A stretch of DNA of 64,000 nt from contig JACKNF010000001.1 in the NCBI GenBank assembly GCA_024234995.1, forward strand, positions 353,622 to 417,621, read 5' to 3'. The stretch comes from Gammaproteobacteria bacterium. Its GTDB lineage: Bacteria; Pseudomonadota; Gammaproteobacteria; Competibacterales; Competibacteraceae. Under the pieces are notes generated by a model that was not told where the DNA came from, searched no databases, and saw only the letters and a program-made list of their open reading frames with translations. The translations under genes were made by a program, and so were the position numbers. Positions 1 to 64,000 of this stretch are shown piece after piece (the stretch's first letter is position 1; the number at the start of each line of letters is the position of its first letter).

Positions 1-603
1 GATACTGAGGATGTGTGGAGCCAATGGTTCCGGACCCAAGGAGGCCGCTACCAGCAGCCCCGATTGGTGCTGTTTCGTGATGCCGTACAGTCAGCCTGCG
101 GGTTTGCCAGCGCCGCAGTTGGTCCCTTCTACTGCCCAGGCGACCAGCAGGTTTACCTGGATCTGTCCTTCTTCCAAGAGCTATCTCAGCGCTTCGGCGC
201 GCCGGGCGACTTCGCCCGCGCCTACGTGATCGCCCATGAAATCGGTCATCACATCCAAAATTTGACCGGCATTTCCGGCAAAGTGCAGGCACAACGGCAG
301 CAACTGCCCGAAGCGCAGGCCAACGCCTTATCGGTGCTTGTGGAATTGCAAGCAGATTGCCTGGCGGGGGTTTGGGGTCATCACGCTCAACAACGCGGCG
401 TACTGGAGCCGGGGGATGTCGAAGCGGCATTGCAAGCCGCTACCGCGATCGGCGATGACCGCCTCCAGCAGCAAGCCCGTGGTTATGTCACACCGGATTC
501 CTTCACCCACGGCACGTCCCAGCAACGGGTGCAGTGGTTCAATCGAGGCTTGAAAACCGGCAATGTCAGTGAGTGCAATACATTCACTGCGCAGCGCCTC
601 TGA
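1..603 (+). CDS. YpfJ-family predicted zinc metallopeptidase; 5' end truncated by the window edge
   Basis: Frame 1 is open from base 1. It has a HEIGHH zinc motif and a QADCLAGVW segment typical of PF04228/YpfJ proteins. Confidence 0.75.
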   Translation, partial: DTEDVWSQWFRTQGGRYQQPRLVLFRDAVQSACGFASAAVGPFYCPGDQQVYLDLSFFQELSQRFGAPGDFARAYVIAHEIGHHIQNLTGISGKVQAQRQQLPEAQANALSVLVELQADCLAGVWGHHAQQRGVLEPGDVEAALQAATAIGDDRLQQQARGYVTPDSFTHGTSQQRVQWFNRGLKTGNVSECNTFTAQRL

Positions 604-620
604 GCGGGTTTTCATGCGCC

Positions 621-1331
621 ATGATTGCCCGCATCCTGCTGGTTGAGGATGAGCCGTCCATTGCGGATGTTGTCGAATTTGCGCTGACCAGCGAAGGATT
701 TCAGGTCGCTTGGCGAACGCTGGTCTGCGAAGCGGAGGTTGAATTAGCGGCTGCGCCCTTTGATTTGCTGATTCTCGACCTTGGACTGCCAGATGGCTCC
801 GGGCTGGAGCTGCTCAAGCGATTGCGGCGCAACTCAGAACTTCCGGTGCTGATTCTGTCCGCCCGTAACGCCGAGCTGGACCGGGTGCTGGGTCTGGAGC
901 TGGGGGCTGACGATTACGTCACCAAGCCGTTCAGTCCCCGCGAACTGGCGGCGCGGGTCAAGGCGATTCTCAAACGCACGGCCCGCCTTGCGCCGGTCCT
1001 TGATGATGCCAGCCTTGCCCCGCAGGTCAGCGATACCTGGTTTCAAATCGATGAAGTTCGCGCCGCTATTCGATTCCAAAACCATCTTTTGGATCTGACC
1101 CGCTACGAGTATTTGATTCTCAAGACGCTGCTGGCCCAACCAGAGCGGGTCTTTTCCCGCGCGCAGCTGATGGACCAGGTCTGGCCCGATCCGGCGGCCA
1201 GTTTCGAGCGCAGCGTGGATACGCATATTAAAACCCTGCGAGCCAAGCTCCGGGATATTGATACCATGCTTGATCCGATTCGTACCCATCGCGGTTTGGG
1301 CTACTCGGTGCGGGTTCGCCGCGGCTCTTGA
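621..1331 (+). CDS. creB: OmpR-family two-component response regulator, CreB-like
   Basis: The N-terminal receiver begins MIARILLVEDE. A winged-helix C-terminus ends GLGYSVR. It is translationally coupled (4-nt overlap) to a CreC-like kinase. Confidence 0.8.
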   Translation: MIARILLVEDEPSIADVVEFALTSEGFQVAWRTLVCEAEVELAAAPFDLLILDLGLPDGSGLELLKRLRRNSELPVLILSARNAELDRVLGLELGADDYVTKPFSPRELAARVKAILKRTARLAPVLDDASLAPQVSDTWFQIDEVRAAIRFQNHLLDLTRYEYLILKTLLAQPERVFSRAQLMDQVWPDPAASFERSVDTHIKTLRAKLRDIDTMLDPIRTHRGLGYSVRVRRGS

Positions 1332-2788
1332 ATCACGCTATGCATCTGGGTCTCAAGCTGTTTCTTGGCTACTTCTTAATTGTTGGTCTTGGTGTTTACT
1401 TTTCTCTCAATATTCTTGGCGTGGAAATCAAGCCGGCTTTTCGTCAGGCGACTGAGGAAACGCTGATCGATACCGCTAATCTGCTGGCAGTATTGGCGCG
1501 GGATGAGGTATTGAACGGCAGTTTTACTAATGGCCGTTTTCAGGCGCGCTTAGCGGAATATGCTCGCCGCAATCCTAACGCCCAAGTTTGGGATATTGTT
1601 AAAAACAGCCTTGATCATCGCATCTATATTACTGATGAACGCGGTTTTGTCCTGTTTGATTCCACGGGCCAAGCGGTCGGTCAGGACTATTCCCGTTGGA
1701 ACGATGTTTACTTGACCTTGCGAGGCCAGTACGGCGCTCGCACGACTCGCGAGAATCCCAATGATGGGCGAACATCGGTGATGTATGTCGCGGCGCCGGT
1801 CCGTGACGGTGAACGCATCATCGGGGTGCTGAGCGTGGCGAAGCCTGGCGCCAGCGTCCAACCCTATGTGGATCGGGCAGAGGCGAAGCTTTATCGCACG
1901 GCTGCCCTTTTAATGGTGATATCGCTAACCGTGGGGCTGGGGTTTTCCTGGTCGCTGGCGCGCTCGATGAACCGTCTTGCCGCTTACGCCCGTGCAGCTG
2001 CCGAGGGTGAGCGGTTGATGGTTCCTCAAGGTGGTGGCCCGGAAATGCGGGCGCTGGCGGAAGCGGTTGCGACCATGCGCGACCGGCTGGAAGGCCGGGA
2101 TTACGTGGAACGCTACGTGCATACCTTGACGCATGAGATGAAAAGCCCATTGGCGGCGATTGCCGGTGCCGCCGAATTGTTGCAGAGTGAGTTACCGGCC
2201 ACGCAACGCCAACGATTCGCCAAGCTGGCCGCTAGTGAGGCAGAACGTCTGCAACAATTGATCGAGCGTCTGCTGGCGTTGGCGACTGTTGAGCAACGGC
2301 GTGAACTTCAAGAACAACGACTCGTTTTGCTGCGGCGGACCGTGGAAGATTTGCTGACCTCCCGCGCACCGGCCATTACCCGGAAACATTTGCAGATTGA
2401 TCAACGGATTTCAGAGGAGACCGCCGTGCTTGGCGAGCCATTTCTGATTGCGCAGGCTATTGGCAATTTGCTGGACAATGCCCTGGATTTCACCCCTGTT
2501 CAGGGCATCATCACCCTCGATGCTGAAAGGGTCAGCGATGCCTGGCGGTTGACTATTACCAACACGGGCAGCGCCATCCCCGGCTATGCGCGTGAACGGC
2601 TATTTGAGCGGTTTTACTCCTTGCCCCGCTCAGACACCGGACACAAAAGCACAGGGCTGGGCCTGGCATTTGTCCGTGAGGTGGCGCATTTGCATGGAGG
2701 GTTCATTACGGTGGATAACCTATTGAATGAGGATGGAGACGTTATAGGTGTGGCTGCAAAGTTAACACTGCCGGTTGCGGCTTATTGA
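1328..2788 (+). CDS. creC: Sensor histidine kinase CreC-like
   Basis: The protein is colinear with E. coli CreC over its whole length, with shared blocks KPxxRxATEETLIDTA, GQDYSRWNDV, LTLRGQYGAR, H-box YVHTLTHEMKSPLAAI and SLPRS...GLGLAFV. The ATG at 1340 is an alternative start. Confidence 0.8.
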   Translation: MNHAMHLGLKLFLGYFLIVGLGVYFSLNILGVEIKPAFRQATEETLIDTANLLAVLARDEVLNGSFTNGRFQARLAEYARRNPNAQVWDIVKNSLDHRIYITDERGFVLFDSTGQAVGQDYSRWNDVYLTLRGQYGARTTRENPNDGRTSVMYVAAPVRDGERIIGVLSVAKPGASVQPYVDRAEAKLYRTAALLMVISLTVGLGFSWSLARSMNRLAAYARAAAEGERLMVPQGGGPEMRALAEAVATMRDRLEGRDYVERYVHTLTHEMKSPLAAIAGAAELLQSELPATQRQRFAKLAASEAERLQQLIERLLALATVEQRRELQEQRLVLLRRTVEDLLTSRAPAITRKHLQIDQRISEETAVLGEPFLIAQAIGNLLDNALDFTPVQGIITLDAERVSDAWRLTITNTGSAIPGYARERLFERFYSLPRSDTGHKSTGLGLAFVREVAHLHGGFITVDNLLNEDGDVIGVAAKLTLPVAAY

Positions 2789-2821
2789 AACTAAACTGTA
2801 TTTAAGGTTCTTCGGTTATCG

Positions 2822-3520
2822 TTAAGGCGTATGGTTCAAGGTCTGGCGAATCAGCCGCCAGTGCGGCAGATGGTGGTCCATCAGTGCCTTGAACCGGTCG
2901 TTATGGTTCCGCTCCAGCAGATGTGTGAGCTCATGAATGACGACGTATTCTAGACAGTTGACTGGTTTTTTGATCAGTTCCAGATTGAGCCAAATGCGGC
3001 GTGCGGCGATGTTGCAGGTTCCCCAGCGAGTCTTCATCTGTTTAATGCCCCAGTCAGCGGCCTGCACGCCGAGCACGGGCTGCCACTGTTCCAGCAGAGG
3101 GGGAATCCGTGCGCGCAGTTGCTCCCGGTACCAGCGTTGCAAGACCTGTTGCCGTTGTTCAGCCGTGGTTCCGGAACGCACAAACAGATCGAGAAAACTG
3201 GAGTCATTATGGCGGATGCGAGGCGGGCCAGTGTACGCCATGACCCGTAGCTGGTAGCGTTGTCCCAGAAAGTAGTGGCTTTCGCCGCTGACCATCTCAT
3301 GCGGTGACGGGCGGGGCTGCGCCGCAAAGCGGGCTTGCTGTTGCCGGATCCAGGCAAGTTTATTGCTCACTACCCGCCGCACTGCTTTTTTAAGATCTGC
3401 TGGATAATCACTTTCAGTGATTTTATGCCGTTGGAAAAATCTGTCATGTCCTGAGTTTAACGGTCTTGGTGTGGGGTAGATGGTTGCCAAAAAATAACCG
3501 GTTGGCTGTACAATGGCCAT
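2822..3520 (-). CDS. YgjP-like/M48-family metal-dependent hydrolase
   Basis: There is a C-terminal HELTHLLERNH motif and a WGTC...L.LN segment typical of the DUF45/M48-like family. The ATG at 3520 is preferred over the TTG at 3538. Confidence 0.6.
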   Translation of the reverse strand: MAIVQPTGYFLATIYPTPRPLNSGHDRFFQRHKITESDYPADLKKAVRRVVSNKLAWIRQQQARFAAQPRPSPHEMVSGESHYFLGQRYQLRVMAYTGPPRIRHNDSSFLDLFVRSGTTAEQRQQVLQRWYREQLRARIPPLLEQWQPVLGVQAADWGIKQMKTRWGTCNIAARRIWLNLELIKKPVNCLEYVVIHELTHLLERNHNDRFKALMDHHLPHWRLIRQTLNHTP

Positions 3521-3618
3521 TGATGAAATGGCCTGCAAGCAGGCTCTCGCACCAATAAGAAATTGACTTTCAATAGAAATGATTTTAATCCTGTCTCAGC
3601 TCTTTTCAAGAGGGTAAT

Positions 3619-4074
3619 TTGATGTCCACTTATTCCGTCCGCCTCAACTGGCAACGCACAACGCCCGATTTTGACTACAAGACCTTTGATCGCAGTCACA
3701 CTTGGTGTTTAGCCGGTGGCCAGACCGTGCGTGGATCGGCAGCGCCAGAGTATTCCGGCAACCCTGAGATGAGCAATCCTGAAGAGGCTCTATTGGCATC
3801 GCTATCAAGTTGTCACATGCTCACTTTTCTAGCGATTGCAGCGCTCAAGAAACTGGTCGTGGATACCTATGAGGATCAACCAGTCGCCGAGCTGGGTAAA
3901 AATGAAAAAGGCAAGATCATGATAAGCCGCTTGATCCTGCGGCCTCGGGTAGTTTTCGGTGGTGATGCAGTTCCTGGCGCCGAGGCGCTGATGGATTTGC
4001 ATCGTAAGGCCAAGGAAAATTGCTTTATTCATAATTCGCTATTAAGTCAAGTGGTTCTGGAACCACTTCTTTAA
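3619..4074 (+). CDS. OsmC/Ohr-family peroxiredoxin-like protein
   Basis: The size is 151 aa and it has the OsmC-type Cys-containing core (SLSSCHMLTF) plus a C-terminal KENCFIH. Confidence 0.75.
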   Translation: MMSTYSVRLNWQRTTPDFDYKTFDRSHTWCLAGGQTVRGSAAPEYSGNPEMSNPEEALLASLSSCHMLTFLAIAALKKLVVDTYEDQPVAELGKNEKGKIMISRLILRPRVVFGGDAVPGAEALMDLHRKAKENCFIHNSLLSQVVLEPLL

Positions 4075-4140
4075 CATCAATGAGTACGGTTCAGTTCGTA
4101 TTGCATCACCATCCCGCCTGTCGTATAACTTAACCATGTA

Positions 4141-4788
4141 ATGGGACATTGTTTAAGAGGCAAAGTAATTGGTATGTGGAAGCTTGGCAAACAGGTTATG
4201 CTTCTTGGGATGCTAGTATGGTTGAGCAGCGCATGCGCGCCAAATACTGTCTATGAAAATGAGCAACCGCCCCTTTTAACAAAAATCCCTGAACCGGTGT
4301 TCCGTGAGCCTTGGCTGCTGATCGACACCAAGGCTGATAAATTGATGGTTATGCAGAACGCCCAGCCAGTTGAGGTGTTCCATCAAATTGCTGTGGGGAG
4401 CAGCGGCGCTGGACTTAAATACCAGCGCGGGGACAATAAGACGCCGCTCGGCGTGTTTCGAGTCGGCTGGGTCAACGATCACAGCCGATTTAACAAATTT
4501 ATTGGTCTCGATTATCCGAATCCTGATTATGCCGAACGCGCACTGCGCGAGCGCCGGATTGACCGCTCAACCTATGAGCGCATTCGTTCTGCCTGGATCA
4601 GCGGCCGTACTCCGCCGCAAGACACGCCACTGGGCGGGCAAATTGGTATCCATGGCGTTGGTGCGGGCAATCCTCGCGTGCATGAGGCTGGCATCGACTG
4701 GACCAGTGGTTGCGTGGCGCTGGATAATTGGCAGATCAATGCGCTTAGGCCGTGGATAAAGGTGGGGATGCGGGTTGAAATCCGCTAA
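4141..4788 (+). CDS. Short YkuD-fold L,D-transpeptidase-like protein, YafK (LdtF/DpaA)-like lipoprotein
   Basis: A signal/lipobox LSSAC is present, and the catalytic motif IHG...SGCVAL is conserved. The block order matches E. coli YafK. The start may instead be the ATG at 4174. Confidence 0.65.
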   Translation: MGHCLRGKVIGMWKLGKQVMLLGMLVWLSSACAPNTVYENEQPPLLTKIPEPVFREPWLLIDTKADKLMVMQNAQPVEVFHQIAVGSSGAGLKYQRGDNKTPLGVFRVGWVNDHSRFNKFIGLDYPNPDYAERALRERRIDRSTYERIRSAWISGRTPPQDTPLGGQIGIHGVGAGNPRVHEAGIDWTSGCVALDNWQINALRPWIKVGMRVEIR

Positions 4789-4934
4789 AGGTATCATTCT
4801 CACCACTACTCGCAAATTGAATTTCCGTTATATAATGCAGCTTGTTGTGTGTCGGCAATAATCGAGTTGTACTGGAGCAACAGTGCAATGAACCAATCTG
4901 TTACTTTGTTTGTAATGATACCAAGGAGTTGAAA

Positions 4935-5177
4935 ATGTCCCTGAAGACCCTGACCAAAATTTCCACGCTGGCCCTGATCGCTGGTCTGACTGTCGGTTGC
5001 GCTAGCACCAGTGATTTAAAGGCGGTGCAGCAGGATGCTAATGAAGCCAAGTCAATGGCACGCAGCGCGATGGATACTGCTAATGATGCCAAATCCATTG
5101 CTATGGAAGCCAAGTCGATCAGCATGGCTACTGAGGAAAAGATCAACCGTATGTTCAAGCGTTCGATGTACAAATAA
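4935..5177 (+). CDS. lpp: Braun lipoprotein (Lpp/OprI)-like murein lipoprotein
   Basis: An AAGGAG ribosome-binding site sits 6 nt upstream. The 80-aa product has signal plus lipobox LTVG|C, a roughly 56-aa heptad-repeat helix (AKS/AMD repeats) and a C-terminal ...RSMYK ending in Lys, like Lpp ...KYRK. Confidence 0.8.
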   Translation: MSLKTLTKISTLALIAGLTVGCASTSDLKAVQQDANEAKSMARSAMDTANDAKSIAMEAKSISMATEEKINRMFKRSMYK

Positions 5178-5206
5178 ACCGGCTGTCTGACGGCAAAAGG
5201 TTAGAA

Positions 5207-5239
5207 GAAACCCGTGATTATGATCGCGGGTTTTTTTTC
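5207..5239 (+). terminator. Rho-independent terminator downstream of lpp
   Basis: The sequence aaacccgtgattatgatcgcgggtttttttt has a GC stem followed by a T8 run. Confidence 0.6.
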
Positions 5240-5246
5240 GTCCTAT

Positions 5247-6584
5247 TTACGGGCGATTGATTGTTGCTGGATCTTTCAATGGATCCGCCGGAGCCGGGAC
5301 AGAGTGACTCGTTGAAGATCGATAAACCGGCGGGGAACCAATGCGTGGCGGTTCAGCAGGTCCTCCTGGATAGGCAGGAGAAGGTGGTGTAACAGGTGCG
5401 TAGGATCCGGGTATCCGATTATTGTTATTGTAATTTGGCGGAGCATATCCAGGCCGATAGGCAGGGGGGCGGACCTTTGCTGGCACCGAAGCGTTATCCT
5501 CATGCAGCGGATCGTCATCGTAAGCCAGAGGCTCACCAGGACGGTTTTCGACAGGAAGAGGCACCTGCTGGGTTGCGGGATAGTCTGATGATACTGGTGT
5601 TTCAGTGTGAGGCACGGCAGTGGGCTGACCGGCCACCGGTCCAGGCGATATCGATCCTGGGCGGGCGCCAATAGAAACCGGAATGCCGCTGACTTGCTCC
5701 ATCGCTGCTTGCAGCGCTGCTTGATCCACGCCGGGCATGTCAGGGCCGGTCTTGGCGATTACCGCTTGATGGGCTTGCTCCAGAGTCACTTTGATCGGGA
5801 TATTATCCTCTTCCAGCGGCTCGTGCGCCTCCATAAACAATGCGCCATTAAATCGCCCGACTTTAACGGGTTGGTTAACAATGCGCACCGATGTGCCGAC
5901 CGGCGTCATACCAAACAGCCGTTCAATATCTTCAGGGTACATTCGCACACAGCCGTGGGTAACGTGCATCCCGATCCCATAAGGCCGATTAGTGCCGTGA
6001 ATCAGATAGCTGGGCAGCGCCAAGCGTAGGGCATGCCGTCCCAGCGGATTATCCGGACCGCCAGGAATGACATCTGGCAGAATGTCTCCCTGAGCAGCAT
6101 GTTCCGCCTTAATAGAGGCGGGTGGCCGCCAAGCGGGGTCGGCTTCCTTGCCGGTTACCCGGGTGGTGCCTAGCGGAGTTTTCCAATCCATGCGGCCAAT
6201 GCTAACCGGATAGGTATGGACAACTCGTTGCTCGCCCGGCCCAGCGCTAGGGTAGTAATACAGCCGCAGCTCAGCAATGTTAAGAACTATCCCTTCACGC
6301 GGAGTATCAGGCAGAATATAGCGGGTCGGTAGCACAATGGGCGTACCTTCGCCGGGCGCCCATCGGTCTACGCCGGGATTGGCGTGAACCATCTCGTCAT
6401 ACCCCAGACTATGCCGGCGTGCGATGTCGATCAAGGTATCCGTCTTAGTCGCATAAACGACTTTGACTTGGCCGATCATGTCCGTATCCGGGGGCGGCAG
6501 GGGATAAACAGTCGCCTGCGCGGCGCTAGCGGATAACCATCCGAGAAGCAACCCGCAGGCGGGTTTCAAATATTGATTCAGCAT
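5247..6584 (-). CDS. LysM plus YkuD L,D-transpeptidase (ErfK/YbiS/YcfS family) with a long Pro-rich C-terminal tail
   Basis: It has a signal peptide, and blocks NPGVD, GIVLNIAELRLYYY, PGGPDNPLG and LIHGTN...HGCVRM that match E. coli LdtA/B/C. The C-terminal roughly 150 aa is low-complexity and Pro-rich. Confidence 0.85.
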   Translation of the reverse strand: MLNQYLKPACGLLLGWLSASAAQATVYPLPPPDTDMIGQVKVVYATKTDTLIDIARRHSLGYDEMVHANPGVDRWAPGEGTPIVLPTRYILPDTPREGIVLNIAELRLYYYPSAGPGEQRVVHTYPVSIGRMDWKTPLGTTRVTGKEADPAWRPPASIKAEHAAQGDILPDVIPGGPDNPLGRHALRLALPSYLIHGTNRPYGIGMHVTHGCVRMYPEDIERLFGMTPVGTSVRIVNQPVKVGRFNGALFMEAHEPLEEDNIPIKVTLEQAHQAVIAKTGPDMPGVDQAALQAAMEQVSGIPVSIGARPGSISPGPVAGQPTAVPHTETPVSSDYPATQQVPLPVENRPGEPLAYDDDPLHEDNASVPAKVRPPAYRPGYAPPNYNNNNRIPGSYAPVTPPSPAYPGGPAEPPRIGSPPVYRSSTSHSVPAPADPLKDPATINRP

Positions 6585-6593
6585 GGAAACATC

Positions 6594-7073
6594 TCATATT
6601 GCAGTGGTGGGTATCGGTGAACGGAAAATGCCATATTGCCCAGTAAAAATCATTGCTGGCTCGCCATCATCGGCGCGGATAACGACGTCCACGCTCCAAC
6701 GCGCTTTGCCCCGCTGACGGTAGCTTTGAATGAATCGCTCGATCACCTGCGAATCCGGCCGTAGACACTCCGTGATAATCTCGTTATGTACTGGCCGCAA
6801 GAATTTCTGAGTGCTATCGGTAATGACAATTTCCGGAGTCTCGCCATATTCGTTTAAAGTGATCCGGGTCAGTGCCCAACCTGTCAATGCAGCGAGCGCC
6901 GCCATTGAGCCGCCAAACGCAATCCCTTTATCATTGATATTGGGCTCCAATGGCGCGGCGATACTTAAACCGGTGTCGTTGCAGTGATCTAACCGTGCTT
7001 GCATCGCCTGAAATAACGGAACATGGCGATTAAGATAATCGTTGATTTCCTGAATGACCTGCGGTTGGGACAT
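6594..7073 (-). CDS. Hotdog-fold thioesterase-domain protein (YiiD_C/PaaI-like)
   Basis: The size is 159 aa. This is a weak pattern match to thioesterase-domain proteins. Confidence 0.5.
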   Translation of the reverse strand: MSQPQVIQEINDYLNRHVPLFQAMQARLDHCNDTGLSIAAPLEPNINDKGIAFGGSMAALAALTGWALTRITLNEYGETPEIVITDSTQKFLRPVHNEIITECLRPDSQVIERFIQSYRQRGKARWSVDVVIRADDGEPAMIFTGQYGIFRSPIPTTAI

Positions 7074-7142
7074 GATGGATTTCCTTGGGTAGGGAGAATG
7101 CTGGAGAATGAAGCGTACTACTCATCATAAAGGAAGGAACGC

Positions 7143-8114
7143 ATGACCCGCACCGTGGTTTTTGCCTATCACAATGTTGGAGTCCGTTGCCTCAAGGTGT
7201 TGCTGGCTCAGGGTCACGATGTAGCGTTGGTCCTCACCCATGAGGACAATCCGGACGAGCGCATCTGGTTCGACAATGTCGGCGTTGTAGCCGCTGATTA
7301 CGGTATCCCAGTTCTTACTCCAGAAGATCCTAATATTCCAGAAATCGTACAATATATTAAAGGATTGGCCCCCAGCTTCCTGTTTTCGTTCTACTACCGG
7401 CGAATGCTGTCTCCGGAGCTGCTAGCGATTGCACGGCACGGCGCGTTCAATCTGCATGGCTCACTGTTACCAAAATATCGTGGTCGAGCTCCCGTCAATT
7501 GGGCAATTCTGCACGGCGAAACCGAGACAGGAGCTACCTTGCATTATATGACCGCCAAGCCGGATGCTGGTGATATTGTTGGACAGACGGCTGTGCCGAT
7601 TTTACCCGATGACACAGCCCGCGAGGTCTTTGACAAGGTCACGCTTGCTGCTGAATTAACCTTGCATCGCGTATTGCCCGCATTGGTTAATGGCACAGCT
7701 CCGCGTATCGCACAAAATCTTAGCCAGGGTAGTTACTTTTCCGGCCGTAGGCCAGAAGATGGGCGTATTGATTGGAATGGGCCAGCGACTCGTATTCATG
7801 ACCTGGTGCGGGCGGTGGCGCCACCTTATCCGGGGGCATTCACCTCTATAGCGGGCCAACCAGCACAGATTTTGCGGACGCGGGTTGTACTCCCTCCACC
7901 CTCCTGCCCTGGCCTTCCTTTGCGAGGAGGAAGACCGTCTGTCCTGGTAGAAACCGGCGGACAATTGATTGCCTATTGCGCAAGCGGTGAAGCATTACGA
8001 ATTCTGGAATTGGACATTGCGGGTCAATCCGTGTTCCCTGCTCAATTGGCGGACCGGCTCGGTCCAGGCCCATGGCGGCTGGGTGACGATGAGGCCCGTT
8101 TTCAGCCAGCTTAG
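7143..8114 (+). CDS. arnA: UDP-4-amino-4-deoxy-L-arabinose formyltransferase (ArnA N-terminal domain encoded as a separate gene)
   Basis: It aligns with E. coli ArnA residues 1-300 through blocks VVFAYH, FSFYYR, AFNLHGSLLPKYRGRAPVNWAILHGETETG and MVRAVA.PYPGAF. Confidence 0.8.
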   Translation: MTRTVVFAYHNVGVRCLKVLLAQGHDVALVLTHEDNPDERIWFDNVGVVAADYGIPVLTPEDPNIPEIVQYIKGLAPSFLFSFYYRRMLSPELLAIARHGAFNLHGSLLPKYRGRAPVNWAILHGETETGATLHYMTAKPDAGDIVGQTAVPILPDDTAREVFDKVTLAAELTLHRVLPALVNGTAPRIAQNLSQGSYFSGRRPEDGRIDWNGPATRIHDLVRAVAPPYPGAFTSIAGQPAQILRTRVVLPPPSCPGLPLRGGRPSVLVETGGQLIAYCASGEALRILELDIAGQSVFPAQLADRLGPGPWRLGDDEARFQPA

Positions 8115-8149
8115 CGAGCTGGAAGCTCTTTTTCCTTCAACTTTTTGGA

Positions 8150-9205
8150 ATGGCCTTTCTCGTGAAAAGAATCCTCATCCTCGGTGTCAACGGCTTCATT
8201 GGTCATCACCTGTCCCAACGCATTCTCGCCACTACCGATTGGCAGATTCATGGCATGGATATGCAGGATGACCGGGTTCGTGACCTGATCGATCATCCAC
8301 GCTTTCACTTTTTTGAGGGTGATATCACCATCAATCGTGAGTGGATCGAATACCATATTAAGAAATGCGATGTGGCGTTGCCGTTGGTGGCTATCGCGAC
8401 CCCAGCCACTTACGTGCGTGAGCCGCTGCGGGTGTTTGAACTCGACTTTGAAGCCAACCTGCCAGTTGTGCGATCTTGTGTTAAGTATCGAAAAAGGCTA
8501 GTTTTTCCATCGACATCTGAGGTTTACGGTATGTGTGCAGATGGCGAATTCGATCCTGAACGATCGCCGCTGGTCTATGGGCCAATCAATAAGCCTCGCT
8601 GGATCTACGCCTGTGCCAAGCAGATGATGGACCGGGTGATCTGGGCCTACGGTATGGAGCAGGGATTGGATTTCACTTTATTCCGCCCCTTTAATTGGAT
8701 CGGGTCCGGCCTCGATTCAATCAACACCCCTAAAGAAGGCAGTTCCCGGGTTATCACGCAATTCCTGGGGCAAATCGCCCGTGGCGAGCCGATTAAACTG
8801 GTCGATGGCGGTACGCAGCGACGTTCATTTACTTACATCGATGACGGCATTGATGCGCTGATCAAGATCATCGCCAATGCTGGGGGTGTGGCCAGCGGTC
8901 AGATCTATAATATTGGCAATCCGTGCAATAACTTGTCGGTACGCGAATTGGCGGTGCGGATGCTGGAGTTAGCTGCGGAGTATCCAGAGTACCGTGACAA
9001 TGCAGTCAAGGTACAACTGATTGAAACCACGGCGAATGACTACTATGGCCAAGGCTACCAGGACGTGCAGCAACGGGTGCCGAAGATTGCCAACACTTGC
9101 AGCGATTTGGATTGGCAGCCGAAGGTAACCATGGATGCGGCGTTGCGGAAGATCTTCGAGGCTTATCGCACCCATGTAGCTGATGCGGGCTATCTGGTGG
9201 ATTGA
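8150..9205 (+). CDS. arnA: UDP-glucuronate decarboxylase/dehydrogenase (ArnA C-terminal domain encoded as a separate gene)
   Basis: It has blocks ILILGVNGFIGHHL, PRFHFFEGDI, KCDVALPLVAIATP, RVFELDFE, KRLVFPSTSEVYGMC and KPRWIY. It is collinear with E. coli ArnA 314-660 and lies 35 nt downstream of the formyltransferase gene. Confidence 0.8.
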   Translation: MAFLVKRILILGVNGFIGHHLSQRILATTDWQIHGMDMQDDRVRDLIDHPRFHFFEGDITINREWIEYHIKKCDVALPLVAIATPATYVREPLRVFELDFEANLPVVRSCVKYRKRLVFPSTSEVYGMCADGEFDPERSPLVYGPINKPRWIYACAKQMMDRVIWAYGMEQGLDFTLFRPFNWIGSGLDSINTPKEGSSRVITQFLGQIARGEPIKLVDGGTQRRSFTYIDDGIDALIKIIANAGGVASGQIYNIGNPCNNLSVRELAVRMLELAAEYPEYRDNAVKVQLIETTANDYYGQGYQDVQQRVPKIANTCSDLDWQPKVTMDAALRKIFEAYRTHVADAGYLVD

Positions 9206-9208
9206 GCC

Positions 9209-10126
9209 ATGACTGCGCCTTTGCTGGCTCTCAAAGTGGATGTTGATACCTTGCGCGGGACGCTAGAAGGAGTACCGCGATTGATGGATCTGTTCCGGCG
9301 CCGCCAGACCGATGCAACCTTTCTGTTTAGTCTTGGCCCGGATCATACCGGTTGGGCAATCCGGCGCGTGTTTCGCCAGGGGTTTCTTGGCAAGGTGAAA
9401 CGCACCTCGGTGCTTGAACACTACGGCCTGAAAACACTGCTCTATGGGACGCTGTTGCCAGGACCGGATATCGGTCGGCGAGCAGGCGAAGTGATGCGCT
9501 CGGTCCGTGATGCTGGTTTTGAGACCGGCATCCATTGTTGGGATCACGTCCTTTGGCAGGATCATGCCGCCCATGCTGATTGGCAATGGACCCTCGGTGA
9601 GATGCGTAAGGCGGTCGAGCGCTATACGGAAATTTTTGGCGTGGCAGCGGCCGTACATGGCGCAGCGGGCTGGCAAATGAACCGTTATGCATTGCGGCTG
9701 ACCGGGGAGCTGGGGTTTGCCTGGTGCTCCGATAGCCGGGGAACCCATCCATTCTTGCCGGTGGTGGATGGCAAAACCATTGCCTGTCCTCAGTTGCCTA
9801 CTACGTTGCCAACATTGGATGAGTTGATTGGTGTCGATGGAATCATGCCGGACGACGTGGCTGACCACTTATTAGAGATGACGCAGACCGTACCGGATGC
9901 TGGTCATGTCTTCACTCTGCATGCCGAGCTGGAAGGTTTGAAATTTCTGCCGGTTCTTGACGGCTTGTTGACCGGCTGGCGGAAGCAGGGCTATCGGCTT
10001 GGGGCATTACGGGCGCTAGCTGGCGAGATGACCCTGGATGCCTTGCCATGTCATACGATTATGGAGGGAACCATCCCTGGGCGGAGTGGAGCACTCCTTA
10101 TGCAAGGACCCTTATCCTCAAGCTGA
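9209..10126 (+). CDS. arnD: 4-deoxy-4-formamido-L-arabinose-phosphoundecaprenol deformylase ArnD
   Basis: It begins 3 nt after the decarboxylase gene. Blocks LKVDVDT.RGT.EGVPRL, WDHV.WQ and AAGW match E. coli ArnD. Confidence 0.8.
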   Translation: MTAPLLALKVDVDTLRGTLEGVPRLMDLFRRRQTDATFLFSLGPDHTGWAIRRVFRQGFLGKVKRTSVLEHYGLKTLLYGTLLPGPDIGRRAGEVMRSVRDAGFETGIHCWDHVLWQDHAAHADWQWTLGEMRKAVERYTEIFGVAAAVHGAAGWQMNRYALRLTGELGFAWCSDSRGTHPFLPVVDGKTIACPQLPTTLPTLDELIGVDGIMPDDVADHLLEMTQTVPDAGHVFTLHAELEGLKFLPVLDGLLTGWRKQGYRLGALRALAGEMTLDALPCHTIMEGTIPGRSGALLMQGPLSSS

Positions 10127-10137
10127 TGAAAAGTCAT

Positions 10138-10165
10138 AGGGTACGCAATGCATACCCTACTTATC
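10138..10165. terminator. Possible bidirectional hairpin terminator between arnD and bfr
   Basis: The stem-loop tagggtacgcaatgcataccctac has T-rich flanks. Confidence 0.35.
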
Positions 10166-10209
10166 TCACTATAACTGCCCGCGTTTATTCACGGTCAAGG
10201 GCTGGACTG

Positions 10210-10674
10210 CTAAAGCTGCGCTTGCAAGTAGTTGGGTAAACCTAAATGGCCGATTAGCCCCAGCTGGGTTTCCAGCCATTGGATATGTTCTTCCTCGCTA
10301 GCTAGGATGGCGGTCAGCAAGTCACGGGTGACATAGTCGCTGCAGCTTTCGCAATAAGCAATTGCTTCCCGGTACAGAGGGTGGGCTTGGTGTTCCAGCT
10401 TAAGGTCGCCGCGAAAAATTTCCTCGATATTCTCACCAACATACAGCTTGCCAAGGTCCTGAAGATTGGGCAGACCCTCCAGATCCAGAATTCGCTTCAC
10501 CAATTGGTCAGCATGCTTCATCTCGTCGATGGATTCATCATATTCATGCTTGCCGAGTTTAGCGAAACCCCAACTGTCGAGTATGCGAGCGTGGAGAAAA
10601 TACTGATTGATCGCACTCAATTCGTTCTTGAGCGATTTGTTCAGATACTCGATGACTTTGGCGTCGCCTTTCAT
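10210..10674 (-). CDS. bfr: Bacterioferritin
   Basis: The size is 154 aa. It begins [12 protein letters not shown], and ferroxidase-centre residues are present. Confidence 0.9.
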
Positions 10675-10697
10675 TTTAGAGCGCTCTCCCTGGATAT

Positions 10698-10978
10698 TTA
10701 CAAATCAACAGCGAACCAAGCTCGCTCTGGAGCAGGTTCAGTAGGTTTAGGTGGCAGTGGAATGGCTTCCAGAACGGCCGGCGGTGCGCTATTAGCCGTA
10801 GACGCCGGTAATGGCGTGGCCAGATGCTTTTCGAGAAACTCGCGGATGCTGTCCGTGCACTTACCGCATTCGACGCCAATTCCAAAGCGGATATTCAGAT
10901 CACCGATGGTGCGGGCGCCCAGTTCGATGGCCTCTCGAATTTGTTGATCGGAGACCGATTTACAGATGCATAAATACA
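10698..10978 (-). CDS. bfd: Bacterioferritin-associated ferredoxin (2Fe-2S) with a C-terminal Pro-rich extension
   Basis: A GTG start is preceded by GGAGG (8-nt spacer). The product begins (M)[10 protein letters not shown] and has a ...CGKC Cys pattern. It sits directly upstream of bfr. Confidence 0.7.
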
Positions 10979-11265
10979 CGGTGGCAACCTCCTGGTCGAA
11001 GCCGTTGGAATGGACTTGTTCATACCTCCCGCTCCAATCCTTTCCTATCGGGGAAAGAGGTATGCACTCAGTTTCAATGGGATCGCATGACTTCAAAGAC
11101 TGTCCGCACATGGTTTGGTTGCGGGAGCATGGCTCTTCAGTTCTTTATCGGGCGGACGTGCCAAACCCATCGCGCTTGTAAAATTCCGTAGTGCTATAGC
11201 AGCACTGATATGTTTCTTAACTATATTATTCTAATGGTATTTTATTTTTATCTGTTAAATTTTAG

Positions 11266-12363
11266 CTAGACGCGCGCTGCGAAGTCGATGCGCGGATCAA
11301 CCAAATGATAGGTCAAATCGCTCATCAAATTTAGCAATAAGCCAATCAAGCTGAAGATATACAGTGTCCCGAACATGACGGGATAATCACGCTTTACCAC
11401 CGCCTCAAATCCCAGCAAGCCTAACCCATCGAGGGAAAAAATCACCTCGATTAGTAAGGAGCCGGTAAATAACATACTCACTAGGGTTGCTGGAAAACCG
11501 GCGATGACCAGCAGCATGGCATTGCGGAAGACATGTCCATACAGCACCCGTTGCTCGCTGAGACCTTTGGCGCGGGCGGTTACTACATACTGTTTATTGA
11601 TCTCATCTAGAAAGGCATTCTTGGTCAGCATGGTCAGTGAAGCGAAACCGCCGATGACCATTGCGGTCACCGGTAAGGTCAAATGCCAGAAATAATCGGC
11701 GATCCGGGCCGGCCAGCTTAAATCTATCCAATAGTCCGAGACCAGTCCGCGCAATGGAAACCAGTCCAGATAGCGTCCGCCAGCAAACAGAATAATCAGC
11801 AAAATGGCGAACAGAAAAGCGGGGATGGCATAACCAACGATTACCGCTGCGCTGCTTAACACGTCGAAACGCGAACCGTCACGCACTGCCTTGGCGATGC
11901 CCAGCGGAATCGAGATCACGTAGATCAGTAAGGTGCTCCACACACCCAATGAGATGGAGACGGGCAGTTTATCCAAAATCAAATCCAGAACTGCCCGGTC
12001 GCGGAAATAGCTCTTGCCAAGATCAAAGGTTAGATAGTCGCCGATCATCCGTCCAAAACGTACATAAGCAGGCTGATCGAACCCAAACTGATGGTTTAAT
12101 TCAGCGATAAACGCCGGATCCAGTCCCTGTGCGCCACGATATGCGCTGTCATTGCCCCCTGCTGCTGCACTGCCGCCTCTGGTTTCCATGCTCTCCCCGC
12201 CCCCTATCCGGGCGGTCGCCGCCACGGCGGTATCTCTGAGTTGCGCCAGCAATTGCTCGACCGGCCCGCCGGGCGCAATCTGCACGATGGCGAAATTGAT
12301 GGCGATGATACCCAGAAGGGTTAGCGGAATGAGCGCCAGGCGGCGAAGGATATAGACATACAT
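11266..12363 (-). CDS. yejB: ABC peptide-type transporter permease, YejB-like
   Basis: The size is 365 aa. It has the OppB-family N-terminus MYVYILRRL...[13 protein letters not shown]. Confidence 0.8.
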
Positions 12364-12371
12364 GAGTGGAG

Positions 12372-14219
12372 CTACGATCTGTCACTCTTTGGTTTAGCAA
12401 GCGCCGCTGCTTTATCGGGATCAATCCACCAGGCATTGAGTTGTACCCCTTGCAGCGGCGTGACCGCTGGATAGCCGAACTTGTTCCAGAAAGCGAGCCG
12501 GGTATAGGGAATATGCCAATGCGGAATCACCAGATAATTCCATTGCAATGCCCGGTCCAGGGCTCGCACCCGGATGGTCAGGCTGGCGCGATCCGGCGCA
12601 GCAATCACCTGATCCACCAGCGTATCTACTGCAGGATTCTTGAGACCAGCCAGATTGCGGCTGCCCGGCTGATCAGCGGCGGCGCTACTCCAGAACTCTC
12701 GCTGTTCATTACCGGGGGATAATGATTGACCCCAGACATAGACCACCATGTCGAAATCGAAATCGCGCAACCGGTTTTCATACTGAGCTGAATCGACGCT
12801 GCGCACGCGCATCTCAATGCCCAAGCGTTCCAGGTTGCGGGCGAACGGCAGGCCGATGCGTTCCCAGGTCGGCTGGTCAATCAGTAACTCGAACCGGAAC
12901 GGTTCACCCGTTTTAGCATTGACCAGCGTGCGGTCGCGAAAGGTCCACCCCGCGTCCTGCAACAGTTCCAGCGCCTTGCGTAAATTGGCGCGCAACTGGG
13001 CATCATCGGCAGCAGCCGGTGGCTGGTACTCGGCAGTGAATACTTCTGGAGGCAGTTTCGTACGCAATGGCTCTAACAGTGTCAGCTCCTCGGGGGAAGG
13101 CAACCCATGCGCGGCCAGATCGGAATTGTCGAAATAGCTGCGGGTCCGTTTATACTGATCAAAGAATAGGTTGCGGTTGCTCCACTCAAAATCGAAGGCA
13201 TAAGCCAGCGCTTCGCGGACTTTAGGATTCTGGAACAACGGCCGGCGCAGGTTGTAAACGAATCCTTGCATTCCAGATGGCAGCTGGTTCTGGAATGTCT
13301 CTTTCTTCACTCGCCCTTCGTGCAATGCCGGAAAGTCATAGCCAGTCGCCCATTGCTTGGCGACATTCTCTACTCGCAGGTCGTAAGCACCGGCTTTGAA
13401 TGCCTCTAATGCTACGGTGACATCGCGATAGTAGTCATAGCGCAACCGGCCGATGTTGTATTGTCCTCGGTTCACCGGTAAATCCTTGCCCCAGTAGTTT
13501 TCGTCGCGAACATAGACGATAAACCGCCCCGGTTCAAAGCGCTCGATCCGATAAGGACCGCTACCAACGGGTATGTCCAGTGTTGTGGCTTCAAAGTCAC
13601 GGGTTTCCCAGTATTTTTTCGACAATACAGGCATTTGGCCCATGATTAATGGCAATTCCTGATTTTTGCCGGGAGTGAATGTGAATTTCACTTGCCATCT
13701 GTCCAGTTTCTCTGCTTTGGCAATGTTAGCGTAGTAGAAACGGAAGAACGGACTACCCTTGCTCTTTAACGTCTCGAAAGAAAACAGCACATCATCGGCA
13801 GTGACCGGGCTGCCATCGTTAAATTTTGCCTGCGGGCGAATAGTAAACATGACTGAACTGCGATCATCGGGGATTTCCACGCTCTCAGCGATCAATCCAT
13901 ATTCGCTAAACGGCTCATCGGCACTGCTGGTCATCAAACTTTCAAACAACTGGCTGATGCCAGCAGCAGATTCACCTTTGATATTGAACGGGTTGAACGT
14001 ATCGAAGCTGCCAATCGCTGAGAACCGTGCCTCGCCACCCTTGGGTGCGTTGGGATTGACGTAGTCAAAATGCGAGAAATCCGGACCGTATTTCGGCTGG
14101 CCGTGCAACGCGATGCCATGCATCGGATCTGCAAATGCAACCGTCGCTGGCAGCAAGCAGCTAATGATCAGCAGACTGGCTGCTAGCCAGCCAGGAAAAC
14201 AGAATTTTGCGCGATTCAT
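12372..14219 (-). CDS. yejA: ABC transporter periplasmic substrate-binding protein (family 5), YejA-like
   Basis: The size is 615 aa and it carries a signal peptide. It is 8 nt upstream of yejB. Confidence 0.8.
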
Positions 14220-14285
14220 GTCTATCCTTTACAGTTTGCCAGTTCAACGAATTTAGACGATAGCAAAATACCACAGGAGTTCATT

Positions 14286-15071
14286 ATGGGCTTTCTCGCC
14301 GGCAAACGCGCCCTGATTCTGGGGGTCGCCAGCAACCGTTCTATTGCTTGGGGCATCGCCCAAGCCATGCATCGGGAGGGCGCCGAACTCGCCTTGACGT
14401 ATCAGAACGGCAAATTGCAGCCGCGAGCCGAAAAAATGGCTGCCGAGTTGGGCAGTTCAATCACGCTGCCTTGTGATGTAGAGCATGATGGCGATATCGA
14501 TGGTTTGTTTGAAATGCTCAAACAGCATTGGGATGGATTGGATATTCTCGTTCATTCCATCGCCTATGCACCGCGTGAGGCGCTGGAAGGCGATTTTCTG
14601 GACGGGATCAGCCGGGAGAATTTCCGTATCGCCCACGATATCAGTTCCTATAGCTTCGCGGCGCTAGCCAAGGCAGCCCGGCCGCTGATGCAAGGCCGGC
14701 ATGGGGCGCTCATCACCATGACCTATCTAGGCGGAGTACGGGCCGTGCCGAATTACAACGTCATGGGTCTAGCCAAAGCGAGCTTGGACGCTAATGTGCG
14801 GTATCTGGCACAAACGCTGGGGCCGGAAGGCATGCGGGTTAATGCCATCTCTGCTGGTCCTATTCGCACGCTGGCCGCATCCGGTATCAAGAACTTCCGC
14901 AAGATGCTGGAGACTTTTGAGCATGTTGCTCCGCTACGCAAGTGTGTGACCATCGAAGAAGTTGGCAATACGGCAGCTTTTCTGTGTTCCGATTTGGCGT
15001 CCGGTATCACCGGTGAAATCATCTACGTGGATGGCGGTTTTAACACGGTTGCTTTGGGGGCGATGGAATAA
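14286..15071 (+). CDS. fabI: Enoyl-ACP reductase (NADH) FabI
   Basis: It is nearly collinear with E. coli FabI ([29 protein letters not shown]). Confidence 0.9.
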
Positions 15072-15167
15072 GGTTTTCCTGTACAGCACACACCCCTTAC
15101 CGCCTCCAACAAGGGAATAGCCCTCTCCTCCTCATATAAAGATATAAGGGGAGAGGGAGGTTGCAAT

Positions 15168-17108
15168 CTATAATCGGTCGTTATAGGTCACAACTTTGGT
15201 CTTCGCTCGAACGCTGTTCAATAATCCATCAAACTGCTCGGAACCGGTTTGATAGGCTAACTGTTGAGCCAATGCCTTCCGTTCGTTCTCGGGCACCGTA
15301 TCCGGTTGGCCTGGCGTCACCTGAAATACTTCCAGTACTGCCTGATCACCATTGGCTAGAGTTACCGAACCCAGCGCTACTTGGCCGGTCTCTGGCTGTG
15401 GCAGGCGAAATGCGGTGGCCAGCACAGTGCTGTCTACCGATGATGCATCACGGCTGACCAGACCGGTATCCTTAAACTCCCCGCTAAATTCCCGGGCTAG
15501 GGTTTGTAAGTGTTCGCCTTGGATTGCCCGTTTTTTCAAGATTTCGATATCTTTGGCCAAGGCTTCCCGAGCCTGCTGTTCACGCAATATTTTGACAATT
15601 TCCTCACGGGATTCCTCCAGCGTGCGTGGCGTGGCTTCTTTATGCTCCTTGACCCGCAGCACCACCACATGGCCTGGCTCCAGTTCGAGCGGCTCGCTGT
15701 TGATACCGCGTTTGAGAACATCTTCGCTGAAGGCGCTGTCGATCACCTTGGGTTGTTTGGCAATCCCCTCTCCTCCCTGACGATCAAACCAGTCACTGTC
15801 CTGAACCGGCACATCCAATGCCTTCGCCGCGGGCTCTAAATTGTCGGGATGTTCATAGCTCAGATTCGCTAGCGTCTGGGTAATCTCGTAAAAGCGGTTT
15901 TCAGCCTGTTGCTGGCGCAGTTCCTTGGCAATGCTCTCGCGTACTTCTTCAAACGGTTTGATTTGGGCTGGAGCGATCTGATCCAGCCGGATCAGATGAA
16001 ATCCAGATGGCATGCGTACTGGCTGGCTTACGTCACCGGCTTTCTCTAACGCATACAAGGCATTCTCGAATGCTGGGTTGTCGAGCAAGCCCTTGCCGAT
16101 AACCCCTAGATCGCCGCTTTCCAGCTTGCCCGAGGTATTCGCTTTGGCTTCTTCCAGTGCCTGATCAAAGCTCTTGCTACCGGAGTGAATCTCATCAGCA
16201 ATCTTCTGTGCTTGGGCTTCAGCCTGATTCACTTCTTCCTGAGTCGCATCCGGGGATAGTTTAATCAGGATATGGGAGGCTGAGCGCTCCTCAGGACGGC
16301 CATATCGGTCCATCTGCGCGTTGTAGACTGTTTTCAATTCATCTTCGCTAACGGTGATCTGCTCAGCGATATCCGGCAGTTTCAGTTCGAGAAATTGTAC
16401 TTGTACCTGTTCAGGGTGAACAAAACGATCTTGATTGTTCTTAAAGTAATCCTGGATTGCGCTTTCCTCCACAACGGCCTTGGCGGCGTACTGGGGTAAC
16501 GTCATCACCAGATACTGGATTTTCCGCTGCTGTTTGAGCAGGGCGATGATTTTCTCAAGCTCCACTGGTGTTGTTAGAGCTGATGCCACCACTCCATTGC
16601 GCAACTGTTCAGTGGCTAATGACAGCCGCAGGCCTTCCTCAAAAACTGCAATGGTATATCCTTGATTGCGTAGCAACCGCTCATACAGTTCCTTGTTAAA
16701 ACCACCATTTTGCTGGAAAACTGGCAATGCCAACAGGGCATCACGTAATTGCTGGTCACTAACACGCAGGCGTTGATTGCGGGTCAGCTGGTTGAGCACC
16801 CGCTCATCAATCAGCTGCCGCAACGTATCTTGTTTTAGGCGCGGCCCTTCCAGCAGCGTTGGGTCCAGGCTATCGCCCAGCATGCCCTGTAAACGCTGCC
16901 GTTGCTGCTGGTAGGTGCGCTGGTATTCCTGCAAGGAAATTTTACTGTCGCCGACGACAGCAGCGTCCAGTGGTCCGCCACCTTCGAAATAATAATTAAT
17001 GCCCCATACCGCGAACGGAATGGTTAACAAGCCGATGATTATATAGGCGAACCAGCCTTGAGCGTGATCGCGGATTTTCTGTAACAGCATAGTGGCACCC
17101 AGCTTCAA
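15168..17108 (-). CDS. ppiD: Periplasmic chaperone / peptidyl-prolyl isomerase PpiD
   Basis: The size is 646 aa. It has an N-terminal TM anchor and a SurA-like/parvulin region. Its position upstream of the tRNAs, hupB and lon matches the conserved gene order. Confidence 0.85.
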   Translation of the reverse strand: MKLGATMLLQKIRDHAQGWFAYIIIGLLTIPFAVWGINYYFEGGGPLDAAVVGDSKISLQEYQRTYQQQRQRLQGMLGDSLDPTLLEGPRLKQDTLRQLIDERVLNQLTRNQRLRVSDQQLRDALLALPVFQQNGGFNKELYERLLRNQGYTIAVFEEGLRLSLATEQLRNGVVASALTTPVELEKIIALLKQQRKIQYLVMTLPQYAAKAVVEESAIQDYFKNNQDRFVHPEQVQVQFLELKLPDIAEQITVSEDELKTVYNAQMDRYGRPEERSASHILIKLSPDATQEEVNQAEAQAQKIADEIHSGSKSFDQALEEAKANTSGKLESGDLGVIGKGLLDNPAFENALYALEKAGDVSQPVRMPSGFHLIRLDQIAPAQIKPFEEVRESIAKELRQQQAENRFYEITQTLANLSYEHPDNLEPAAKALDVPVQDSDWFDRQGGEGIAKQPKVIDSAFSEDVLKRGINSEPLELEPGHVVVLRVKEHKEATPRTLEESREEIVKILREQQAREALAKDIEILKKRAIQGEHLQTLAREFSGEFKDTGLVSRDASSVDSTVLATAFRLPQPETGQVALGSVTLANGDQAVLEVFQVTPGQPDTVPENERKALAQQLAYQTGSEQFDGLLNSVRAKTKVVTYNDRL

Positions 17109-17201
17109 GTCAGATCATCAGGTCAGATCACTGGAAGAAAATCGGGAAAAAAACAGCAGTACATGAAAATTACGCAACGAATACCCATAAAGAATACCCA
17201 T

Positions 17202-17228
17202 AAAAAAGGATGTCTAAATGACATCCCT
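17202..17228 (-). terminator. Rho-independent terminator after the tRNA-Val/Asp/Asp operon
   Basis: On the minus strand the sequence is agggatgtcatttagacatcctttttt. Confidence 0.5.
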
Positions 17229-17234
17229 AGGTAT

Positions 17235-17311
17235 TGGCGGAGCGGACGGGGCTCGAACCCGCGACCCCCGGCGTGACAGGCCGGTATTCTAACCAACTGA
17301 ACTACCGCTCC
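17235..17311 (-). tRNA. tRNA-Asp (GTC)
   Basis: The gene has a cloverleaf fold, anticodon GTC and an encoded CCA. It is about 90% identical to E. coli tRNA-Asp. Confidence 0.9.
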
Positions 17312-17365
17312 AAACCGGAAACCCGGCAACAACCGATGCGATATGGGCTTGTGAGAAAACTTAAG

Positions 17366-17442
17366 TGGCGGAGCGGACGGGACTCGAACCCGCGACCCTC
17401 GGCGTGACAGGCCGATATTCTAACCGACTGAACTACCGCTCC
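17366..17442 (-). tRNA. tRNA-Asp (GTC), second copy
   Basis: This is a near-identical tandem copy of the first tRNA-Asp with CCA encoded. Confidence 0.9.
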
Positions 17443-17455
17443 GAATTCCAAACCG

Positions 17456-17531
17456 TGGTGGGTGCTGAGGGGCTTGAACCCCCGACCCTCGCCTTGTAAG
17501 GGCGATGCTCTCCCAACTGAGCTAAGCACCC
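17456..17531 (-). tRNA. tRNA-Val (TAC)
   Basis: The anticodon loop is CTTACAA and CCA is encoded. Confidence 0.9.
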
Positions 17532-17544
17532 CGAAAACGAATAA

Positions 17545-17817
17545 TCATTTTACCGCATCCTTGAGCGTCTTACCAGCTTTGAAAACCGGTGCCTTGCTGG
17601 CTTTGATCTGCATGGCTTCACCAGTTTTCGGATTATGGCCAGTCCGCGCCGGGCGCTCTCGCACCGAAAATGTGCCAAAACCGGTCAATACCACTGTCTC
17701 CCCTCCCTTGAGGGCCTTGCTAATCGCGTCCAATACAGCGTCAATGGCTTTACCCGCCGCTGCTTTGGATAAGTCAGATGCTTGGGCAACCGTTTCGATC
17801 AGTTCAGTCTTATTCAT
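17545..17817 (-). CDS. hupB: DNA-binding protein HU-beta
   Basis: The 90-aa product begins MNKTELIE and has GFGTF and RNPKTGE motifs. Confidence 0.9.
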
Positions 17818-17970
17818 AAATCCTTTCCTTTGCAATGTTATGTGTTGTTCAATGAGACGCTACGGCGCAAAATGCAGAAACCTGCACTCGATAAATGCAG
17901 TGGGAAAGCGCCTTATAGCAGGGCGTTTAAAGCAGTGTCAATTGGCGTACGAAAACATTCCCTGACTGTC

Positions 17971-20418
17971 TCAGTGAGCACGCACCCCCTCCAGCGGGTT
18001 GTTGTTTGTCTTGACAGCGGATTCCGGCGCCGCCGTTTCTTCCGATTCGTTTGTTTCCCGGGTCTGGGGTTGCGGAATCGTTAACAAGGCTATTTCCAAT
18101 ACTTGATCGATCCAACGCACTGGGCGTACATCAAGCTTTTCTAAGATATTTTCAGGAATCTCAGCTAAATCTTTGCGATTCTCTTCAGGAATTACCACGA
18201 TCGAGATGCTGCCTCGATGGGCCGCCAGCAGCTTCTCTTTCAGGCCGCCAATCGGTAATACTTCACCTCTTAAGGTAATTTCGCCAGTCATAGCAACATT
18301 AGCGCGTGCTGGAATACGGGTCAGCGCCGAGACCAGGGCTGTACACATGCCGATGCCAGCGCTCGGGCCATCCTTGGGCGTTGCACCTTCCGGGACATGA
18401 ATATGCACATCGAGTTTCTGATAAAACTCCGTATCGATGCCGAGTGCTTCAGCACGGCTGCGCACTACGGTCATCGCCGCCTGAATGGATTCCTGCATCA
18501 CCTCACCCAGTTGACCGGTATGAATCAGCTTTCCTTTTCCAGGCACTAGCGCTGCTTCGATTCTGAGAAGCTCACCTCCCACCTCGGTCCAGGCCAGCCC
18601 GGTTACTTGCCCGATCTGATCCTGCTCCTCAGCCAAGCCATAGCGGAATCGCCGCACGCCTAGATATTTCTCCAAATTGCCAGATATGATGGTGATGGTG
18701 TTTTCGACCGGCTTCAGGGTAACTTCTTTGACTACCTTGCGGCAGATCTTAGCAATTTCCCGTTCCAGATTCCGCACCCCAGCTTCACGGGTATAAAAGC
18801 GGATGACATCGAGGATGGCTTCCTTGGAAATTTCCAGCTCACCTTTCTTCAAGCCATTGTTCGTTACTTGTTTGGGAACCAGATAGCGCAAGGCGATGTT
18901 AAGTTTCTCGTCTTCGGTATAACCTGGGATGCGGATCACCTCCATGCGGTCCAGCAGCGGTGGTGGGATATTGAGCGAGTTGGAGGTTGCCACGAACATC
19001 ACATCCGACAGATCAAAATCGACTTCCAGGTAATGGTCGCTAAAGGTGTTGTTCTGCTCAGGATCGAGAACTTCCAGCAGTGCTGATGATGGGTCACCGC
19101 GAAAATCCATCGACATTTTGTCGATCTCGTCAAACAGAAACAGTGGATTGCGCACTTCGACCTTGGCTAAGTTTTGAATGATTTTACCAGGCAGTGAGCC
19201 GATATAGGTGCGGCGATGCCCGCGAATTTCCGCTTCGTCGCGTACACCGCCCAATGACATTCGTACAAATTTACGGTTGGTGGCACGGGCAATGGAGCGC
19301 CCTAACGAAGTTTTGCCGACCCCAGGCGGTCCCACCAGACAGAGAATCGGCCCTTTGAGCTTACGTGCTCGCTGCTGGACGGCTAGATACTCTAATATCC
19401 GTTCCTTAACTTTTTCCAGACCGTAATGGTCAGCTTCCAGAATGCTTTCGGCCGTGACCAAATCTTGGTGAATCTTGGTGCGCTTCTTCCAGGGGACACT
19501 AACTAGCCAGTCCACATAGTTGCGTACTACAGTCGCTTCGGCAGACATCGGCGACATCATTTTTAACTTATTGAGTTCGACCTGCGCTTTGGCTTTGGCT
19601 TCCTTGGACATCCCTGCTTTTTCAATCCGTTGGGCCAGGTCTTCAATTTCGTTGGGTACGTCCTCCAGATCGCCAAGCTCTTTCTGAATCGCTTTCATCT
19701 GCTCATTCAGATAGTACTCACGCTGGGTTTTTTCCATCTGCTGCTTGACTCGCGAGCGGATGCGCTTCTCGACTTGCAGGATGTCGATTTCGCCCTCGAT
19801 CAGGACTAACAGATATTCAAGGCGTTCTAGAAGATCGTGTATTTCAAGTATTTTTTGTTTTTCATCCAGTTTCAAGGTCATATGCGCGGCGATGGTGTCT
19901 GCTAACCGGCATGGATCGTCGATACCAGAAATCGACGTTAACACTTCACCAGGAATCTTCTTGTTAAGCTTGACATACTGATCGAAAGTGCCAAGCAATG
20001 AACGCACCAGCGCTTGTACTTCTTGCGACTCGCTCTCTTCGGGGATCGGCTCTAGCAACGATACGCTAGCCATGAAGCAGGACTGGGTTTCAGTAAAGCG
20101 ATGGATGCATACTCGCTGGCTGCCCTCGACCAGCACTTTGACTGTACCATCTGGTAGCCGCAGCAACTGTAATACATTAGATAGAGTACCGATATCATGC
20201 AAATCATCGGTTCCTGGATCATCGACCTCTGCACCGCGTTGGGCAACCAGCACAATGCGTTTGTTACCTTGCATCGCCAAGTCAAGGGCGTGAATAGATT
20301 TTTCGCGGCCAACAAATAGCGGGATTACCATGTGCGGATAGATGACTACATCACGCAATGGCAAAACCGGCATCAGCGCATGACTAGGCAAACAGTCGAG
20401 CTTCGTGTTCTGCTTCAT
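17971..20418 (-). CDS. lon: ATP-dependent Lon protease
   Basis: The 815-aa product has the Lon N-domain, Walker [10 protein letters not shown] and a protease domain (PKDGPSAG). Confidence 0.95.
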
Positions 20419-20521
20419 GGCAGGCAGTTCCTGGTGCGGTTAACCGGACCACCGAACAGGCGGCCACATTGGTCATGGGCGATCCGCCAGCCGGTGATCG
20501 TGGGCAGTCGGCAAACGAGAA

Positions 20522-21811
20522 TCAGTCGTGACCGGCAGCAGCGCGCCGCTCAACATTCTCATAGATAAAATAAGGCTTAGCGCGACCTTCGATCACCGAG
20601 TCGTCGATCACTACTTTGTGAACATCCTGCATACTGGGCAGATCATACATAGTGTCCAGAAGAATATGTTCTAGAATAGTTCTAAGACCTCGCGCCCCAG
20701 TTTTGCGTTCCATAGCCCGGCGCGCTACGGCTTCCAATGCATCATCGCGCAGCTCCAGTTCGCTGCCTTCCATCTCGAACAGTTTCTTGAACTGTTTGGC
20801 GATAGCATTCTTGGGTTCGGTCAGAATGCGTACTAGGGCATGCTCATCCAGTTCGGACAAGGTTGCTACGACGGGCAGCCGGCCAACAAATTCCGGGATC
20901 AGGCCATACTTGATGAGATCTTCTGGTTCGACCTCCATCAGCACTTCACCCACAGTCTTGCCGCCTTCCTTGCTCTTGACTTCCGCGGAAAAACCAATCC
21001 CGCCTTGCTCAGACCGGCTGCGGATCACTTTGTCCAAGCCAGCGAAAGCTCCGCCACAGATGAACAAGATATTGCTGGTGTCAACTTGCAGGAATTCCTG
21101 TTGCGGATGCTTGCGCCCGCCTTGTGGTGGTACCGAAGCAAGCGTTCCTTCAATCAGTTTCAACAATGCCTGCTGCACGCCTTCACCGGAAACGTCGCGC
21201 GTGATGGAGGGGTTATCAGATTTGCGCGAGATCTTATCGATTTCGTCGATGTAAACGATGCCTGTCTGTGCTCTCTCGACATCGTAATCGCACTTTTGAA
21301 GCAGTTTTTGGATGATATTTTCCACGTCCTCGCCAACATAGCCTGCCTCGGTCAGCGTGGTGGCGTCAGCGATGGTGAATGGGACGTTTAACAAGCGTGC
21401 CAAGGTTTCAGCTAAGAGAGTTTTACCCGATCCAGTAGGGCCAATCAGCAAAATGTTGCTTTTTGTCACTTCAATATCGGGGGTCCGGCCACGGTTTGCT
21501 CGTTGCAACTCCTGACGTTTGTAGTGATTATAAACAGCAACCGATAACACCTTTTTGGCGCGCTCTTGGCCAATCACGTATTCATCGAGAACCAGCTTAA
21601 TGTCATGTGGTTTGGGCAACCGGCTGGCGGCGGCCGGCGCGTTCTCTTCCATCTCCTCGCGGATGATGTCATTGCATAGCTCGACGCATTCATCGCAAAT
21701 GAATACATTTGGCCCGGCAATTAGCTTGCGCACCTCATGCTGGCTTTTACCACAAAAGGAACAGTACAACAGCTTATCGTCGTCGCTCCTCTCACTTCGG
21801 TTTTTACCCAT
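20522..21811 (-). CDS. clpX: ATP-dependent Clp protease ATP-binding subunit ClpX
   Basis: It has the zinc-binding motif CSFCGKSQ and GPTGSGKT. It is collinear with E. coli ClpX. Confidence 0.95.
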
Positions 21812-21892
21812 TTTGCCACCCTCATCGTCGCGCGGTCACTGCGGCCGCGACGCTCCCTCGCCTGCGTAACCGGTACCGTTAAGAAATCGAAA

Positions 21893-22531
21893 TCAGCTTG
21901 CCGCCACTACCGGGAGACGCTGGCTAAGCACAGCATCTATCAGGCCGTATTCGACCGCCTCGGCACCACCCATGAAGTTGTCACGATCGGTGTCCACCGC
22001 GATTCTCTCGACAGGTTGGCCAGTATGCCGGGCCAAAATGCGGTTGAGCCGGTCTCGAACCAGCAGGATCTCCCGGGCATGAATATCGATATCACTCGCC
22101 TGCCCTTGGAAGCCTCCTAAGGGTTGGTGAATCATGATACGTGAGTGCGGCAGGCAAAACCGCTTGCCTTTTGTTCCGCCTGCCAATAGCAAAGCACCCA
22201 TGCTGGCAGCTTGACCCACGCACATGGTGCTGATATCGGGTTTAATGAACTGCATGGTGTCGTAGATGGCTAAGCCAGCACTGACGGAACCTCCCGGCGA
22301 GTTGATGTAGAGATGAATATCCTTATCCGGGTTCTCTGCCTCTAGAAAGAGTAGCTGAGCGACCACTAGATTGGCGGCGTAATCCTCAACCGGCCCAACC
22401 AGGAATACCACACGCTCCTTAAGTAACCGGGAGTAGATGTCATAAGCTCTTTCACCACGCGCGGTTTGCTCAACCACAATAGGGACGAGATTGAGCGCCC
22501 GTGTGACCGTGGAAGTTATGTCTTCGCTCAT
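21893..22531 (-). CDS. clpP: ATP-dependent Clp protease proteolytic subunit ClpP
   Basis: The Ser-His-Asp triad context is present (GQAASMG...MIHQP). Confidence 0.95.
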
Positions 22532-23868
22532 GAGGGATGCTCCTGATTGGCCAAGGCTAGAGGCTCTTGGGGCGGAGCGGTTACTTCGCTAAAAGTGCTC
22601 AATTTTTCAGTGACTTGGGCTCGTTCAAGTATCCATTCAACTACTTGATCCTCGAACACTAGGCCGCGTACATTGCTGATTTGCTCCGGATCTTGCTCAC
22701 ACGCGCGTATCCATTCATCAGGTTCTTCATAGGCGGCTGACATAGACTCCAGAAAAGCGCGCACCCGTTGCTCATCGATCTTGATATGCTGTTTTGTCGC
22801 CAGATTGGAGATCAGCAGGCCAAGCGTCAGCCGGCGCCGGGCTTCGGCGCCAAATAAATGATTCTTGATTTGCCGGATCTTGCCGTCATCGTCGACATTG
22901 GGAGGAACATTTATCATTTGATGTGCCAACTGGTCGATTTCTTGATCGATCAGCGTTTGCGGTAACGGTATTTGGTTGGCTACCAGTAACCCCTGCATCA
23001 CTTGCCGCTTGACTGCTGCTTTAATGCCCTCATGCAGTTCACGCTCCATATTGTCGCGCAGCGACTGGCGCAAACGAGTTATGCCACCTTCACGAATGTC
23101 AAAACTTTCAGCAAAGGCATCATCGAGATCTGGCAGGGTTGCTTCCTCGACGCAGTGGAGTTTGATCTGTATGTGGGCTGTCTTGCCAGCGATGTTATTA
23201 ACAGAATAATCGTCTGGAAAGGTCAGATCGAATTCTGTTTCAGCGCCAGGGGTGAGACCTATCAGTTTTTCCTCAAGTTCCGGGAGTGTCATCTTTCTAC
23301 CCAGAATTACCTCAGTTTCCTTATTCTGGCTGCTAGGGGAGTGCTGGCCATCAATGGTGCTGTCGAAATCAAATCGCAAGCGATCGTTTAGGCCTGCCGG
23401 ACGCTCCACAGAGTTCCAGGCTGCCCGTTGCCAGCGCAGAGTGTCGATCATCTGATCGATATCCTGTTCGGTAACTTCTGCTACTGGGCGCTCGATCTGA
23501 ATTGTCTCAAACCCGGTGGTTTCGAATTCCGGCAAGACTTCGAAAGTCACGGAATATTCAAAATCTTGTCCTTCCTCTAAAGGTTTAGGCTCAATTCTAG
23601 GTTGACCAAGTGGATTGAGTTTTTCCTGAATCAGTGCCTCGCGCAGGCTTTGTTCCATAAGTTCGCTGGCGACCTCAAACTGTACTTGGCTTCCATGCAG
23701 CCGCTTAACCATCTTAAGCGGTACCTTGCCCGGACGGAAACCTGCCATTTTAACCTGTCTGGACAGTGTTTGCAGCCGACTCTGGATTTCCTTGGCTACC
23801 TTTTCGGCAGGCACCTGTACGGTGACCCGGCGCTCCAGATCATTCAGCGCTTCAACTGAAACCTGCAT
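22528..23868 (-). CDS. tig: Trigger factor
   Basis: The 446-aa product begins MQVSVE and overlaps clpP by 4 nt. Confidence 0.95.
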
Positions 23869-23975
23869 CGATACACCTCAAAAACCGGTTATAGGGTTAT
23901 ATGGGTAAACCCACCTATCATATGTACCCATCATGACATGAATGAGTTCATTTTTCTGGATATTGCGGGCGTGAA

Positions 23976-24060
23976 TGGTGCGAAAGGAGAGACTCGAACT
24001 CTCACGGGTTACCCCACTGGAACCTAAATCCAGCGCGTCTACCAGTTCCGCCACTTTCGC
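23976..24060 (-). tRNA. tRNA-Leu (TAG)
   Basis: This 85-nt gene has a long variable arm, anticodon loop TTTAGGT and encoded CCA. Confidence 0.85.
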
Positions 24061-24230
24061 AGTTAAGAACGCGATCCGCCACGACAGCCATAAAGCCCTT
24101 GTGCAGATAAGGGCGCTACAGCTAAACGCCAGTATACAAGACAGTGCCCATTCCAAAATAGGAACTGGCTTGCGGTAGAGTTCTTCAGGGCGGTCGACAA
24201 CCGAGGAAGGAATGCACTTGGAATATTGAA

Positions 24231-24306
<76 letters not shown>

Positions 24307-24356
24307 GAAGCCGGTTGTGCATGGAACCAAATCTGTTCCGAAAACAAGCCTAAGTT

Positions 24357-24433
24357 TGGGGTGGACGATGGGACTCGAACCCACGACGACCGGAATCACA
24401 ATCCGGGACTCTACCAACTGAGCTACGTCCACC
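24357..24433 (-). tRNA. tRNA-His (GTG)
   Basis: The anticodon is GTG and the acceptor is the G-1 type (…CCACCCCA). Confidence 0.85.
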
Positions 24434-24463
24434 ATTAATCCGATCACCGACCTAGCCGGGAGT

Positions 24464-24540
<77 letters not shown>

Positions 24541-24572
24541 ATTGCCACAATGCTGTCAACTAACCTGTATAG

Positions 24573-24649
<77 letters not shown>

Positions 24650-24740
24650 TTACTTCCGGTCGTCGACACCGATGATTTCGCGCCTCCATGCAGGAATATA
24701 GAATTTTATTGGTGAAACCCTGGTATCGTCAAGCTGGTTT

Positions 24741-26156
24741 TCACTCCCGGCGCCAAATTGTACCTTTTGAGGTATCTTCAAGGACGATACCAGCCTCTTG
24801 CAGCATCGCACGGATACGGTCTGCCTCAGCCCAATTTTTTGCTTTGCGGGCAGCGGTGCGTTGGTCTATCAATTCCTGGGTACGGGTGCTGGAATAGCTT
24901 TTTTCTGCGTTGCGGGTCCATCCATTAACATGAGCAGTATCTATTTGTCCATGCAGGAAAGTATCTGGATCGCTTTGCAATAGTCCTAAAAAACCTCCTA
25001 GCTGCTTCAAAGTCGTACTTAATTGCGCTGCCATCGTTTCATCTTCGACCCGCAAGCGGTTAATTTCGCGTACCAGGTCAAATAGAACTGCCAATGCTTC
25101 GGGGGTATTGAAATCATCATCCATCGCCTGAGTGAAGCGCACCTGCCAGCTTTCCTCGACTGGCGTGCCCATCACCGGCAGTCCTCGCAGGGCAGTGTAT
25201 AACCGGGTCAGCGAAGCCTTGGCGTGATCCAGGTTCTCATTGGCGTAGTTCAGCGGTCCTCGATAGTGGCTGGATAGAATAAATAGGCGCACTACCTCCG
25301 GCTGGTAGCGTTGTAAAACATCACGTAAAGTGAAGAAGTTGCCCAATGACTTGGACATCTTCTCATCGTTCACTTGAACAAACCCGTTATGCATCCAGAA
25401 ATTTACATAAGGTTGACCGCTAGCAGCTTCGGATTGAGCAATCTCATTTTCATGATGCGGAAATTTTAGGTCCATGCCGCCGCCATGAATGTCAAAATGC
25501 TCGCCCAGACAATGGGTGGACATGGTTGAACATTCAATGTGCCAGCCCGGCCGTCCGTCTCCCCATGGCGATGGCCAACTGGGTTCACTGGGCTTGGCGG
25601 CTTTCCACAGTACGAAATCCAGCGGATCGTCTTTAGCTTCCTCTATTTCAATTCGTGAGCCGGCACGTAGGTCATCTAATTTCTTATTGGCCAGTTGTCC
25701 ATAACGATCAAAGCGGCTTACGTCATAGTACACATCACCGCTGGTGCCAATGTAGGCAAACTCCTTGGCCAGTAATGTTTGAATCATAGCAATCATATCG
25801 GTCATCGCTTCGGTGGCGCGCGGTTCCTGAGTTGGCGGCAGAATACCCAGTGCGCCTAGATCCTCATGCATGGCTTGGATGAAACGATTAGTCAAGGCAT
25901 GAAAATCCTCGCCGTTTTCCTCAGCGCGGCGGATGATTTTGTCATCGATATCGGTAATATTCCGCACGTAGGTCACGTCATAGCCTTTGGCCCGTAACCA
26001 GCGCAGCACAATATCGAATACCACCATTACCCGGGCATGGCCAACATGGCAATAGTCGTAAACTGTCATACCGCAAACGTACATCCGCACCTTGCCCGGC
26101 TCAATAGGCTGGAACTCTTCTTTCTGGCGGGTCAGGCTGTTAAAAATCTGGAGCAT
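24741..26156 (-). CDS. cysS: Cysteine--tRNA ligase
   Basis: The product begins [15 protein letters not shown] and has HIGH and KMSKS motifs. It is collinear with E. coli CysS. The start was set at the conserved ATG (26154-26156). Confidence 0.95.
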
Positions 26157-26296
26157 AGAGAATTCTCTCGGCAGAAAGATCCTGTAGAGGTTTAACACGG
26201 TAGCATGGTAAAGCGGGTTAGCACAGTAGTCGTCCGGCAATTCTCATAATTAGCGGTTTCACCCGGTTTCTGGTTGTGATTGACAAGAAGGCGGTG

Positions 26297-26389
26297 TCTA
26301 GGGGAGAAGTTGAAGTTGGTTATCCATCCGCTTCAAAATGGTACCGGCTGCTAAAAGCACGAGAATGATTAGGTTTGCCAACGCGACCA
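26297..26389 (-). CDS. Hypothetical 30-aa hydrophobic peptide
   Basis: ATG-initiated ORF MVALANLIILVLLAAGTILKRMDNQLQLLP in the cysS-yejF intergenic region. No homology was recognised. Confidence 0.2.
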
Positions 26390-26426
26390 TAGATACTTCT
26401 AACCGTAAATAACGAATACAAACTGC

Positions 26427-28070
26427 TTAGATTGACACGATGTCGTTTCCAGCTACTTCCAGATTCAATGCCGCTGCTAGCAAAGCTTGGGTATAGGGAT
26501 GCTGAGGGCGATCAAACACCTGCCGTGCGGGTCCTTCCTCCACTACCCGGCCGTTTTTCATCACCAGCAGGTGATTCGCCAGCGCCCGTACCACCCGCAA
26601 ATCATGGCTGATGAACACATAGGCCAACCGGTAGCGGTGTTGCAAGTCGCGCAATAAGTCCACGATCTGCGCCTGCACCGATACATCCAGGGCACTGGTT
26701 GGTTCATCGAGAATCAGCAGACGAGGTTGCAAAGCCAGGGCACGGGCGATGGCAATGCGCTGGCGCTGGCCGCCGGAAAACTCATGAGGATAACGGTCCT
26801 GGGTCTCCGGGTCCAATCCGACTTCTTCCAGCGCCTGCGCGATCCGGGTGCGCCGGGCCTTGCGATCACCGGCCAGTCCATGAACCTGTAAACCCTCTTC
26901 GACAATCTCCCCTACCGGCAACCGTGGACTTAATGAACCATAAGGATCTTGAAAGACAATCTGCATGGCTTGACGCAACGGACGCAATGCCTTGCTTGGT
27001 TGATTATCAATACGCTGGCCATCGAAGTGGATCGCGCCGTTGCTGGACAGCAGCCGTAGCAGCGCTAACCCCAAGGTGGTTTTACCAGAACCGCTCTCCC
27101 CGACTACGCCTAAGGTTTGTCCTTCGCGCACGCTGACATTGACCCCGTCGACTGCCTTGACGTGATCTATCACTCGCCCGAATAAGCCTCGCTTAAGCGG
27201 GAACCAAACCTTGAGACCATCGCCGGCCATCACCACTGGCGCATCGTTGCTTTCCGGAGGCGGCTCGCCTTTTGGCTCGGCAGCTAACAATTGCCGGGTG
27301 TAGGGATGTTGGGGATTGTTAAAAATCCCGGCGGTTAAGCCAGTTTCCACCACCACACCGGCCTGCATTACGCAGACCCGATCCGCCATTTTGCGGACGA
27401 TACCTAGGTCATGGGTGATAAAGAGGATGGCCATGCCCAGTCTTGCCTGCAAATCTTTCAGTAATTTGAGGATTTGCGCCTGAATGGTGACGTCTAGAGC
27501 GGTAGTTGGCTCATCAGCAATAAGAATATCAGGATCATTGGCCAGTGCCATGGCGATCATCACCCGCTGGCGCTGTCCGCCAGACAATTCATGCGGCAAA
27601 GCGCTCAAACGATGCATCGCATCGGGTAGTCCCACCAGTTCCAGTAGTTCCACGATCCGTGCCTTGAGCTTGGCACCGCTCAATCCTTTATGCAGCAGCA
27701 GTGTTTCGCCAATCTGTTTCTCAATGGAATGCAAAGGATTCAGCGACGTCATTGGTTCCTGGAATACCATGGCGATCTGATTACCACGAATCGCGCGCAA
27801 ACGGGCAGAGGGCGCGCCCAGCAATTCCTCGCCGCGCAGGCGGATACTGCCGCCTGGATGCCGGGCGTGAGGATAGGGGAGCAGCTGTAGCAGCGATAGC
27901 GCCGAAACCGATTTGCCAGAGCCGCTTTCCCCAACCAACGCGAGCGTCTCGCCGCGATCGAGCGTGAAGGAAATCTGTTTCACCGCCAGTATCCCGCCGA
28001 AAGAAACAGATAGATCATAGACTTCGAGGAGAGGGTTTGATTTGGTCACTGGAGTCATTCCGGGATGCAT
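26427..28070 (-). CDS. yejF: ABC transporter ATP-binding protein with duplicated NBDs, YejF-like
   Basis: It has two Walker A motifs (GESGSGKS) and two LSGGQRQR signatures. It is collinear with E. coli YejF. Confidence 0.85.
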   Translation of the reverse strand: MHPGMTPVTKSNPLLEVYDLSVSFGGILAVKQISFTLDRGETLALVGESGSGKSVSALSLLQLLPYPHARHPGGSIRLRGEELLGAPSARLRAIRGNQIAMVFQEPMTSLNPLHSIEKQIGETLLLHKGLSGAKLKARIVELLELVGLPDAMHRLSALPHELSGGQRQRVMIAMALANDPDILIADEPTTALDVTIQAQILKLLKDLQARLGMAILFITHDLGIVRKMADRVCVMQAGVVVETGLTAGIFNNPQHPYTRQLLAAEPKGEPPPESNDAPVVMAGDGLKVWFPLKRGLFGRVIDHVKAVDGVNVSVREGQTLGVVGESGSGKTTLGLALLRLLSSNGAIHFDGQRIDNQPSKALRPLRQAMQIVFQDPYGSLSPRLPVGEIVEEGLQVHGLAGDRKARRTRIAQALEEVGLDPETQDRYPHEFSGGQRQRIAIARALALQPRLLILDEPTSALDVSVQAQIVDLLRDLQHRYRLAYVFISHDLRVVRALANHLLVMKNGRVVEEGPARQVFDRPQHPYTQALLAAALNLEVAGNDIVSI

Positions 28071-29176
28071 TTTATCGGCGCCATTGTGTTAATAGCTGTC
28101 AAATGAGGTTCAGGGGCAGGATGAGGTGGCAGCAGGCCCCTTAGCCGCGCTTCCCGCTCCACAGGCGGCAATTGACCAATCGCCTCCGCGGCCCGGTAAA
28201 ATGCTGCAAAATCGTGTCCTGCCCGTTCAAACAATGCTAGAAATGCTGGAACTTGCCGGTGGTAAGTATTGACGCCAGCCAGCTTGGCGTTGTTCAGGTC
28301 TTGTGCGAACCAGCGGTCATAACCTGCATAACCCGCCCAGTTCTGCTTAAGTTCCTGATAGCGTTCGCGCAGTTTCGCTAAAATATACTGCTTGCACACC
28401 CGTTTCTCTGCCTCGTTCTGAGGAGAACCATAAAGTGCCGCCAGTTGTGCACGGGTATCTGCGGTTAATTGTAAAAATTGCGCGCGCCGGCGGTGATCTG
28501 TGACATATTCGTGGTACTCAAGGACTGTGCCGCGCCGCTCCAGCCAGCGTTCGGCGCCCAACTGGCCTACAGCGGTCGCGAACGCTTCATTGAAAGCTGT
28601 ATCATCTGCGATATACAACCGCTGATGGGCTAGCTCATGAAACATCAATTCCGCCAGCTGTCCTGTGGGCCAGCTGATAAAGGTGCTTAGTAGTGGATCG
28701 TCGAACCAGCCAAGCGTCGAGTAGGCGGTAATGTCGGCTACATAAACATCATCGCCTGCGGTGCGCAATTCCCCAGCTAACTGGTAAGCTGCCGCAACGT
28801 CAAAATAACCGCGATAGCTCAGGCAGCCCACCATCAGGAAACACCATTGGCGCGGCTGTAGATCCAATTCTGGCGCGGCGAACACGTTTTTTACCACCCA
28901 GGGCCGCTGGAGGCCGGAAAAGCTCCGGTAGCTGCTATTATCCGGCAGGGCCAGCTCCTCGCTGGCGAAGTCGCGCAAAGCCTGCGCGGCTTTCAACCGC
29001 TGGCGCAGTTCCGGCGAGGTTGCTGGATCGGCCAGTACCTCTGCTACGGGCCGGCGGACGCGCCAAAGTTCCCATTGACCCGCGGCCGCTTGTCGGTAAT
29101 AGGCCAGATCGGCGCAACCTGATAAAGCCAGGATACTCAGGGTTAACATTGAAACCCAAAATCGGAAAAGCTGCAC
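28055..29176 (-). CDS. Predicted zinc aminopeptidase lipoprotein (PF10023-like)
   Basis: It has a lipobox LSGC and an HExxH motif (MFHELAHQ). Confidence 0.55.
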   Translation of the reverse strand: MQLFRFWVSMLTLSILALSGCADLAYYRQAAAGQWELWRVRRPVAEVLADPATSPELRQRLKAAQALRDFASEELALPDNSSYRSFSGLQRPWVVKNVFAAPELDLQPRQWCFLMVGCLSYRGYFDVAAAYQLAGELRTAGDDVYVADITAYSTLGWFDDPLLSTFISWPTGQLAELMFHELAHQRLYIADDTAFNEAFATAVGQLGAERWLERRGTVLEYHEYVTDHRRRAQFLQLTADTRAQLAALYGSPQNEAEKRVCKQYILAKLRERYQELKQNWAGYAGYDRWFAQDLNNAKLAGVNTYHRQVPAFLALFERAGHDFAAFYRAAEAIGQLPPVEREARLRGLLPPHPAPEPHLTAINTMAPIKCIPE

Positions 29177-29289
29177 AAAAATCCCTCGTTCAATCTGCTA
29201 CTGTCCTAATCAAGACCTGAGCAATGTTTCCAGCGCTGGAGATTGAGAAACGCTTGCTGAACTTCACGAATGATCGGATGAATACAGAC

Positions 29290-30529
29290 ACAATGACCAT
29301 TTATCTTGTCGGCGGTGCTGTCCGTGACGCGCTGTTGAACCTGCCGGTTAAAGAACGGGACTGGGTCGTGGTCGGCGCTACTCCGGACGACTTGCTGACT
29401 CGTGGCTTCCGTCCGGTTGGCAAGGATTTTCCGGTATTCCTGCATCCGGAAACCCATGATGAATACGCCCTGGCGCGTACCGAACGCAAGACCGCGCCGG
29501 GCTATCATGGGTTCCACGTCCACGCGCGCTCCTGAGGTGACTCTGGAGGATGATTTGCAAAGCGCCGTGACCTTACCATCAATGCCATGGCGCGTGATGC
29601 GCAAGGTCAATTGATCGATCCCTATCACGGCGCCCGCGATCTCGAAGCCCGTTGGTTGCGTCATGTGTCGCCAGCCTTTGCTGAAGACCCGGTGCGAATT
29701 CTTCGCGTGGCCCGCTTTAGCGCCTGTTATGCGTCACTCGGCTTCCGGGTTGCACCGGAAACCCTGGCTCTGATGCGAGACATGGTCGCCAGTGGCGAAG
29801 TTGATCACCTGACGTCAGAACGGGTTTGGGTGGAAACTGTGCGCGCATTGGGCGAATCGCGTCCCGAGCGATTCATTGAAACTCTGCGCGCGACTGTGGC
29901 GCGCTGGCGCGCATTTTTCCGGAGCTGGACGCTTGTTCGGCGTACCGCAGCCTCCCGCGCATCATCCAGAAATTGACACGGGCGTCCATACACTGATGGC
30001 CTTGGCCCAGGCGGTACGGCTAGGCGCGCGGATGCCGTGACCCGTTTCGCGGTGTTGGTTCACGATTTCGGTAAGGGGAATGACTCCATCTGAAGAATGG
30101 CCGCGTCATCTCGGCCATGAAGATCGCGGCGCCGATCTGGTACGCACCTTCTGCCAGCGGCTGCGGTTCCTAACCTGCACCGGGAACTGGGGTCCTCACC
30201 GCCCGTTATCATACGCATTGCCATCGGGCGTTAGAGTTACGCCCAAAACCCTCCTCAAAATTCTGCAAGGATTAGACGTCCTGCGCAAACCGCAGCGCTT
30301 TGAACAGTTCTTGCTGGCTTGCAGAAGCGGATGCCCGGGTCGCCTGGGACTGGAAAACCGGAATTATCCCCAGGCAGATCTGTTGCGACGTATCTATCAA
30401 GCTGCATCCAGCATCCAGGCGCGACCGTTGATGGAGCAAGGTTTAAGCGGGCTGGCGCTGGCCGAAGCCTTGCGGCAAGAACGGCTGGCGGCAATTACTG
30501 CTAAGCGACAAGCATTTGAAACGTGTTAA
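29290..30529 (+). pseudogene. cca: CCA-adding tRNA nucleotidyltransferase, full length but with at least 5 frameshifts
   Basis: Pieces lying in three frames are collinear with E. coli Cca ([15 protein letters not shown]...; RDLTINAMA...[16 protein letters not shown]; EEWPRH.GH...; KPQRFEQ). Frame changes fall near 29520, 29556, 29935, 30020 and 30075. Confidence 0.8.
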
Positions 30530-30537
30530 TGTAGCGC

Positions 30538-30770
30538 TTGACCCGCACTTTTTCTGGTTATAATCCGCCACCCTATGAACCAGAAACTTCGTAACCCCAT
30601 TTTTATCCGTGGCTGACCGGTATTCACCGGCGGTACGCGGTTGCGTGTCAGCGATGGATCTGACGTAGATCCTGCGAGATTCAGCTCGGAGGGTCCTTGC
30701 CAGGCAGCCCTCCGGACGGGAATATAAGAACCCCGGTCGGCGGTGCGCCGACCGGGGTTTTGTTTTTTCT
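30538..30770 (+). ncRNA. Candidate small RNA: consensus sigma70 promoter to strong intrinsic terminator with no ORF
   Basis: The -35 TTGACC (30538-43) and -10 TATAAT (30559-64) have a 15-nt spacer. The terminator is ccccggtcggcggtgcgccgaccgggg plus TTTTGTTTTTT (30721-30770). A GGAGGG...CCCTCC hairpin lies between. Confidence 0.3.
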
Positions 30771-30888
30771 GCAACTTGTTCGAAGCAGCCCCGCTGCTGC
30801 ACAGCGGTACCGGTTCTGAATGCCGGTCTGGCGCGCTCACGCTAACCATCGCACGGCGTGTATCGGGCGGCAGCGGGACTTCGAAGCG

Positions 30889-30961
30889 AGGAAAGTAGCT
30901 CAGTGGGTAGAGCAGCTGATTCATCATCAGTCGGCCGAGGGTTCAACTCCCTCCTTTTCAC
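30889..30961 (+). other. tRNA-like element (CAT anticodon) / degenerate tRNA, followed by a tRNA 3'-half-like segment to about 31010
   Basis: It folds as a cloverleaf with D-stem GCTC/GAGC and T-arm GAGGG-TTCAACT-CCCTC. There is a 1:72 mismatch, a pyrimidine at position 37 and no CCA. Downstream lie GGCCCTCAACGGGCC and TGCGGTTCGAATCCGC (T-loop signature). Confidence 0.3.
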
Positions 30962-31426
30962 TGGTTAAGGCCCTCAACGGGCCTGCGGTTCGAATCCGCT
31001 TGGATGCCACAAGCATCCCTCCTCGCAACACCCGGGAGCCGTCCCGGCGGGCGGTTGTTGACCTCGCGTTTCGGCGTGATGTTGATGGCTGGCCTGCAGC
31101 GCCTGCGTGACCTTGCGCGGCGGGCAACGGGTCGGTGCCAATGATTGGCCAGCCGGCCGCAGCGAAAGCAGGCAAGGATGCCTCGCGTTGCAGCCTGGCC
31201 CGCCGGTGATCCGCCCGGTCTGCCCCGTCGCCCGCTGCATGGGCGTGGGGCGCGCTTCCAATTCTTTCAACCTGATTATCAACTCAGCCGGCGGGAGCCG
31301 TTCTTAATGACATCCTGACGTTCGGCAGTGGCGGGCCAGAAACGGTGCCGATAGCAACACGCCACGCTCAACCGCTGGATACGGCGGAACAGGAAGACCC
31401 AAAATACATTTATAAGGAGAACCAAG

Positions 31427-32575
31427 ATGTTGGGTTACCAACGAATCATCATTGCCCAAAACGAGCGTGGGCTTCACTTCTATAACCGCCGGTTGGTGGC
31501 CATTCTGGAACCGGGGGTCTACCGCTGGTTCGATCCGCTGCGTCATCATGAGGTGCAGCGCTACGATCTGACTGTGGCTGAGTTCAACCATCCGTGGTTG
31601 GATGTGTTGTTGCAGACCGATCCGGTTTTGGTGGAACAACACTTCCAAGTCGTGGAAACTGGTGAACACCAGGTTGGCTTAATTTACAAGAACGGTCGCC
31701 TGGAAGGCGTATTGCCGCCAGCAACCCGGCAGGCTTACTGGCGTGGCCCGGTCGAGGTGAAGGTAGAGATGCTTGACACCGGTACGGACTACGCCCTGTC
31801 ACGGGCGCATGCTGCCCTACTGGCCCGGCCTTCGGCAGCGCTGGCCCGGAACCTGAACGGCTTTATCCTGGCCACCGAGGTTGAAGATAACCACGTTGGC
31901 TTACTGTTGGCCGATGGTGAACTGGTACGCACCTTGCCGCCTGGTCTGCATGCCTTCTGGCGCTTCAACCGGGTGATTAAGGTGGAAACTGTGGATCTGC
32001 GTTTGCAGACCGTGGAAGTCTCTGGTCAAGAAATTCTGACCAAGGATAAGGTCAGCCTGCGCGTTAACCTGTCGGCAGTGTATCGAATCGCCGATCCAGT
32101 CAAGGCGCGGAGCGAACTGGGCAACATCGCTGAATACTTGTACCGGACCTTGCAATTCGGTTTGCGGCAGGCCATCGGCACCCAGCCGCTGGATAGTTTG
32201 CTCGGCGACAAGGACGACTTGGATCGGGTCGTGCGGAACTACGCAGCGGAACGGATTGAGCCGCATGGATTGGTAATGGAGACGGCCGGCATTAAGGATG
32301 TGATCCTGCCCGGCGAGATGAAGGATATTCTCAACCAGGTAGTAACCGCCGAGAAAGCAGCGCAGGCCAATGTCATCCGCCGGCGTGAGGAAGTCGCCGC
32401 CACCCGATCGCTGCTCAACACAGCGAAGCTGATGGAAGAGAACCCGGTTCTGCTGCGCTTAAAGGAACTGGAAGCGCTGGAAAAAGTGGTGGATAAGGTC
32501 GAGCGGCTGACTGTGTTTGGTGGCCTGGATGGCGTATTGCGCGATACAGTGCGCATCAATCTGCCGGCCCATTGA
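31427..32575 (+). CDS. SPFH/band-7 (slipin-like) domain protein with an N-terminal triple beta-repeat region
   Basis: The C-terminal half has the SPFH pattern (VSLRVNLSAVYRI.DP...LRQAIG...L). The frame is intact. Confidence 0.75.
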   Translation: MLGYQRIIIAQNERGLHFYNRRLVAILEPGVYRWFDPLRHHEVQRYDLTVAEFNHPWLDVLLQTDPVLVEQHFQVVETGEHQVGLIYKNGRLEGVLPPATRQAYWRGPVEVKVEMLDTGTDYALSRAHAALLARPSAALARNLNGFILATEVEDNHVGLLLADGELVRTLPPGLHAFWRFNRVIKVETVDLRLQTVEVSGQEILTKDKVSLRVNLSAVYRIADPVKARSELGNIAEYLYRTLQFGLRQAIGTQPLDSLLGDKDDLDRVVRNYAAERIEPHGLVMETAGIKDVILPGEMKDILNQVVTAEKAAQANVIRRREEVAATRSLLNTAKLMEENPVLLRLKELEALEKVVDKVERLTVFGGLDGVLRDTVRINLPAH

Positions 32576-32661
32576 GGGTGTGTATATAGTGACCCTCACC
32601 CATGCCTCTCTCTCGCGATCGGGAGAGAGGCTTTGATGCTGCTGCCGAGAGCCGAACATAC

Positions 32662-33925
32662 ATGTCTAGCACCATCGCGATGTTATTGCTGGGTCTGGGA
32701 ACGCTATTGGTGGGGAATGGCCTGCTCGGTACTTTGCTAGGCATCCGGGCACGGCTGGAAGGCTTTACGAACACTGCGATTGGTACGCTGATGGCGGCCT
32801 ATTTTCTGGGTTATGTGGCGGGTACTTTCCTGGTCCCGGCCTTGATCCGGCGGGTGGGTCATATCCGCACCTTCGCTGCACTGGCAGCGATGGGTTCGGT
32901 ATCTGCGCTGTGCTACGGGCTGATCGTGCATCCGGCCGCCTGGGCAGTGTTGCGGATGATAACAGGTATCGCAGTGCTAGGCGTCTATATGGTGGTGGAA
33001 AGCTGGCTCAATGAACAGGCGCCGCACCACATTCGCAGTCAGGTCTTCGCGATCTACATGGTCGTGACGCTGGTTAGTCTGGCTGCTGGGCAATATCTGA
33101 TCCTGACAGGCGATACGGGTGCCCTGGTGCTTTTCGCCATCGCTTCCATACTGTTCACTTTAGGATTGATGCCTATTGCCACCACCCGTATCCATGCCCC
33201 TCAACCGCAGGCATACTCATCGGTAAGCCTGCTTCATCTATTCTGGCTAGCGCCCTTGGCCGCTTGCGGTGCATTCATAGCCGGTATTGTCAGCGGTGCT
33301 TTCTGGAGCCTGGGCGCAGTGTTCGCACAGCGGATGGGCTTGCCGGAAGAAGGTATCGCCTTATTCATGAGCGCCACCATTATCGGCGGCGCGTTGCTGC
33401 AATGGCCCATTGGCCGGCTGTCCGACCGTTATGGCCGGCGCTTCATACTCACCACGGTCAGCTTCGCCGCCGCCCTGGTGGTGCTGCTGGCGCTACAGGT
33501 GATGTATGAATCGCTGGCAGCGCTGATAGTTTGCGCTTTCCTGTATGGCGGGCTGATGTTCTCGGTCTACAGTCTGAGCGTAGCGCTCATGAATGACCGG
33601 CTGAGCGCACCGGGGATGTGCTGGATGCTACGCGCGGTTTGTTGTTGATCTTTGGCATAGGTTCGATTGCCGGGCCGGCAATCGGTGGCCCGCCCGGCGG
33701 ATGGGTTTGGGCCTGGCACTATCCCTGCCCACTCAGCCGCTTGGCTGGGTCTGCTACCAGTTTGCTGGGTCTGATGCGTTTGGTTTTGGCCAAACCGGTT
33801 CCTCTAGTACAACAGGGTCGGTTTGTGCTCATGGTGCGCACCACACCGGTGGTTTGGAGATGCTGCCGCAGACCGATGTTCAACCCGAACTGGATCTGCC
33901 GCCCATCGAAAGATTCCTAAGATAA
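32662..33925 (+). pseudogene. MFS transporter with frameshifts in the 3' fifth
   Basis: It has 10 or more predicted TM helices. The C-terminus continues in two other frames (33618.. and 33701..). Confidence 0.65.
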
Positions 33926-33978
33926 GGTTTATCAGCAGCTAAACTTCAAGAGCGATTCAACATTTCGGAGAAGCACTC

Positions 33979-34992
33979 ATGATTCGAGCCTACGCCGCCC
34001 ATGAAGCCAAAGGCAAACTCACGCCGTTCGAATACGATCCTGGCGAACTGAAGCCGGATCAAGTCGAGCTGGATGTCATTGCCTGTGGCATCTGCCATTC
34101 GGACCTCTCCGTCCTGAATAATGAATGGCAAAACAGTGCTTATCCTTTAGTGCCGGGTCATGAAGCCGTCGGCACGATCGCCCAGACCGGCAGCAATGTC
34201 AAACACCTAAAGGTCGGCGACACGGTTGGTTTGGGCTGGTTCAGCGGCAGTTGCATGATCTGCGACCAATGTATGAGCGGCAATCACAATCTGTGCGCCA
34301 GCAGTGAGCAAACGATCATCAGCCGCCACGGCGGGTTCGCTGATAAGGTGCGTTGCAATGCAGAATGGGCGATGCCGTTGCCAACCGGATTGGATGCAAG
34401 AAAAGCCGGGCCGTTGTTCTGCGGCGGCATTACCGTCTTTAACCCTATTGTTCAGTTCGATGTGAAGCCCACCGACCGGGTTGGGGTGGTCGGCATTGGC
34501 GGATTGGGCCACTTGGCCATCCAGTTTCTGAACAAATGGGGCTGTGAAGTGACGGCATTCACCTCCAGCGAATCCAAGCGGGACGAAGCTTTGGATATGG
34601 GTGCGCATCAAGTTGTCAATTCCCGCAACGAGGGGCAACTGGAGAAAATCGCCGGCTCGCTGGATTTCATCCTATCGACTGTCAATGTTGATCTGAACTG
34701 GCCAGCGTTTCTGAATGTTCTAGGACCGAAAGGACGGCTGCATACGGTTGGAGCGGTACTGACACCTATTCCTGTTGCGGCATTTTCGCTGATCACCGGT
34801 CAGAAGAGCGTGGTATCCGGTTCGCCGCTGGGTTCTCCGGCGACTATTCGCAAGATGCTGGATTTCTGTGCCCGGCATCGGATCGCACCAGTAACCGAGC
34901 ATTTTCCGATGAGCCAGGTCAATGAAGCGCCAGCCCGTCTGGAGGCCGGTAAAGCACGCTATCGCATTATTTTGGAAAACGATTTTACCTAA
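33979..34992 (+). CDS. Zinc-dependent NAD(P) alcohol dehydrogenase (cinnamyl-ADH/YahK-like)
   Basis: It has the GHE zinc motif, the CGICHSD structural-zinc Cys cluster and a GxGGLG Rossmann motif. The frame is intact. Confidence 0.85.
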   Translation: MIRAYAAHEAKGKLTPFEYDPGELKPDQVELDVIACGICHSDLSVLNNEWQNSAYPLVPGHEAVGTIAQTGSNVKHLKVGDTVGLGWFSGSCMICDQCMSGNHNLCASSEQTIISRHGGFADKVRCNAEWAMPLPTGLDARKAGPLFCGGITVFNPIVQFDVKPTDRVGVVGIGGLGHLAIQFLNKWGCEVTAFTSSESKRDEALDMGAHQVVNSRNEGQLEKIAGSLDFILSTVNVDLNWPAFLNVLGPKGRLHTVGAVLTPIPVAAFSLITGQKSVVSGSPLGSPATIRKMLDFCARHRIAPVTEHFPMSQVNEAPARLEAGKARYRIILENDFT

Positions 34993-35787
34993 TCCCAATC
35001 ACCCCATAGCGCTTGCAAAAGCCGCCAGCGCCGCAACGCCGGCGGTTTCGGTGCAGCACCCGCGGGCCCCAAGCGGATGCCAGTAAATCCAGTTCTGTGA
35101 GCCTGGGCAATCTCCGCTGGGCTCAAACCGCCTTCGGGGCCAATGAGGAGTGTCACGGTTCCGTGGGTGGTTCCAGTCTGCGCAAGCCTTGTTTTGCCAA
35201 TGGATCGAGCAACAAGCGCAAGCATTCTTGAACGTCTTCCTCGATTGCTTCACCTCCCTCTTTAACCCTCCTTTACGGGGAGGCGGGAAAGAGCCGTTCA
35301 GCTGTTGCCAGCCACTGGATCAGTGGCAGTGGTTCCCGTAATTCCGGTAATTGATTGCGTCCGCATTGCTCACAGGCGCCGATTACAATGCCGCGCCAGT
35401 GCTGGATCTTGCGTATCAACCGCTCACCGGCTAAATCAACCCCGCTGCGTTTCGCAAACAGCGGTTGGATCGCGGCAACGCCCAATTCCACGGCTTTCGG
35501 AGGGTGTAATCCATCTTTTCACCGCGTGAGATGCCTTGCGCCAGCGTCACCTGCAAAGGCGATTCAGCCTCGCCAGGTAAGGCGCTGGTTACTTGCACCC
35601 AGGCTTCTCGCTTGCTGACTTCTAGCAATTTTGCTGCAAATGTTCCGCCTTGGCCGTTGAACAACGTCAGAGGTGCATCTGGCTTGAGCCGTAAGACGCG
35701 CACTGCATGATTAAAGGCATTCTCATTCAGCGGCAGGGTCATACCGGCTGCTAGCGGGACCGGGAGGTAAAGTCGAGGAACACGCAT
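34989..35787 (-). pseudogene. rsmE: 16S rRNA (uracil1498-N3)-methyltransferase RsmE, in 3 frames
   Basis: The pieces MRVPRLY.P.PL...RVLRL; ...IAACEQCGRN..PE.R; and LLIGPEGGLS..EI match RsmE blocks in order. Confidence 0.8.
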
Positions 35788-36189
35788 GTCGATGTGAATC
35801 CAGAAAATCTTGACGGGCGGTTAATGATATTGCTGTCCGCCAAATTTCACTGCACACCGCAGCCGCTGACTGCGGACGGCCTAAAACTTTGAACGAGATG
35901 GCGCCCGGCGGGATGCAGCCAGTCCAACTGTTTCGCAGTCTCGACCTCTTCTGCTCCTGCGTCAAAGCGCATTGCTGCATCTTAGGCCAGGATTTTGATC
36001 ATCCGGCCCATACGGCTAAAAAGGGCAATTACTAGAACCATATCGCTACAAAGTTTTCAGCAATGGCTTGCAGCGTGCCAGCTGCGACAGACTGCAGCGT
36101 TGTTCAGGATAGTCACTCTTGCGGAAGATGGTTCGCCTAAGCCAATGATTCGATGCTGCTGTGTCTCCCGCAAGGTGCCATTACCCCGA

Positions 36190-37347
36190 TCAGAGGGCTT
36201 CGGCATAGATCGTTTTTGATATCTGCGGGCTGGCGCGGCGTGGATTAGTAAATAGGCAGGCGTCACGGCTCGCCGGTGGAGCCAGATCAGTAATCGTGCT
36301 GGCGTTGACGCCACGCGCTGCCAGACCCTCATGAACCCCGCAAGCTTTGCGGAGGTTTTGCAATGTCTTTGTAATCTGTTTTTCCCGGACGGCCGCTGGC
36401 GCACCAGCAAGGGACACGCCGAGGGCTTGGCCGATACGCTGGTAACGCTCCTCGGCAGCGGGATAATTGAAACGCAATACATGTTCAAGCAGCAAGGCGT
36501 TACTTTCGCCGTGTGGCAGATCCAAATAGCCGCCCAGGCTGTGTGCCATGGCGTGGACTGCGCCAAGACTGGCATTGGAAAAGGCCAGGCCGGCGTGCAG
36601 ACTGGCCAGCATCATATTCTCGTAGGCCACTAAGTTAGCGGGATTGGAGACTGCCGGCAGAAGATAGTCGCGGACCAGCTCAATTGCCGCTAAGGCGTGG
36701 ACATCCAGCACCGGCGAATTTGCAGTGGAAACATAAGCTTCAATGGCATGTGTCAATGTATCAAGCCCGGTGCAGGCTATGAGATAAGGATCAAGGGTGG
36801 TGATGGTTTCCGGGTCCACCAATGATACGTCCGGTACTACGCTCTTGCTAACAATAGCGATCTTATAGCGCTGCACTGTGTTATTGATGATAGCAAACTG
36901 TGAAATGTCGGCAGCAGTGCCAGCGGTGGTGGGGATGCAGATCAGCGGTGGCCCTGGTTGCGGGATGCGGTCGACGCCTTCATAGTCCAGGATATGGCCA
37001 CCATTAGCGGCAACAATGCCGATGCCCTTAGCGCAGTCGATAACACTGCCGCCACCCAACGCCATGATAACGTCACAGCCTTCGTCATGATAAATGGCAG
37101 TGCCGGCCATAACTTCGTAATCCCGAGGGTTCGGTGTGACGTCATGGAACACGACCGATTGCAACCCGCTTTCTTCCAAATCGGCGAGCAGCTCGTTCAA
37201 CCAGCCCGCGCGGATGATGCCAGGGTCGGTGACGATCAATACGCGCCGGGCTTGCAGATTCCGAGCGTAGAAACCGGCACGCTGCCGTGAGCCAATGCCG
37301 AAAATAAACTCGGGTGCAACAAATTTGCGCAAGTCGTAAAGTGGCAT
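36190..37347 (-). CDS. Iron-containing (group III) alcohol dehydrogenase
   Basis: GGGSVIDCAKG and His-rich metal-site blocks are present. The 385-aa frame is intact. Confidence 0.85.
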   Translation of the reverse strand: MPLYDLRKFVAPEFIFGIGSRQRAGFYARNLQARRVLIVTDPGIIRAGWLNELLADLEESGLQSVVFHDVTPNPRDYEVMAGTAIYHDEGCDVIMALGGGSVIDCAKGIGIVAANGGHILDYEGVDRIPQPGPPLICIPTTAGTAADISQFAIINNTVQRYKIAIVSKSVVPDVSLVDPETITTLDPYLIACTGLDTLTHAIEAYVSTANSPVLDVHALAAIELVRDYLLPAVSNPANLVAYENMMLASLHAGLAFSNASLGAVHAMAHSLGGYLDLPHGESNALLLEHVLRFNYPAAEERYQRIGQALGVSLAGAPAAVREKQITKTLQNLRKACGVHEGLAARGVNASTITDLAPPASRDACLFTNPRRASPQISKTIYAEAL

Positions 37348-37559
37348 GGTCCCTCCTTTGCGTCGGGCCGATAGCTCTTACAATAGTATCCAATTTTTCT
37401 GCCCTGCAATGGAGGGTTGCAAGAGGCAGTTTTCAGCATAATAACCTTTATAAACTTCCTGTATTTTAATAAAGCTCTTTAATAAAGCTTAGCGGGTATT
37501 TGAGGAATGAAAAGGGATTGATCTGGGATTAGACACTTGAAAACCATTTTGGGAGAACC

Positions 37560-38060
37560 TGACTTGACTGAAACACTACTGATTCTTGCGGCTGGCAACC
37601 CTAGTCGGGGTGATGACGCCTTGGGACCCTGCTGTTTCTGGAGCACTTGATGGTTGAGCAGGAACAGCGTAACGGCTGGGGATATGTTGAGTTGCTCACC
37701 GACTTTCAGTTCCAGATCGAACATGCAGCCGATTTAGAAAACCGGGCGCTGGCACTGTTTGTCGATGCCAGCGTAAGTTGTCCAGGACCCTACCAATTCA
37801 CTCTTCTTCAACCCATCCGGGACACCAGCTATACCAGCCATACGCTGTCGCCCGCTGCTGTGCTGTATGTCTCACCAGCAAATTAACCATCTCCACCTCC
37901 ACCGGCGTTTCAATTGGCGATTCGCGGCGAAAGTTTTGAATTGGGTGAACCATTAAGCACGGCGGCGAACGCAAACCTTGCGGCAGCCCTAGAATTTGCT
38001 GGCCGGTTATTGGCGATGCCAGATGATGAGACATGGCGCCGGTTTGGCGGAAATCCATGA
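37560..38060 (+). pseudogene. [NiFe]-hydrogenase maturation endopeptidase (HyaD/HybD/HupD-like) relic
   Basis: The N-terminus LLILAAGNPSRGDDALGP, a mid-section in a second frame (VELLTDF...VDA..C.GP) and a C-terminal ...SHTLSPAAVL ... ELGEPLS match protease blocks. The structural hydrogenase genes are absent. Confidence 0.5.
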
Positions 38061-38220
38061 AAATTTCCTATCTTAACCAAATGGTTCATCAACCCCTTGC
38101 GCGGGTGAACCAGCAGGAGATCAGAGTATTTACCATCGTGCTGGATCGCCGACCGTACCATCTATGCTGGTATGGATGAGATATGGGAGGATGATTTTAG
38201 CCTAATGTACCCTGAAAGAT

Positions 38221-38830
38221 TCAGTAAGTCACTGTCCATAGCAACCATAAATCAATTATGAATACAGTCATCGGTATCTTACTGGGATGAATCCACGCGC
38301 AGAACACCCGTGTTATGCTGGATGATGGTGATGATGGCGGGCGCCGCCGTGCGCCCCCAGCTTCTGGTTCGAACGGCACTTGCTCATGGATCACGTCCAG
38401 CCCCAATTCTTGAACCATCTCATCGAGCACATGATCATGAAGATAGCGTAACCAGCCTGAATCGATCTGTAACGGGATGTGGCGGTTGCCAAGGTGATAG
38501 GCAGCACGCGCCAACAATAGGGCATTGTCCGTGCGGGCAGTGGAAACATGTTCTGCAGCAGCATGAACCTCAACGATCAGGCCGTGGTCGTCCGCAACCG
38601 GTCGCTATGACGCAGCACCGTGCCCGTGGTAGAAACAGGCCTACATTGGCGCCATTGTCTAGCCAGGTTCGCAAACGGCTTTTCTGGCGCAGCTCAAAGG
38701 GGCAAGGTCAGCGTCGTTTCAGCAGGCAACGCCTCATGTAAACGCTCAACGATTTGCAATTCCACAGGTTCAATAACGTCCATGAGCGGCTTCTTCTCGG
38801 GGATATTCAATGCATGAGGCAGCAGATTCT
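38221..38830 (-). pseudogene. ureE: Urease accessory protein UreE (fragmented)
   Basis: The C-terminal block [13 protein letters not shown]...LRY.HDHVLD.M...GL.V....PFEPE is present. The N-terminal part is in other frames. Confidence 0.6.
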
Positions 38831-38836
38831 GCCTTC

Positions 38837-40601
38837 TTACAAGGAATTATTTAGAACAAAAAGTACCTTTTGTGCCAGGGGCAGGATGGTAGCCGGTTCG
38901 CAGGTCAGCAGGATTCCGTCGGCGCGTACTTCATACGTTTGTGGATCAACCTCAATCTTAGGCAGCGCCTCATTATGAATAAGATCACGCTTGCATATCG
39001 CGCGCGTGTCATGCACGGCCGCTAGCATACGATGCAGATCGAGGTGCATCCAGCGCCCCGCTATTCAACGCTGCTTTGGAGACAAAGGTCAGACAGGTAG
39101 CAGCCAGCGTGCCGCCAAAGGCGCCAAACATAGGCCGGTAATGTACCGGTTGCGGCGTCGGGATTGACGCATTCAGGTCACCCATTGGCGCAGCAATGAT
39201 AAAACCGCCTTTGATGATCAATGCGGGCTTACACCGAAAAACGCTGGACGCCACAGCACGATGTCAGCCAGTTTGCCGGTCTCCAATGAACCGACCAGAT
39301 GGGCAATTCCATGAGTGATAGCCGGATTGATCATACTCTTAGCAATGTAGCGCTTGACCCGGAAATTGTCGGCACGCTGCCCGGCCTCTCCATCTGCTCC
39401 TGCGGGGGGGAGCGAGTTGCGGGAGAGGGGATAAGTGCCCCGTTGCATCTTCATCTTGTGTGCGGTCTGCCACGTGCGGGTGATGACCTCACCGGCCCGG
39501 CCCATCGCCTGTGAATCGGAGGCAATCATCGAAAATGCCCCCAGATCGTGCAGGATATCTTCGGCGGCGATGGTCTCGCGGCGGATACGTGAATCGGCGA
39601 ACGCTACGTCCTCGGGGATACCGGGGTCGAGGTGATGGCACACCATCAACATGTCCAGATGCTCATCCACGGTATTAATCGTGTATGGCCGGGTCGGGTT
39701 GGTGGAGGGTAGCACGTTCAATTCACCGCAGGCGCGGATGATGTCCGGAGCGTGCCCGCCGCCCGCACCCTCGGTGTGATAGGTGTGAATCGCCCGGCCC
39801 TTGAACGCGGCTAGGGTGTCCTCAACGAAACCGGATTCATTCAGCGTATCGGTATGAATCGCAACTTGGACGTCATAGCGCTCAGCCACAGCCAGACAGT
39901 TGTCGATAGCTGCCGGTGTCGTTCCCAGTCCTCATGCAGTTTCAGCCCCATTGCGCCCGCTTCGAGCTGTTCCTCCAGCGCTGCCGGATGGCTGGCGTTG
40001 CCTGCCTTGCCGAGAAAGCCGAGATTGACGGGCAACCCTTCTGCTGCTTGCAACATCCGCCGCAGGTTCCAAGGCCCCGGCGTACAGGTGGTTGCATTGG
40101 TGCCGGTTGCCGGACCGGTACCGCCCCCAGCATGGTGGTCACACCGGACATCAATGCTTCCTCAACCTGCTGCGGGCAGATGAAATGAATATGGCTATCG
40201 ATGCCGTAAAGCGGTGGCAATCAGCCCCTCTCCAGCGATCGCCTCGGTACCTGGGCCGATGATAATGTTAACGCCCGGTTGAATATCGGGATTGCTTAAG
40301 CTTTGCCAATGCTTAAGCAATGCGTCCATCCTTGATGCCGATATCAGCCTTGATGATGCCCCAGTGATCGACGATCAGCGCATTGGTGATCACAGTATCG
40401 GCCGCGCCATCACGTTGAGGCCGTTGCGACTGACCCATACCATCGCGGATCACCTTGCCGCCGCCGAATTTCACTTCCTCGCCGTAAATCGCATGGTCAC
40501 GCTCGACTTCGATCCACAGTCCGGTATCGCCCAGCCGCACCCGGTCGCCGGTGGTAGGAGCCATACATGTCGGCATAGGCGCGACGGTCGATGCGGCTCA
40601 T
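38837..40601 (-). pseudogene. ureC: Urease alpha subunit UreC, full length with at least 5 frameshifts
   Basis: The pieces [14 protein letters not shown]; [13 protein letters not shown]...[19 protein letters not shown]; [25 protein letters not shown]; [17 protein letters not shown]; and [27 protein letters not shown] are collinear with UreC. Confidence 0.85.
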
Positions 40602-40604
40602 GGC

Positions 40605-40918
40605 TGTTTCTCCAGCGGTCCCATTACCTCGGCGCGGAAGCCATGCACTTCCCAGGCGCTTAGCATAATCCACCAGCTCCACCTCGCGTTCCTGGCCTGG
40701 CTCGAAGCGCACCGCCGTGCTTAAGCAGGAATGTCGAGTAACAGCCTCGCGCCTGCGCACGCTCAAAGCGCAGAGCGGGATTGGTTTCAGCGAAATGATA
40801 GTGTGAGCCGACCTGAATCGGCCGGTCACCGGTGTTAGCGATGCTCAAGCGCGTGATGCGGCGGCCGGTATTGAGTTCGAGGTCACCGTCAACGGTGACG
40901 ATTTCACCGGGAATCATG
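40605..40918 (-). pseudogene. ureB: Urease beta subunit UreB (3' frameshift); coordinates approximate
   Basis: [16 protein letters not shown]...[19 protein letters not shown] is followed in another frame by [15 protein letters not shown]. Confidence 0.75.
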
Positions 40919-40928
40919 CGTGGTCTCC

Positions 40929-41230
40929 TCAAGGAATCGGGTGATGGACGGTGACCAGTTTGGTTCCGTCGGGAAACGTGGCTTCGATTTGCACCTCGGG
41001 AATCATTTCCGGGACGCCATCCATCACATCATTGCGGGTGAGTAGCGTACGGCCATGACTCATTAATTCGGCAACGCTTTGCCTTTCCGTGCGCCTTCTA
41101 GCAAAGCGCAGGACAGATAGGCAACGGTCTCAGGATAGTTAAGTTTCAGTCCCTTGGCTTTGCGCCGTTCCGCCAGAGACCGGCAGTGAACAGCAACAGC
41201 TTGTCTTTTTTTCGCGGGAGTGAGTTCCAT
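40929..41230 (-). pseudogene. ureA: Urease gamma subunit UreA (1 frameshift)
   Basis: MELTP...[11 protein letters not shown].....LEGAR.GK is followed in another frame by [39 protein letters not shown]. Confidence 0.75.
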
Positions 41231-41301
41231 GGGTGTTCTCGGGTAACGGTCAGGTATTCCAGAAGCGGGAAGGACAGGAAGACGATTGAATATCGCGGGT
41301 C

Positions 41302-42140
41302 TCAGCAACCCCCATGCCAGAATGAAAAATTGCCGGGCACGTATCGCTGAAGAGACCCGAGGTAGCGGCAAATGAGCATGCCATCCAATGAAGTTACAGC
41401 GGCCAACTCTTTTTTTCCTTGCTGATCGGGCCACCCTTTCTTATCTAAGGCAGGGAGAAGGATAGCGGTGCGGATAGCATCAACCAGCCCTTCCATAGGA
41501 GGGGTACATATTAATGTGGCGCTTACTGGCTGGCCCTGCAGGGCCCCAAGGGGCGTCGAGTATCGAATCACCACCCGTATAACACGCATGCTCCAGGTAG
41601 AGTGGTTCTCCGTCGCGCCAGAGTTCAAGCTGTTGCGGCATTCGCCGGTTTCAAAGGTTTCACCTGCTGCGGGCCTACTTAAGCAGAGGATTTCCCAGCC
41701 CAGAAAGCGAGCGTCGCCTTGCAGTTCAATCCGGGTCAAAGTGTGGATCTGGGTGCCGCTGTAGAGGATATTCTCCTGGGGCAGCCATTCTAGGGTTGCG
41801 CCAGCGGCTTTCACCGTCAAATGCTGCACCTGACCGGCCAGAGAACCCGCACTGCGGTAGAATTTGCCAGCCGCTTAGCGTGGTGAGCAGTGCGTGAGCG
41901 CCGGTTTCAATCCTCGCGTCCAAGCGCAACTCATCACCGCCGACGACGCCGCCAGGCGGATGGAGAATGGCTACATGGCAGACTTCCGGTCCTTCGGGAT
42001 AGAACGGCCGCTGCACCTGCAAAGGGCCTTGATGGGTGCATTGCCCTAGAACAGTGCGTGAACCGTCATGCTGAAAACCCAAGGTTAGATGGGCCCGCCA
42101 GTAAGCGCAGGAAAAGATCCCGGCAGTCAGGATAATGATA
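41302..42140 (-). pseudogene. ureD: Urease accessory protein UreD/UreH (2 or more frameshifts)
   Basis: The blocks PL.VQRPFYPEG.EVCHV..LHPPGG.VGGD.L; GKFYRSAG in another frame; and ATLEWLPQENI.Y.G.......I.LQGDARF.GWEI are present. Confidence 0.7.
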
Positions 42141-42310
42141 CTCCATAGGCGATGTTGGGGCGGTAATTTGTCTGGAAAGAGGCCGCTATCGACCGGTAAA
42201 AGTCTAGCCTATGTTCGTAAGGAAAGAATGAAATTGTCCTATGGTAATAAGCATCAAGTAATAAGCATTTGCCGGAATAACGTGTGCAGAAATAATGAGC
42301 GAATAAGCAA

Positions 42311-44312
42311 ATGTCAATCGAGTCTAAGCAACGATCAGCGGGCAACACACCTGCTGGGGTACCGGCTTATTCACCAATGCATGTTCGCCTGGGGCTGGCT
42401 GCCCGATTATCGTTAACGCTGGTGGGTGCTGTAGCGCTGGTGTTTGTCACAGCATTCTATTATGACTACCAGAAGTCCCATCAGCATATGCTGGACAGTG
42501 TTAACGCGGTTATCGCTGGTTTAAGTGGCGCGATCATTGGCAACGTGCAAGGTATTTTAGCCGATGTCATGGAAGTTGCTTCCAAACTGACACAATCCCT
42601 TGAACAGGGAGCGGATATTGAAGCATTACGCGCAGTGGCTACAGACGCCGTTATGGATAGCTCCTATTGCAATGCGGTAACGATAGTATTGGATTCCAGG
42701 AGTAGCGCCACCCTTTGCAATCCCAAGCACAAATGCTGAACTGCCGCCACAGTCATTCTAAAGTGGATTGTGATTTGACCGGGGTTTCAGCGCATCTGGA
42801 ACCGATGATTCAAGATTCTTTCTCGAAGCCGTTGAAGCAGGGATTTGGAGCGAACCCTTCCTGAACCCTGATGCGGGTATGCAGTTCCGCCTATACATTA
42901 CCCGTTTATGGTATGCAAAATGGGGTTCAGGTAGCCGCTGGTACAGTGAGTGCGGAACTTTCTTTAAGCAGTTTGATGAGCGCCATCGAACGGTTGCGGG
43001 TTTTTCAAACCGGGTATGTGTTTATCCTGTCCGGTGATGGCCGGTATCTAGCCCACCTGGATCCGCAGCGGGTTCTGTCCGAAACCATTTTTGATGTGGC
43101 GCGCTTTCAGAAGAATCCAAACTTGTTCGATATCGGCCAGCGGATGATCCGGGGTGAAACTGGCTTTGCAGCGCTGTGGAGTCCCTACTTGCATAAGCCC
43201 GCCCGTATTTACTTTACCCTTTGCCTGGAACCAATTGGTCGATTGGCGTCGTATTTGGTGAAGAAGAGTTGTTCGCAAATTTGGAAACGCTCGCGGGTGA
43301 GGTCTATCTCATTGGCGGTATTGGGTTGCTGCTCTTGCTGGCGCTGGTCATACTGATTGTGCGCCGGTTTACCCGGCCCTTGCTGGCCCTCACCGAGAAA
43401 AGTGTGGCGATTGCTGGCGGCGACCTGGACGTCGCAATTCCCGCACCTCGCGCCTTCGACGAAGTCGGTGTGCTAACCCAGTCCTTTTTGAAATGCGTCA
43501 GGCGTTGCGCCAGCAGCGGTTGATACCCTGGCTGAAGCGCGTGCGGCACAGGCGCGGATTGATAATGAGCTGAAGATTGCCCGTGGCATACAAGACAGCT
43601 TTCTGCCACGCAATCCGGCTGAGTTGGCCGCTCAAGGCGGCTTGGAGGTCGCAACGTGGTTTCAACCGGCCCGCGAAGTGGGTGGCGACTTGTTTCAATG
43701 CTTCTGGCTGGTGGATGGGCGGCTGTTTCTAGGCATTGGCGATGTGGCGGGCAAGAGTGTTCCAGCAGCACTGATGATGGCGGTCACCACGACGCTGGTG
43801 AAGGCAATGGCTGCAACGACCCCCGATCCCGCGGGTGTATTGGAGCAGGTCAATCGCGAGTTGTGTGTCCTGAACGAACGGTTGTTGTTCGTGACTTTTT
43901 CGCTGCGGCATTGCATCCGGAAACAGGGAAGTTGACTTTTGGTAACGCCGGACACAATCCACCGTTGATCCGCCATGCCGATGGCAGCGCTGAATTCATG
44001 GATATTGCAGCCGGGCTGGTTCTGGGTGTCGAGCCAAACTGGACTTACACGCCAGTGGCGCTGTGTTTGGCACCGGGAGATATTCTGCTGCTGTACACCG
44101 ATGGGGTTACTGAAGCTATGAATGCCGCTGGTGAATGCTTCGATCCCCGGCGGTTGCTGGAAGTCAGTCGTGAACCTGAGATTGCCAGCCCGCATCAGTT
44201 GATCGAGAGGGTCATTGCTGCGGTAACTGCGCATGCCGGTTTGGCCGAGCAAAGCGACGATCTGACTTTGCTGGCAGTGGCGCACCCGGCGCTGCTGCTA
44301 AATCAACGGTGA
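42311..44312 (+). pseudogene. Membrane sensor (periplasmic domain plus HAMP) fused to a PP2C/SpoIIE serine phosphatase, RsbU-like, in 5 or more frames
   Basis: It has a TM plus periplasmic region; a HAMP segment (LIGGIGLLLLLALVILIVRRFTRPL); and PP2C blocks (GGDLF; GDVAGKSVPAALMMAVT; FGNAGHNPPL; LLLYTDGVTEA). Confidence 0.7.
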
Positions 44313-44325
44313 GGTCGCCAACGCC

Positions 44326-44775
44326 ATGATGTCTGAAAATTCCAATATAAAAATCACGCGTCTGTGTTTGCTTACTGAACTGGATCATCTATCAGTATTC
44401 CTTGATCATATCCGTGAAATTGCTCAGACCGCCGGGTTGGCTGAAGCGCAAATTTCCCGGTTAGAACTGGCGATGGAAGAAGCGCTGGTCAATGTTTTTA
44501 ACTATGCCTATGAAGGGCGGACGCACGCTTACACCGTATTCTGCCAAGTCACCATTCAAGCTGGCGGTCTGACGGTGGATATCGTGGATGACGGTCCGCC
44601 TTTCGATCCATTGGCCCGCACTGATCCTGATACAAGCTTGGAACTGGATGAGCGTCAGCCAGGCGGACTGGGCATCCTGCTGATCAAGAGCCTGATAGAT
44701 GAGGTAAGCTACCACCGTGAGGATGGGCGAAACGTGCTTTCGCTTCGAATTACCCAGGCCGTGCATGAAGGATAA
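44326..44775 (+). CDS. Anti-sigma regulatory factor (Ser/Thr kinase, HATPase_c_2; RsbW/RsbT-like)
   Basis: The N-box EEALVNVFNYAY and G-box DDGPPFDP...GGLGILLIK are present. It begins 14 nt after the phosphatase gene. The frame is intact. Confidence 0.7.
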   Translation: MMSENSNIKITRLCLLTELDHLSVFLDHIREIAQTAGLAEAQISRLELAMEEALVNVFNYAYEGRTHAYTVFCQVTIQAGGLTVDIVDDGPPFDPLARTDPDTSLELDERQPGGLGILLIKSLIDEVSYHREDGRNVLSLRITQAVHEG

Positions 44776-44908
44776 AAAATCTAATCAATCCGCCTTAATC
44801 CGTTCCTAGCCGGATTCTCCATTCTTGGCGCGCAACTTCAGTCACTGACTCCAAGTTCCCCCAGCGTCAGCATTCGCCAATGCCAGTCGATAGGGGCCGC
44901 TAACGCGC

Positions 44909-45544
44909 TTACCACCCCGGCTCCAGAGGCAGATTTTGTACACTCCATTCCTGGCCAGCGGCATCCTGCAGGCTAATCCGCTTGTCCGCCTGTTCATCCT
45001 CCTGGAAACCAGCATCCAACTTGTTCAGGCCATGGGCTAATCCGTCTCCTAGCGCTTTAGCAACGGCCTCCTTGCGAGTCCAGCAGGCAAAAAACTTTCG
45101 CGGCGGGCTTGTTCTGCAGGCAATGTTTGAAAGAAGGCCCATTCGCGTGGAGTGCAGATGCGTTCAGCAACCGCCATGTAATCCAGCCGGCGATTCATCG
45201 CCTCTAAATCCACGCCAACTTCATGGTAGGCGATCGCATATAGCACCCGGCCGCTGCTATGGGAAAGATTGAAGTGCAAGCCTTCGCTATGTTCATCTGC
45301 CAGCACCGGTTTACCGCGCGGACCCTGGCTGAAACGCAACGCCGCTGCCATCCGGTTGAGATAGGCTCCCAGCAATTCCCGTAACAAGCCTTCGCCCGGC
45401 GATGAAACGATCCCGGTGTCCGGGAAAACGAAATCGTGCGGCCCGTTCCCGTTCATCCACGGTCAGCGTTGCCGCCAGCCTCGCTAATCGTTCCGGTGAC
45501 GGCTGCAAGTTTGCTAGCCAGAGATGGATTTCATTAGCGGCCAA
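44909..45544 (-). pseudogene. 4'-phosphopantetheinyl transferase (Sfp/EntD family) in 3 frames
   Basis: The pieces IHLW...L...ERARA.RF......RF..GR.L; GKP.L......LHFNLSHS...V..A....VGVDLE; and F..CWTRKEAV.KALG.GL match the family. Confidence 0.65.
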
Positions 45545-45592
45545 GACGGAGTTTGCTCTAGCATTGAATGGTGATCATCGATGAACAGCGTG

Positions 45593-46561
45593 CTAACTCC
45601 GTGTTTCCCATTGCCAGGCATGTGCAATGATGGTTGCCAGATCGGCATAGCGTGGCTTCCAGCCCAGTTCCACGCGCACCCGTTGGCTATCGGCTACCAA
45701 GCGTGCTGGATCACCAGGTAAAAGCGTTCGCCATATTGGACCGGGATGCCGCGCCCCGTGACGGTGCGGGCGGTCTCGATGACCTCCCGACCGAGAAGCC
45801 GTTGCCATTTCCCAGGTTATAAGCCGAGCTGCCTCCGCCATCCCACAGTCGTTGTAAGGCCAGCAAATGCACTTCGCACAGGTCATTAACGTGGATATAG
45901 TCGCGGATGCAAGTACCATCCGGGGTGTCGTAGTCATTACCAAACACGGTGATGTGTGACCGGCGGCCATTAGCGGCCTGTAAGACCAGTGGGATAAGGT
46001 GTGTTTCCGGGTTATGGCGCTCACCTAGCTCACCTTCTGGATCAGCCCCGGCAGCGTTGAAGTAACGAAGGCAGATTGATTTCAGGCCATGCCGTATCGT
46101 AATCCTCCAGCATTTGCTCGACCATCCATTTGCCACGGCCGTAGGGGTTGATAGGTTGCTTGGGATGGCCTCTCGCTGATCGGTATCCGCACCGGTTCGC
46201 CGAAAATAGCCGCGGTGGATGAGAAGATGAAATAGGGCACTCGCTGCGCCACCATCACGTCTAGCAGATTTTGGGTTTTGAATACGTTATTGCGGTAATA
46301 CTTGGCTGGTTCCCGTACTGATTCGCCTACCTGGATATAGGAAGCGAAGTGCATGACCCCGTCGAAACGGGTTTTCCGGCATAGATCTTCTAGGATGTCG
46401 CGTTCAAACAGGTCGCCCAATACAAACCGCGCTTCCCGCACCGAATCCTGATGTCCGGTGGATAGGTTGTCCAGCACCGTCACCTCAAACCCGCGTTGAA
46501 CCAGCAGCTTTACCATGTAGGAACCGATATAGCCCGCTCCACCGACGACAAGCACATGCAT
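45593..46561 (-). pseudogene. galE: UDP-glucose 4-epimerase GalE in 3 or more frames
   Basis: The blocks MHVLVVGGAGYIGSH; YRNNV..T..LL; [23 protein letters not shown]; and DPA.LVADS.R...ELGW.P are present. Confidence 0.85.
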
Positions 46562-47141
46562 CGTCCTTCCCTCGCTTTTCAGTACACCCTGTTTGAATGG
46601 CTTTGATTGGGTAAGCATAGACCACGCACTGCTTACTGGACTCGAAAGTCTGATGTTATTATCAGTGATATAGTATCAAAAGATATGCAAATGGCTTTCA
46701 AGATGAAACACATCCTTCAGGATACATGATGGGGAGCAGGTATCGGCGATTTTGGAGTTGTTGCAGGAAGAGGAGACACGCTCGAATGGGCTAGATTTTC
46801 GGGTGTTGTGCCGGTATCAGGGTCGGAGGTGGAGACGACCGGTTGAGCGAAACACAGTTTCGATAGCCGGGCTAAGTCTATCTAGTTTTTCATGTGATAA
46901 TTCAATTCCTTAACCGGAACCAGAGAGGGATTAGTCATGCCATTGTTCGTAAAGTCGCGCTGATTAATTAACTGTGTTGCAGGCAATGGTTGATCTAACT
47001 GAGTTTCTTTTTTCTCAGGGGCTAAGGCTGCTTGAATAGGAGCTTTCTGGGGCATTTGCAGGGTCACCGGAAACCGCCAGATCGTCGCTGGTTCGCGTAC
47101 ATAGGCAAGAGTCTCGGCTTATTGTTGATAAATTAGGTGAT

Positions 47142-47267
47142 TCACCTAGCGTCGACGATGAATAAAAGTTGAGACTTCTGCGGCAAGGGAATCCAGTAGG
47201 AAACCGCAGCCAGCGCCATGGCTAGCACCAGAATGATAATCTGTTTGCGGTGGATTTGCGTGTTCAT
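47142..47267 (-). CDS. Hypothetical 41-aa membrane peptide
   Basis: ATG-initiated ORF MNTQIHRKQIIILVLAMALAAVSYWIPLPQKSQLLFIVDAR inside a 1.26-kb AT-rich region with few ORFs. Confidence 0.15.
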   Translation of the reverse strand: MNTQIHRKQIIILVLAMALAAVSYWIPLPQKSQLLFIVDAR

Positions 47268-47882
47268 CAAAACCAGCTCCAGTGGCTCAATCCTAAATAG
47301 TTCAATTCTAAAATGACTTGTTGCGTATTTGATCTGTTAAAGAGCAGAAATCGTACCTGATTTATGGGTTGCCTTAATATTATTTTTTAACTGTATGATT
47401 TTAAATCATATAAATATATGGCTATCTATAGCCAGGGGCCATTTTGGTCATCAATCTCTACGTAACAGATGACGGCTGAAAACAGCTTGACTGACAACCT
47501 TTACCAAAAGCGACAGAATCGGATCTTAAAATAGGCCAATTTGGCCCGATATAGAAATTTCCAGGGCTTGGCGTCCAAATTTGCTATGATGATAATGGCT
47601 TAGCATGTATAAGGAAATCATGCGGTAATTAGATATTTATTTATATAAAATAAATAGTTGCTTACACTATAATTATGACTAAGGCAAAATCCTAACTTAG
47701 AAGTTCAACGTAAACATTCAATCCCTTCGCCCCTACTAAGGGAGAGAGGACGAGAGTAAATGGTAAATCCTTGAAACGGTTGCCATCATCTTCCAGCCCA
47801 TCGCCCGCAAGCAGGCGATGGGTGTGAACGGTTACAGTTCAACTTTATCCTGTTCCCTGCCAACTTGGGACCTGCCCTGCCA

Positions 47883-49850
47883 TGCAGTCCGAATTCGTCA
47901 ATGCACTATTCGCTTGGGTAGCCGCTCACCCAGGTTGGATGAGTACTGTCATTTTTATCACCGCCATGGCGGAATCGCTGACCATTGTCGGCGTTATTAT
48001 TCCCGGCGCTTTGGTGATGTTCAGCCTGGGGCGTTGATCGGTCTTGGTCACTTGGAATTTTTGGACGGCCTATTGGTGGTCGACCTGGGGCGCTATTGCT
48101 TACGATGCCATCAGCTTCTGGATCGGCCGGGTGTTTCATCAAGGCATCCGGCAAATCTGGCCGTTTACCAAGCACCCTGAAATGATCATCCGCAGCGAGG
48201 AATTTTTCCGTAAACACGGCGGTAAGGGGTGTTATTAGGCCGGTTTTTCGGTCAGTACGCGGCACGATCCCTACCGTGGCTAAGCATGATGGACATGACG
48301 TGGCGCCGCTTCATGATCGCAAATGTCATTTCGGCAATTCTGTGGGCGCCAAACATCTGATTCCTGGCATGGCTTTCGGTGCATCGCTGGACATCGCCTC
48401 CCGCGTAGCTGGGCGGTTAGTGGTGTTAATTTTGATCATCGCTGCGCTGTTATGGCTCACCACCTGGTTGGTAACTCACGGTGTGCGATTGTTCCAAGCC
48501 CACGCGACCGATTGGTTACAACGATTCACTGTATGGAGTCGAGGCTTATGGCGTTTTATTGGCCCGATCAGCGCTTCGCTGCTTGATCCTCGTGAGGGTG
48601 AATTACGCGGGTTGGCGACTCTGGCAATCTTGCTGCTGGGGGCTGGTCTATTGAGTCTGAGCTCTGAGCGCTGCTTACTTAAGCAATTACCGAGCGGCCT
48701 GGATCAAAGTCTCTATCACTTTTTTCAGGAGTTGCGCACCCCTTGGGGCCGATGCCCTGATGGTGTTCACCACCGAGCTGGGCGACTACCATGTGACCCT
48801 CCCGGTGAGTCTGGTGGTATTCATCTGGCTGATTTGGCGGCACAACCACTCAGCCGCTTGGCACTGGCTGGCGGCGCTAGGCTTTGCATGGCCACTAACC
48901 TGCTGTTCCGCGGGCTGTTACCGGTGTCCAGTCCGGTTGAAGCGGCGCAAGGGGGTGCAAGGTTATTCATTTCCCTCCAGCCATGCCACATTCAGCACCT
49001 TGGTCTTCGGTTTCTTGGCGGTGCTGGTTGCCCGGGAAATCCCATTGGCCCGCCGCTGGTTTGTTTATCTGGCAGCAGCGTTCCTGATCGTGCCGATTGC
49101 GTTTGCCCGGCTGTATTTGGGTATCCATTGGCTGACAGACACCCTGGCGGGTTTGTGCCTGGGATTGATCTGGGTAACGGTGCTCGGCATCGCCTACAAT
49201 CGCCATCCTAAGGCGGCGCTTCAGTGGCGTGGATTGTTAGCCTACAGTGTGATTGCGCTGCTGGCGACCGATCTGTTGCACGTCAGTCTCGACTATCAAG
49301 CCGATCTGCGGCGCTATCAACCGCAAACCGTGCTGCATACCCAGACGCGGGACCAGTGGTGGCAAAAAGGCTGGCGGGAGCTTCCCCAGCAGCGGGCTGG
49401 ATTTTCAGGGCCATCACCGGCAAGATTTGGTCTTGCAATGGGCGGGAACACGCGAACAACTGGAGCAGCGTTTATGGGAAGCAGGCTGGCAATTGGCGCC
49501 GAAGGCGAGTTTAAGAGCATGCTGCTTTGTTGAGTCCTCAGGCCGACCTGCGTGAATTGCCGGTGCTGCCGCAACTCCACAAGGGCCGTGAGGACGAATT
49601 AACCATGGTGTATTACAGTGATGATCCTAAGACTCGCTGGTTGCTGCGGTTTTGGGATGCCGGTGAGCGCTTGCGGGAAGGTGGTCTGCCGGTCTGGGTC
49701 GGCAGCATCAGTCAGCAGAAACGCGAACCCCGGATGAGTCTATTCACCTTAGCCGTGGACAATCCGCTATCCCCTGTCCGAATCGATTTGCTGGCCTCCG
49801 CTTGGCGGGGGTTTGCAGGTTCGGCAGGTCACAGGCTCCAATTCCAATGA
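47883..49850 (+). pseudogene. DedA-family / PAP2 phosphatase / LssY-C-like fusion membrane protein in 5 or more frames
   Basis: DedA blocks (IIPGALVMFSLG; FWIGR.F....R) are followed by a PAP2 domain (SFPSSHATFS...RLYLGIHWLTD) and a C-terminal domain in further frames. Confidence 0.65.
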
Positions 49851-49887
49851 ACGGATCACCTTGATTGCCGACTGAGAGGGTTGATTA

Positions 49888-50433
49888 ATGTTAATGAGAG
49901 TTGAAACCTCTTGCCTGCTGGCGGTGGATTTCCAGGAACGGCTGATGCCTGCTATCCACGATGCTGATTGCCTTGTAGCCAATGGCGCTTGGTTGATCCA
50001 GATTGCCCAGCGGCTGAAGGTGCCAGTGCTGGCCTCGGAACAATACCCGAAAGGATTGGGCCATACAGTGGCGGCAATTCGTGATTTGCTGCCTGCGGAG
50101 GCATTTATGGAGAAAATGCATTTCTCCTGCGCTGCTGAGCGGGATTGCATGCGGCGCATCGATGCGCTTGGCTGTCAACAGATTATCGTCATGGGCGCCG
50201 AAGCCCATGTCTGTGTGTTGCAAACCGCGCTGGATTTGCGGGCGGTAAGCGGCGATATCTATCTGGTCGCCGACGCGGTTTCATCGCGGTCGCCGCGTGA
50301 TGTGGAGCTAGCGCTGGAACGGATGCGCGCCGAGGGGGTGCGCGTGGTGAGCCGCGAAATGGCCGCCTTCGAGTGGCTGCATCAGTCCGGCACTGATCAA
50401 TTTCGCGAGATTAGCCGTGAATTTCTCCGTTAA
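49888..50433 (+). CDS. Isochorismatase-family hydrolase
   Basis: The blocks LLAVDFQ and IIVMGAEAHVCVLQTALDL match the family. The frame is intact. Confidence 0.8.
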   Translation: MLMRVETSCLLAVDFQERLMPAIHDADCLVANGAWLIQIAQRLKVPVLASEQYPKGLGHTVAAIRDLLPAEAFMEKMHFSCAAERDCMRRIDALGCQQIIVMGAEAHVCVLQTALDLRAVSGDIYLVADAVSSRSPRDVELALERMRAEGVRVVSREMAAFEWLHQSGTDQFREISREFLR

Positions 50434-50487
50434 TTTTAGCCGGTAAGGTCAATTTTCCGATTCGTATCTGCATAGGTAACATGCTTC

Positions 50488-51754
50488 ATGGCTCATGCTT
50501 CTTCTCTCGCTCCCGCGCCGTCCCTGTATCGCCGTTCGCGTCGGTCAAGTAACGGTCGGTGGTAACGCGCCCATTGTGGTCAGTCGATGACCAATACCGA
50601 TACCGCTGATGCGAAGGCGACAGCCAGCCAAGTGGCCCGAATTAGCCCAGGCCGGTTCGGAACTCGTGCATCACCGTTAACACCGAGGAAGCCGCCGCCG
50701 CCGTGCCGGTCATCTGTGAACGGCTGGCGGCGCAAGGCGTGACCGTTCCACTCATTGGCGATTTCCACTTCAATGGCCATAAATTGCTGCGCAAATATCC
50801 CGCTTGTGCCGGGATGCTAGACAAATACCGCATCAACCCCGGCAATGTCGGGCGCGGCAGGAAGAAAGATGAACAGTTCGCCACGATCGTCGACATCGCC
50901 TGCCGTTATGATAAGCCGGTGCGGATTGGAGTGAACTGGGGCAGTCTGGATCAGGAACTGGCGGTCCGGTTGATGGATGACAACGCGCGGTTACCGGTAC
51001 CGGCGCTAAGCAGGCCAGAGTGATGCATGAGGCGATGATCCTTTCAGCGCTGGAAAGCGCCCGGCGGGCTGAAGACATTGGCTTGGCGCATGACAAGATC
51101 ATCTTGTCGGTGAAGATGAGCGGGGTGCAGGATTTGATCGCGGTCTATCGCAAGCTGGCAGTGCGTTGCGATTACCCGCTGCATCTTGGGTTGACCGAAG
51201 CTGGCATGGGCAGCAAGGGCATCGTGGCTTCTACCGCTGCGCTGGCGGTGTTGTTGCAAGAGGGCATTGGCGACACCATTCGCATTTCGCTGACACCGGA
51301 ACCGGGCGGTGACCGCCGCCAGGAGGTCATCGTCGCCCAGGAAATCCTGCAAGCAATGGGTCTGCGTTCTTTCACGCCCCAGGTAACAGCCTGTCCCGGT
51401 TGCGGGCGTACGAGCAGCGACTATTTTCAGCGCCTGGCTCAAGACATTCAGCATTATCTCCGTCAACAGATGCCGGTGTGGCGCGAGCGTTATCCGGGGA
51501 GTCGAAGCGTTGAAAGTGGCGGTGATGGGCTGCGTGGTCAATGGTCCTGGCGAGAGCAAGCAGGCGCGCATATTGGCATTAGCCTGCCCGGCACCGGTGA
51601 AATTCCAGTGGCGCCGGTTTATGTCGATGGCGAGAAGACAGTAACCCTGAAAGGCGAAAGCATCGCCGCTGAGTTCCAGCAGATCGTAGCGGATTATGTG
51701 GTCCGGCGTTACACACCTCATCTTAGCAACTCCTCGCAAGAGATCAGGGAGTGA
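50488..51754 (+). pseudogene. ispG: 4-hydroxy-3-methylbut-2-enyl-diphosphate synthase IspG/GcpE; first about 530 nt carry about 6 frameshifts and the last 730 nt are intact
   Basis: The N-terminal blocks VGGNAPIVVQSMTNTDT / ELV.RITVNT / IGDFHFN / RINPGNVG lie in alternating frames. Downstream, [20 protein letters not shown] and ACPGCGRT are in one frame. Confidence 0.85.
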
Positions 51755-51779
51755 TGCTGATTTTGCTATAAGTTCCCCT

Positions 51780-53307
51780 ATGACCGGTTTGGCCCCCCTC
51801 TCCGCAAATCTCCCCAAGGTAGAAGATCACCTGCAACACATCGTCAAGCTGCTGGAAAAGCATCGGTTGATCGAAACGATGGTCGATCGCGACCGGGTCA
51901 GTCCCCGCCATGAGCTGATCGAGTCACTGATACATCGTCAGCACTTAGTTGAATTGCAACTCAAATTGCGCAGCCTGCACCCGGCTGATATTGCCTTCAT
52001 TCTTGAGGCATTGCCGCTGAATGACCGGCTGATGGTCTGGCGGCAGATGCAGGATGAGCAAGGGGTGAGGTATTACTTGAAGTTTCGGATGCGGTGCGGG
52101 ATTCGCTGATCGAGGTATTGATCGGCCAACCCTGGTTCGGGTATTGAGTCAGCTTGATGCTGATGATTTGACCGAACTGGCTGATGTGGTTAGCGAAGAT
52201 GTTCTGACGGACGTCTTGCTGTCGTTGAATGCCCGTGACCGCGACTGGTTGCAGACCACCATGGCCTACGCCGATGACCGGGTAGGCCATCTGATGAGTC
52301 AGGATGTCCTCACGGTGCGCGAGAGTCAGCGGGTTGAGCAGGTATTGTGGCTACTGCGCGGCCGGGACGATTTGCCAACCAACACAGACTGCCTGTTTGT
52401 CGTGGACGCCCGCCATTTGCTCAAGGGTGTGTTGCCGTTGCGAGCACTGCTGCTTAATGATCCACAGACGCCGTTAACGCAGCTGATATTGACTGATCCA
52501 GTGGTCTTCAACGCGATTGACAGCGCTGATGATGCAGCCCGGGCCTTTGAACGTTACGATCTGGTATCAGCGCCAGTGGTCAACGAGCGGGGCAAGCTGG
52601 TAGGCTTACTGACAGTGGATGAAGTGATGGACTATATCCGCGAAGAATCGGAAGAAGATGTGCTGAATATGGCCACCTGCGCGGCGATGAAGATTTGTTC
52701 GCGCCGATCTGGGACAGCGCCCGTAACCGCTGGTTGTGGCTGTCGGTCAATCTCTGTACCGCATTCATCGCCTCGCGGGCGATTGGTCTATTTGAAGGTA
52801 CGATTTCGCAACTCGTTGCCTTGGCTACGCTGATGCCAATTGTTGCGGGGATTGGCGGCAATTCCGGTAATCAAACCACCGCCCTGGTGGTCCCGCGGCC
52901 TGGCGTTAGGTGAAATCACCCCGGCGAACACCTGGCACTTGGTCTTCAAGGAATTGGGAGTCGGGCTGCTCAACGGCATGGTTTGGGGAGCGACCGTGGG
53001 ACTGTTCACCTGCCTGTTATACTGGAGCCTGCCATTGGGAGGGGTCATGGCGGCGGCGATGCTGCTAAACCTGCTGCTGGCGGCACTGATGGGCGTCGCC
53101 ATCCCATTGGTTCTGCACCGCCTGGGCCGTGATCCGGCGCTGGGTTCGAGCGTGTTGCTGACCTTCATCACCGACGGTATGGGGTTTTCATCTTTCTGGG
53201 GCTGGCGACGGTGTTTTTGCTGTAAGCCTTGGCGGTTAATAAGGAGTCCTGCGACGGATTGGCGGCAGACCACCTACAATCATATCGGTTTCATCGATAG
53301 ATTCTAA
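51780..53307 (+). pseudogene. mgtE: Magnesium transporter MgtE in 4 or more frames
   Basis: An N-domain (LHPADIAFILEALP), CBS pair, and TM domain (LATLMPIVAGIGGNSGNQTT...; FITDGMGF) are spread over three frames. Confidence 0.8.
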
Positions 53308-53348
53308 AATGATGGCTGCTATTACCCCTACCAACGCGAGGTTATGCA

Positions 53349-55468
53349 ATGGCTGATGTTTTTAACCGCATTTTGCGGATCGAACTCCCTGAAACGCTGG
53401 AATGCGACAAATCCGGAAAAAATCCGGCCTTTACCCTCACGTTCGTCGCCGATGGCAAGGTCCCCATTCCCGCAGGTGATCCTGCATGCGCCGGATGGGC
53501 AACACCTGATTACGGGCGATGCGCTCGAAGAAACAGTCGTCGAAGGCGATTATCACTACACCGCCAGTATTCCCGCTGGGCTGCTGTGGCCCAATACCAT
53601 CACCGTGCAGGCGGAAGGCTGCCGCAAGGCCGATATTCAACAGGCCAGCGGCAGCGACTGGATCAAGGAATTTCACCAGCTGCGCATCGTGCCGAATGTC
53701 AAAGCGCAACCTGTCATCCGGGTAGCAACAGGGCCAGGCGACACGCCAGTCAAGCTGTATTTTGGCATCCACAAGCACATGCACCAGCCTTACTACAACG
53801 TGACGGACCAGTACTACTGGGATGGCGAAAAGGACGGTATTTTCGGCGCGCGCGGCGGTCCCCTACACTCATTTTATTCCGGCTGCCGCGCGTCAATACA
53901 TCAACGGCGGCTTGCCTCACGCCGGTTTGTCCACCAGTTGGAGCGGTTCACTGATTGAGCAACTGGACCGCTGCGCCGCTGATGGCCTGTGCGGTGGACG
54001 GTTCAGCGGCTGGAATAACGAACTGCGCGCCATCGCACAGGAAAAAACCGGGTTGGGCCCCCGTGTGGATTTCGTCGCCTTCGGTTTCTTCCATCCGCTC
54101 ATGGCGCTGATCCCTGGCCGGAACATCGTCAAGCAGGTCGAATGGCACCGGAATATCATCCGCTCGGCATTTGGCGTAGAAGCCTCCAGCGTGATGTTCC
54201 CACCGGAAACCGCCTTTCATATCCGTATGATTCCGGCGCTGAATCAGGCCGGTGTCAAGGCGGTGATTTACGACTCCATCCATCGTTTCCGGGCATGCAA
54301 AGACTATCCTTACGCCGGAATCAACGAAGGCATGCTGCCGCCCAATCCCGCTGAGCAGGTCAATCCACCCGTTAACGACTGGCTGCAACTGAATAATATC
54401 TGGGCGGGATCGAAAATTTCGCCGAGTCTGCTGAAACCTGAATACGTGCAATACGAAGATCCAGAGGGAGAGATTCACAAAATTATTGCTGTGCCGGCAG
54501 AGCGTTATATCGGTAATGAGGATGCGCGCGGCGGCTTTGGCGCATTGCAATATCCAGATGTATTAGGACAGGTCTATAACCGGATCGTCGATACCGGCTC
54601 TTTTGATCCCAAGCATCCGCCATTCTTCCTGCTGCATTCCGACGGTGACAATCACGGCGGTGGCGCTGACAGCTATTACAATCATAATACGGGGGAAATG
54701 GTCCGATGGTTGCAGGGTGATCCGCGTTTCGAGCTAACCTCGGTTCATGATTACCTGGATCGTTTTCCACCTGATCCCGCACAGGCGGGGCATATCGAAC
54801 CCGGTTCCTGGAGCGGCGCTGATAATGGCGACCCGCAGTTCATGAAGTGGTTCAGCCGCTACGATCAACCTTACTCGCCTGATCTAAATTCCTGGGCGGT
54901 GCTGACCGCTTTGCAGAATGTGGTGCATTCCCTGGAAGATGCGGGTCAGTCAGGGCTGGACGACATTAGTTGGCTGATGCTGGCTGCCGAGACCAGTTGT
55001 TATTGGTACTGGACTGGGCAAACAGTGTGGGATCAACAGGTAACCAATGCGGCTAACCAAGGCTATCGCATGGTCAAGAGCCATGTGGATGCATTGCTCG
55101 CTGCTGGCAAGGATCGCACCGGGCCGGCCATTTTTGCGCCGTGGGTGACGCCGGAAAATCCCGGCGGCAAACGTTGGGGCCAAGGTTGTTTGCTGGACGC
55201 GCCGCGTGAGGGAACGGTGCATACGTTCGTCTATGACATCAGCGGGTTGAAGCGGGTGACGCTGGTGTTGCGCGATGCTCAGGGTGAAACACGCTTGGCG
55301 ATGACTGATAACGGACTGTATCCTACACAGACCGGTGCGGTCATTACTGGAAATTACTACACCGCTAAGCTGCCGGTTGGTGCTGGCGATGTGCGCTACT
55401 ACATCGAGGCGGAAGACGCCAAAGGCAACATCTCCCGTGGGGCATTAGAACGGGTGTATTTGGCGTAG
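53349..55468 (+). CDS. Glycoside hydrolase family 57 domain protein; 2 frameshifts in the first about 520 nt, then 1.6 kb intact
   Basis: The GH57 motif KLYFGIHKHMHQPYY is present. The N-terminal part is split at about 53465 and about 53860. Confidence 0.65.
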
Positions 55469-55608
55469 ATGGATAAGACTGGAGTTCGGGAGAGCAGCGA
55501 GCACCAGGCAATAGACGGGGCATCGTCTGATATGAACTCTCCTGGAACTCCTGTTTTATATGACACCTTGGCTGGGATGGAAAATATCCTGGCCACTGAG
55601 GCCGCAGC

Positions 55609-56613
55609 ATGACGGGCAGGATCGCGGTTATTGTCATCAACTACCGGCGGGTTGCTGACACGCTGGAGTGCCTGGATTCATTGCGGCACGTTGCTGCACC
55701 GGAATTTGACATCTTTCTGGTGGATAATGGCTCCAGCGCCAGCGATGTTGCTCAATTAAATGACTATGTTACCCGCCATCCCGAGCGCATCACCTTTACG
55801 GCTTTTTCCAGGAATCATGGTTTCACCGGCGCGCATAACCGGTTGTTCGGACAATTAGTGCCGCATGATCGCTATGAATTTTTTCTGCTGCTTAATAATG
55901 ATACCGTGGTCGAGCCGGATTTTCTGGCGCGGATGCTGGCGCGGATTGACTGTGAGCGGCGCATTGAGATGGTAGCAGCGCGAGTGATGAAGTACGCAAA
56001 CCGCGACGAAGTAGACAACCTGGGGATCACCTTCTACAAGTGCGGGCTGGCTTCTAACCGCAAATCGCCGGATGATCCGTTACTGGGTCCCAGTGGCAAC
56101 TGCGCACTGTACACCACGGATTTATTGCGTCAGGTCTACCGGGTATCCGGCGAGTACTTTGACGAGCAGTTTTTCTGTTACGCCGAAGATACCGACTTAG
56201 CTTGGCGGGCCGTGTTGCTCGGTTATCAGGCTGCTTATGCAGAAGATGCCCGGATCTATCATAAGGGTTCCGTTGCCAGTGGCGGACCCAACAGCGATTT
56301 CGTGCTTTATCATGGCATCCGCAATTCGCTGTTTATGCTGGTCAAGGATGTGCCCGCCTGGTTTCTGGGGCGCAATCTGTTCTGGCTGCTGGCGCTGCAC
56401 GGGGCTATCCTGCTGCGCTACACGGTCAAGGGCAAATTGGGTATCGTATTCCGGTTGTACCGGGATTTCCTGCGTGGCGTCCTGGTGATGCGCCGCAAGC
56501 GCCGGCTGATTCAGCCGCAACGGCGGATTTCGTTGCGCGAGGTCGGCCAGCGGATCAGCCGGCAATTTTATGAACGAGGTTACCTGCTGGGCGCGTTGCG
56601 GGATTTGTATTGA
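55609..56613 (+). CDS. Family 2 glycosyltransferase
   Basis: The blocks IAVIVINYRR....CL.SL and VDNGSSA, and a DxD-type core, are present. Confidence 0.8.
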   Translation: MTGRIAVIVINYRRVADTLECLDSLRHVAAPEFDIFLVDNGSSASDVAQLNDYVTRHPERITFTAFSRNHGFTGAHNRLFGQLVPHDRYEFFLLLNNDTVVEPDFLARMLARIDCERRIEMVAARVMKYANRDEVDNLGITFYKCGLASNRKSPDDPLLGPSGNCALYTTDLLRQVYRVSGEYFDEQFFCYAEDTDLAWRAVLLGYQAAYAEDARIYHKGSVASGGPNSDFVLYHGIRNSLFMLVKDVPAWFLGRNLFWLLALHGAILLRYTVKGKLGIVFRLYRDFLRGVLVMRRKRRLIQPQRRISLREVGQRISRQFYERGYLLGALRDLY

Positions 56614-56795
56614 TAAATCAATATTTTGTTTAAATCCAGCAGCTACGATAGAGAGTATTCTACAGCCGGTATTAAGATTGCTATAGGCGTGGTTGGCGTC
56701 AAAGTGTTAATATCCAGTGCGCAATATCAATCCCAGATTGTTGAGTTATTTTTCCAACCCGTTCAGTAATCCCACAACCTTGGCCATAACTTACC

Positions 56796-57608
56796 ATGGT
56801 GGAATACGATTCCGCTAAAAGCTCCCCTGCAATAATTGACGAGTTTGTTCAGCTTATTCGTTATCGTGATCTAGTCTTTTTAATGACAGGAAATATTCTA
56901 AAGAATCGCTATAAGCGTTCAATGTTAGGTATTTTCTGGATGTTATTGAATCCGTTGTTGCAAACAATTGTCCTGACTATTGCCTTCGGGACCATGTTTA
57001 AATCATCGCTATCGCATTATGCCATCTATCTGTTGAGTGGCCTTCTGGTTTGGAACTTCATTACACAAACTACCCAATACGCAATGGGTACTATGGCGTA
57101 TGGCGGTGGATTGCTTAAAAAGATCTATGTTCCCCGCGCTACCTATATCGTTGCAGCCGTTGGTAATGGAATGGTTAACTTTTTTATCTCAATTTTCTCT
57201 CTGATAATTATTATTATTTTTCTTGATCACCCGCTTGGTGCCGCCTGGTTTTTCATTCCAATTAGCATTCTCATCTTGACGATATTCACCTTTGGTTTTT
57301 CCTTGTTATTATCTACAGCATCCGTATTTTTTACTGATACCTTAGATATTTATCAAGTCTTGATTCAGGCGTTATTCTTTTTGACTCCTATCATGTATCC
57401 ACTCTCTATTCTTTCACCAGAATTAAGTCAGTTTTTAGCATGGAATCCTTTTTTGATACTAATCGAAATGTTCCGCACTCCTATTTATGCCAATCATCTT
57501 CCTGACACCAGTTTGATTGTGAATGCCGTGTCCCTCGCGTTTACTACCCTGCTGGCGGGTTGGATCGCATTCACCAGCAAGGCCGATCAGTTAGCGTATC
57601 GCCTGTAG
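56796..57608 (+). CDS. wzm: ABC-2 type polysaccharide exporter permease (Wzm/TagG/KpsM-like)
   Basis: It has 6 TM helices and the ABC-2 signature region. It lies directly upstream of the ATPase. Confidence 0.8.
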   Translation: MVEYDSAKSSPAIIDEFVQLIRYRDLVFLMTGNILKNRYKRSMLGIFWMLLNPLLQTIVLTIAFGTMFKSSLSHYAIYLLSGLLVWNFITQTTQYAMGTMAYGGGLLKKIYVPRATYIVAAVGNGMVNFFISIFSLIIIIIFLDHPLGAAWFFIPISILILTIFTFGFSLLLSTASVFFTDTLDIYQVLIQALFFLTPIMYPLSILSPELSQFLAWNPFLILIEMFRTPIYANHLPDTSLIVNAVSLAFTTLLAGWIAFTSKADQLAYRL

Positions 57609-57610
57609 TT

Positions 57611-58354
57611 ATGAATACGACTGTTATACAACTGGATAATGTCACAGTGCGTTTCCGGATTCCCCATGAAAAGATTCCAACCTTTCAGGAATACGCGATC
57701 CGATGGCTTAAAAGACGCAGTATCAGTTATACCGATTTTAATGCCTTAAACAACATTAGTTTTTCTATAAAACAAGGTGAAACTGTTGGCATCATCGGTG
57801 CGAATGGAGCGGGCAAAAGCACTTTGCTCAAAGTGATTGCCCGGGTGATTCGCCCTATGCAAGGAAGAGTCTTTTTAAAAGGGCGAGTGGCGCCCTTACT
57901 GGAGCTGGGTGCTGGATTTGACTATGAGATGACCGGACGGGAAAATATTTTCCTGAATGGCGCGGTACTGGGCTTTAGCCGTAGGGATATGGCAAATCGG
58001 CTGGAAAGAATCGTCGAGTTTGCTGGCATTGAAGAATTCATGGATGCGCCTATTCGCACTTATTCCAGTGGCATGGTTGCCCGGCTGGGATTTGCGATTG
58101 CAACCGATGTTCAGCCTGATGTGCTCATCATTGATGAAATTTTGTCGGTAGGCGATACCGATTTTCAGAAAAAGTCCGCAGCTAGAATCTTGCATTACCA
58201 TAAGAACGGATCAACGATTCTTGTCGTCTCCCATAATCCGGATTCAATTAGGAATTTGTGCAGCCGGGCTATGTGGCTTGCGCAGGGCTCCATTAAAATG
58301 GCTGGACCTGTTGATGTGATCATGGATCAATACTCGCAAGATTCAATGTCGTGA
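57611..58354 (+). CDS. wzt: Polysaccharide ABC exporter ATP-binding protein (Wzt/TagH-like; short form without a C-terminal carbohydrate-binding domain)
   Basis: It has Walker A GANGAGKST, the signature YSSGMVARL and Walker B LIIDE. The product is 248 aa from the ATG at 57611. Confidence 0.85.
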   Translation: MNTTVIQLDNVTVRFRIPHEKIPTFQEYAIRWLKRRSISYTDFNALNNISFSIKQGETVGIIGANGAGKSTLLKVIARVIRPMQGRVFLKGRVAPLLELGAGFDYEMTGRENIFLNGAVLGFSRRDMANRLERIVEFAGIEEFMDAPIRTYSSGMVARLGFAIATDVQPDVLIIDEILSVGDTDFQKKSAARILHYHKNGSTILVVSHNPDSIRNLCSRAMWLAQGSIKMAGPVDVIMDQYSQDSMS

Positions 58355-60063
58355 ATGGCCCGCTTATTTCACTCGTCGTACCCGTCCATAATGTGGAGCG
58401 CCGATGGTTGAAAGCCGCTATCAACTCGGTCCGCCGCCAAACCTATCCGAACTGGCAGTTATGCATTGCTGATGATGGATCCTGCCGTCAAGAGACCCTG
58501 AATTATCTTCGTGAGCTACAGGAAGAACGTATCCAAATCGTCTTTTTGAACACGAGCCGGGGTATTGCGGTGGCGTCTAATGCTGCGCTCGATCTGGCCA
58601 AAGGCGAATTTGTTGGTTTTCTCGATCACGATGATGAGCTGACGCCCTATGCCTTACAGGAAGTAGCCCAGACGATTGCTGAATATAAAGCCGATCTCAT
58701 CTATTCCGATGAAGAATATATCAAACCGGATGGCCGCCGTTATTCAGTGCATTTCAAACCTGACTACTCGCCCGATCTGCTTTTATCAATCAACTATATT
58801 TGTCATTTGACGGTCTATCGCCGCTCGCTTTTGCAAAAAATTGGCGGGTTTCGTGAGGGTTATGATGGTGCCCAGGATCACGAGATGTTGTTGCGCTTTT
58901 TGGAGCAAACAGATCGGATTGTTCATATTCCTAAAGTTCTGTACCGGTGGCGCCGGATTGCCGGTTCCACCGCTGATCGTTTTTCACACAAACATTATGC
59001 TTGGGAAGCAGGCCGCAAGGCGGTAGCGGCGGCGCTTAGCCGCCGGAGCATCGCCGGAGACGTCACGCTAGGCAGGCGCCCTGGCGTTTACCGGGTACGC
59101 CGTGAGATCAGGAATCACCCTGAAATCAGTATTATTATCCCTTTTCGGGACTTGCCGGCAGTGCTCGAACGGTGCCTGGATTCCATTCTGAATCGAACAA
59201 CCTATCCCCACTTTGAAATTATTGGCGTTTCCAACCAGAGCCGGGAACCAGCGACCCTGGATCTGATGGCAGATTATCAGCGGCGGGATGGGCGTATACG
59301 CTTTCTGCATGATGACCAGCCATTTAATTTTGCTGCGATCAATAATTTTGCAGCGCAACATGCCAAGGGAGCGCATCTATTATTATTGAACAATGACACC
59401 GAAGTTATCTATCCGGATTGGCTGCAGGCATTGTTAGAACATTCGCAACGCCCGGAGGTCGGTGCAGTCGGCGCTAAGCTGTATTATCCAAATAATACTA
59501 TTCAGCATGCCGGAGTCATCCTTGGCATTGGAGGTGCTGCCGGTCATTCTCACAAAGGCTTTGACCGGAATGATCCCGGCTATTTCAATCGCTTGGAAGC
59601 GATTCAGAATGTCAGTGCGGTCACCGGAGCTTGCCTGATGGTCAAGAAAACCCTCTACCAAGCACTGGATGGTTTGGATGAAGAGAATCTACCCATCGCT
59701 TTAAATGATGTTGATTTCTGTCTGCGCCTGCGTGAATGGGGTTATTTGAATGTTTTCACCCCTTATTGTGAGCTGTACCATCACGAATCACGCTCGCGGG
59801 GTCTGGAAAATACCCCGGATAAGCGAGCGCGATTTCAACAGGAAACCCGTTATCTGCGGGAACGCCATGCTGCCCTTTTCGCCGGAGGTGATCCCTACTA
59901 TAACCCTCACTTACCCTTGGATCGTGAAACATTTGGTCTACGTTTACGGCAATTGCGCCCTATGGCGTTTGCCCTGCGCGATGAATGGCAGGCCCATCGT
60001 TCATTAACAGGTGTCCTGACTGGATTGGGCCGGGAATTACGGAGATTGATTCCCTTCGGGTGA
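58351..60063 (+). CDS. Glycosyltransferase with two GT2 domains
   Basis: Two Rossmann GT2 N-termini are present (ISLVVPVHN; ISIIIPFRD), each followed by DxD/DD motifs. Confidence 0.8.
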   Translation: MNGPLISLVVPVHNVERRWLKAAINSVRRQTYPNWQLCIADDGSCRQETLNYLRELQEERIQIVFLNTSRGIAVASNAALDLAKGEFVGFLDHDDELTPYALQEVAQTIAEYKADLIYSDEEYIKPDGRRYSVHFKPDYSPDLLLSINYICHLTVYRRSLLQKIGGFREGYDGAQDHEMLLRFLEQTDRIVHIPKVLYRWRRIAGSTADRFSHKHYAWEAGRKAVAAALSRRSIAGDVTLGRRPGVYRVRREIRNHPEISIIIPFRDLPAVLERCLDSILNRTTYPHFEIIGVSNQSREPATLDLMADYQRRDGRIRFLHDDQPFNFAAINNFAAQHAKGAHLLLLNNDTEVIYPDWLQALLEHSQRPEVGAVGAKLYYPNNTIQHAGVILGIGGAAGHSHKGFDRNDPGYFNRLEAIQNVSAVTGACLMVKKTLYQALDGLDEENLPIALNDVDFCLRLREWGYLNVFTPYCELYHHESRSRGLENTPDKRARFQQETRYLRERHAALFAGGDPYYNPHLPLDRETFGLRLRQLRPMAFALRDEWQAHRSLTGVLTGLGRELRRLIPFG

Positions 60064-60144
60064 GGCATATTTTGTATGCTGGTTGTGAAACTGTTCATTT
60101 CAATAGTATTTTATCTTTACTTCATCAAAGGATATTAGGATCAA

Positions 60145-60774
60145 ATGGCTATAGGCCCTTTTGTTCGTCAATTGCTTGGCCCGTTTGAAAGATCGGTATC
60201 AGATATTTATCGTGCTGTTTTCGTTGATTTGTTAGTATTGGCTAAGCAGATAAAAGATCAGATTCCTGCCGAGAATATTTTAGAAATCGGTTGCGGGGAA
60301 GGTGCGCTTACAGAATATTTATCCCGGATTTATTCAAAAGCTCACTTGACAGGAATCGACATCACACCCCAGGTAGGGCGCATGTTTCAAGGTGATTTAA
60401 GCCGGGTGCTTTTTAAGCAACAACCTGTTAAAGATTTTGTTGATCAAAATCAATCCTGTTTTGATCTGGTAGTAATTAGTGATGTGCTTCATCATGTCCC
60501 TTGGGAAATGCATCAGGATTTTTTAGCGGATTCCGCAAAAGCATTAAAGTCTGGAGGATATCTTGCTATTAAAGATTGGGAATCTCGTTCAACACCCATT
60601 CATTTGCTCTGCTATTTGGCAGATCGGTACATTACAGGAGATCGAGTTAAGTATAAAACGTTGGATCAATTAAGAGCCTTGATTAAGGCCGCTTTTGGTG
60701 AAGATTGTATTAATAAAGAAATACGGATTCGTCCATGGTCAAATAATATAGTTTTTTTCGTTCAAATTCAGTAA
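60145..60774 (+). CDS. Class I SAM-dependent methyltransferase
   Basis: It has the motif I ILEIGCGEGAL and the post-I acidic D.VL.H. Confidence 0.7.
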   Translation: MAIGPFVRQLLGPFERSVSDIYRAVFVDLLVLAKQIKDQIPAENILEIGCGEGALTEYLSRIYSKAHLTGIDITPQVGRMFQGDLSRVLFKQQPVKDFVDQNQSCFDLVVISDVLHHVPWEMHQDFLADSAKALKSGGYLAIKDWESRSTPIHLLCYLADRYITGDRVKYKTLDQLRALIKAAFGEDCINKEIRIRPWSNNIVFFVQIQ

Positions 60775-60790
60775 TTCTGCGGATCTAATA

Positions 60791-61747
60791 ATGGCGCAGC
60801 CTTGGTTGTCGATTTTAATGCCTACTTGTAATGGTGAAACCTATCTGCCGTTTGCCTTGGATTCAGTGATAGACCAGCAGGAAACTGATATTGAATGTAT
60901 TGTGATCGATGACGGATCTACCGATGCGACTCTCTCAATCCTGCGTACTTATCAAGACAGATTGCCTATTAAAATTGTACAGAGGGAGAGACAAGGTAAT
61001 TGGGTTGCTAACACTAACCATGCTCTTTCCATTGCCAAAGGTCAATACGTTTGTTTTTTACATCAGGATGATCTGTGGTTCGAGGATCGCCTAGCTATAA
61101 TGAAACAGATTATTGAGCAGTTTCCAAAAGTCAATTTTTTTATTCATTCCTGTGAGTTTATTGATAAAGAAAATAAATCATTAGGCATATGGCAATGTCC
61201 CTTACCAAGATTTCCTGAGGTTATTAACCTTGGAATGATGACGGAAAAATTGCTAATACAAAATTTTATTTCTATTCCTGCCCCAATTTTTAAACGAGAG
61301 ATTGCTCTGAAAGTTGGGGGATTGGATGAAAGCTTATGGTACACAGCCGATTGGGACCTATGGTTAAAGATTGCCGCTTGCAGTGACACGCTTTATTATC
61401 CAAAGCCATTGGCAGGATTTCGTATTCATCCTAGCTCACAAACTATGGTTCGCAGTTCCTATTTGCAGGATTTTCGTAAGCAATTGGAAAGCGTTGCTGA
61501 AAAGCATCTGGTGACTTGGCATGCCCATAAATCTTTAAAAAAAAGTGTTTTCAAAAGCGCTTCTTTTTCGATCGAAGTTAATGCGGGTATGGCGGGTATG
61601 ATACACAATCAAAAACCTCCTATTTTTAGGCTGGTTATTTTATTTCTATCACTAGGATTTTCAGGATGGCGTCGCTATTTCAGAGATTCCCGTATTTGGG
61701 AGCGGGTTTCCGCCAGACTAAAAGTAAGGCTCAAGAAAAAAATATAA
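60791..61747 (+). CDS. Family 2 glycosyltransferase
   Basis: The blocks LSILMPTCNGE and IVIDDGSTD are present. Confidence 0.8.
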   Translation: MAQPWLSILMPTCNGETYLPFALDSVIDQQETDIECIVIDDGSTDATLSILRTYQDRLPIKIVQRERQGNWVANTNHALSIAKGQYVCFLHQDDLWFEDRLAIMKQIIEQFPKVNFFIHSCEFIDKENKSLGIWQCPLPRFPEVINLGMMTEKLLIQNFISIPAPIFKREIALKVGGLDESLWYTADWDLWLKIAACSDTLYYPKPLAGFRIHPSSQTMVRSSYLQDFRKQLESVAEKHLVTWHAHKSLKKSVFKSASFSIEVNAGMAGMIHNQKPPIFRLVILFLSLGFSGWRRYFRDSRIWERVSARLKVRLKKKI

Positions 61748-61787
61748 TCGAATTTACTTATTAAGTAGTGATTATTGAGAGATAAAT

Positions 61788-63206
61788 ATGCTCTTGAATC
61801 CTCATCGGGATGCGGCTTTGATTAGTCGAATCGAAACTGTGCTACGTGAAGCCTACTTGGATGAGGGGGAGTTCTCTATCGAGAATGAGGTATTCCTTCG
61901 TTATAACCAAGCCTGCGAGTATGCGGTTCCCTGGGTTGACCGTGTTGCTCCTTTAGCCGGTTCCAGAGTGGTTGAAATCGGCTGTGGAACTGGTTCTAGT
62001 ACCTGTGCATTCGCGCAATTAGCTGGGCAGGTGCAGGGTTATGATATCGCACCAGCCTATGTTGCTGGTGCGCTTAGTCGCGCCCATGTCCTTGGGTTGA
62101 CCAACATCGATGTTCAGGCGGTTGCCTCAGAACAGTTGTTAAGCGAGGTACGTCGCTGCCATGAGACAGAGCAAGCTGATCTTGTCCTGCTTTATGCAGT
62201 CCTTGAACATTGTACTGCCCAGGAATGTTTGGAAACGCTGCGCACCGCTTGGGATGTGCTCCGTCCCGGCGGTCATCTGGTCGTGATCGAGACGCCTAAC
62301 CGGTTCGGTTATATGGATGTTCACACTGCTTTTCTGCCGTTCTTTCACATGCTGCCTGGTCCTATCGCCCTGCGCTATTATCACCGGACCCATCGCCAAA
62401 AGGTCATCAGGACGTTGGACCAGGCGCTTCGTATATCCTCGCAGGAGGCGGAGTTAGCTCGCATCCGGCTCGGCACAGGGATTAGTTTCCATGATTTTCA
62501 AGTCGCTCTTGAAATCGAGGATCTCGGTCCGGTACTCGCTGCCGACGGTTATGAACCAGAGATGCTAGCGTGGTTCCCCATTACGCTTGAAGAGCGTCTG
62601 CTTCAGACCTTTTTTCTGGCGCGAGATGTTCCCGCTCCCATCGGTTTCGCCCGATATGTGCTAAATCTCATTTTGCGTAAACCTGATTCCAAAACGTCCT
62701 CTAAATCATTGCTACCCTTAGCATCTAGGGCTGAATTTCTGACCAACTATCAGTGTGCAAAAATGGAAGCGCCCACACAGCAAACCTACTGGCGCGAGGT
62801 ATTTGATCGACTCGGCGAAACGGTGTTGATCATTATGGAAAACCAAGCTGATCTCATCATCCTTGGGAATGAATTGAATATTGAAAAAAGCCATAATGCT
62901 ATCTGCTTTGAAGCGACCGGGTATGACCCTTATTTTTACTTGCCACTGGTTAACACATTGTCTCAAAAGGCGTTGATGAAGATCGAGATGGATGCGCCAA
63001 GCCATTCAACCTTGCAGGTTTTTCATGTCACCACGGATATGCCTGAGTATACGGAGGAAAAATCTAGCCGTTTACCGGTTTATCGTGGACGCAATACGCT
63101 AATGGTAGAATTACCACCTGATTTAACAGGCCATCTGCGTATTGATCCTGGTGAGATTCCTGGAAAATATCGTGTTTATCGTATTGAAATTCGTTGTGTT
63201 CATTAA
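61788..63206 (+). CDS. Methyltransferase-domain protein with an uncharacterised roughly 250-aa C-terminal domain
   Basis: A SAM motif VVEIGCGTGSS is present at residues 60-70. The C-terminal half has no recognised motif. Confidence 0.6.
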   Translation: MLLNPHRDAALISRIETVLREAYLDEGEFSIENEVFLRYNQACEYAVPWVDRVAPLAGSRVVEIGCGTGSSTCAFAQLAGQVQGYDIAPAYVAGALSRAHVLGLTNIDVQAVASEQLLSEVRRCHETEQADLVLLYAVLEHCTAQECLETLRTAWDVLRPGGHLVVIETPNRFGYMDVHTAFLPFFHMLPGPIALRYYHRTHRQKVIRTLDQALRISSQEAELARIRLGTGISFHDFQVALEIEDLGPVLAADGYEPEMLAWFPITLEERLLQTFFLARDVPAPIGFARYVLNLILRKPDSKTSSKSLLPLASRAEFLTNYQCAKMEAPTQQTYWREVFDRLGETVLIIMENQADLIILGNELNIEKSHNAICFEATGYDPYFYLPLVNTLSQKALMKIEMDAPSHSTLQVFHVTTDMPEYTEEKSSRLPVYRGRNTLMVELPPDLTGHLRIDPGEIPGKYRVYRIEIRCVH

Positions 63207-63647
63207 ATGGGTAGAAAAATTAATTTAAAGCTTCCTGATTTTCTCAGGAAAAATGAATTTGTAAAATTTTGTGTTGTAGGTTCTTTTTGTGCTTTGCAAA
63301 ATATTTTAATTATATACCTCCTGACATCCATTTTAAATCTTCATTATATCTTTTCAATACTTATTCAAATGCTATATATCAATACTTTAGGGTTTTATTT
63401 AAATCGTCGCTATACATTCTCTATACAAAGCGGTCATTTTTGGCATGAACTCATTAAATATCATACAGTCATGATGTCTAGTTTGTTCGCCGTTTCTATT
63501 TTAATGTATTTATTAGTTGAGGTAATACATATTTGGTATTTATACGCTTTTATTCTTTTGACTATAGGAATGACTATTTATAATTTTATAACACACAAAA
63601 GATGGACTTTTAAACAAAAACCCAGCCAACAATCTATGGAGCATTAA
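63207..63647 (+). CDS. GtrA-family polysaccharide-synthesis membrane protein
   Basis: The 146-aa product has 4 TM helices and begins ...FVKFCVVGSF. Confidence 0.65.
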   Translation: MGRKINLKLPDFLRKNEFVKFCVVGSFCALQNILIIYLLTSILNLHYIFSILIQMLYINTLGFYLNRRYTFSIQSGHFWHELIKYHTVMMSSLFAVSILMYLLVEVIHIWYLYAFILLTIGMTIYNFITHKRWTFKQKPSQQSMEH

Positions 63648-63651
63648 TTAG

Positions 63652-64000
63652 ATGGATGAAATCAGTGCAATAGGTAGTATCGAGCTTTCCATTGTTATGC
63701 CTTGTTTGAATGAATCCGAAACGATTGGTTGCTGTATTGATAAGGCTAAACAATGGCTTGAGAAAACCGGTGTAAAGGGCGAAATCATTATCGGTGATAA
63801 CGGTTCAACCGATGGCTCACAGGAAATTGCTATGCGGTATGGAGCACGGGTGGTCCCTATTCCACAGCGCGGCTATGGTGCAGCACTGTATGGTGCAACC
63901 TTGGCGGTGCAAGGCCGATACGTTATTATGGGTGACTCCGATGATAGTTATGATTTTAGCGATCTTTCACCTTTCCTAGAAAAATTACGGGAAGGTTACG
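63652..64000 (+). CDS. GT2 polyprenyl-phosphate glycosyltransferase (GtrB/DPM1-like); 3' end truncated by the window edge
   Basis: The blocks LSIVMPCLNE, IIGDNGSTDGS and DSDDSY match the family. The ORF track omits it because there is no stop before the window end. Confidence 0.75.
   Translation, partial: MDEISAIGSIELSIVMPCLNESETIGCCIDKAKQWLEKTGVKGEIIIGDNGSTDGSQEIAMRYGARVVPIPQRGYGAALYGATLAVQGRYVIMGDSDDSYDFSDLSPFLEKLREGY

Follow-up and report, generated by a model that had tools for sequence, protein, structure and literature searches.

A 24.5-kb tract of apparently broken genes in a Competibacteraceae contig is very likely an uncorrected long-read consensus

In the 64,000-nucleotide stretch of a Competibacteraceae contig that was analyzed here (the window), gene after gene between positions 29523 and 54058 is broken by small indels, and the error spectrum of this tract, together with the intact state of its genes in more than ten independently obtained short-read assemblies of this bacterium, makes it very likely that we are dealing with an assembly artefact, i.e., an uncorrected long-read consensus of the nanopore type, and not with gene decay. 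The limits of the tract (24,536 bp) are set by the first (29523/29527) and last (54058) differences that are specific to the window in comparison with 32 near-identical short-read loci. A frameshifted tract of about 24 kb, as described in an earlier note on this DNA, is thus real: it contains 135 indels, compared with none in the approximately 37 kb of flanking sequence (2372-29500 and 54100-64000), where three substitutions were counted. In the ORF map, long ORFs extend up to 29176 and resume from 53822 on, with fragmented ORFs between them.

The reference loci were taken from short-read contigs that represent 16 or more samples or MAGs, all belonging to the same Competibacteraceae population (sources: megahit, SPAdes, JGI, NCBI assemblies GCA_020445025.1, GCA_035399465.1, and GCA_040774745.1, and Logan). 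Their identity to the flanks of the window amounts to 99.9-100%, with no mismatch over 8-10 kb in several samples, e.g., ERZ27309108. A difference was scored as window specific where all covering reference loci agree among themselves against the window; this assignment is weaker at 34824-36584, where only one or two loci provide coverage, and positions 33924-34823 are without a covering near-identical contig. The comparison with the closest relatives, which the earlier note had proposed, revealed loci that are collinear with the window and in which every gene of the tract is intact and full length, i.e., those for Cca, the MFS protein, RsmE, the Fe-dependent alcohol dehydrogenase (Fe-ADH), UreEDABC, the SpoIIE phosphatase, RsbW, the PPTase, GalE, the DedA-PAP2 protein, the isochorismatase, IspG, MgtE, and the GH57 glycoside hydrolase. 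Both tract boundaries lie within continuous short-read contigs (the one at 29.5 kb in locus L001, the one at 54 kb in L092 and L102). None of the approximately 260 lesions is common to the window and any reference from these 16 or more samples, with an identity of 99.9-100% in this population outside the lesions.

The indels comprise 65 insertions and 70 deletions with a net gain of 4 bp, and they are small throughout (1 bp, n = 107; 2 bp, n = 21; 3 bp, n = 7); no difference larger than 3 bp was found in the tract in the census against the 32 loci, in agreement with the earlier observation that the genes keep their length and collinearity and lack large deletions. The estimate of about 40 indel sites was too low by far, and the impression that stop codons derived from substitutions are almost absent has to be corrected as well. 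The tract carries 125 substitutions, mostly transitions and private to the window, which are nearly as common as the indels (indel-to-substitution ratio of about 1.1 to 1, with insertions about as frequent as deletions), and some of them create TAA stops (GCCGGC to GCTTAAGC or GCTAAGC). The distribution of the errors is patchy over 29.5-37.6 kb, where error-free blocks of 1-3 kb lie between the affected patches, and continuous over 37.6-54.06 kb, with a density of about 12.5 differences per kb (Table 1).

Table 1. Genes, error patches, and clean blocks of the tract (positions in the window; indels and substitutions relative to the reference loci)
Feature	Positions	Strand	State in the window	Form in the references
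cca (tRNA nucleotidyltransferase), apparent pseudogene	29224..30529	+	13 frameshifting indels, 8 substitutions	433 aa, intact in L001 and L003-L008
Zn-ADH ORF	33979-34992	+	intact, 337 aa, full-length ADH_N and ADH_zinc_N matches	
rsmE	34989-35787	-	7 frameshifting indels	266 aa in L092
Fe-ADH	36190-37347	-	+1/-1 indel pair at 36217/36227, 10 bp apart, 4 residues garbled	
ureE, ureC, ureB, ureA, ureD, apparent pseudogenes	38313..42348	-	4, 14, 3, 4, and 9 indels, respectively	156, 582, 105, 100, and 364 aa, intact in L092-L099
dCache-HAMP-SpoIIE (RsbU-like) phosphatase, apparent pseudogene	42377..44329	+	8 frameshifting indels	652 aa, intact
RsbW-like anti-sigma kinase, open ORF with errors	44326..44775	+	5 substitutions, 3 amino acid changes	
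PPTase and galE-like epimerase, apparent pseudogenes	44838..46561	-	6 and 4 indels	270 and 322 aa, intact
DedA/VTT-PAP2-LssY_C membrane protein, apparent pseudogene	47882..49875	+	18 indels, 17 substitutions	663 aa, intact
Isochorismatase, open ORF with errors	49888..50433	+	6 substitutions, 3 amino acid changes; includes GCCGGC to GTAAGC at 50245	
ispG and mgtE, apparent pseudogenes	50488..53225	+	8 and 7 frameshifting indels	420 and 483 aa, intact
GH57 glycoside hydrolase	53349..55468	+	5' 0.7 kb affected, remainder clean; 3 indels (53462, 53860, 54058), 5 substitutions, none beyond 54058	706 aa, intact in L102-L107
Error patch 1	29523..30633		cca and 5' part of a 118-aa minus-strand ORF; 16 indel entries, 7 substitutions	all 10 covering loci differ from the window
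Clean block	30634..33610 (2,978 bp)		SPFH/Band-7 gene and most of the MFS gene; no window-specific differences; GCCGGC intact at 7/7 sites	
Error patch 2	33611..33902		MFS gene 3' end; 5 frameshifting indels, 7 substitutions	MFS protein 439 aa in L001 and L006
Probably clean block, partly verified	33903..34930		Zn-dependent alcohol dehydrogenase; GCCGGC at 34651 intact	
Error patches 3 and 4	34931..36247		rsmE, intergenic region, Fe-ADH 3' end	1-2 covering loci
Clean block	36248..37604		most of Fe-ADH; no window-specific differences; GCCGGC at 36589, 36653, and 37102 intact	
Continuous error stretch	37605..54058 (~16.5 kb)		104 indels, 103 substitutions	
Corrupted-motif example	40294..40301		GCTTAAGC	GCCGGC in 8/8 references

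Several of the ORFs that had appeared intact from the sequence are in fact affected by length-neutral errors. The SPFH gene is truly clean, its protein being identical to public copies, and the Zn-ADH gene is probably clean, with no indels in 34000-34500 relative to UBA2383, a qualification that reflects the missing near-identical contig for comparison. Errors were found in the genes for the RsbW-like kinase, the isochorismatase, and Fe-ADH and in the 3' part of ispG, where insertions of +1 and +2 located 68 bp apart garble about 23 residues. The changes in the RsbW-like protein stem from GCCGGC to GCTTAC conversions at 44370 and 44527; the exact protein of the window was not found in the public collection, the nearest one being 98% identical. 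The label "hydrogenase protease", which had been given to a 169-aa ORF, could not be upheld: Pfam yields no match for this ORF, even when the intact version is used.

The earlier note had also proposed to sort the indel sites by sequence context, and sorted in this way, the differences cluster at GCCGGC, GGWCC, and homopolymers. GCCGGC is altered at 26 of the 27 reference sites located at 40.2-53.9 kb in the continuous stretch (binomial p = 4.5e-31 against background), with the site at 45186 as the only one spared, compared with 0 of 19 sites outside this stretch, i.e., in flanks and clean blocks. The altered forms (GCTTAAGC, GCTAAGC, GCTTAC, and GTAAGC) are either reverse-complement pairs (GCTTAC/GTAAGC and GCTAAGC/GCTTAGC) or, in the case of GCTTAAGC, a palindrome, which recurs in place of GCCGGC at 40311 and 40719. 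GGWCC is altered at 14 of 28 sites in the continuous stretch versus 0 of 7 in the flank, and 11 of 17 G/C homopolymers of at least 5 bases are shortened there versus none in the flank. Homopolymer errors are mostly deletions and rise with run length, with miscall rates for G/C runs of 8% (length 3), 16% (length 4), 54% (length 5), and 100% (length of at least 6, 4/4), so that runs of at least 5 bases are nearly always shortened; 373 homopolymer runs in the flank are without a single miscall. About 45% of the differences (116/260) fall outside these three systematic classes; the substitutions among them are predominantly transitions (52/62), and some of the 116 may be true private SNPs. Two GCCGGC sites (33674 and 35038) are unaltered despite their position inside error patches, which indicates that the first 8 kb of the tract may be partly corrected or differ somewhat in history.

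To judge from the error spectrum alone, which is also the basis for the platform and the polishing history assumed here, the source reads were most likely generated with Oxford Nanopore technology from native methylated DNA. GCCGGC and GGWCC would be methylated in the source organism by restriction-modification methyltransferases of the m5C or m4C type; the modified bases would distort the pore current, and an untrained basecaller would then turn C into T and G into A, with bases gained or lost in addition. Such a motif error would recur in every read and for this reason could not be removed by a long-read consensus. The flanks and the few internal blocks of 1-3 kb would have been corrected or taken from short-read contigs. 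The local character of the error island points to a failure of local polishing or gap filling, with long-read gap filling between short-read contigs, a failed polishing chunk, and a loss of short-read mapping to a competing duplicate strain contig as candidate causes. Localized consensus error in an unpolished long-read segment, one of the explanations offered in the earlier note, is strongly supported, the genes being intact in independent short-read assemblies and the differences being clustered at the two motifs and in homopolymers.

The other explanation offered there, true and recent inactivation of a block of genes in a decaying segmental duplicate or in a host-restricted lineage under relaxed selection, with the essential functions supplied elsewhere, is extremely unlikely and was rejected. 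It would account for full-length, collinear genes that carry small indels alone, several of which would be essential (ispG, cca, rsmE, and mgtE), and the breakage of many adjacent genes with conserved synteny is reminiscent of the reductive genomes of Mycobacterium leprae and Sodalis. Real decay is characterized by an excess of substitutions over indels, larger deletions, IS elements, and lesions that are shared within a lineage, and it does not depend on methylation motifs or homopolymers; unlike in M. leprae and Sodalis, none of these features is present in the tract. A preference for long G/C homopolymers, for 26 of the 27 GCCGGC sites, and for one half of the GGWCC motifs would not be expected from decay, nor would similar numbers of indels and substitutions in the absence of IS elements and of any deletion larger than 3 bp. 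Moreover, the locus is a single syntenic copy with intact genes on the short-read contigs that cross both of its boundaries, no lesion is shared with the other samples, and the edges of the tract are abrupt, with no lesions across 37 kb of flank apart from the three substitutions counted there. A biological, motif-targeted mutation that removed GCCGGC sites by deamination of methylated cytosines or by restriction-site avoidance is of practically negligible probability. The C-to-T and G-to-A changes in a presumably methylated palindrome do resemble m5C deamination, but this process would not explain insertions of 1-3 bp in essential genes, the joint alteration of both inner C/G pairs, the restriction to one 16-kb stretch while the 19 other GCCGGC sites of the window are unaltered, the co-occurring errors in homopolymer length, and the absence of the changes from every other sample.

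Collapsed strain heterogeneity, i.e., spurious indels in a consensus across coexisting haplotypes, is a very improbable source of the errors, even though the population is mixed around 33.5-38.2 kb, which overlaps the patchy part of the tract: two reference haplotypes differ by about 10% at 33468-33923, and at least eight short-read assemblies are interrupted at 33467 or 33923 and start again between positions 34824 and 38232. The references are, by construction, monomorphic at all 260 difference positions, the error density peaks in the region of 42-54 kb, where polymorphism is low (0-10 sites per kb), and the dependence on motifs and homopolymers would be left unexplained. At most, strain heterogeneity may explain why the correction failed locally. 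There is likewise very little probability that the uncorrected consensus was obtained on a different platform with a high error rate (454, Ion Torrent, or low-coverage PacBio CLR). Such platforms also produce small indels, errors in homopolymer length, and balanced length changes, but random insertions account for most PacBio CLR errors, and those of flow-based platforms are nearly restricted to homopolymers. The nearly complete conversion of GCCGGC to GCTTAAGC, GCTTAC, or GTAAGC, which combines substitutions with insertions, is typical of basecalling in which base modifications alter the current signal (PMC6591954 and PMC10687267).

An uncorrected nanopore consensus has close counterparts in the literature. 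About 70% of the errors in ONT consensus sequences were located in the Dcm methylation motif, most others concerned homopolymer length, and the total reached up to about 1.2% (Wick et al. 2019, PMC6591954). As with these Dcm CCWGG errors of Enterobacteriaceae, errors in putatively methylated motifs dominate here, followed by those in homopolymers, at a total of about 1%, and such errors are removed by accurate reads; in contrast, the motifs are GCCGGC and GGWCC instead of CCWGG, and the errors are not genome-wide but limited to a single 24.5-kb segment, outside of which the contig is clean. Modifications on which the basecaller was not trained cause recurrent motif-centered errors, e.g., at GCWGC, that cannot be fixed by a read-pileup consensus (PMC10687267). 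The GCWGC/GCTGG errors of Listeria are, like those reported here, lineage specific, motif centered, and exposed by close relatives (Chiou et al. 2023, PMC10687267), but they are reported mainly as mismatches, whereas the GCCGGC sites of the tract also gain or lose 1-3 bases, which results in frameshifts. Fragmentation of full-length, collinear genes into apparent pseudogenes by small indels is also known from long-read MAGs, as are tools for its repair (Sereika et al. 2022, PMC9262707; proovframe, 10.1101/2021.08.23.457338; Kastor, PMC12007338), where the errors are usually assembly-wide and do not form a local island.

As a by-product, the error spectrum provides an indirect indication that GCCGGC and GGWCC are methylated in the source organism; for both motifs, m5C methylation has been documented in bacteria (PMC11954522; PMC13321361).

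A six-frame ORF map of the window showed long unbroken ORFs at 1-29176 and from 53822 to the end, and short ORFs overlapping in different frames at 29176-53822, few of which exceeded 300 aa. In translations, frame-scattered pieces of cca, an MFS transporter gene, rsmE, ureEDABC, and the genes for a SpoIIE-type phosphatase and a PPTase were recognizable, and galE, ispG, mgtE and the genes of a DedA-PAP2 protein and a GH57 enzyme are likewise split over frames. The earlier note's description of the tract, with genes broken by many small frameshifts, is therefore correct. Its list of interspersed intact ORFs holds for the open reading frame, but not for freedom from errors in the case of RsbW, isochorismatase, Fe-ADH and the ispG 3' part, which are open because the errors there happen to preserve length. 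Three further ORFs of 169, 127 and 118 aa (lengths from intact references) are conserved, and their intact reference forms had no Pfam match; the label "hydrogenase protease" previously given to the 169-aa ORF is thus unsupported.

An exact-sequence look-up with the SPFH protein (31427-32575) retrieved 16 public contigs from megahit and SPAdes metagenome assemblies, JGI metagenomes and three NCBI MAGs, which align to window positions 21426-33923 with 99.1-99.7% identity and carry intact cca (433 aa) and MFS (439 aa) genes. The RsbW-like, Fe-ADH and Zn-ADH proteins of the window had no exact match in the public protein collection, in the case of Fe-ADH and RsbW because the window ORFs carry errors. 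A homology search with RsbW led to a 98%-identical protein, whose contigs align to 34824-54777 and contain the remaining affected genes in intact form (see table). Two more look-ups extended the reference coverage to 2372-64000, with a sole gap at 33924-34823. Since several samples matched the window flanks without a single mismatch across 8-10 kb (flank identity of the loci, 99.9-100%), the references represent the same strain population. A scan of metagenome contigs with the isochorismatase found only a 57%-identical locus, which was of no use as a reference. The closest GTDB species representative in a genome contig scan was the MAG UBA2383, which is intact and collinear at 26.6-39.0 kb with a nucleotide identity of ~93%; it served only as an outgroup, its divergence being too great for error calling. 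The UBA2383 contig is collinear with the window only at 26598-39012, and its positions 1-8355, which lie beyond that end (inside ureC in the window), are without similarity to the window. Either synteny is broken at the urease operon or the MAG contig is chimeric.

A position was counted as a window-specific difference if the window departed from at least 80% of the loci covering it. The census revealed 135 indels and 125 substitutions in the tract (29523-54058), but 0 indels and three substitutions in the flanks (2372-29500 and 54100-64000). The three flank substitutions are all located in the left flank at 12001-18000 and are probably genuine private SNPs of the strain. Of the tract indels, 65 are insertions and 70 are deletions (107 of 1 bp, 21 of 2 bp, 7 of 3 bp; net, +4 bp). 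They affect more than 20 genes as well as intergenic DNA and lie mostly at motifs or in runs of 3-6 bases. At these ~260 tract positions all covering short-read loci disagree with the window, and none of the lesions was found in other samples of the population, among at least 16 samples. Error patches and clean blocks alternate in the first 8 kb, followed by a continuously affected part. The last difference, at 54058, is an in-frame 3-bp deletion (CAT) adjoining GGCC in the GH57 gene; it is uncertain whether this is the tract's final error or a real variant, which places the right boundary between 53932 and 54058.

Structure of the error-bearing tract and state of its genes (lengths without a window position are those in contigs carrying the RsbW relative)
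Feature	Window position	Strand	Intact length (aa)	Observation
Error patch	29523-30633			patchy part, 29.5-37.6 kb
Clean block	30634-33610			patchy part
Error patch	33611-33902			patchy part
Clean block	~33903-34930			patchy part
Error patch	35017-35498			patchy part
Error patch	35857-36247			patchy part
Clean block	36248-37604			patchy part
Continuous part	37605-54058			~12.5 differences per kb
118-aa ORF	30573-30927	-	118	
169-aa ORF	37564-38076	+	169	
127-aa ORF	46882-47267	-	127	
RsmE			266	
Fe-ADH			385	+1/-1 indel pair, 10 bp spacing
UreE/C/B/A/D			156/582/105/100/364	
dCache-HAMP-SpoIIE			652	
RsbW			149	GCCGGC to GCTTAC at two sites
PPTase			270	
GalE-like			322	
DedA-PAP2-LssY_C			663	
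Isochorismatase			181	GCCGGC to GTAAGC
IspG			420	3' part: +1 and +2 insertions, 68 bp spacing; ~23 residues garbled
MgtE			483	
GH57			706	

The differences depend strongly on sequence context. GCCGGC ranked as the top 6-mer in an unbiased k-mer enrichment test and was altered at 26 of the 27 reference sites scored at 37.6-54.1 kb (p = 4.5e-31); none of the 19 sites located in the flanks and clean blocks was changed. In the raw alignments, the window writes the reference GCCGGC as GCTTAAGC, GCTAAGC, GCTTAGC, GCTTAC or GTAAGC. The second-ranked 5-mer, GGWCC (GGACC/GGTCC), was altered at 14/28 sites of the continuous part compared with 0/7 in the left flank. GCCGGC remained intact at 45186, 33674 and 35038 despite the surrounding error-bearing stretches, and GGWCC is only half affected; partial methylation, partial correction or context-dependent miscalling are possible reasons for such escaped sites. 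No claim is made for GGCC as a third motif, as about half of its matches overlap GCCGGC and the rest are weak (~11/90). Miscall rates of G/C homopolymers rose with run length, from 8% for three bases to 16% for four, 54% for five and 100% for six or more, with runs of at least five being shortened almost always, and A/T runs followed a similar but weaker trend. In the flank, 0 of 373 runs were miscalled. Together, GCCGGC, GGWCC and homopolymers of at least three bases explain 144 of the 260 differences.

Judged from these sequence comparisons, the tract is an assembly artefact, most probably an unpolished long-read consensus, and no pseudogene tract. The intact short-read loci and the motif and homopolymer errors thus bear out the first of the two explanations offered in the earlier note. 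The error spectrum matches that described for Oxford Nanopore consensus sequences, in which errors in methylation motifs form the majority, followed by homopolymer-length errors, with a total error of up to ~1% (Wick et al. 2019, PMC6591954). Where modifications were missing from the training of the basecaller, motif-centred errors recur and cannot be removed by read pileups (Chiou et al. 2023, PMC10687267), and both GCCGGC and GGWCC are documented m5C methylation motifs in bacteria (PMC11954522; PMC13321361). Since GCCGGC sites and homopolymers are perfect in the flanks and internal clean blocks, these must either stem from short-read contigs or have undergone correction with accurate reads. 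Unlike them, the tract would have been left uncorrected, possibly because a polishing chunk failed, a gap was filled with long reads, or short-read mapping was lost (e.g., to a competing contig of a duplicate strain). A 500-bp polishing-window grid does not fit the patch lengths of ~1110, at least 290, ~480 and ~390 bp obtained by inspection of the boundaries, and nothing specific on local failures of polishing in hybrid assemblies was found in the literature.

For this locus, we reject the second explanation, a real block of inactivated genes or a decaying duplicate. The tract is the syntenic locus itself, and contigs in which the genes are intact run straight into both identical flanks. None of the lesions recurs in any of at least 16 samples of the population, as inheritance among close relatives would require. 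Moreover, nearly equal numbers of indels and substitutions, a balance of insertions and deletions and a maximum indel size of 3 bp do not constitute a neutral spectrum, and gene decay does not yield the strong dependence on motifs and homopolymers. Real lesions would require a very recent event in a single strain, e.g., error-prone repair or replication, that was aimed at methylated motifs and homopolymers across 24.5 kb and simultaneously disrupted cca, ispG, mgtE, the urease operon and further genes, a scenario that we regard as extremely improbable.

Biological mutagenesis targeted to the motifs is contradicted by the insertions among the changes, by their limitation to one stretch and by the homopolymer errors alongside. 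Phase variation and programmed frameshifting were dismissed because the indels are not limited to certain genes with long simple-sequence repeats. Collapsed heterogeneity, also raised in the earlier note, is unlikely given that the references are monomorphic at the affected positions, and other error-prone platforms do not fit, since the rewriting of a palindromic 6-mer is not among their errors.

The reference loci are highly polymorphic around 33-34 kb and 40-41 kb alone and not throughout the tract; high polymorphism as the cause of failed polishing was discarded, since the two coincide only there. In at least eight assemblies, the near-identical short-read contigs all stop at 33467 or 33923 and start again only at 34824, 35379, 36585 or ~38120-38232. 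Heterogeneity and assembly breaks at 33467-38232 may be the reason for the patchiness of the first 8 kb, but do not account for the tract as a whole. The 900 bp at 33924-34823, comprising most of the Zn-ADH gene, are covered by no near-identical contig, and the exact Zn-ADH protein is publicly lacking, which suggests a repeat/paralog or a strain-variable segment beyond short-read resolution. At 33468-33923, the 3' end of the MFS gene, two reference haplotypes differ by ~10%; the window matches one of them, and reference locus L001 is among those with the divergent one. The divergence begins exactly at 33467, the end point of five contigs, which looks like a recombination boundary.

Downstream of the tract, the G+C content drops from ~55% to 40-46% at 55609-64000, a region that encodes several GT2 glycosyltransferases, an ABC-2 transporter pair, SAM methyltransferases and GtrA. 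This gene content resembles that of an ABC-transporter-dependent polysaccharide (O-antigen-like) cluster, which was possibly acquired horizontally. The region contains no errors and does not differ from that of other samples.

The error pattern points indirectly to putative GCCGGC and GGWCC methylation in this uncultured Competibacteraceae population; methyltransferases with such specificities are of the M.NgoMIV/NaeI-like and M.AvaII/SinI-like types. This hint of methylation, which is the sole biological information in the tract, is much more likely than the reading of real lesions, but modest. The main value of the finding is a warning. The sequence alone suffices to diagnose a locally unpolished island inside a contig that is otherwise clean, provided that near-identical public contigs are compared and that motif-specific corruption and run-length-dependent homopolymer errors are tested. 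In this record, some 20 genes would be called pseudogenes or missed entirely, among them the essential ispG, cca and rsmE as well as the complete urease operon. Pseudogene counts and completeness/quality metrics would be distorted, as would the metabolic reconstruction of a glycogen-accumulating wastewater lineage, to which "no urease" or the lack of a step in the MEP pathway would be ascribed.
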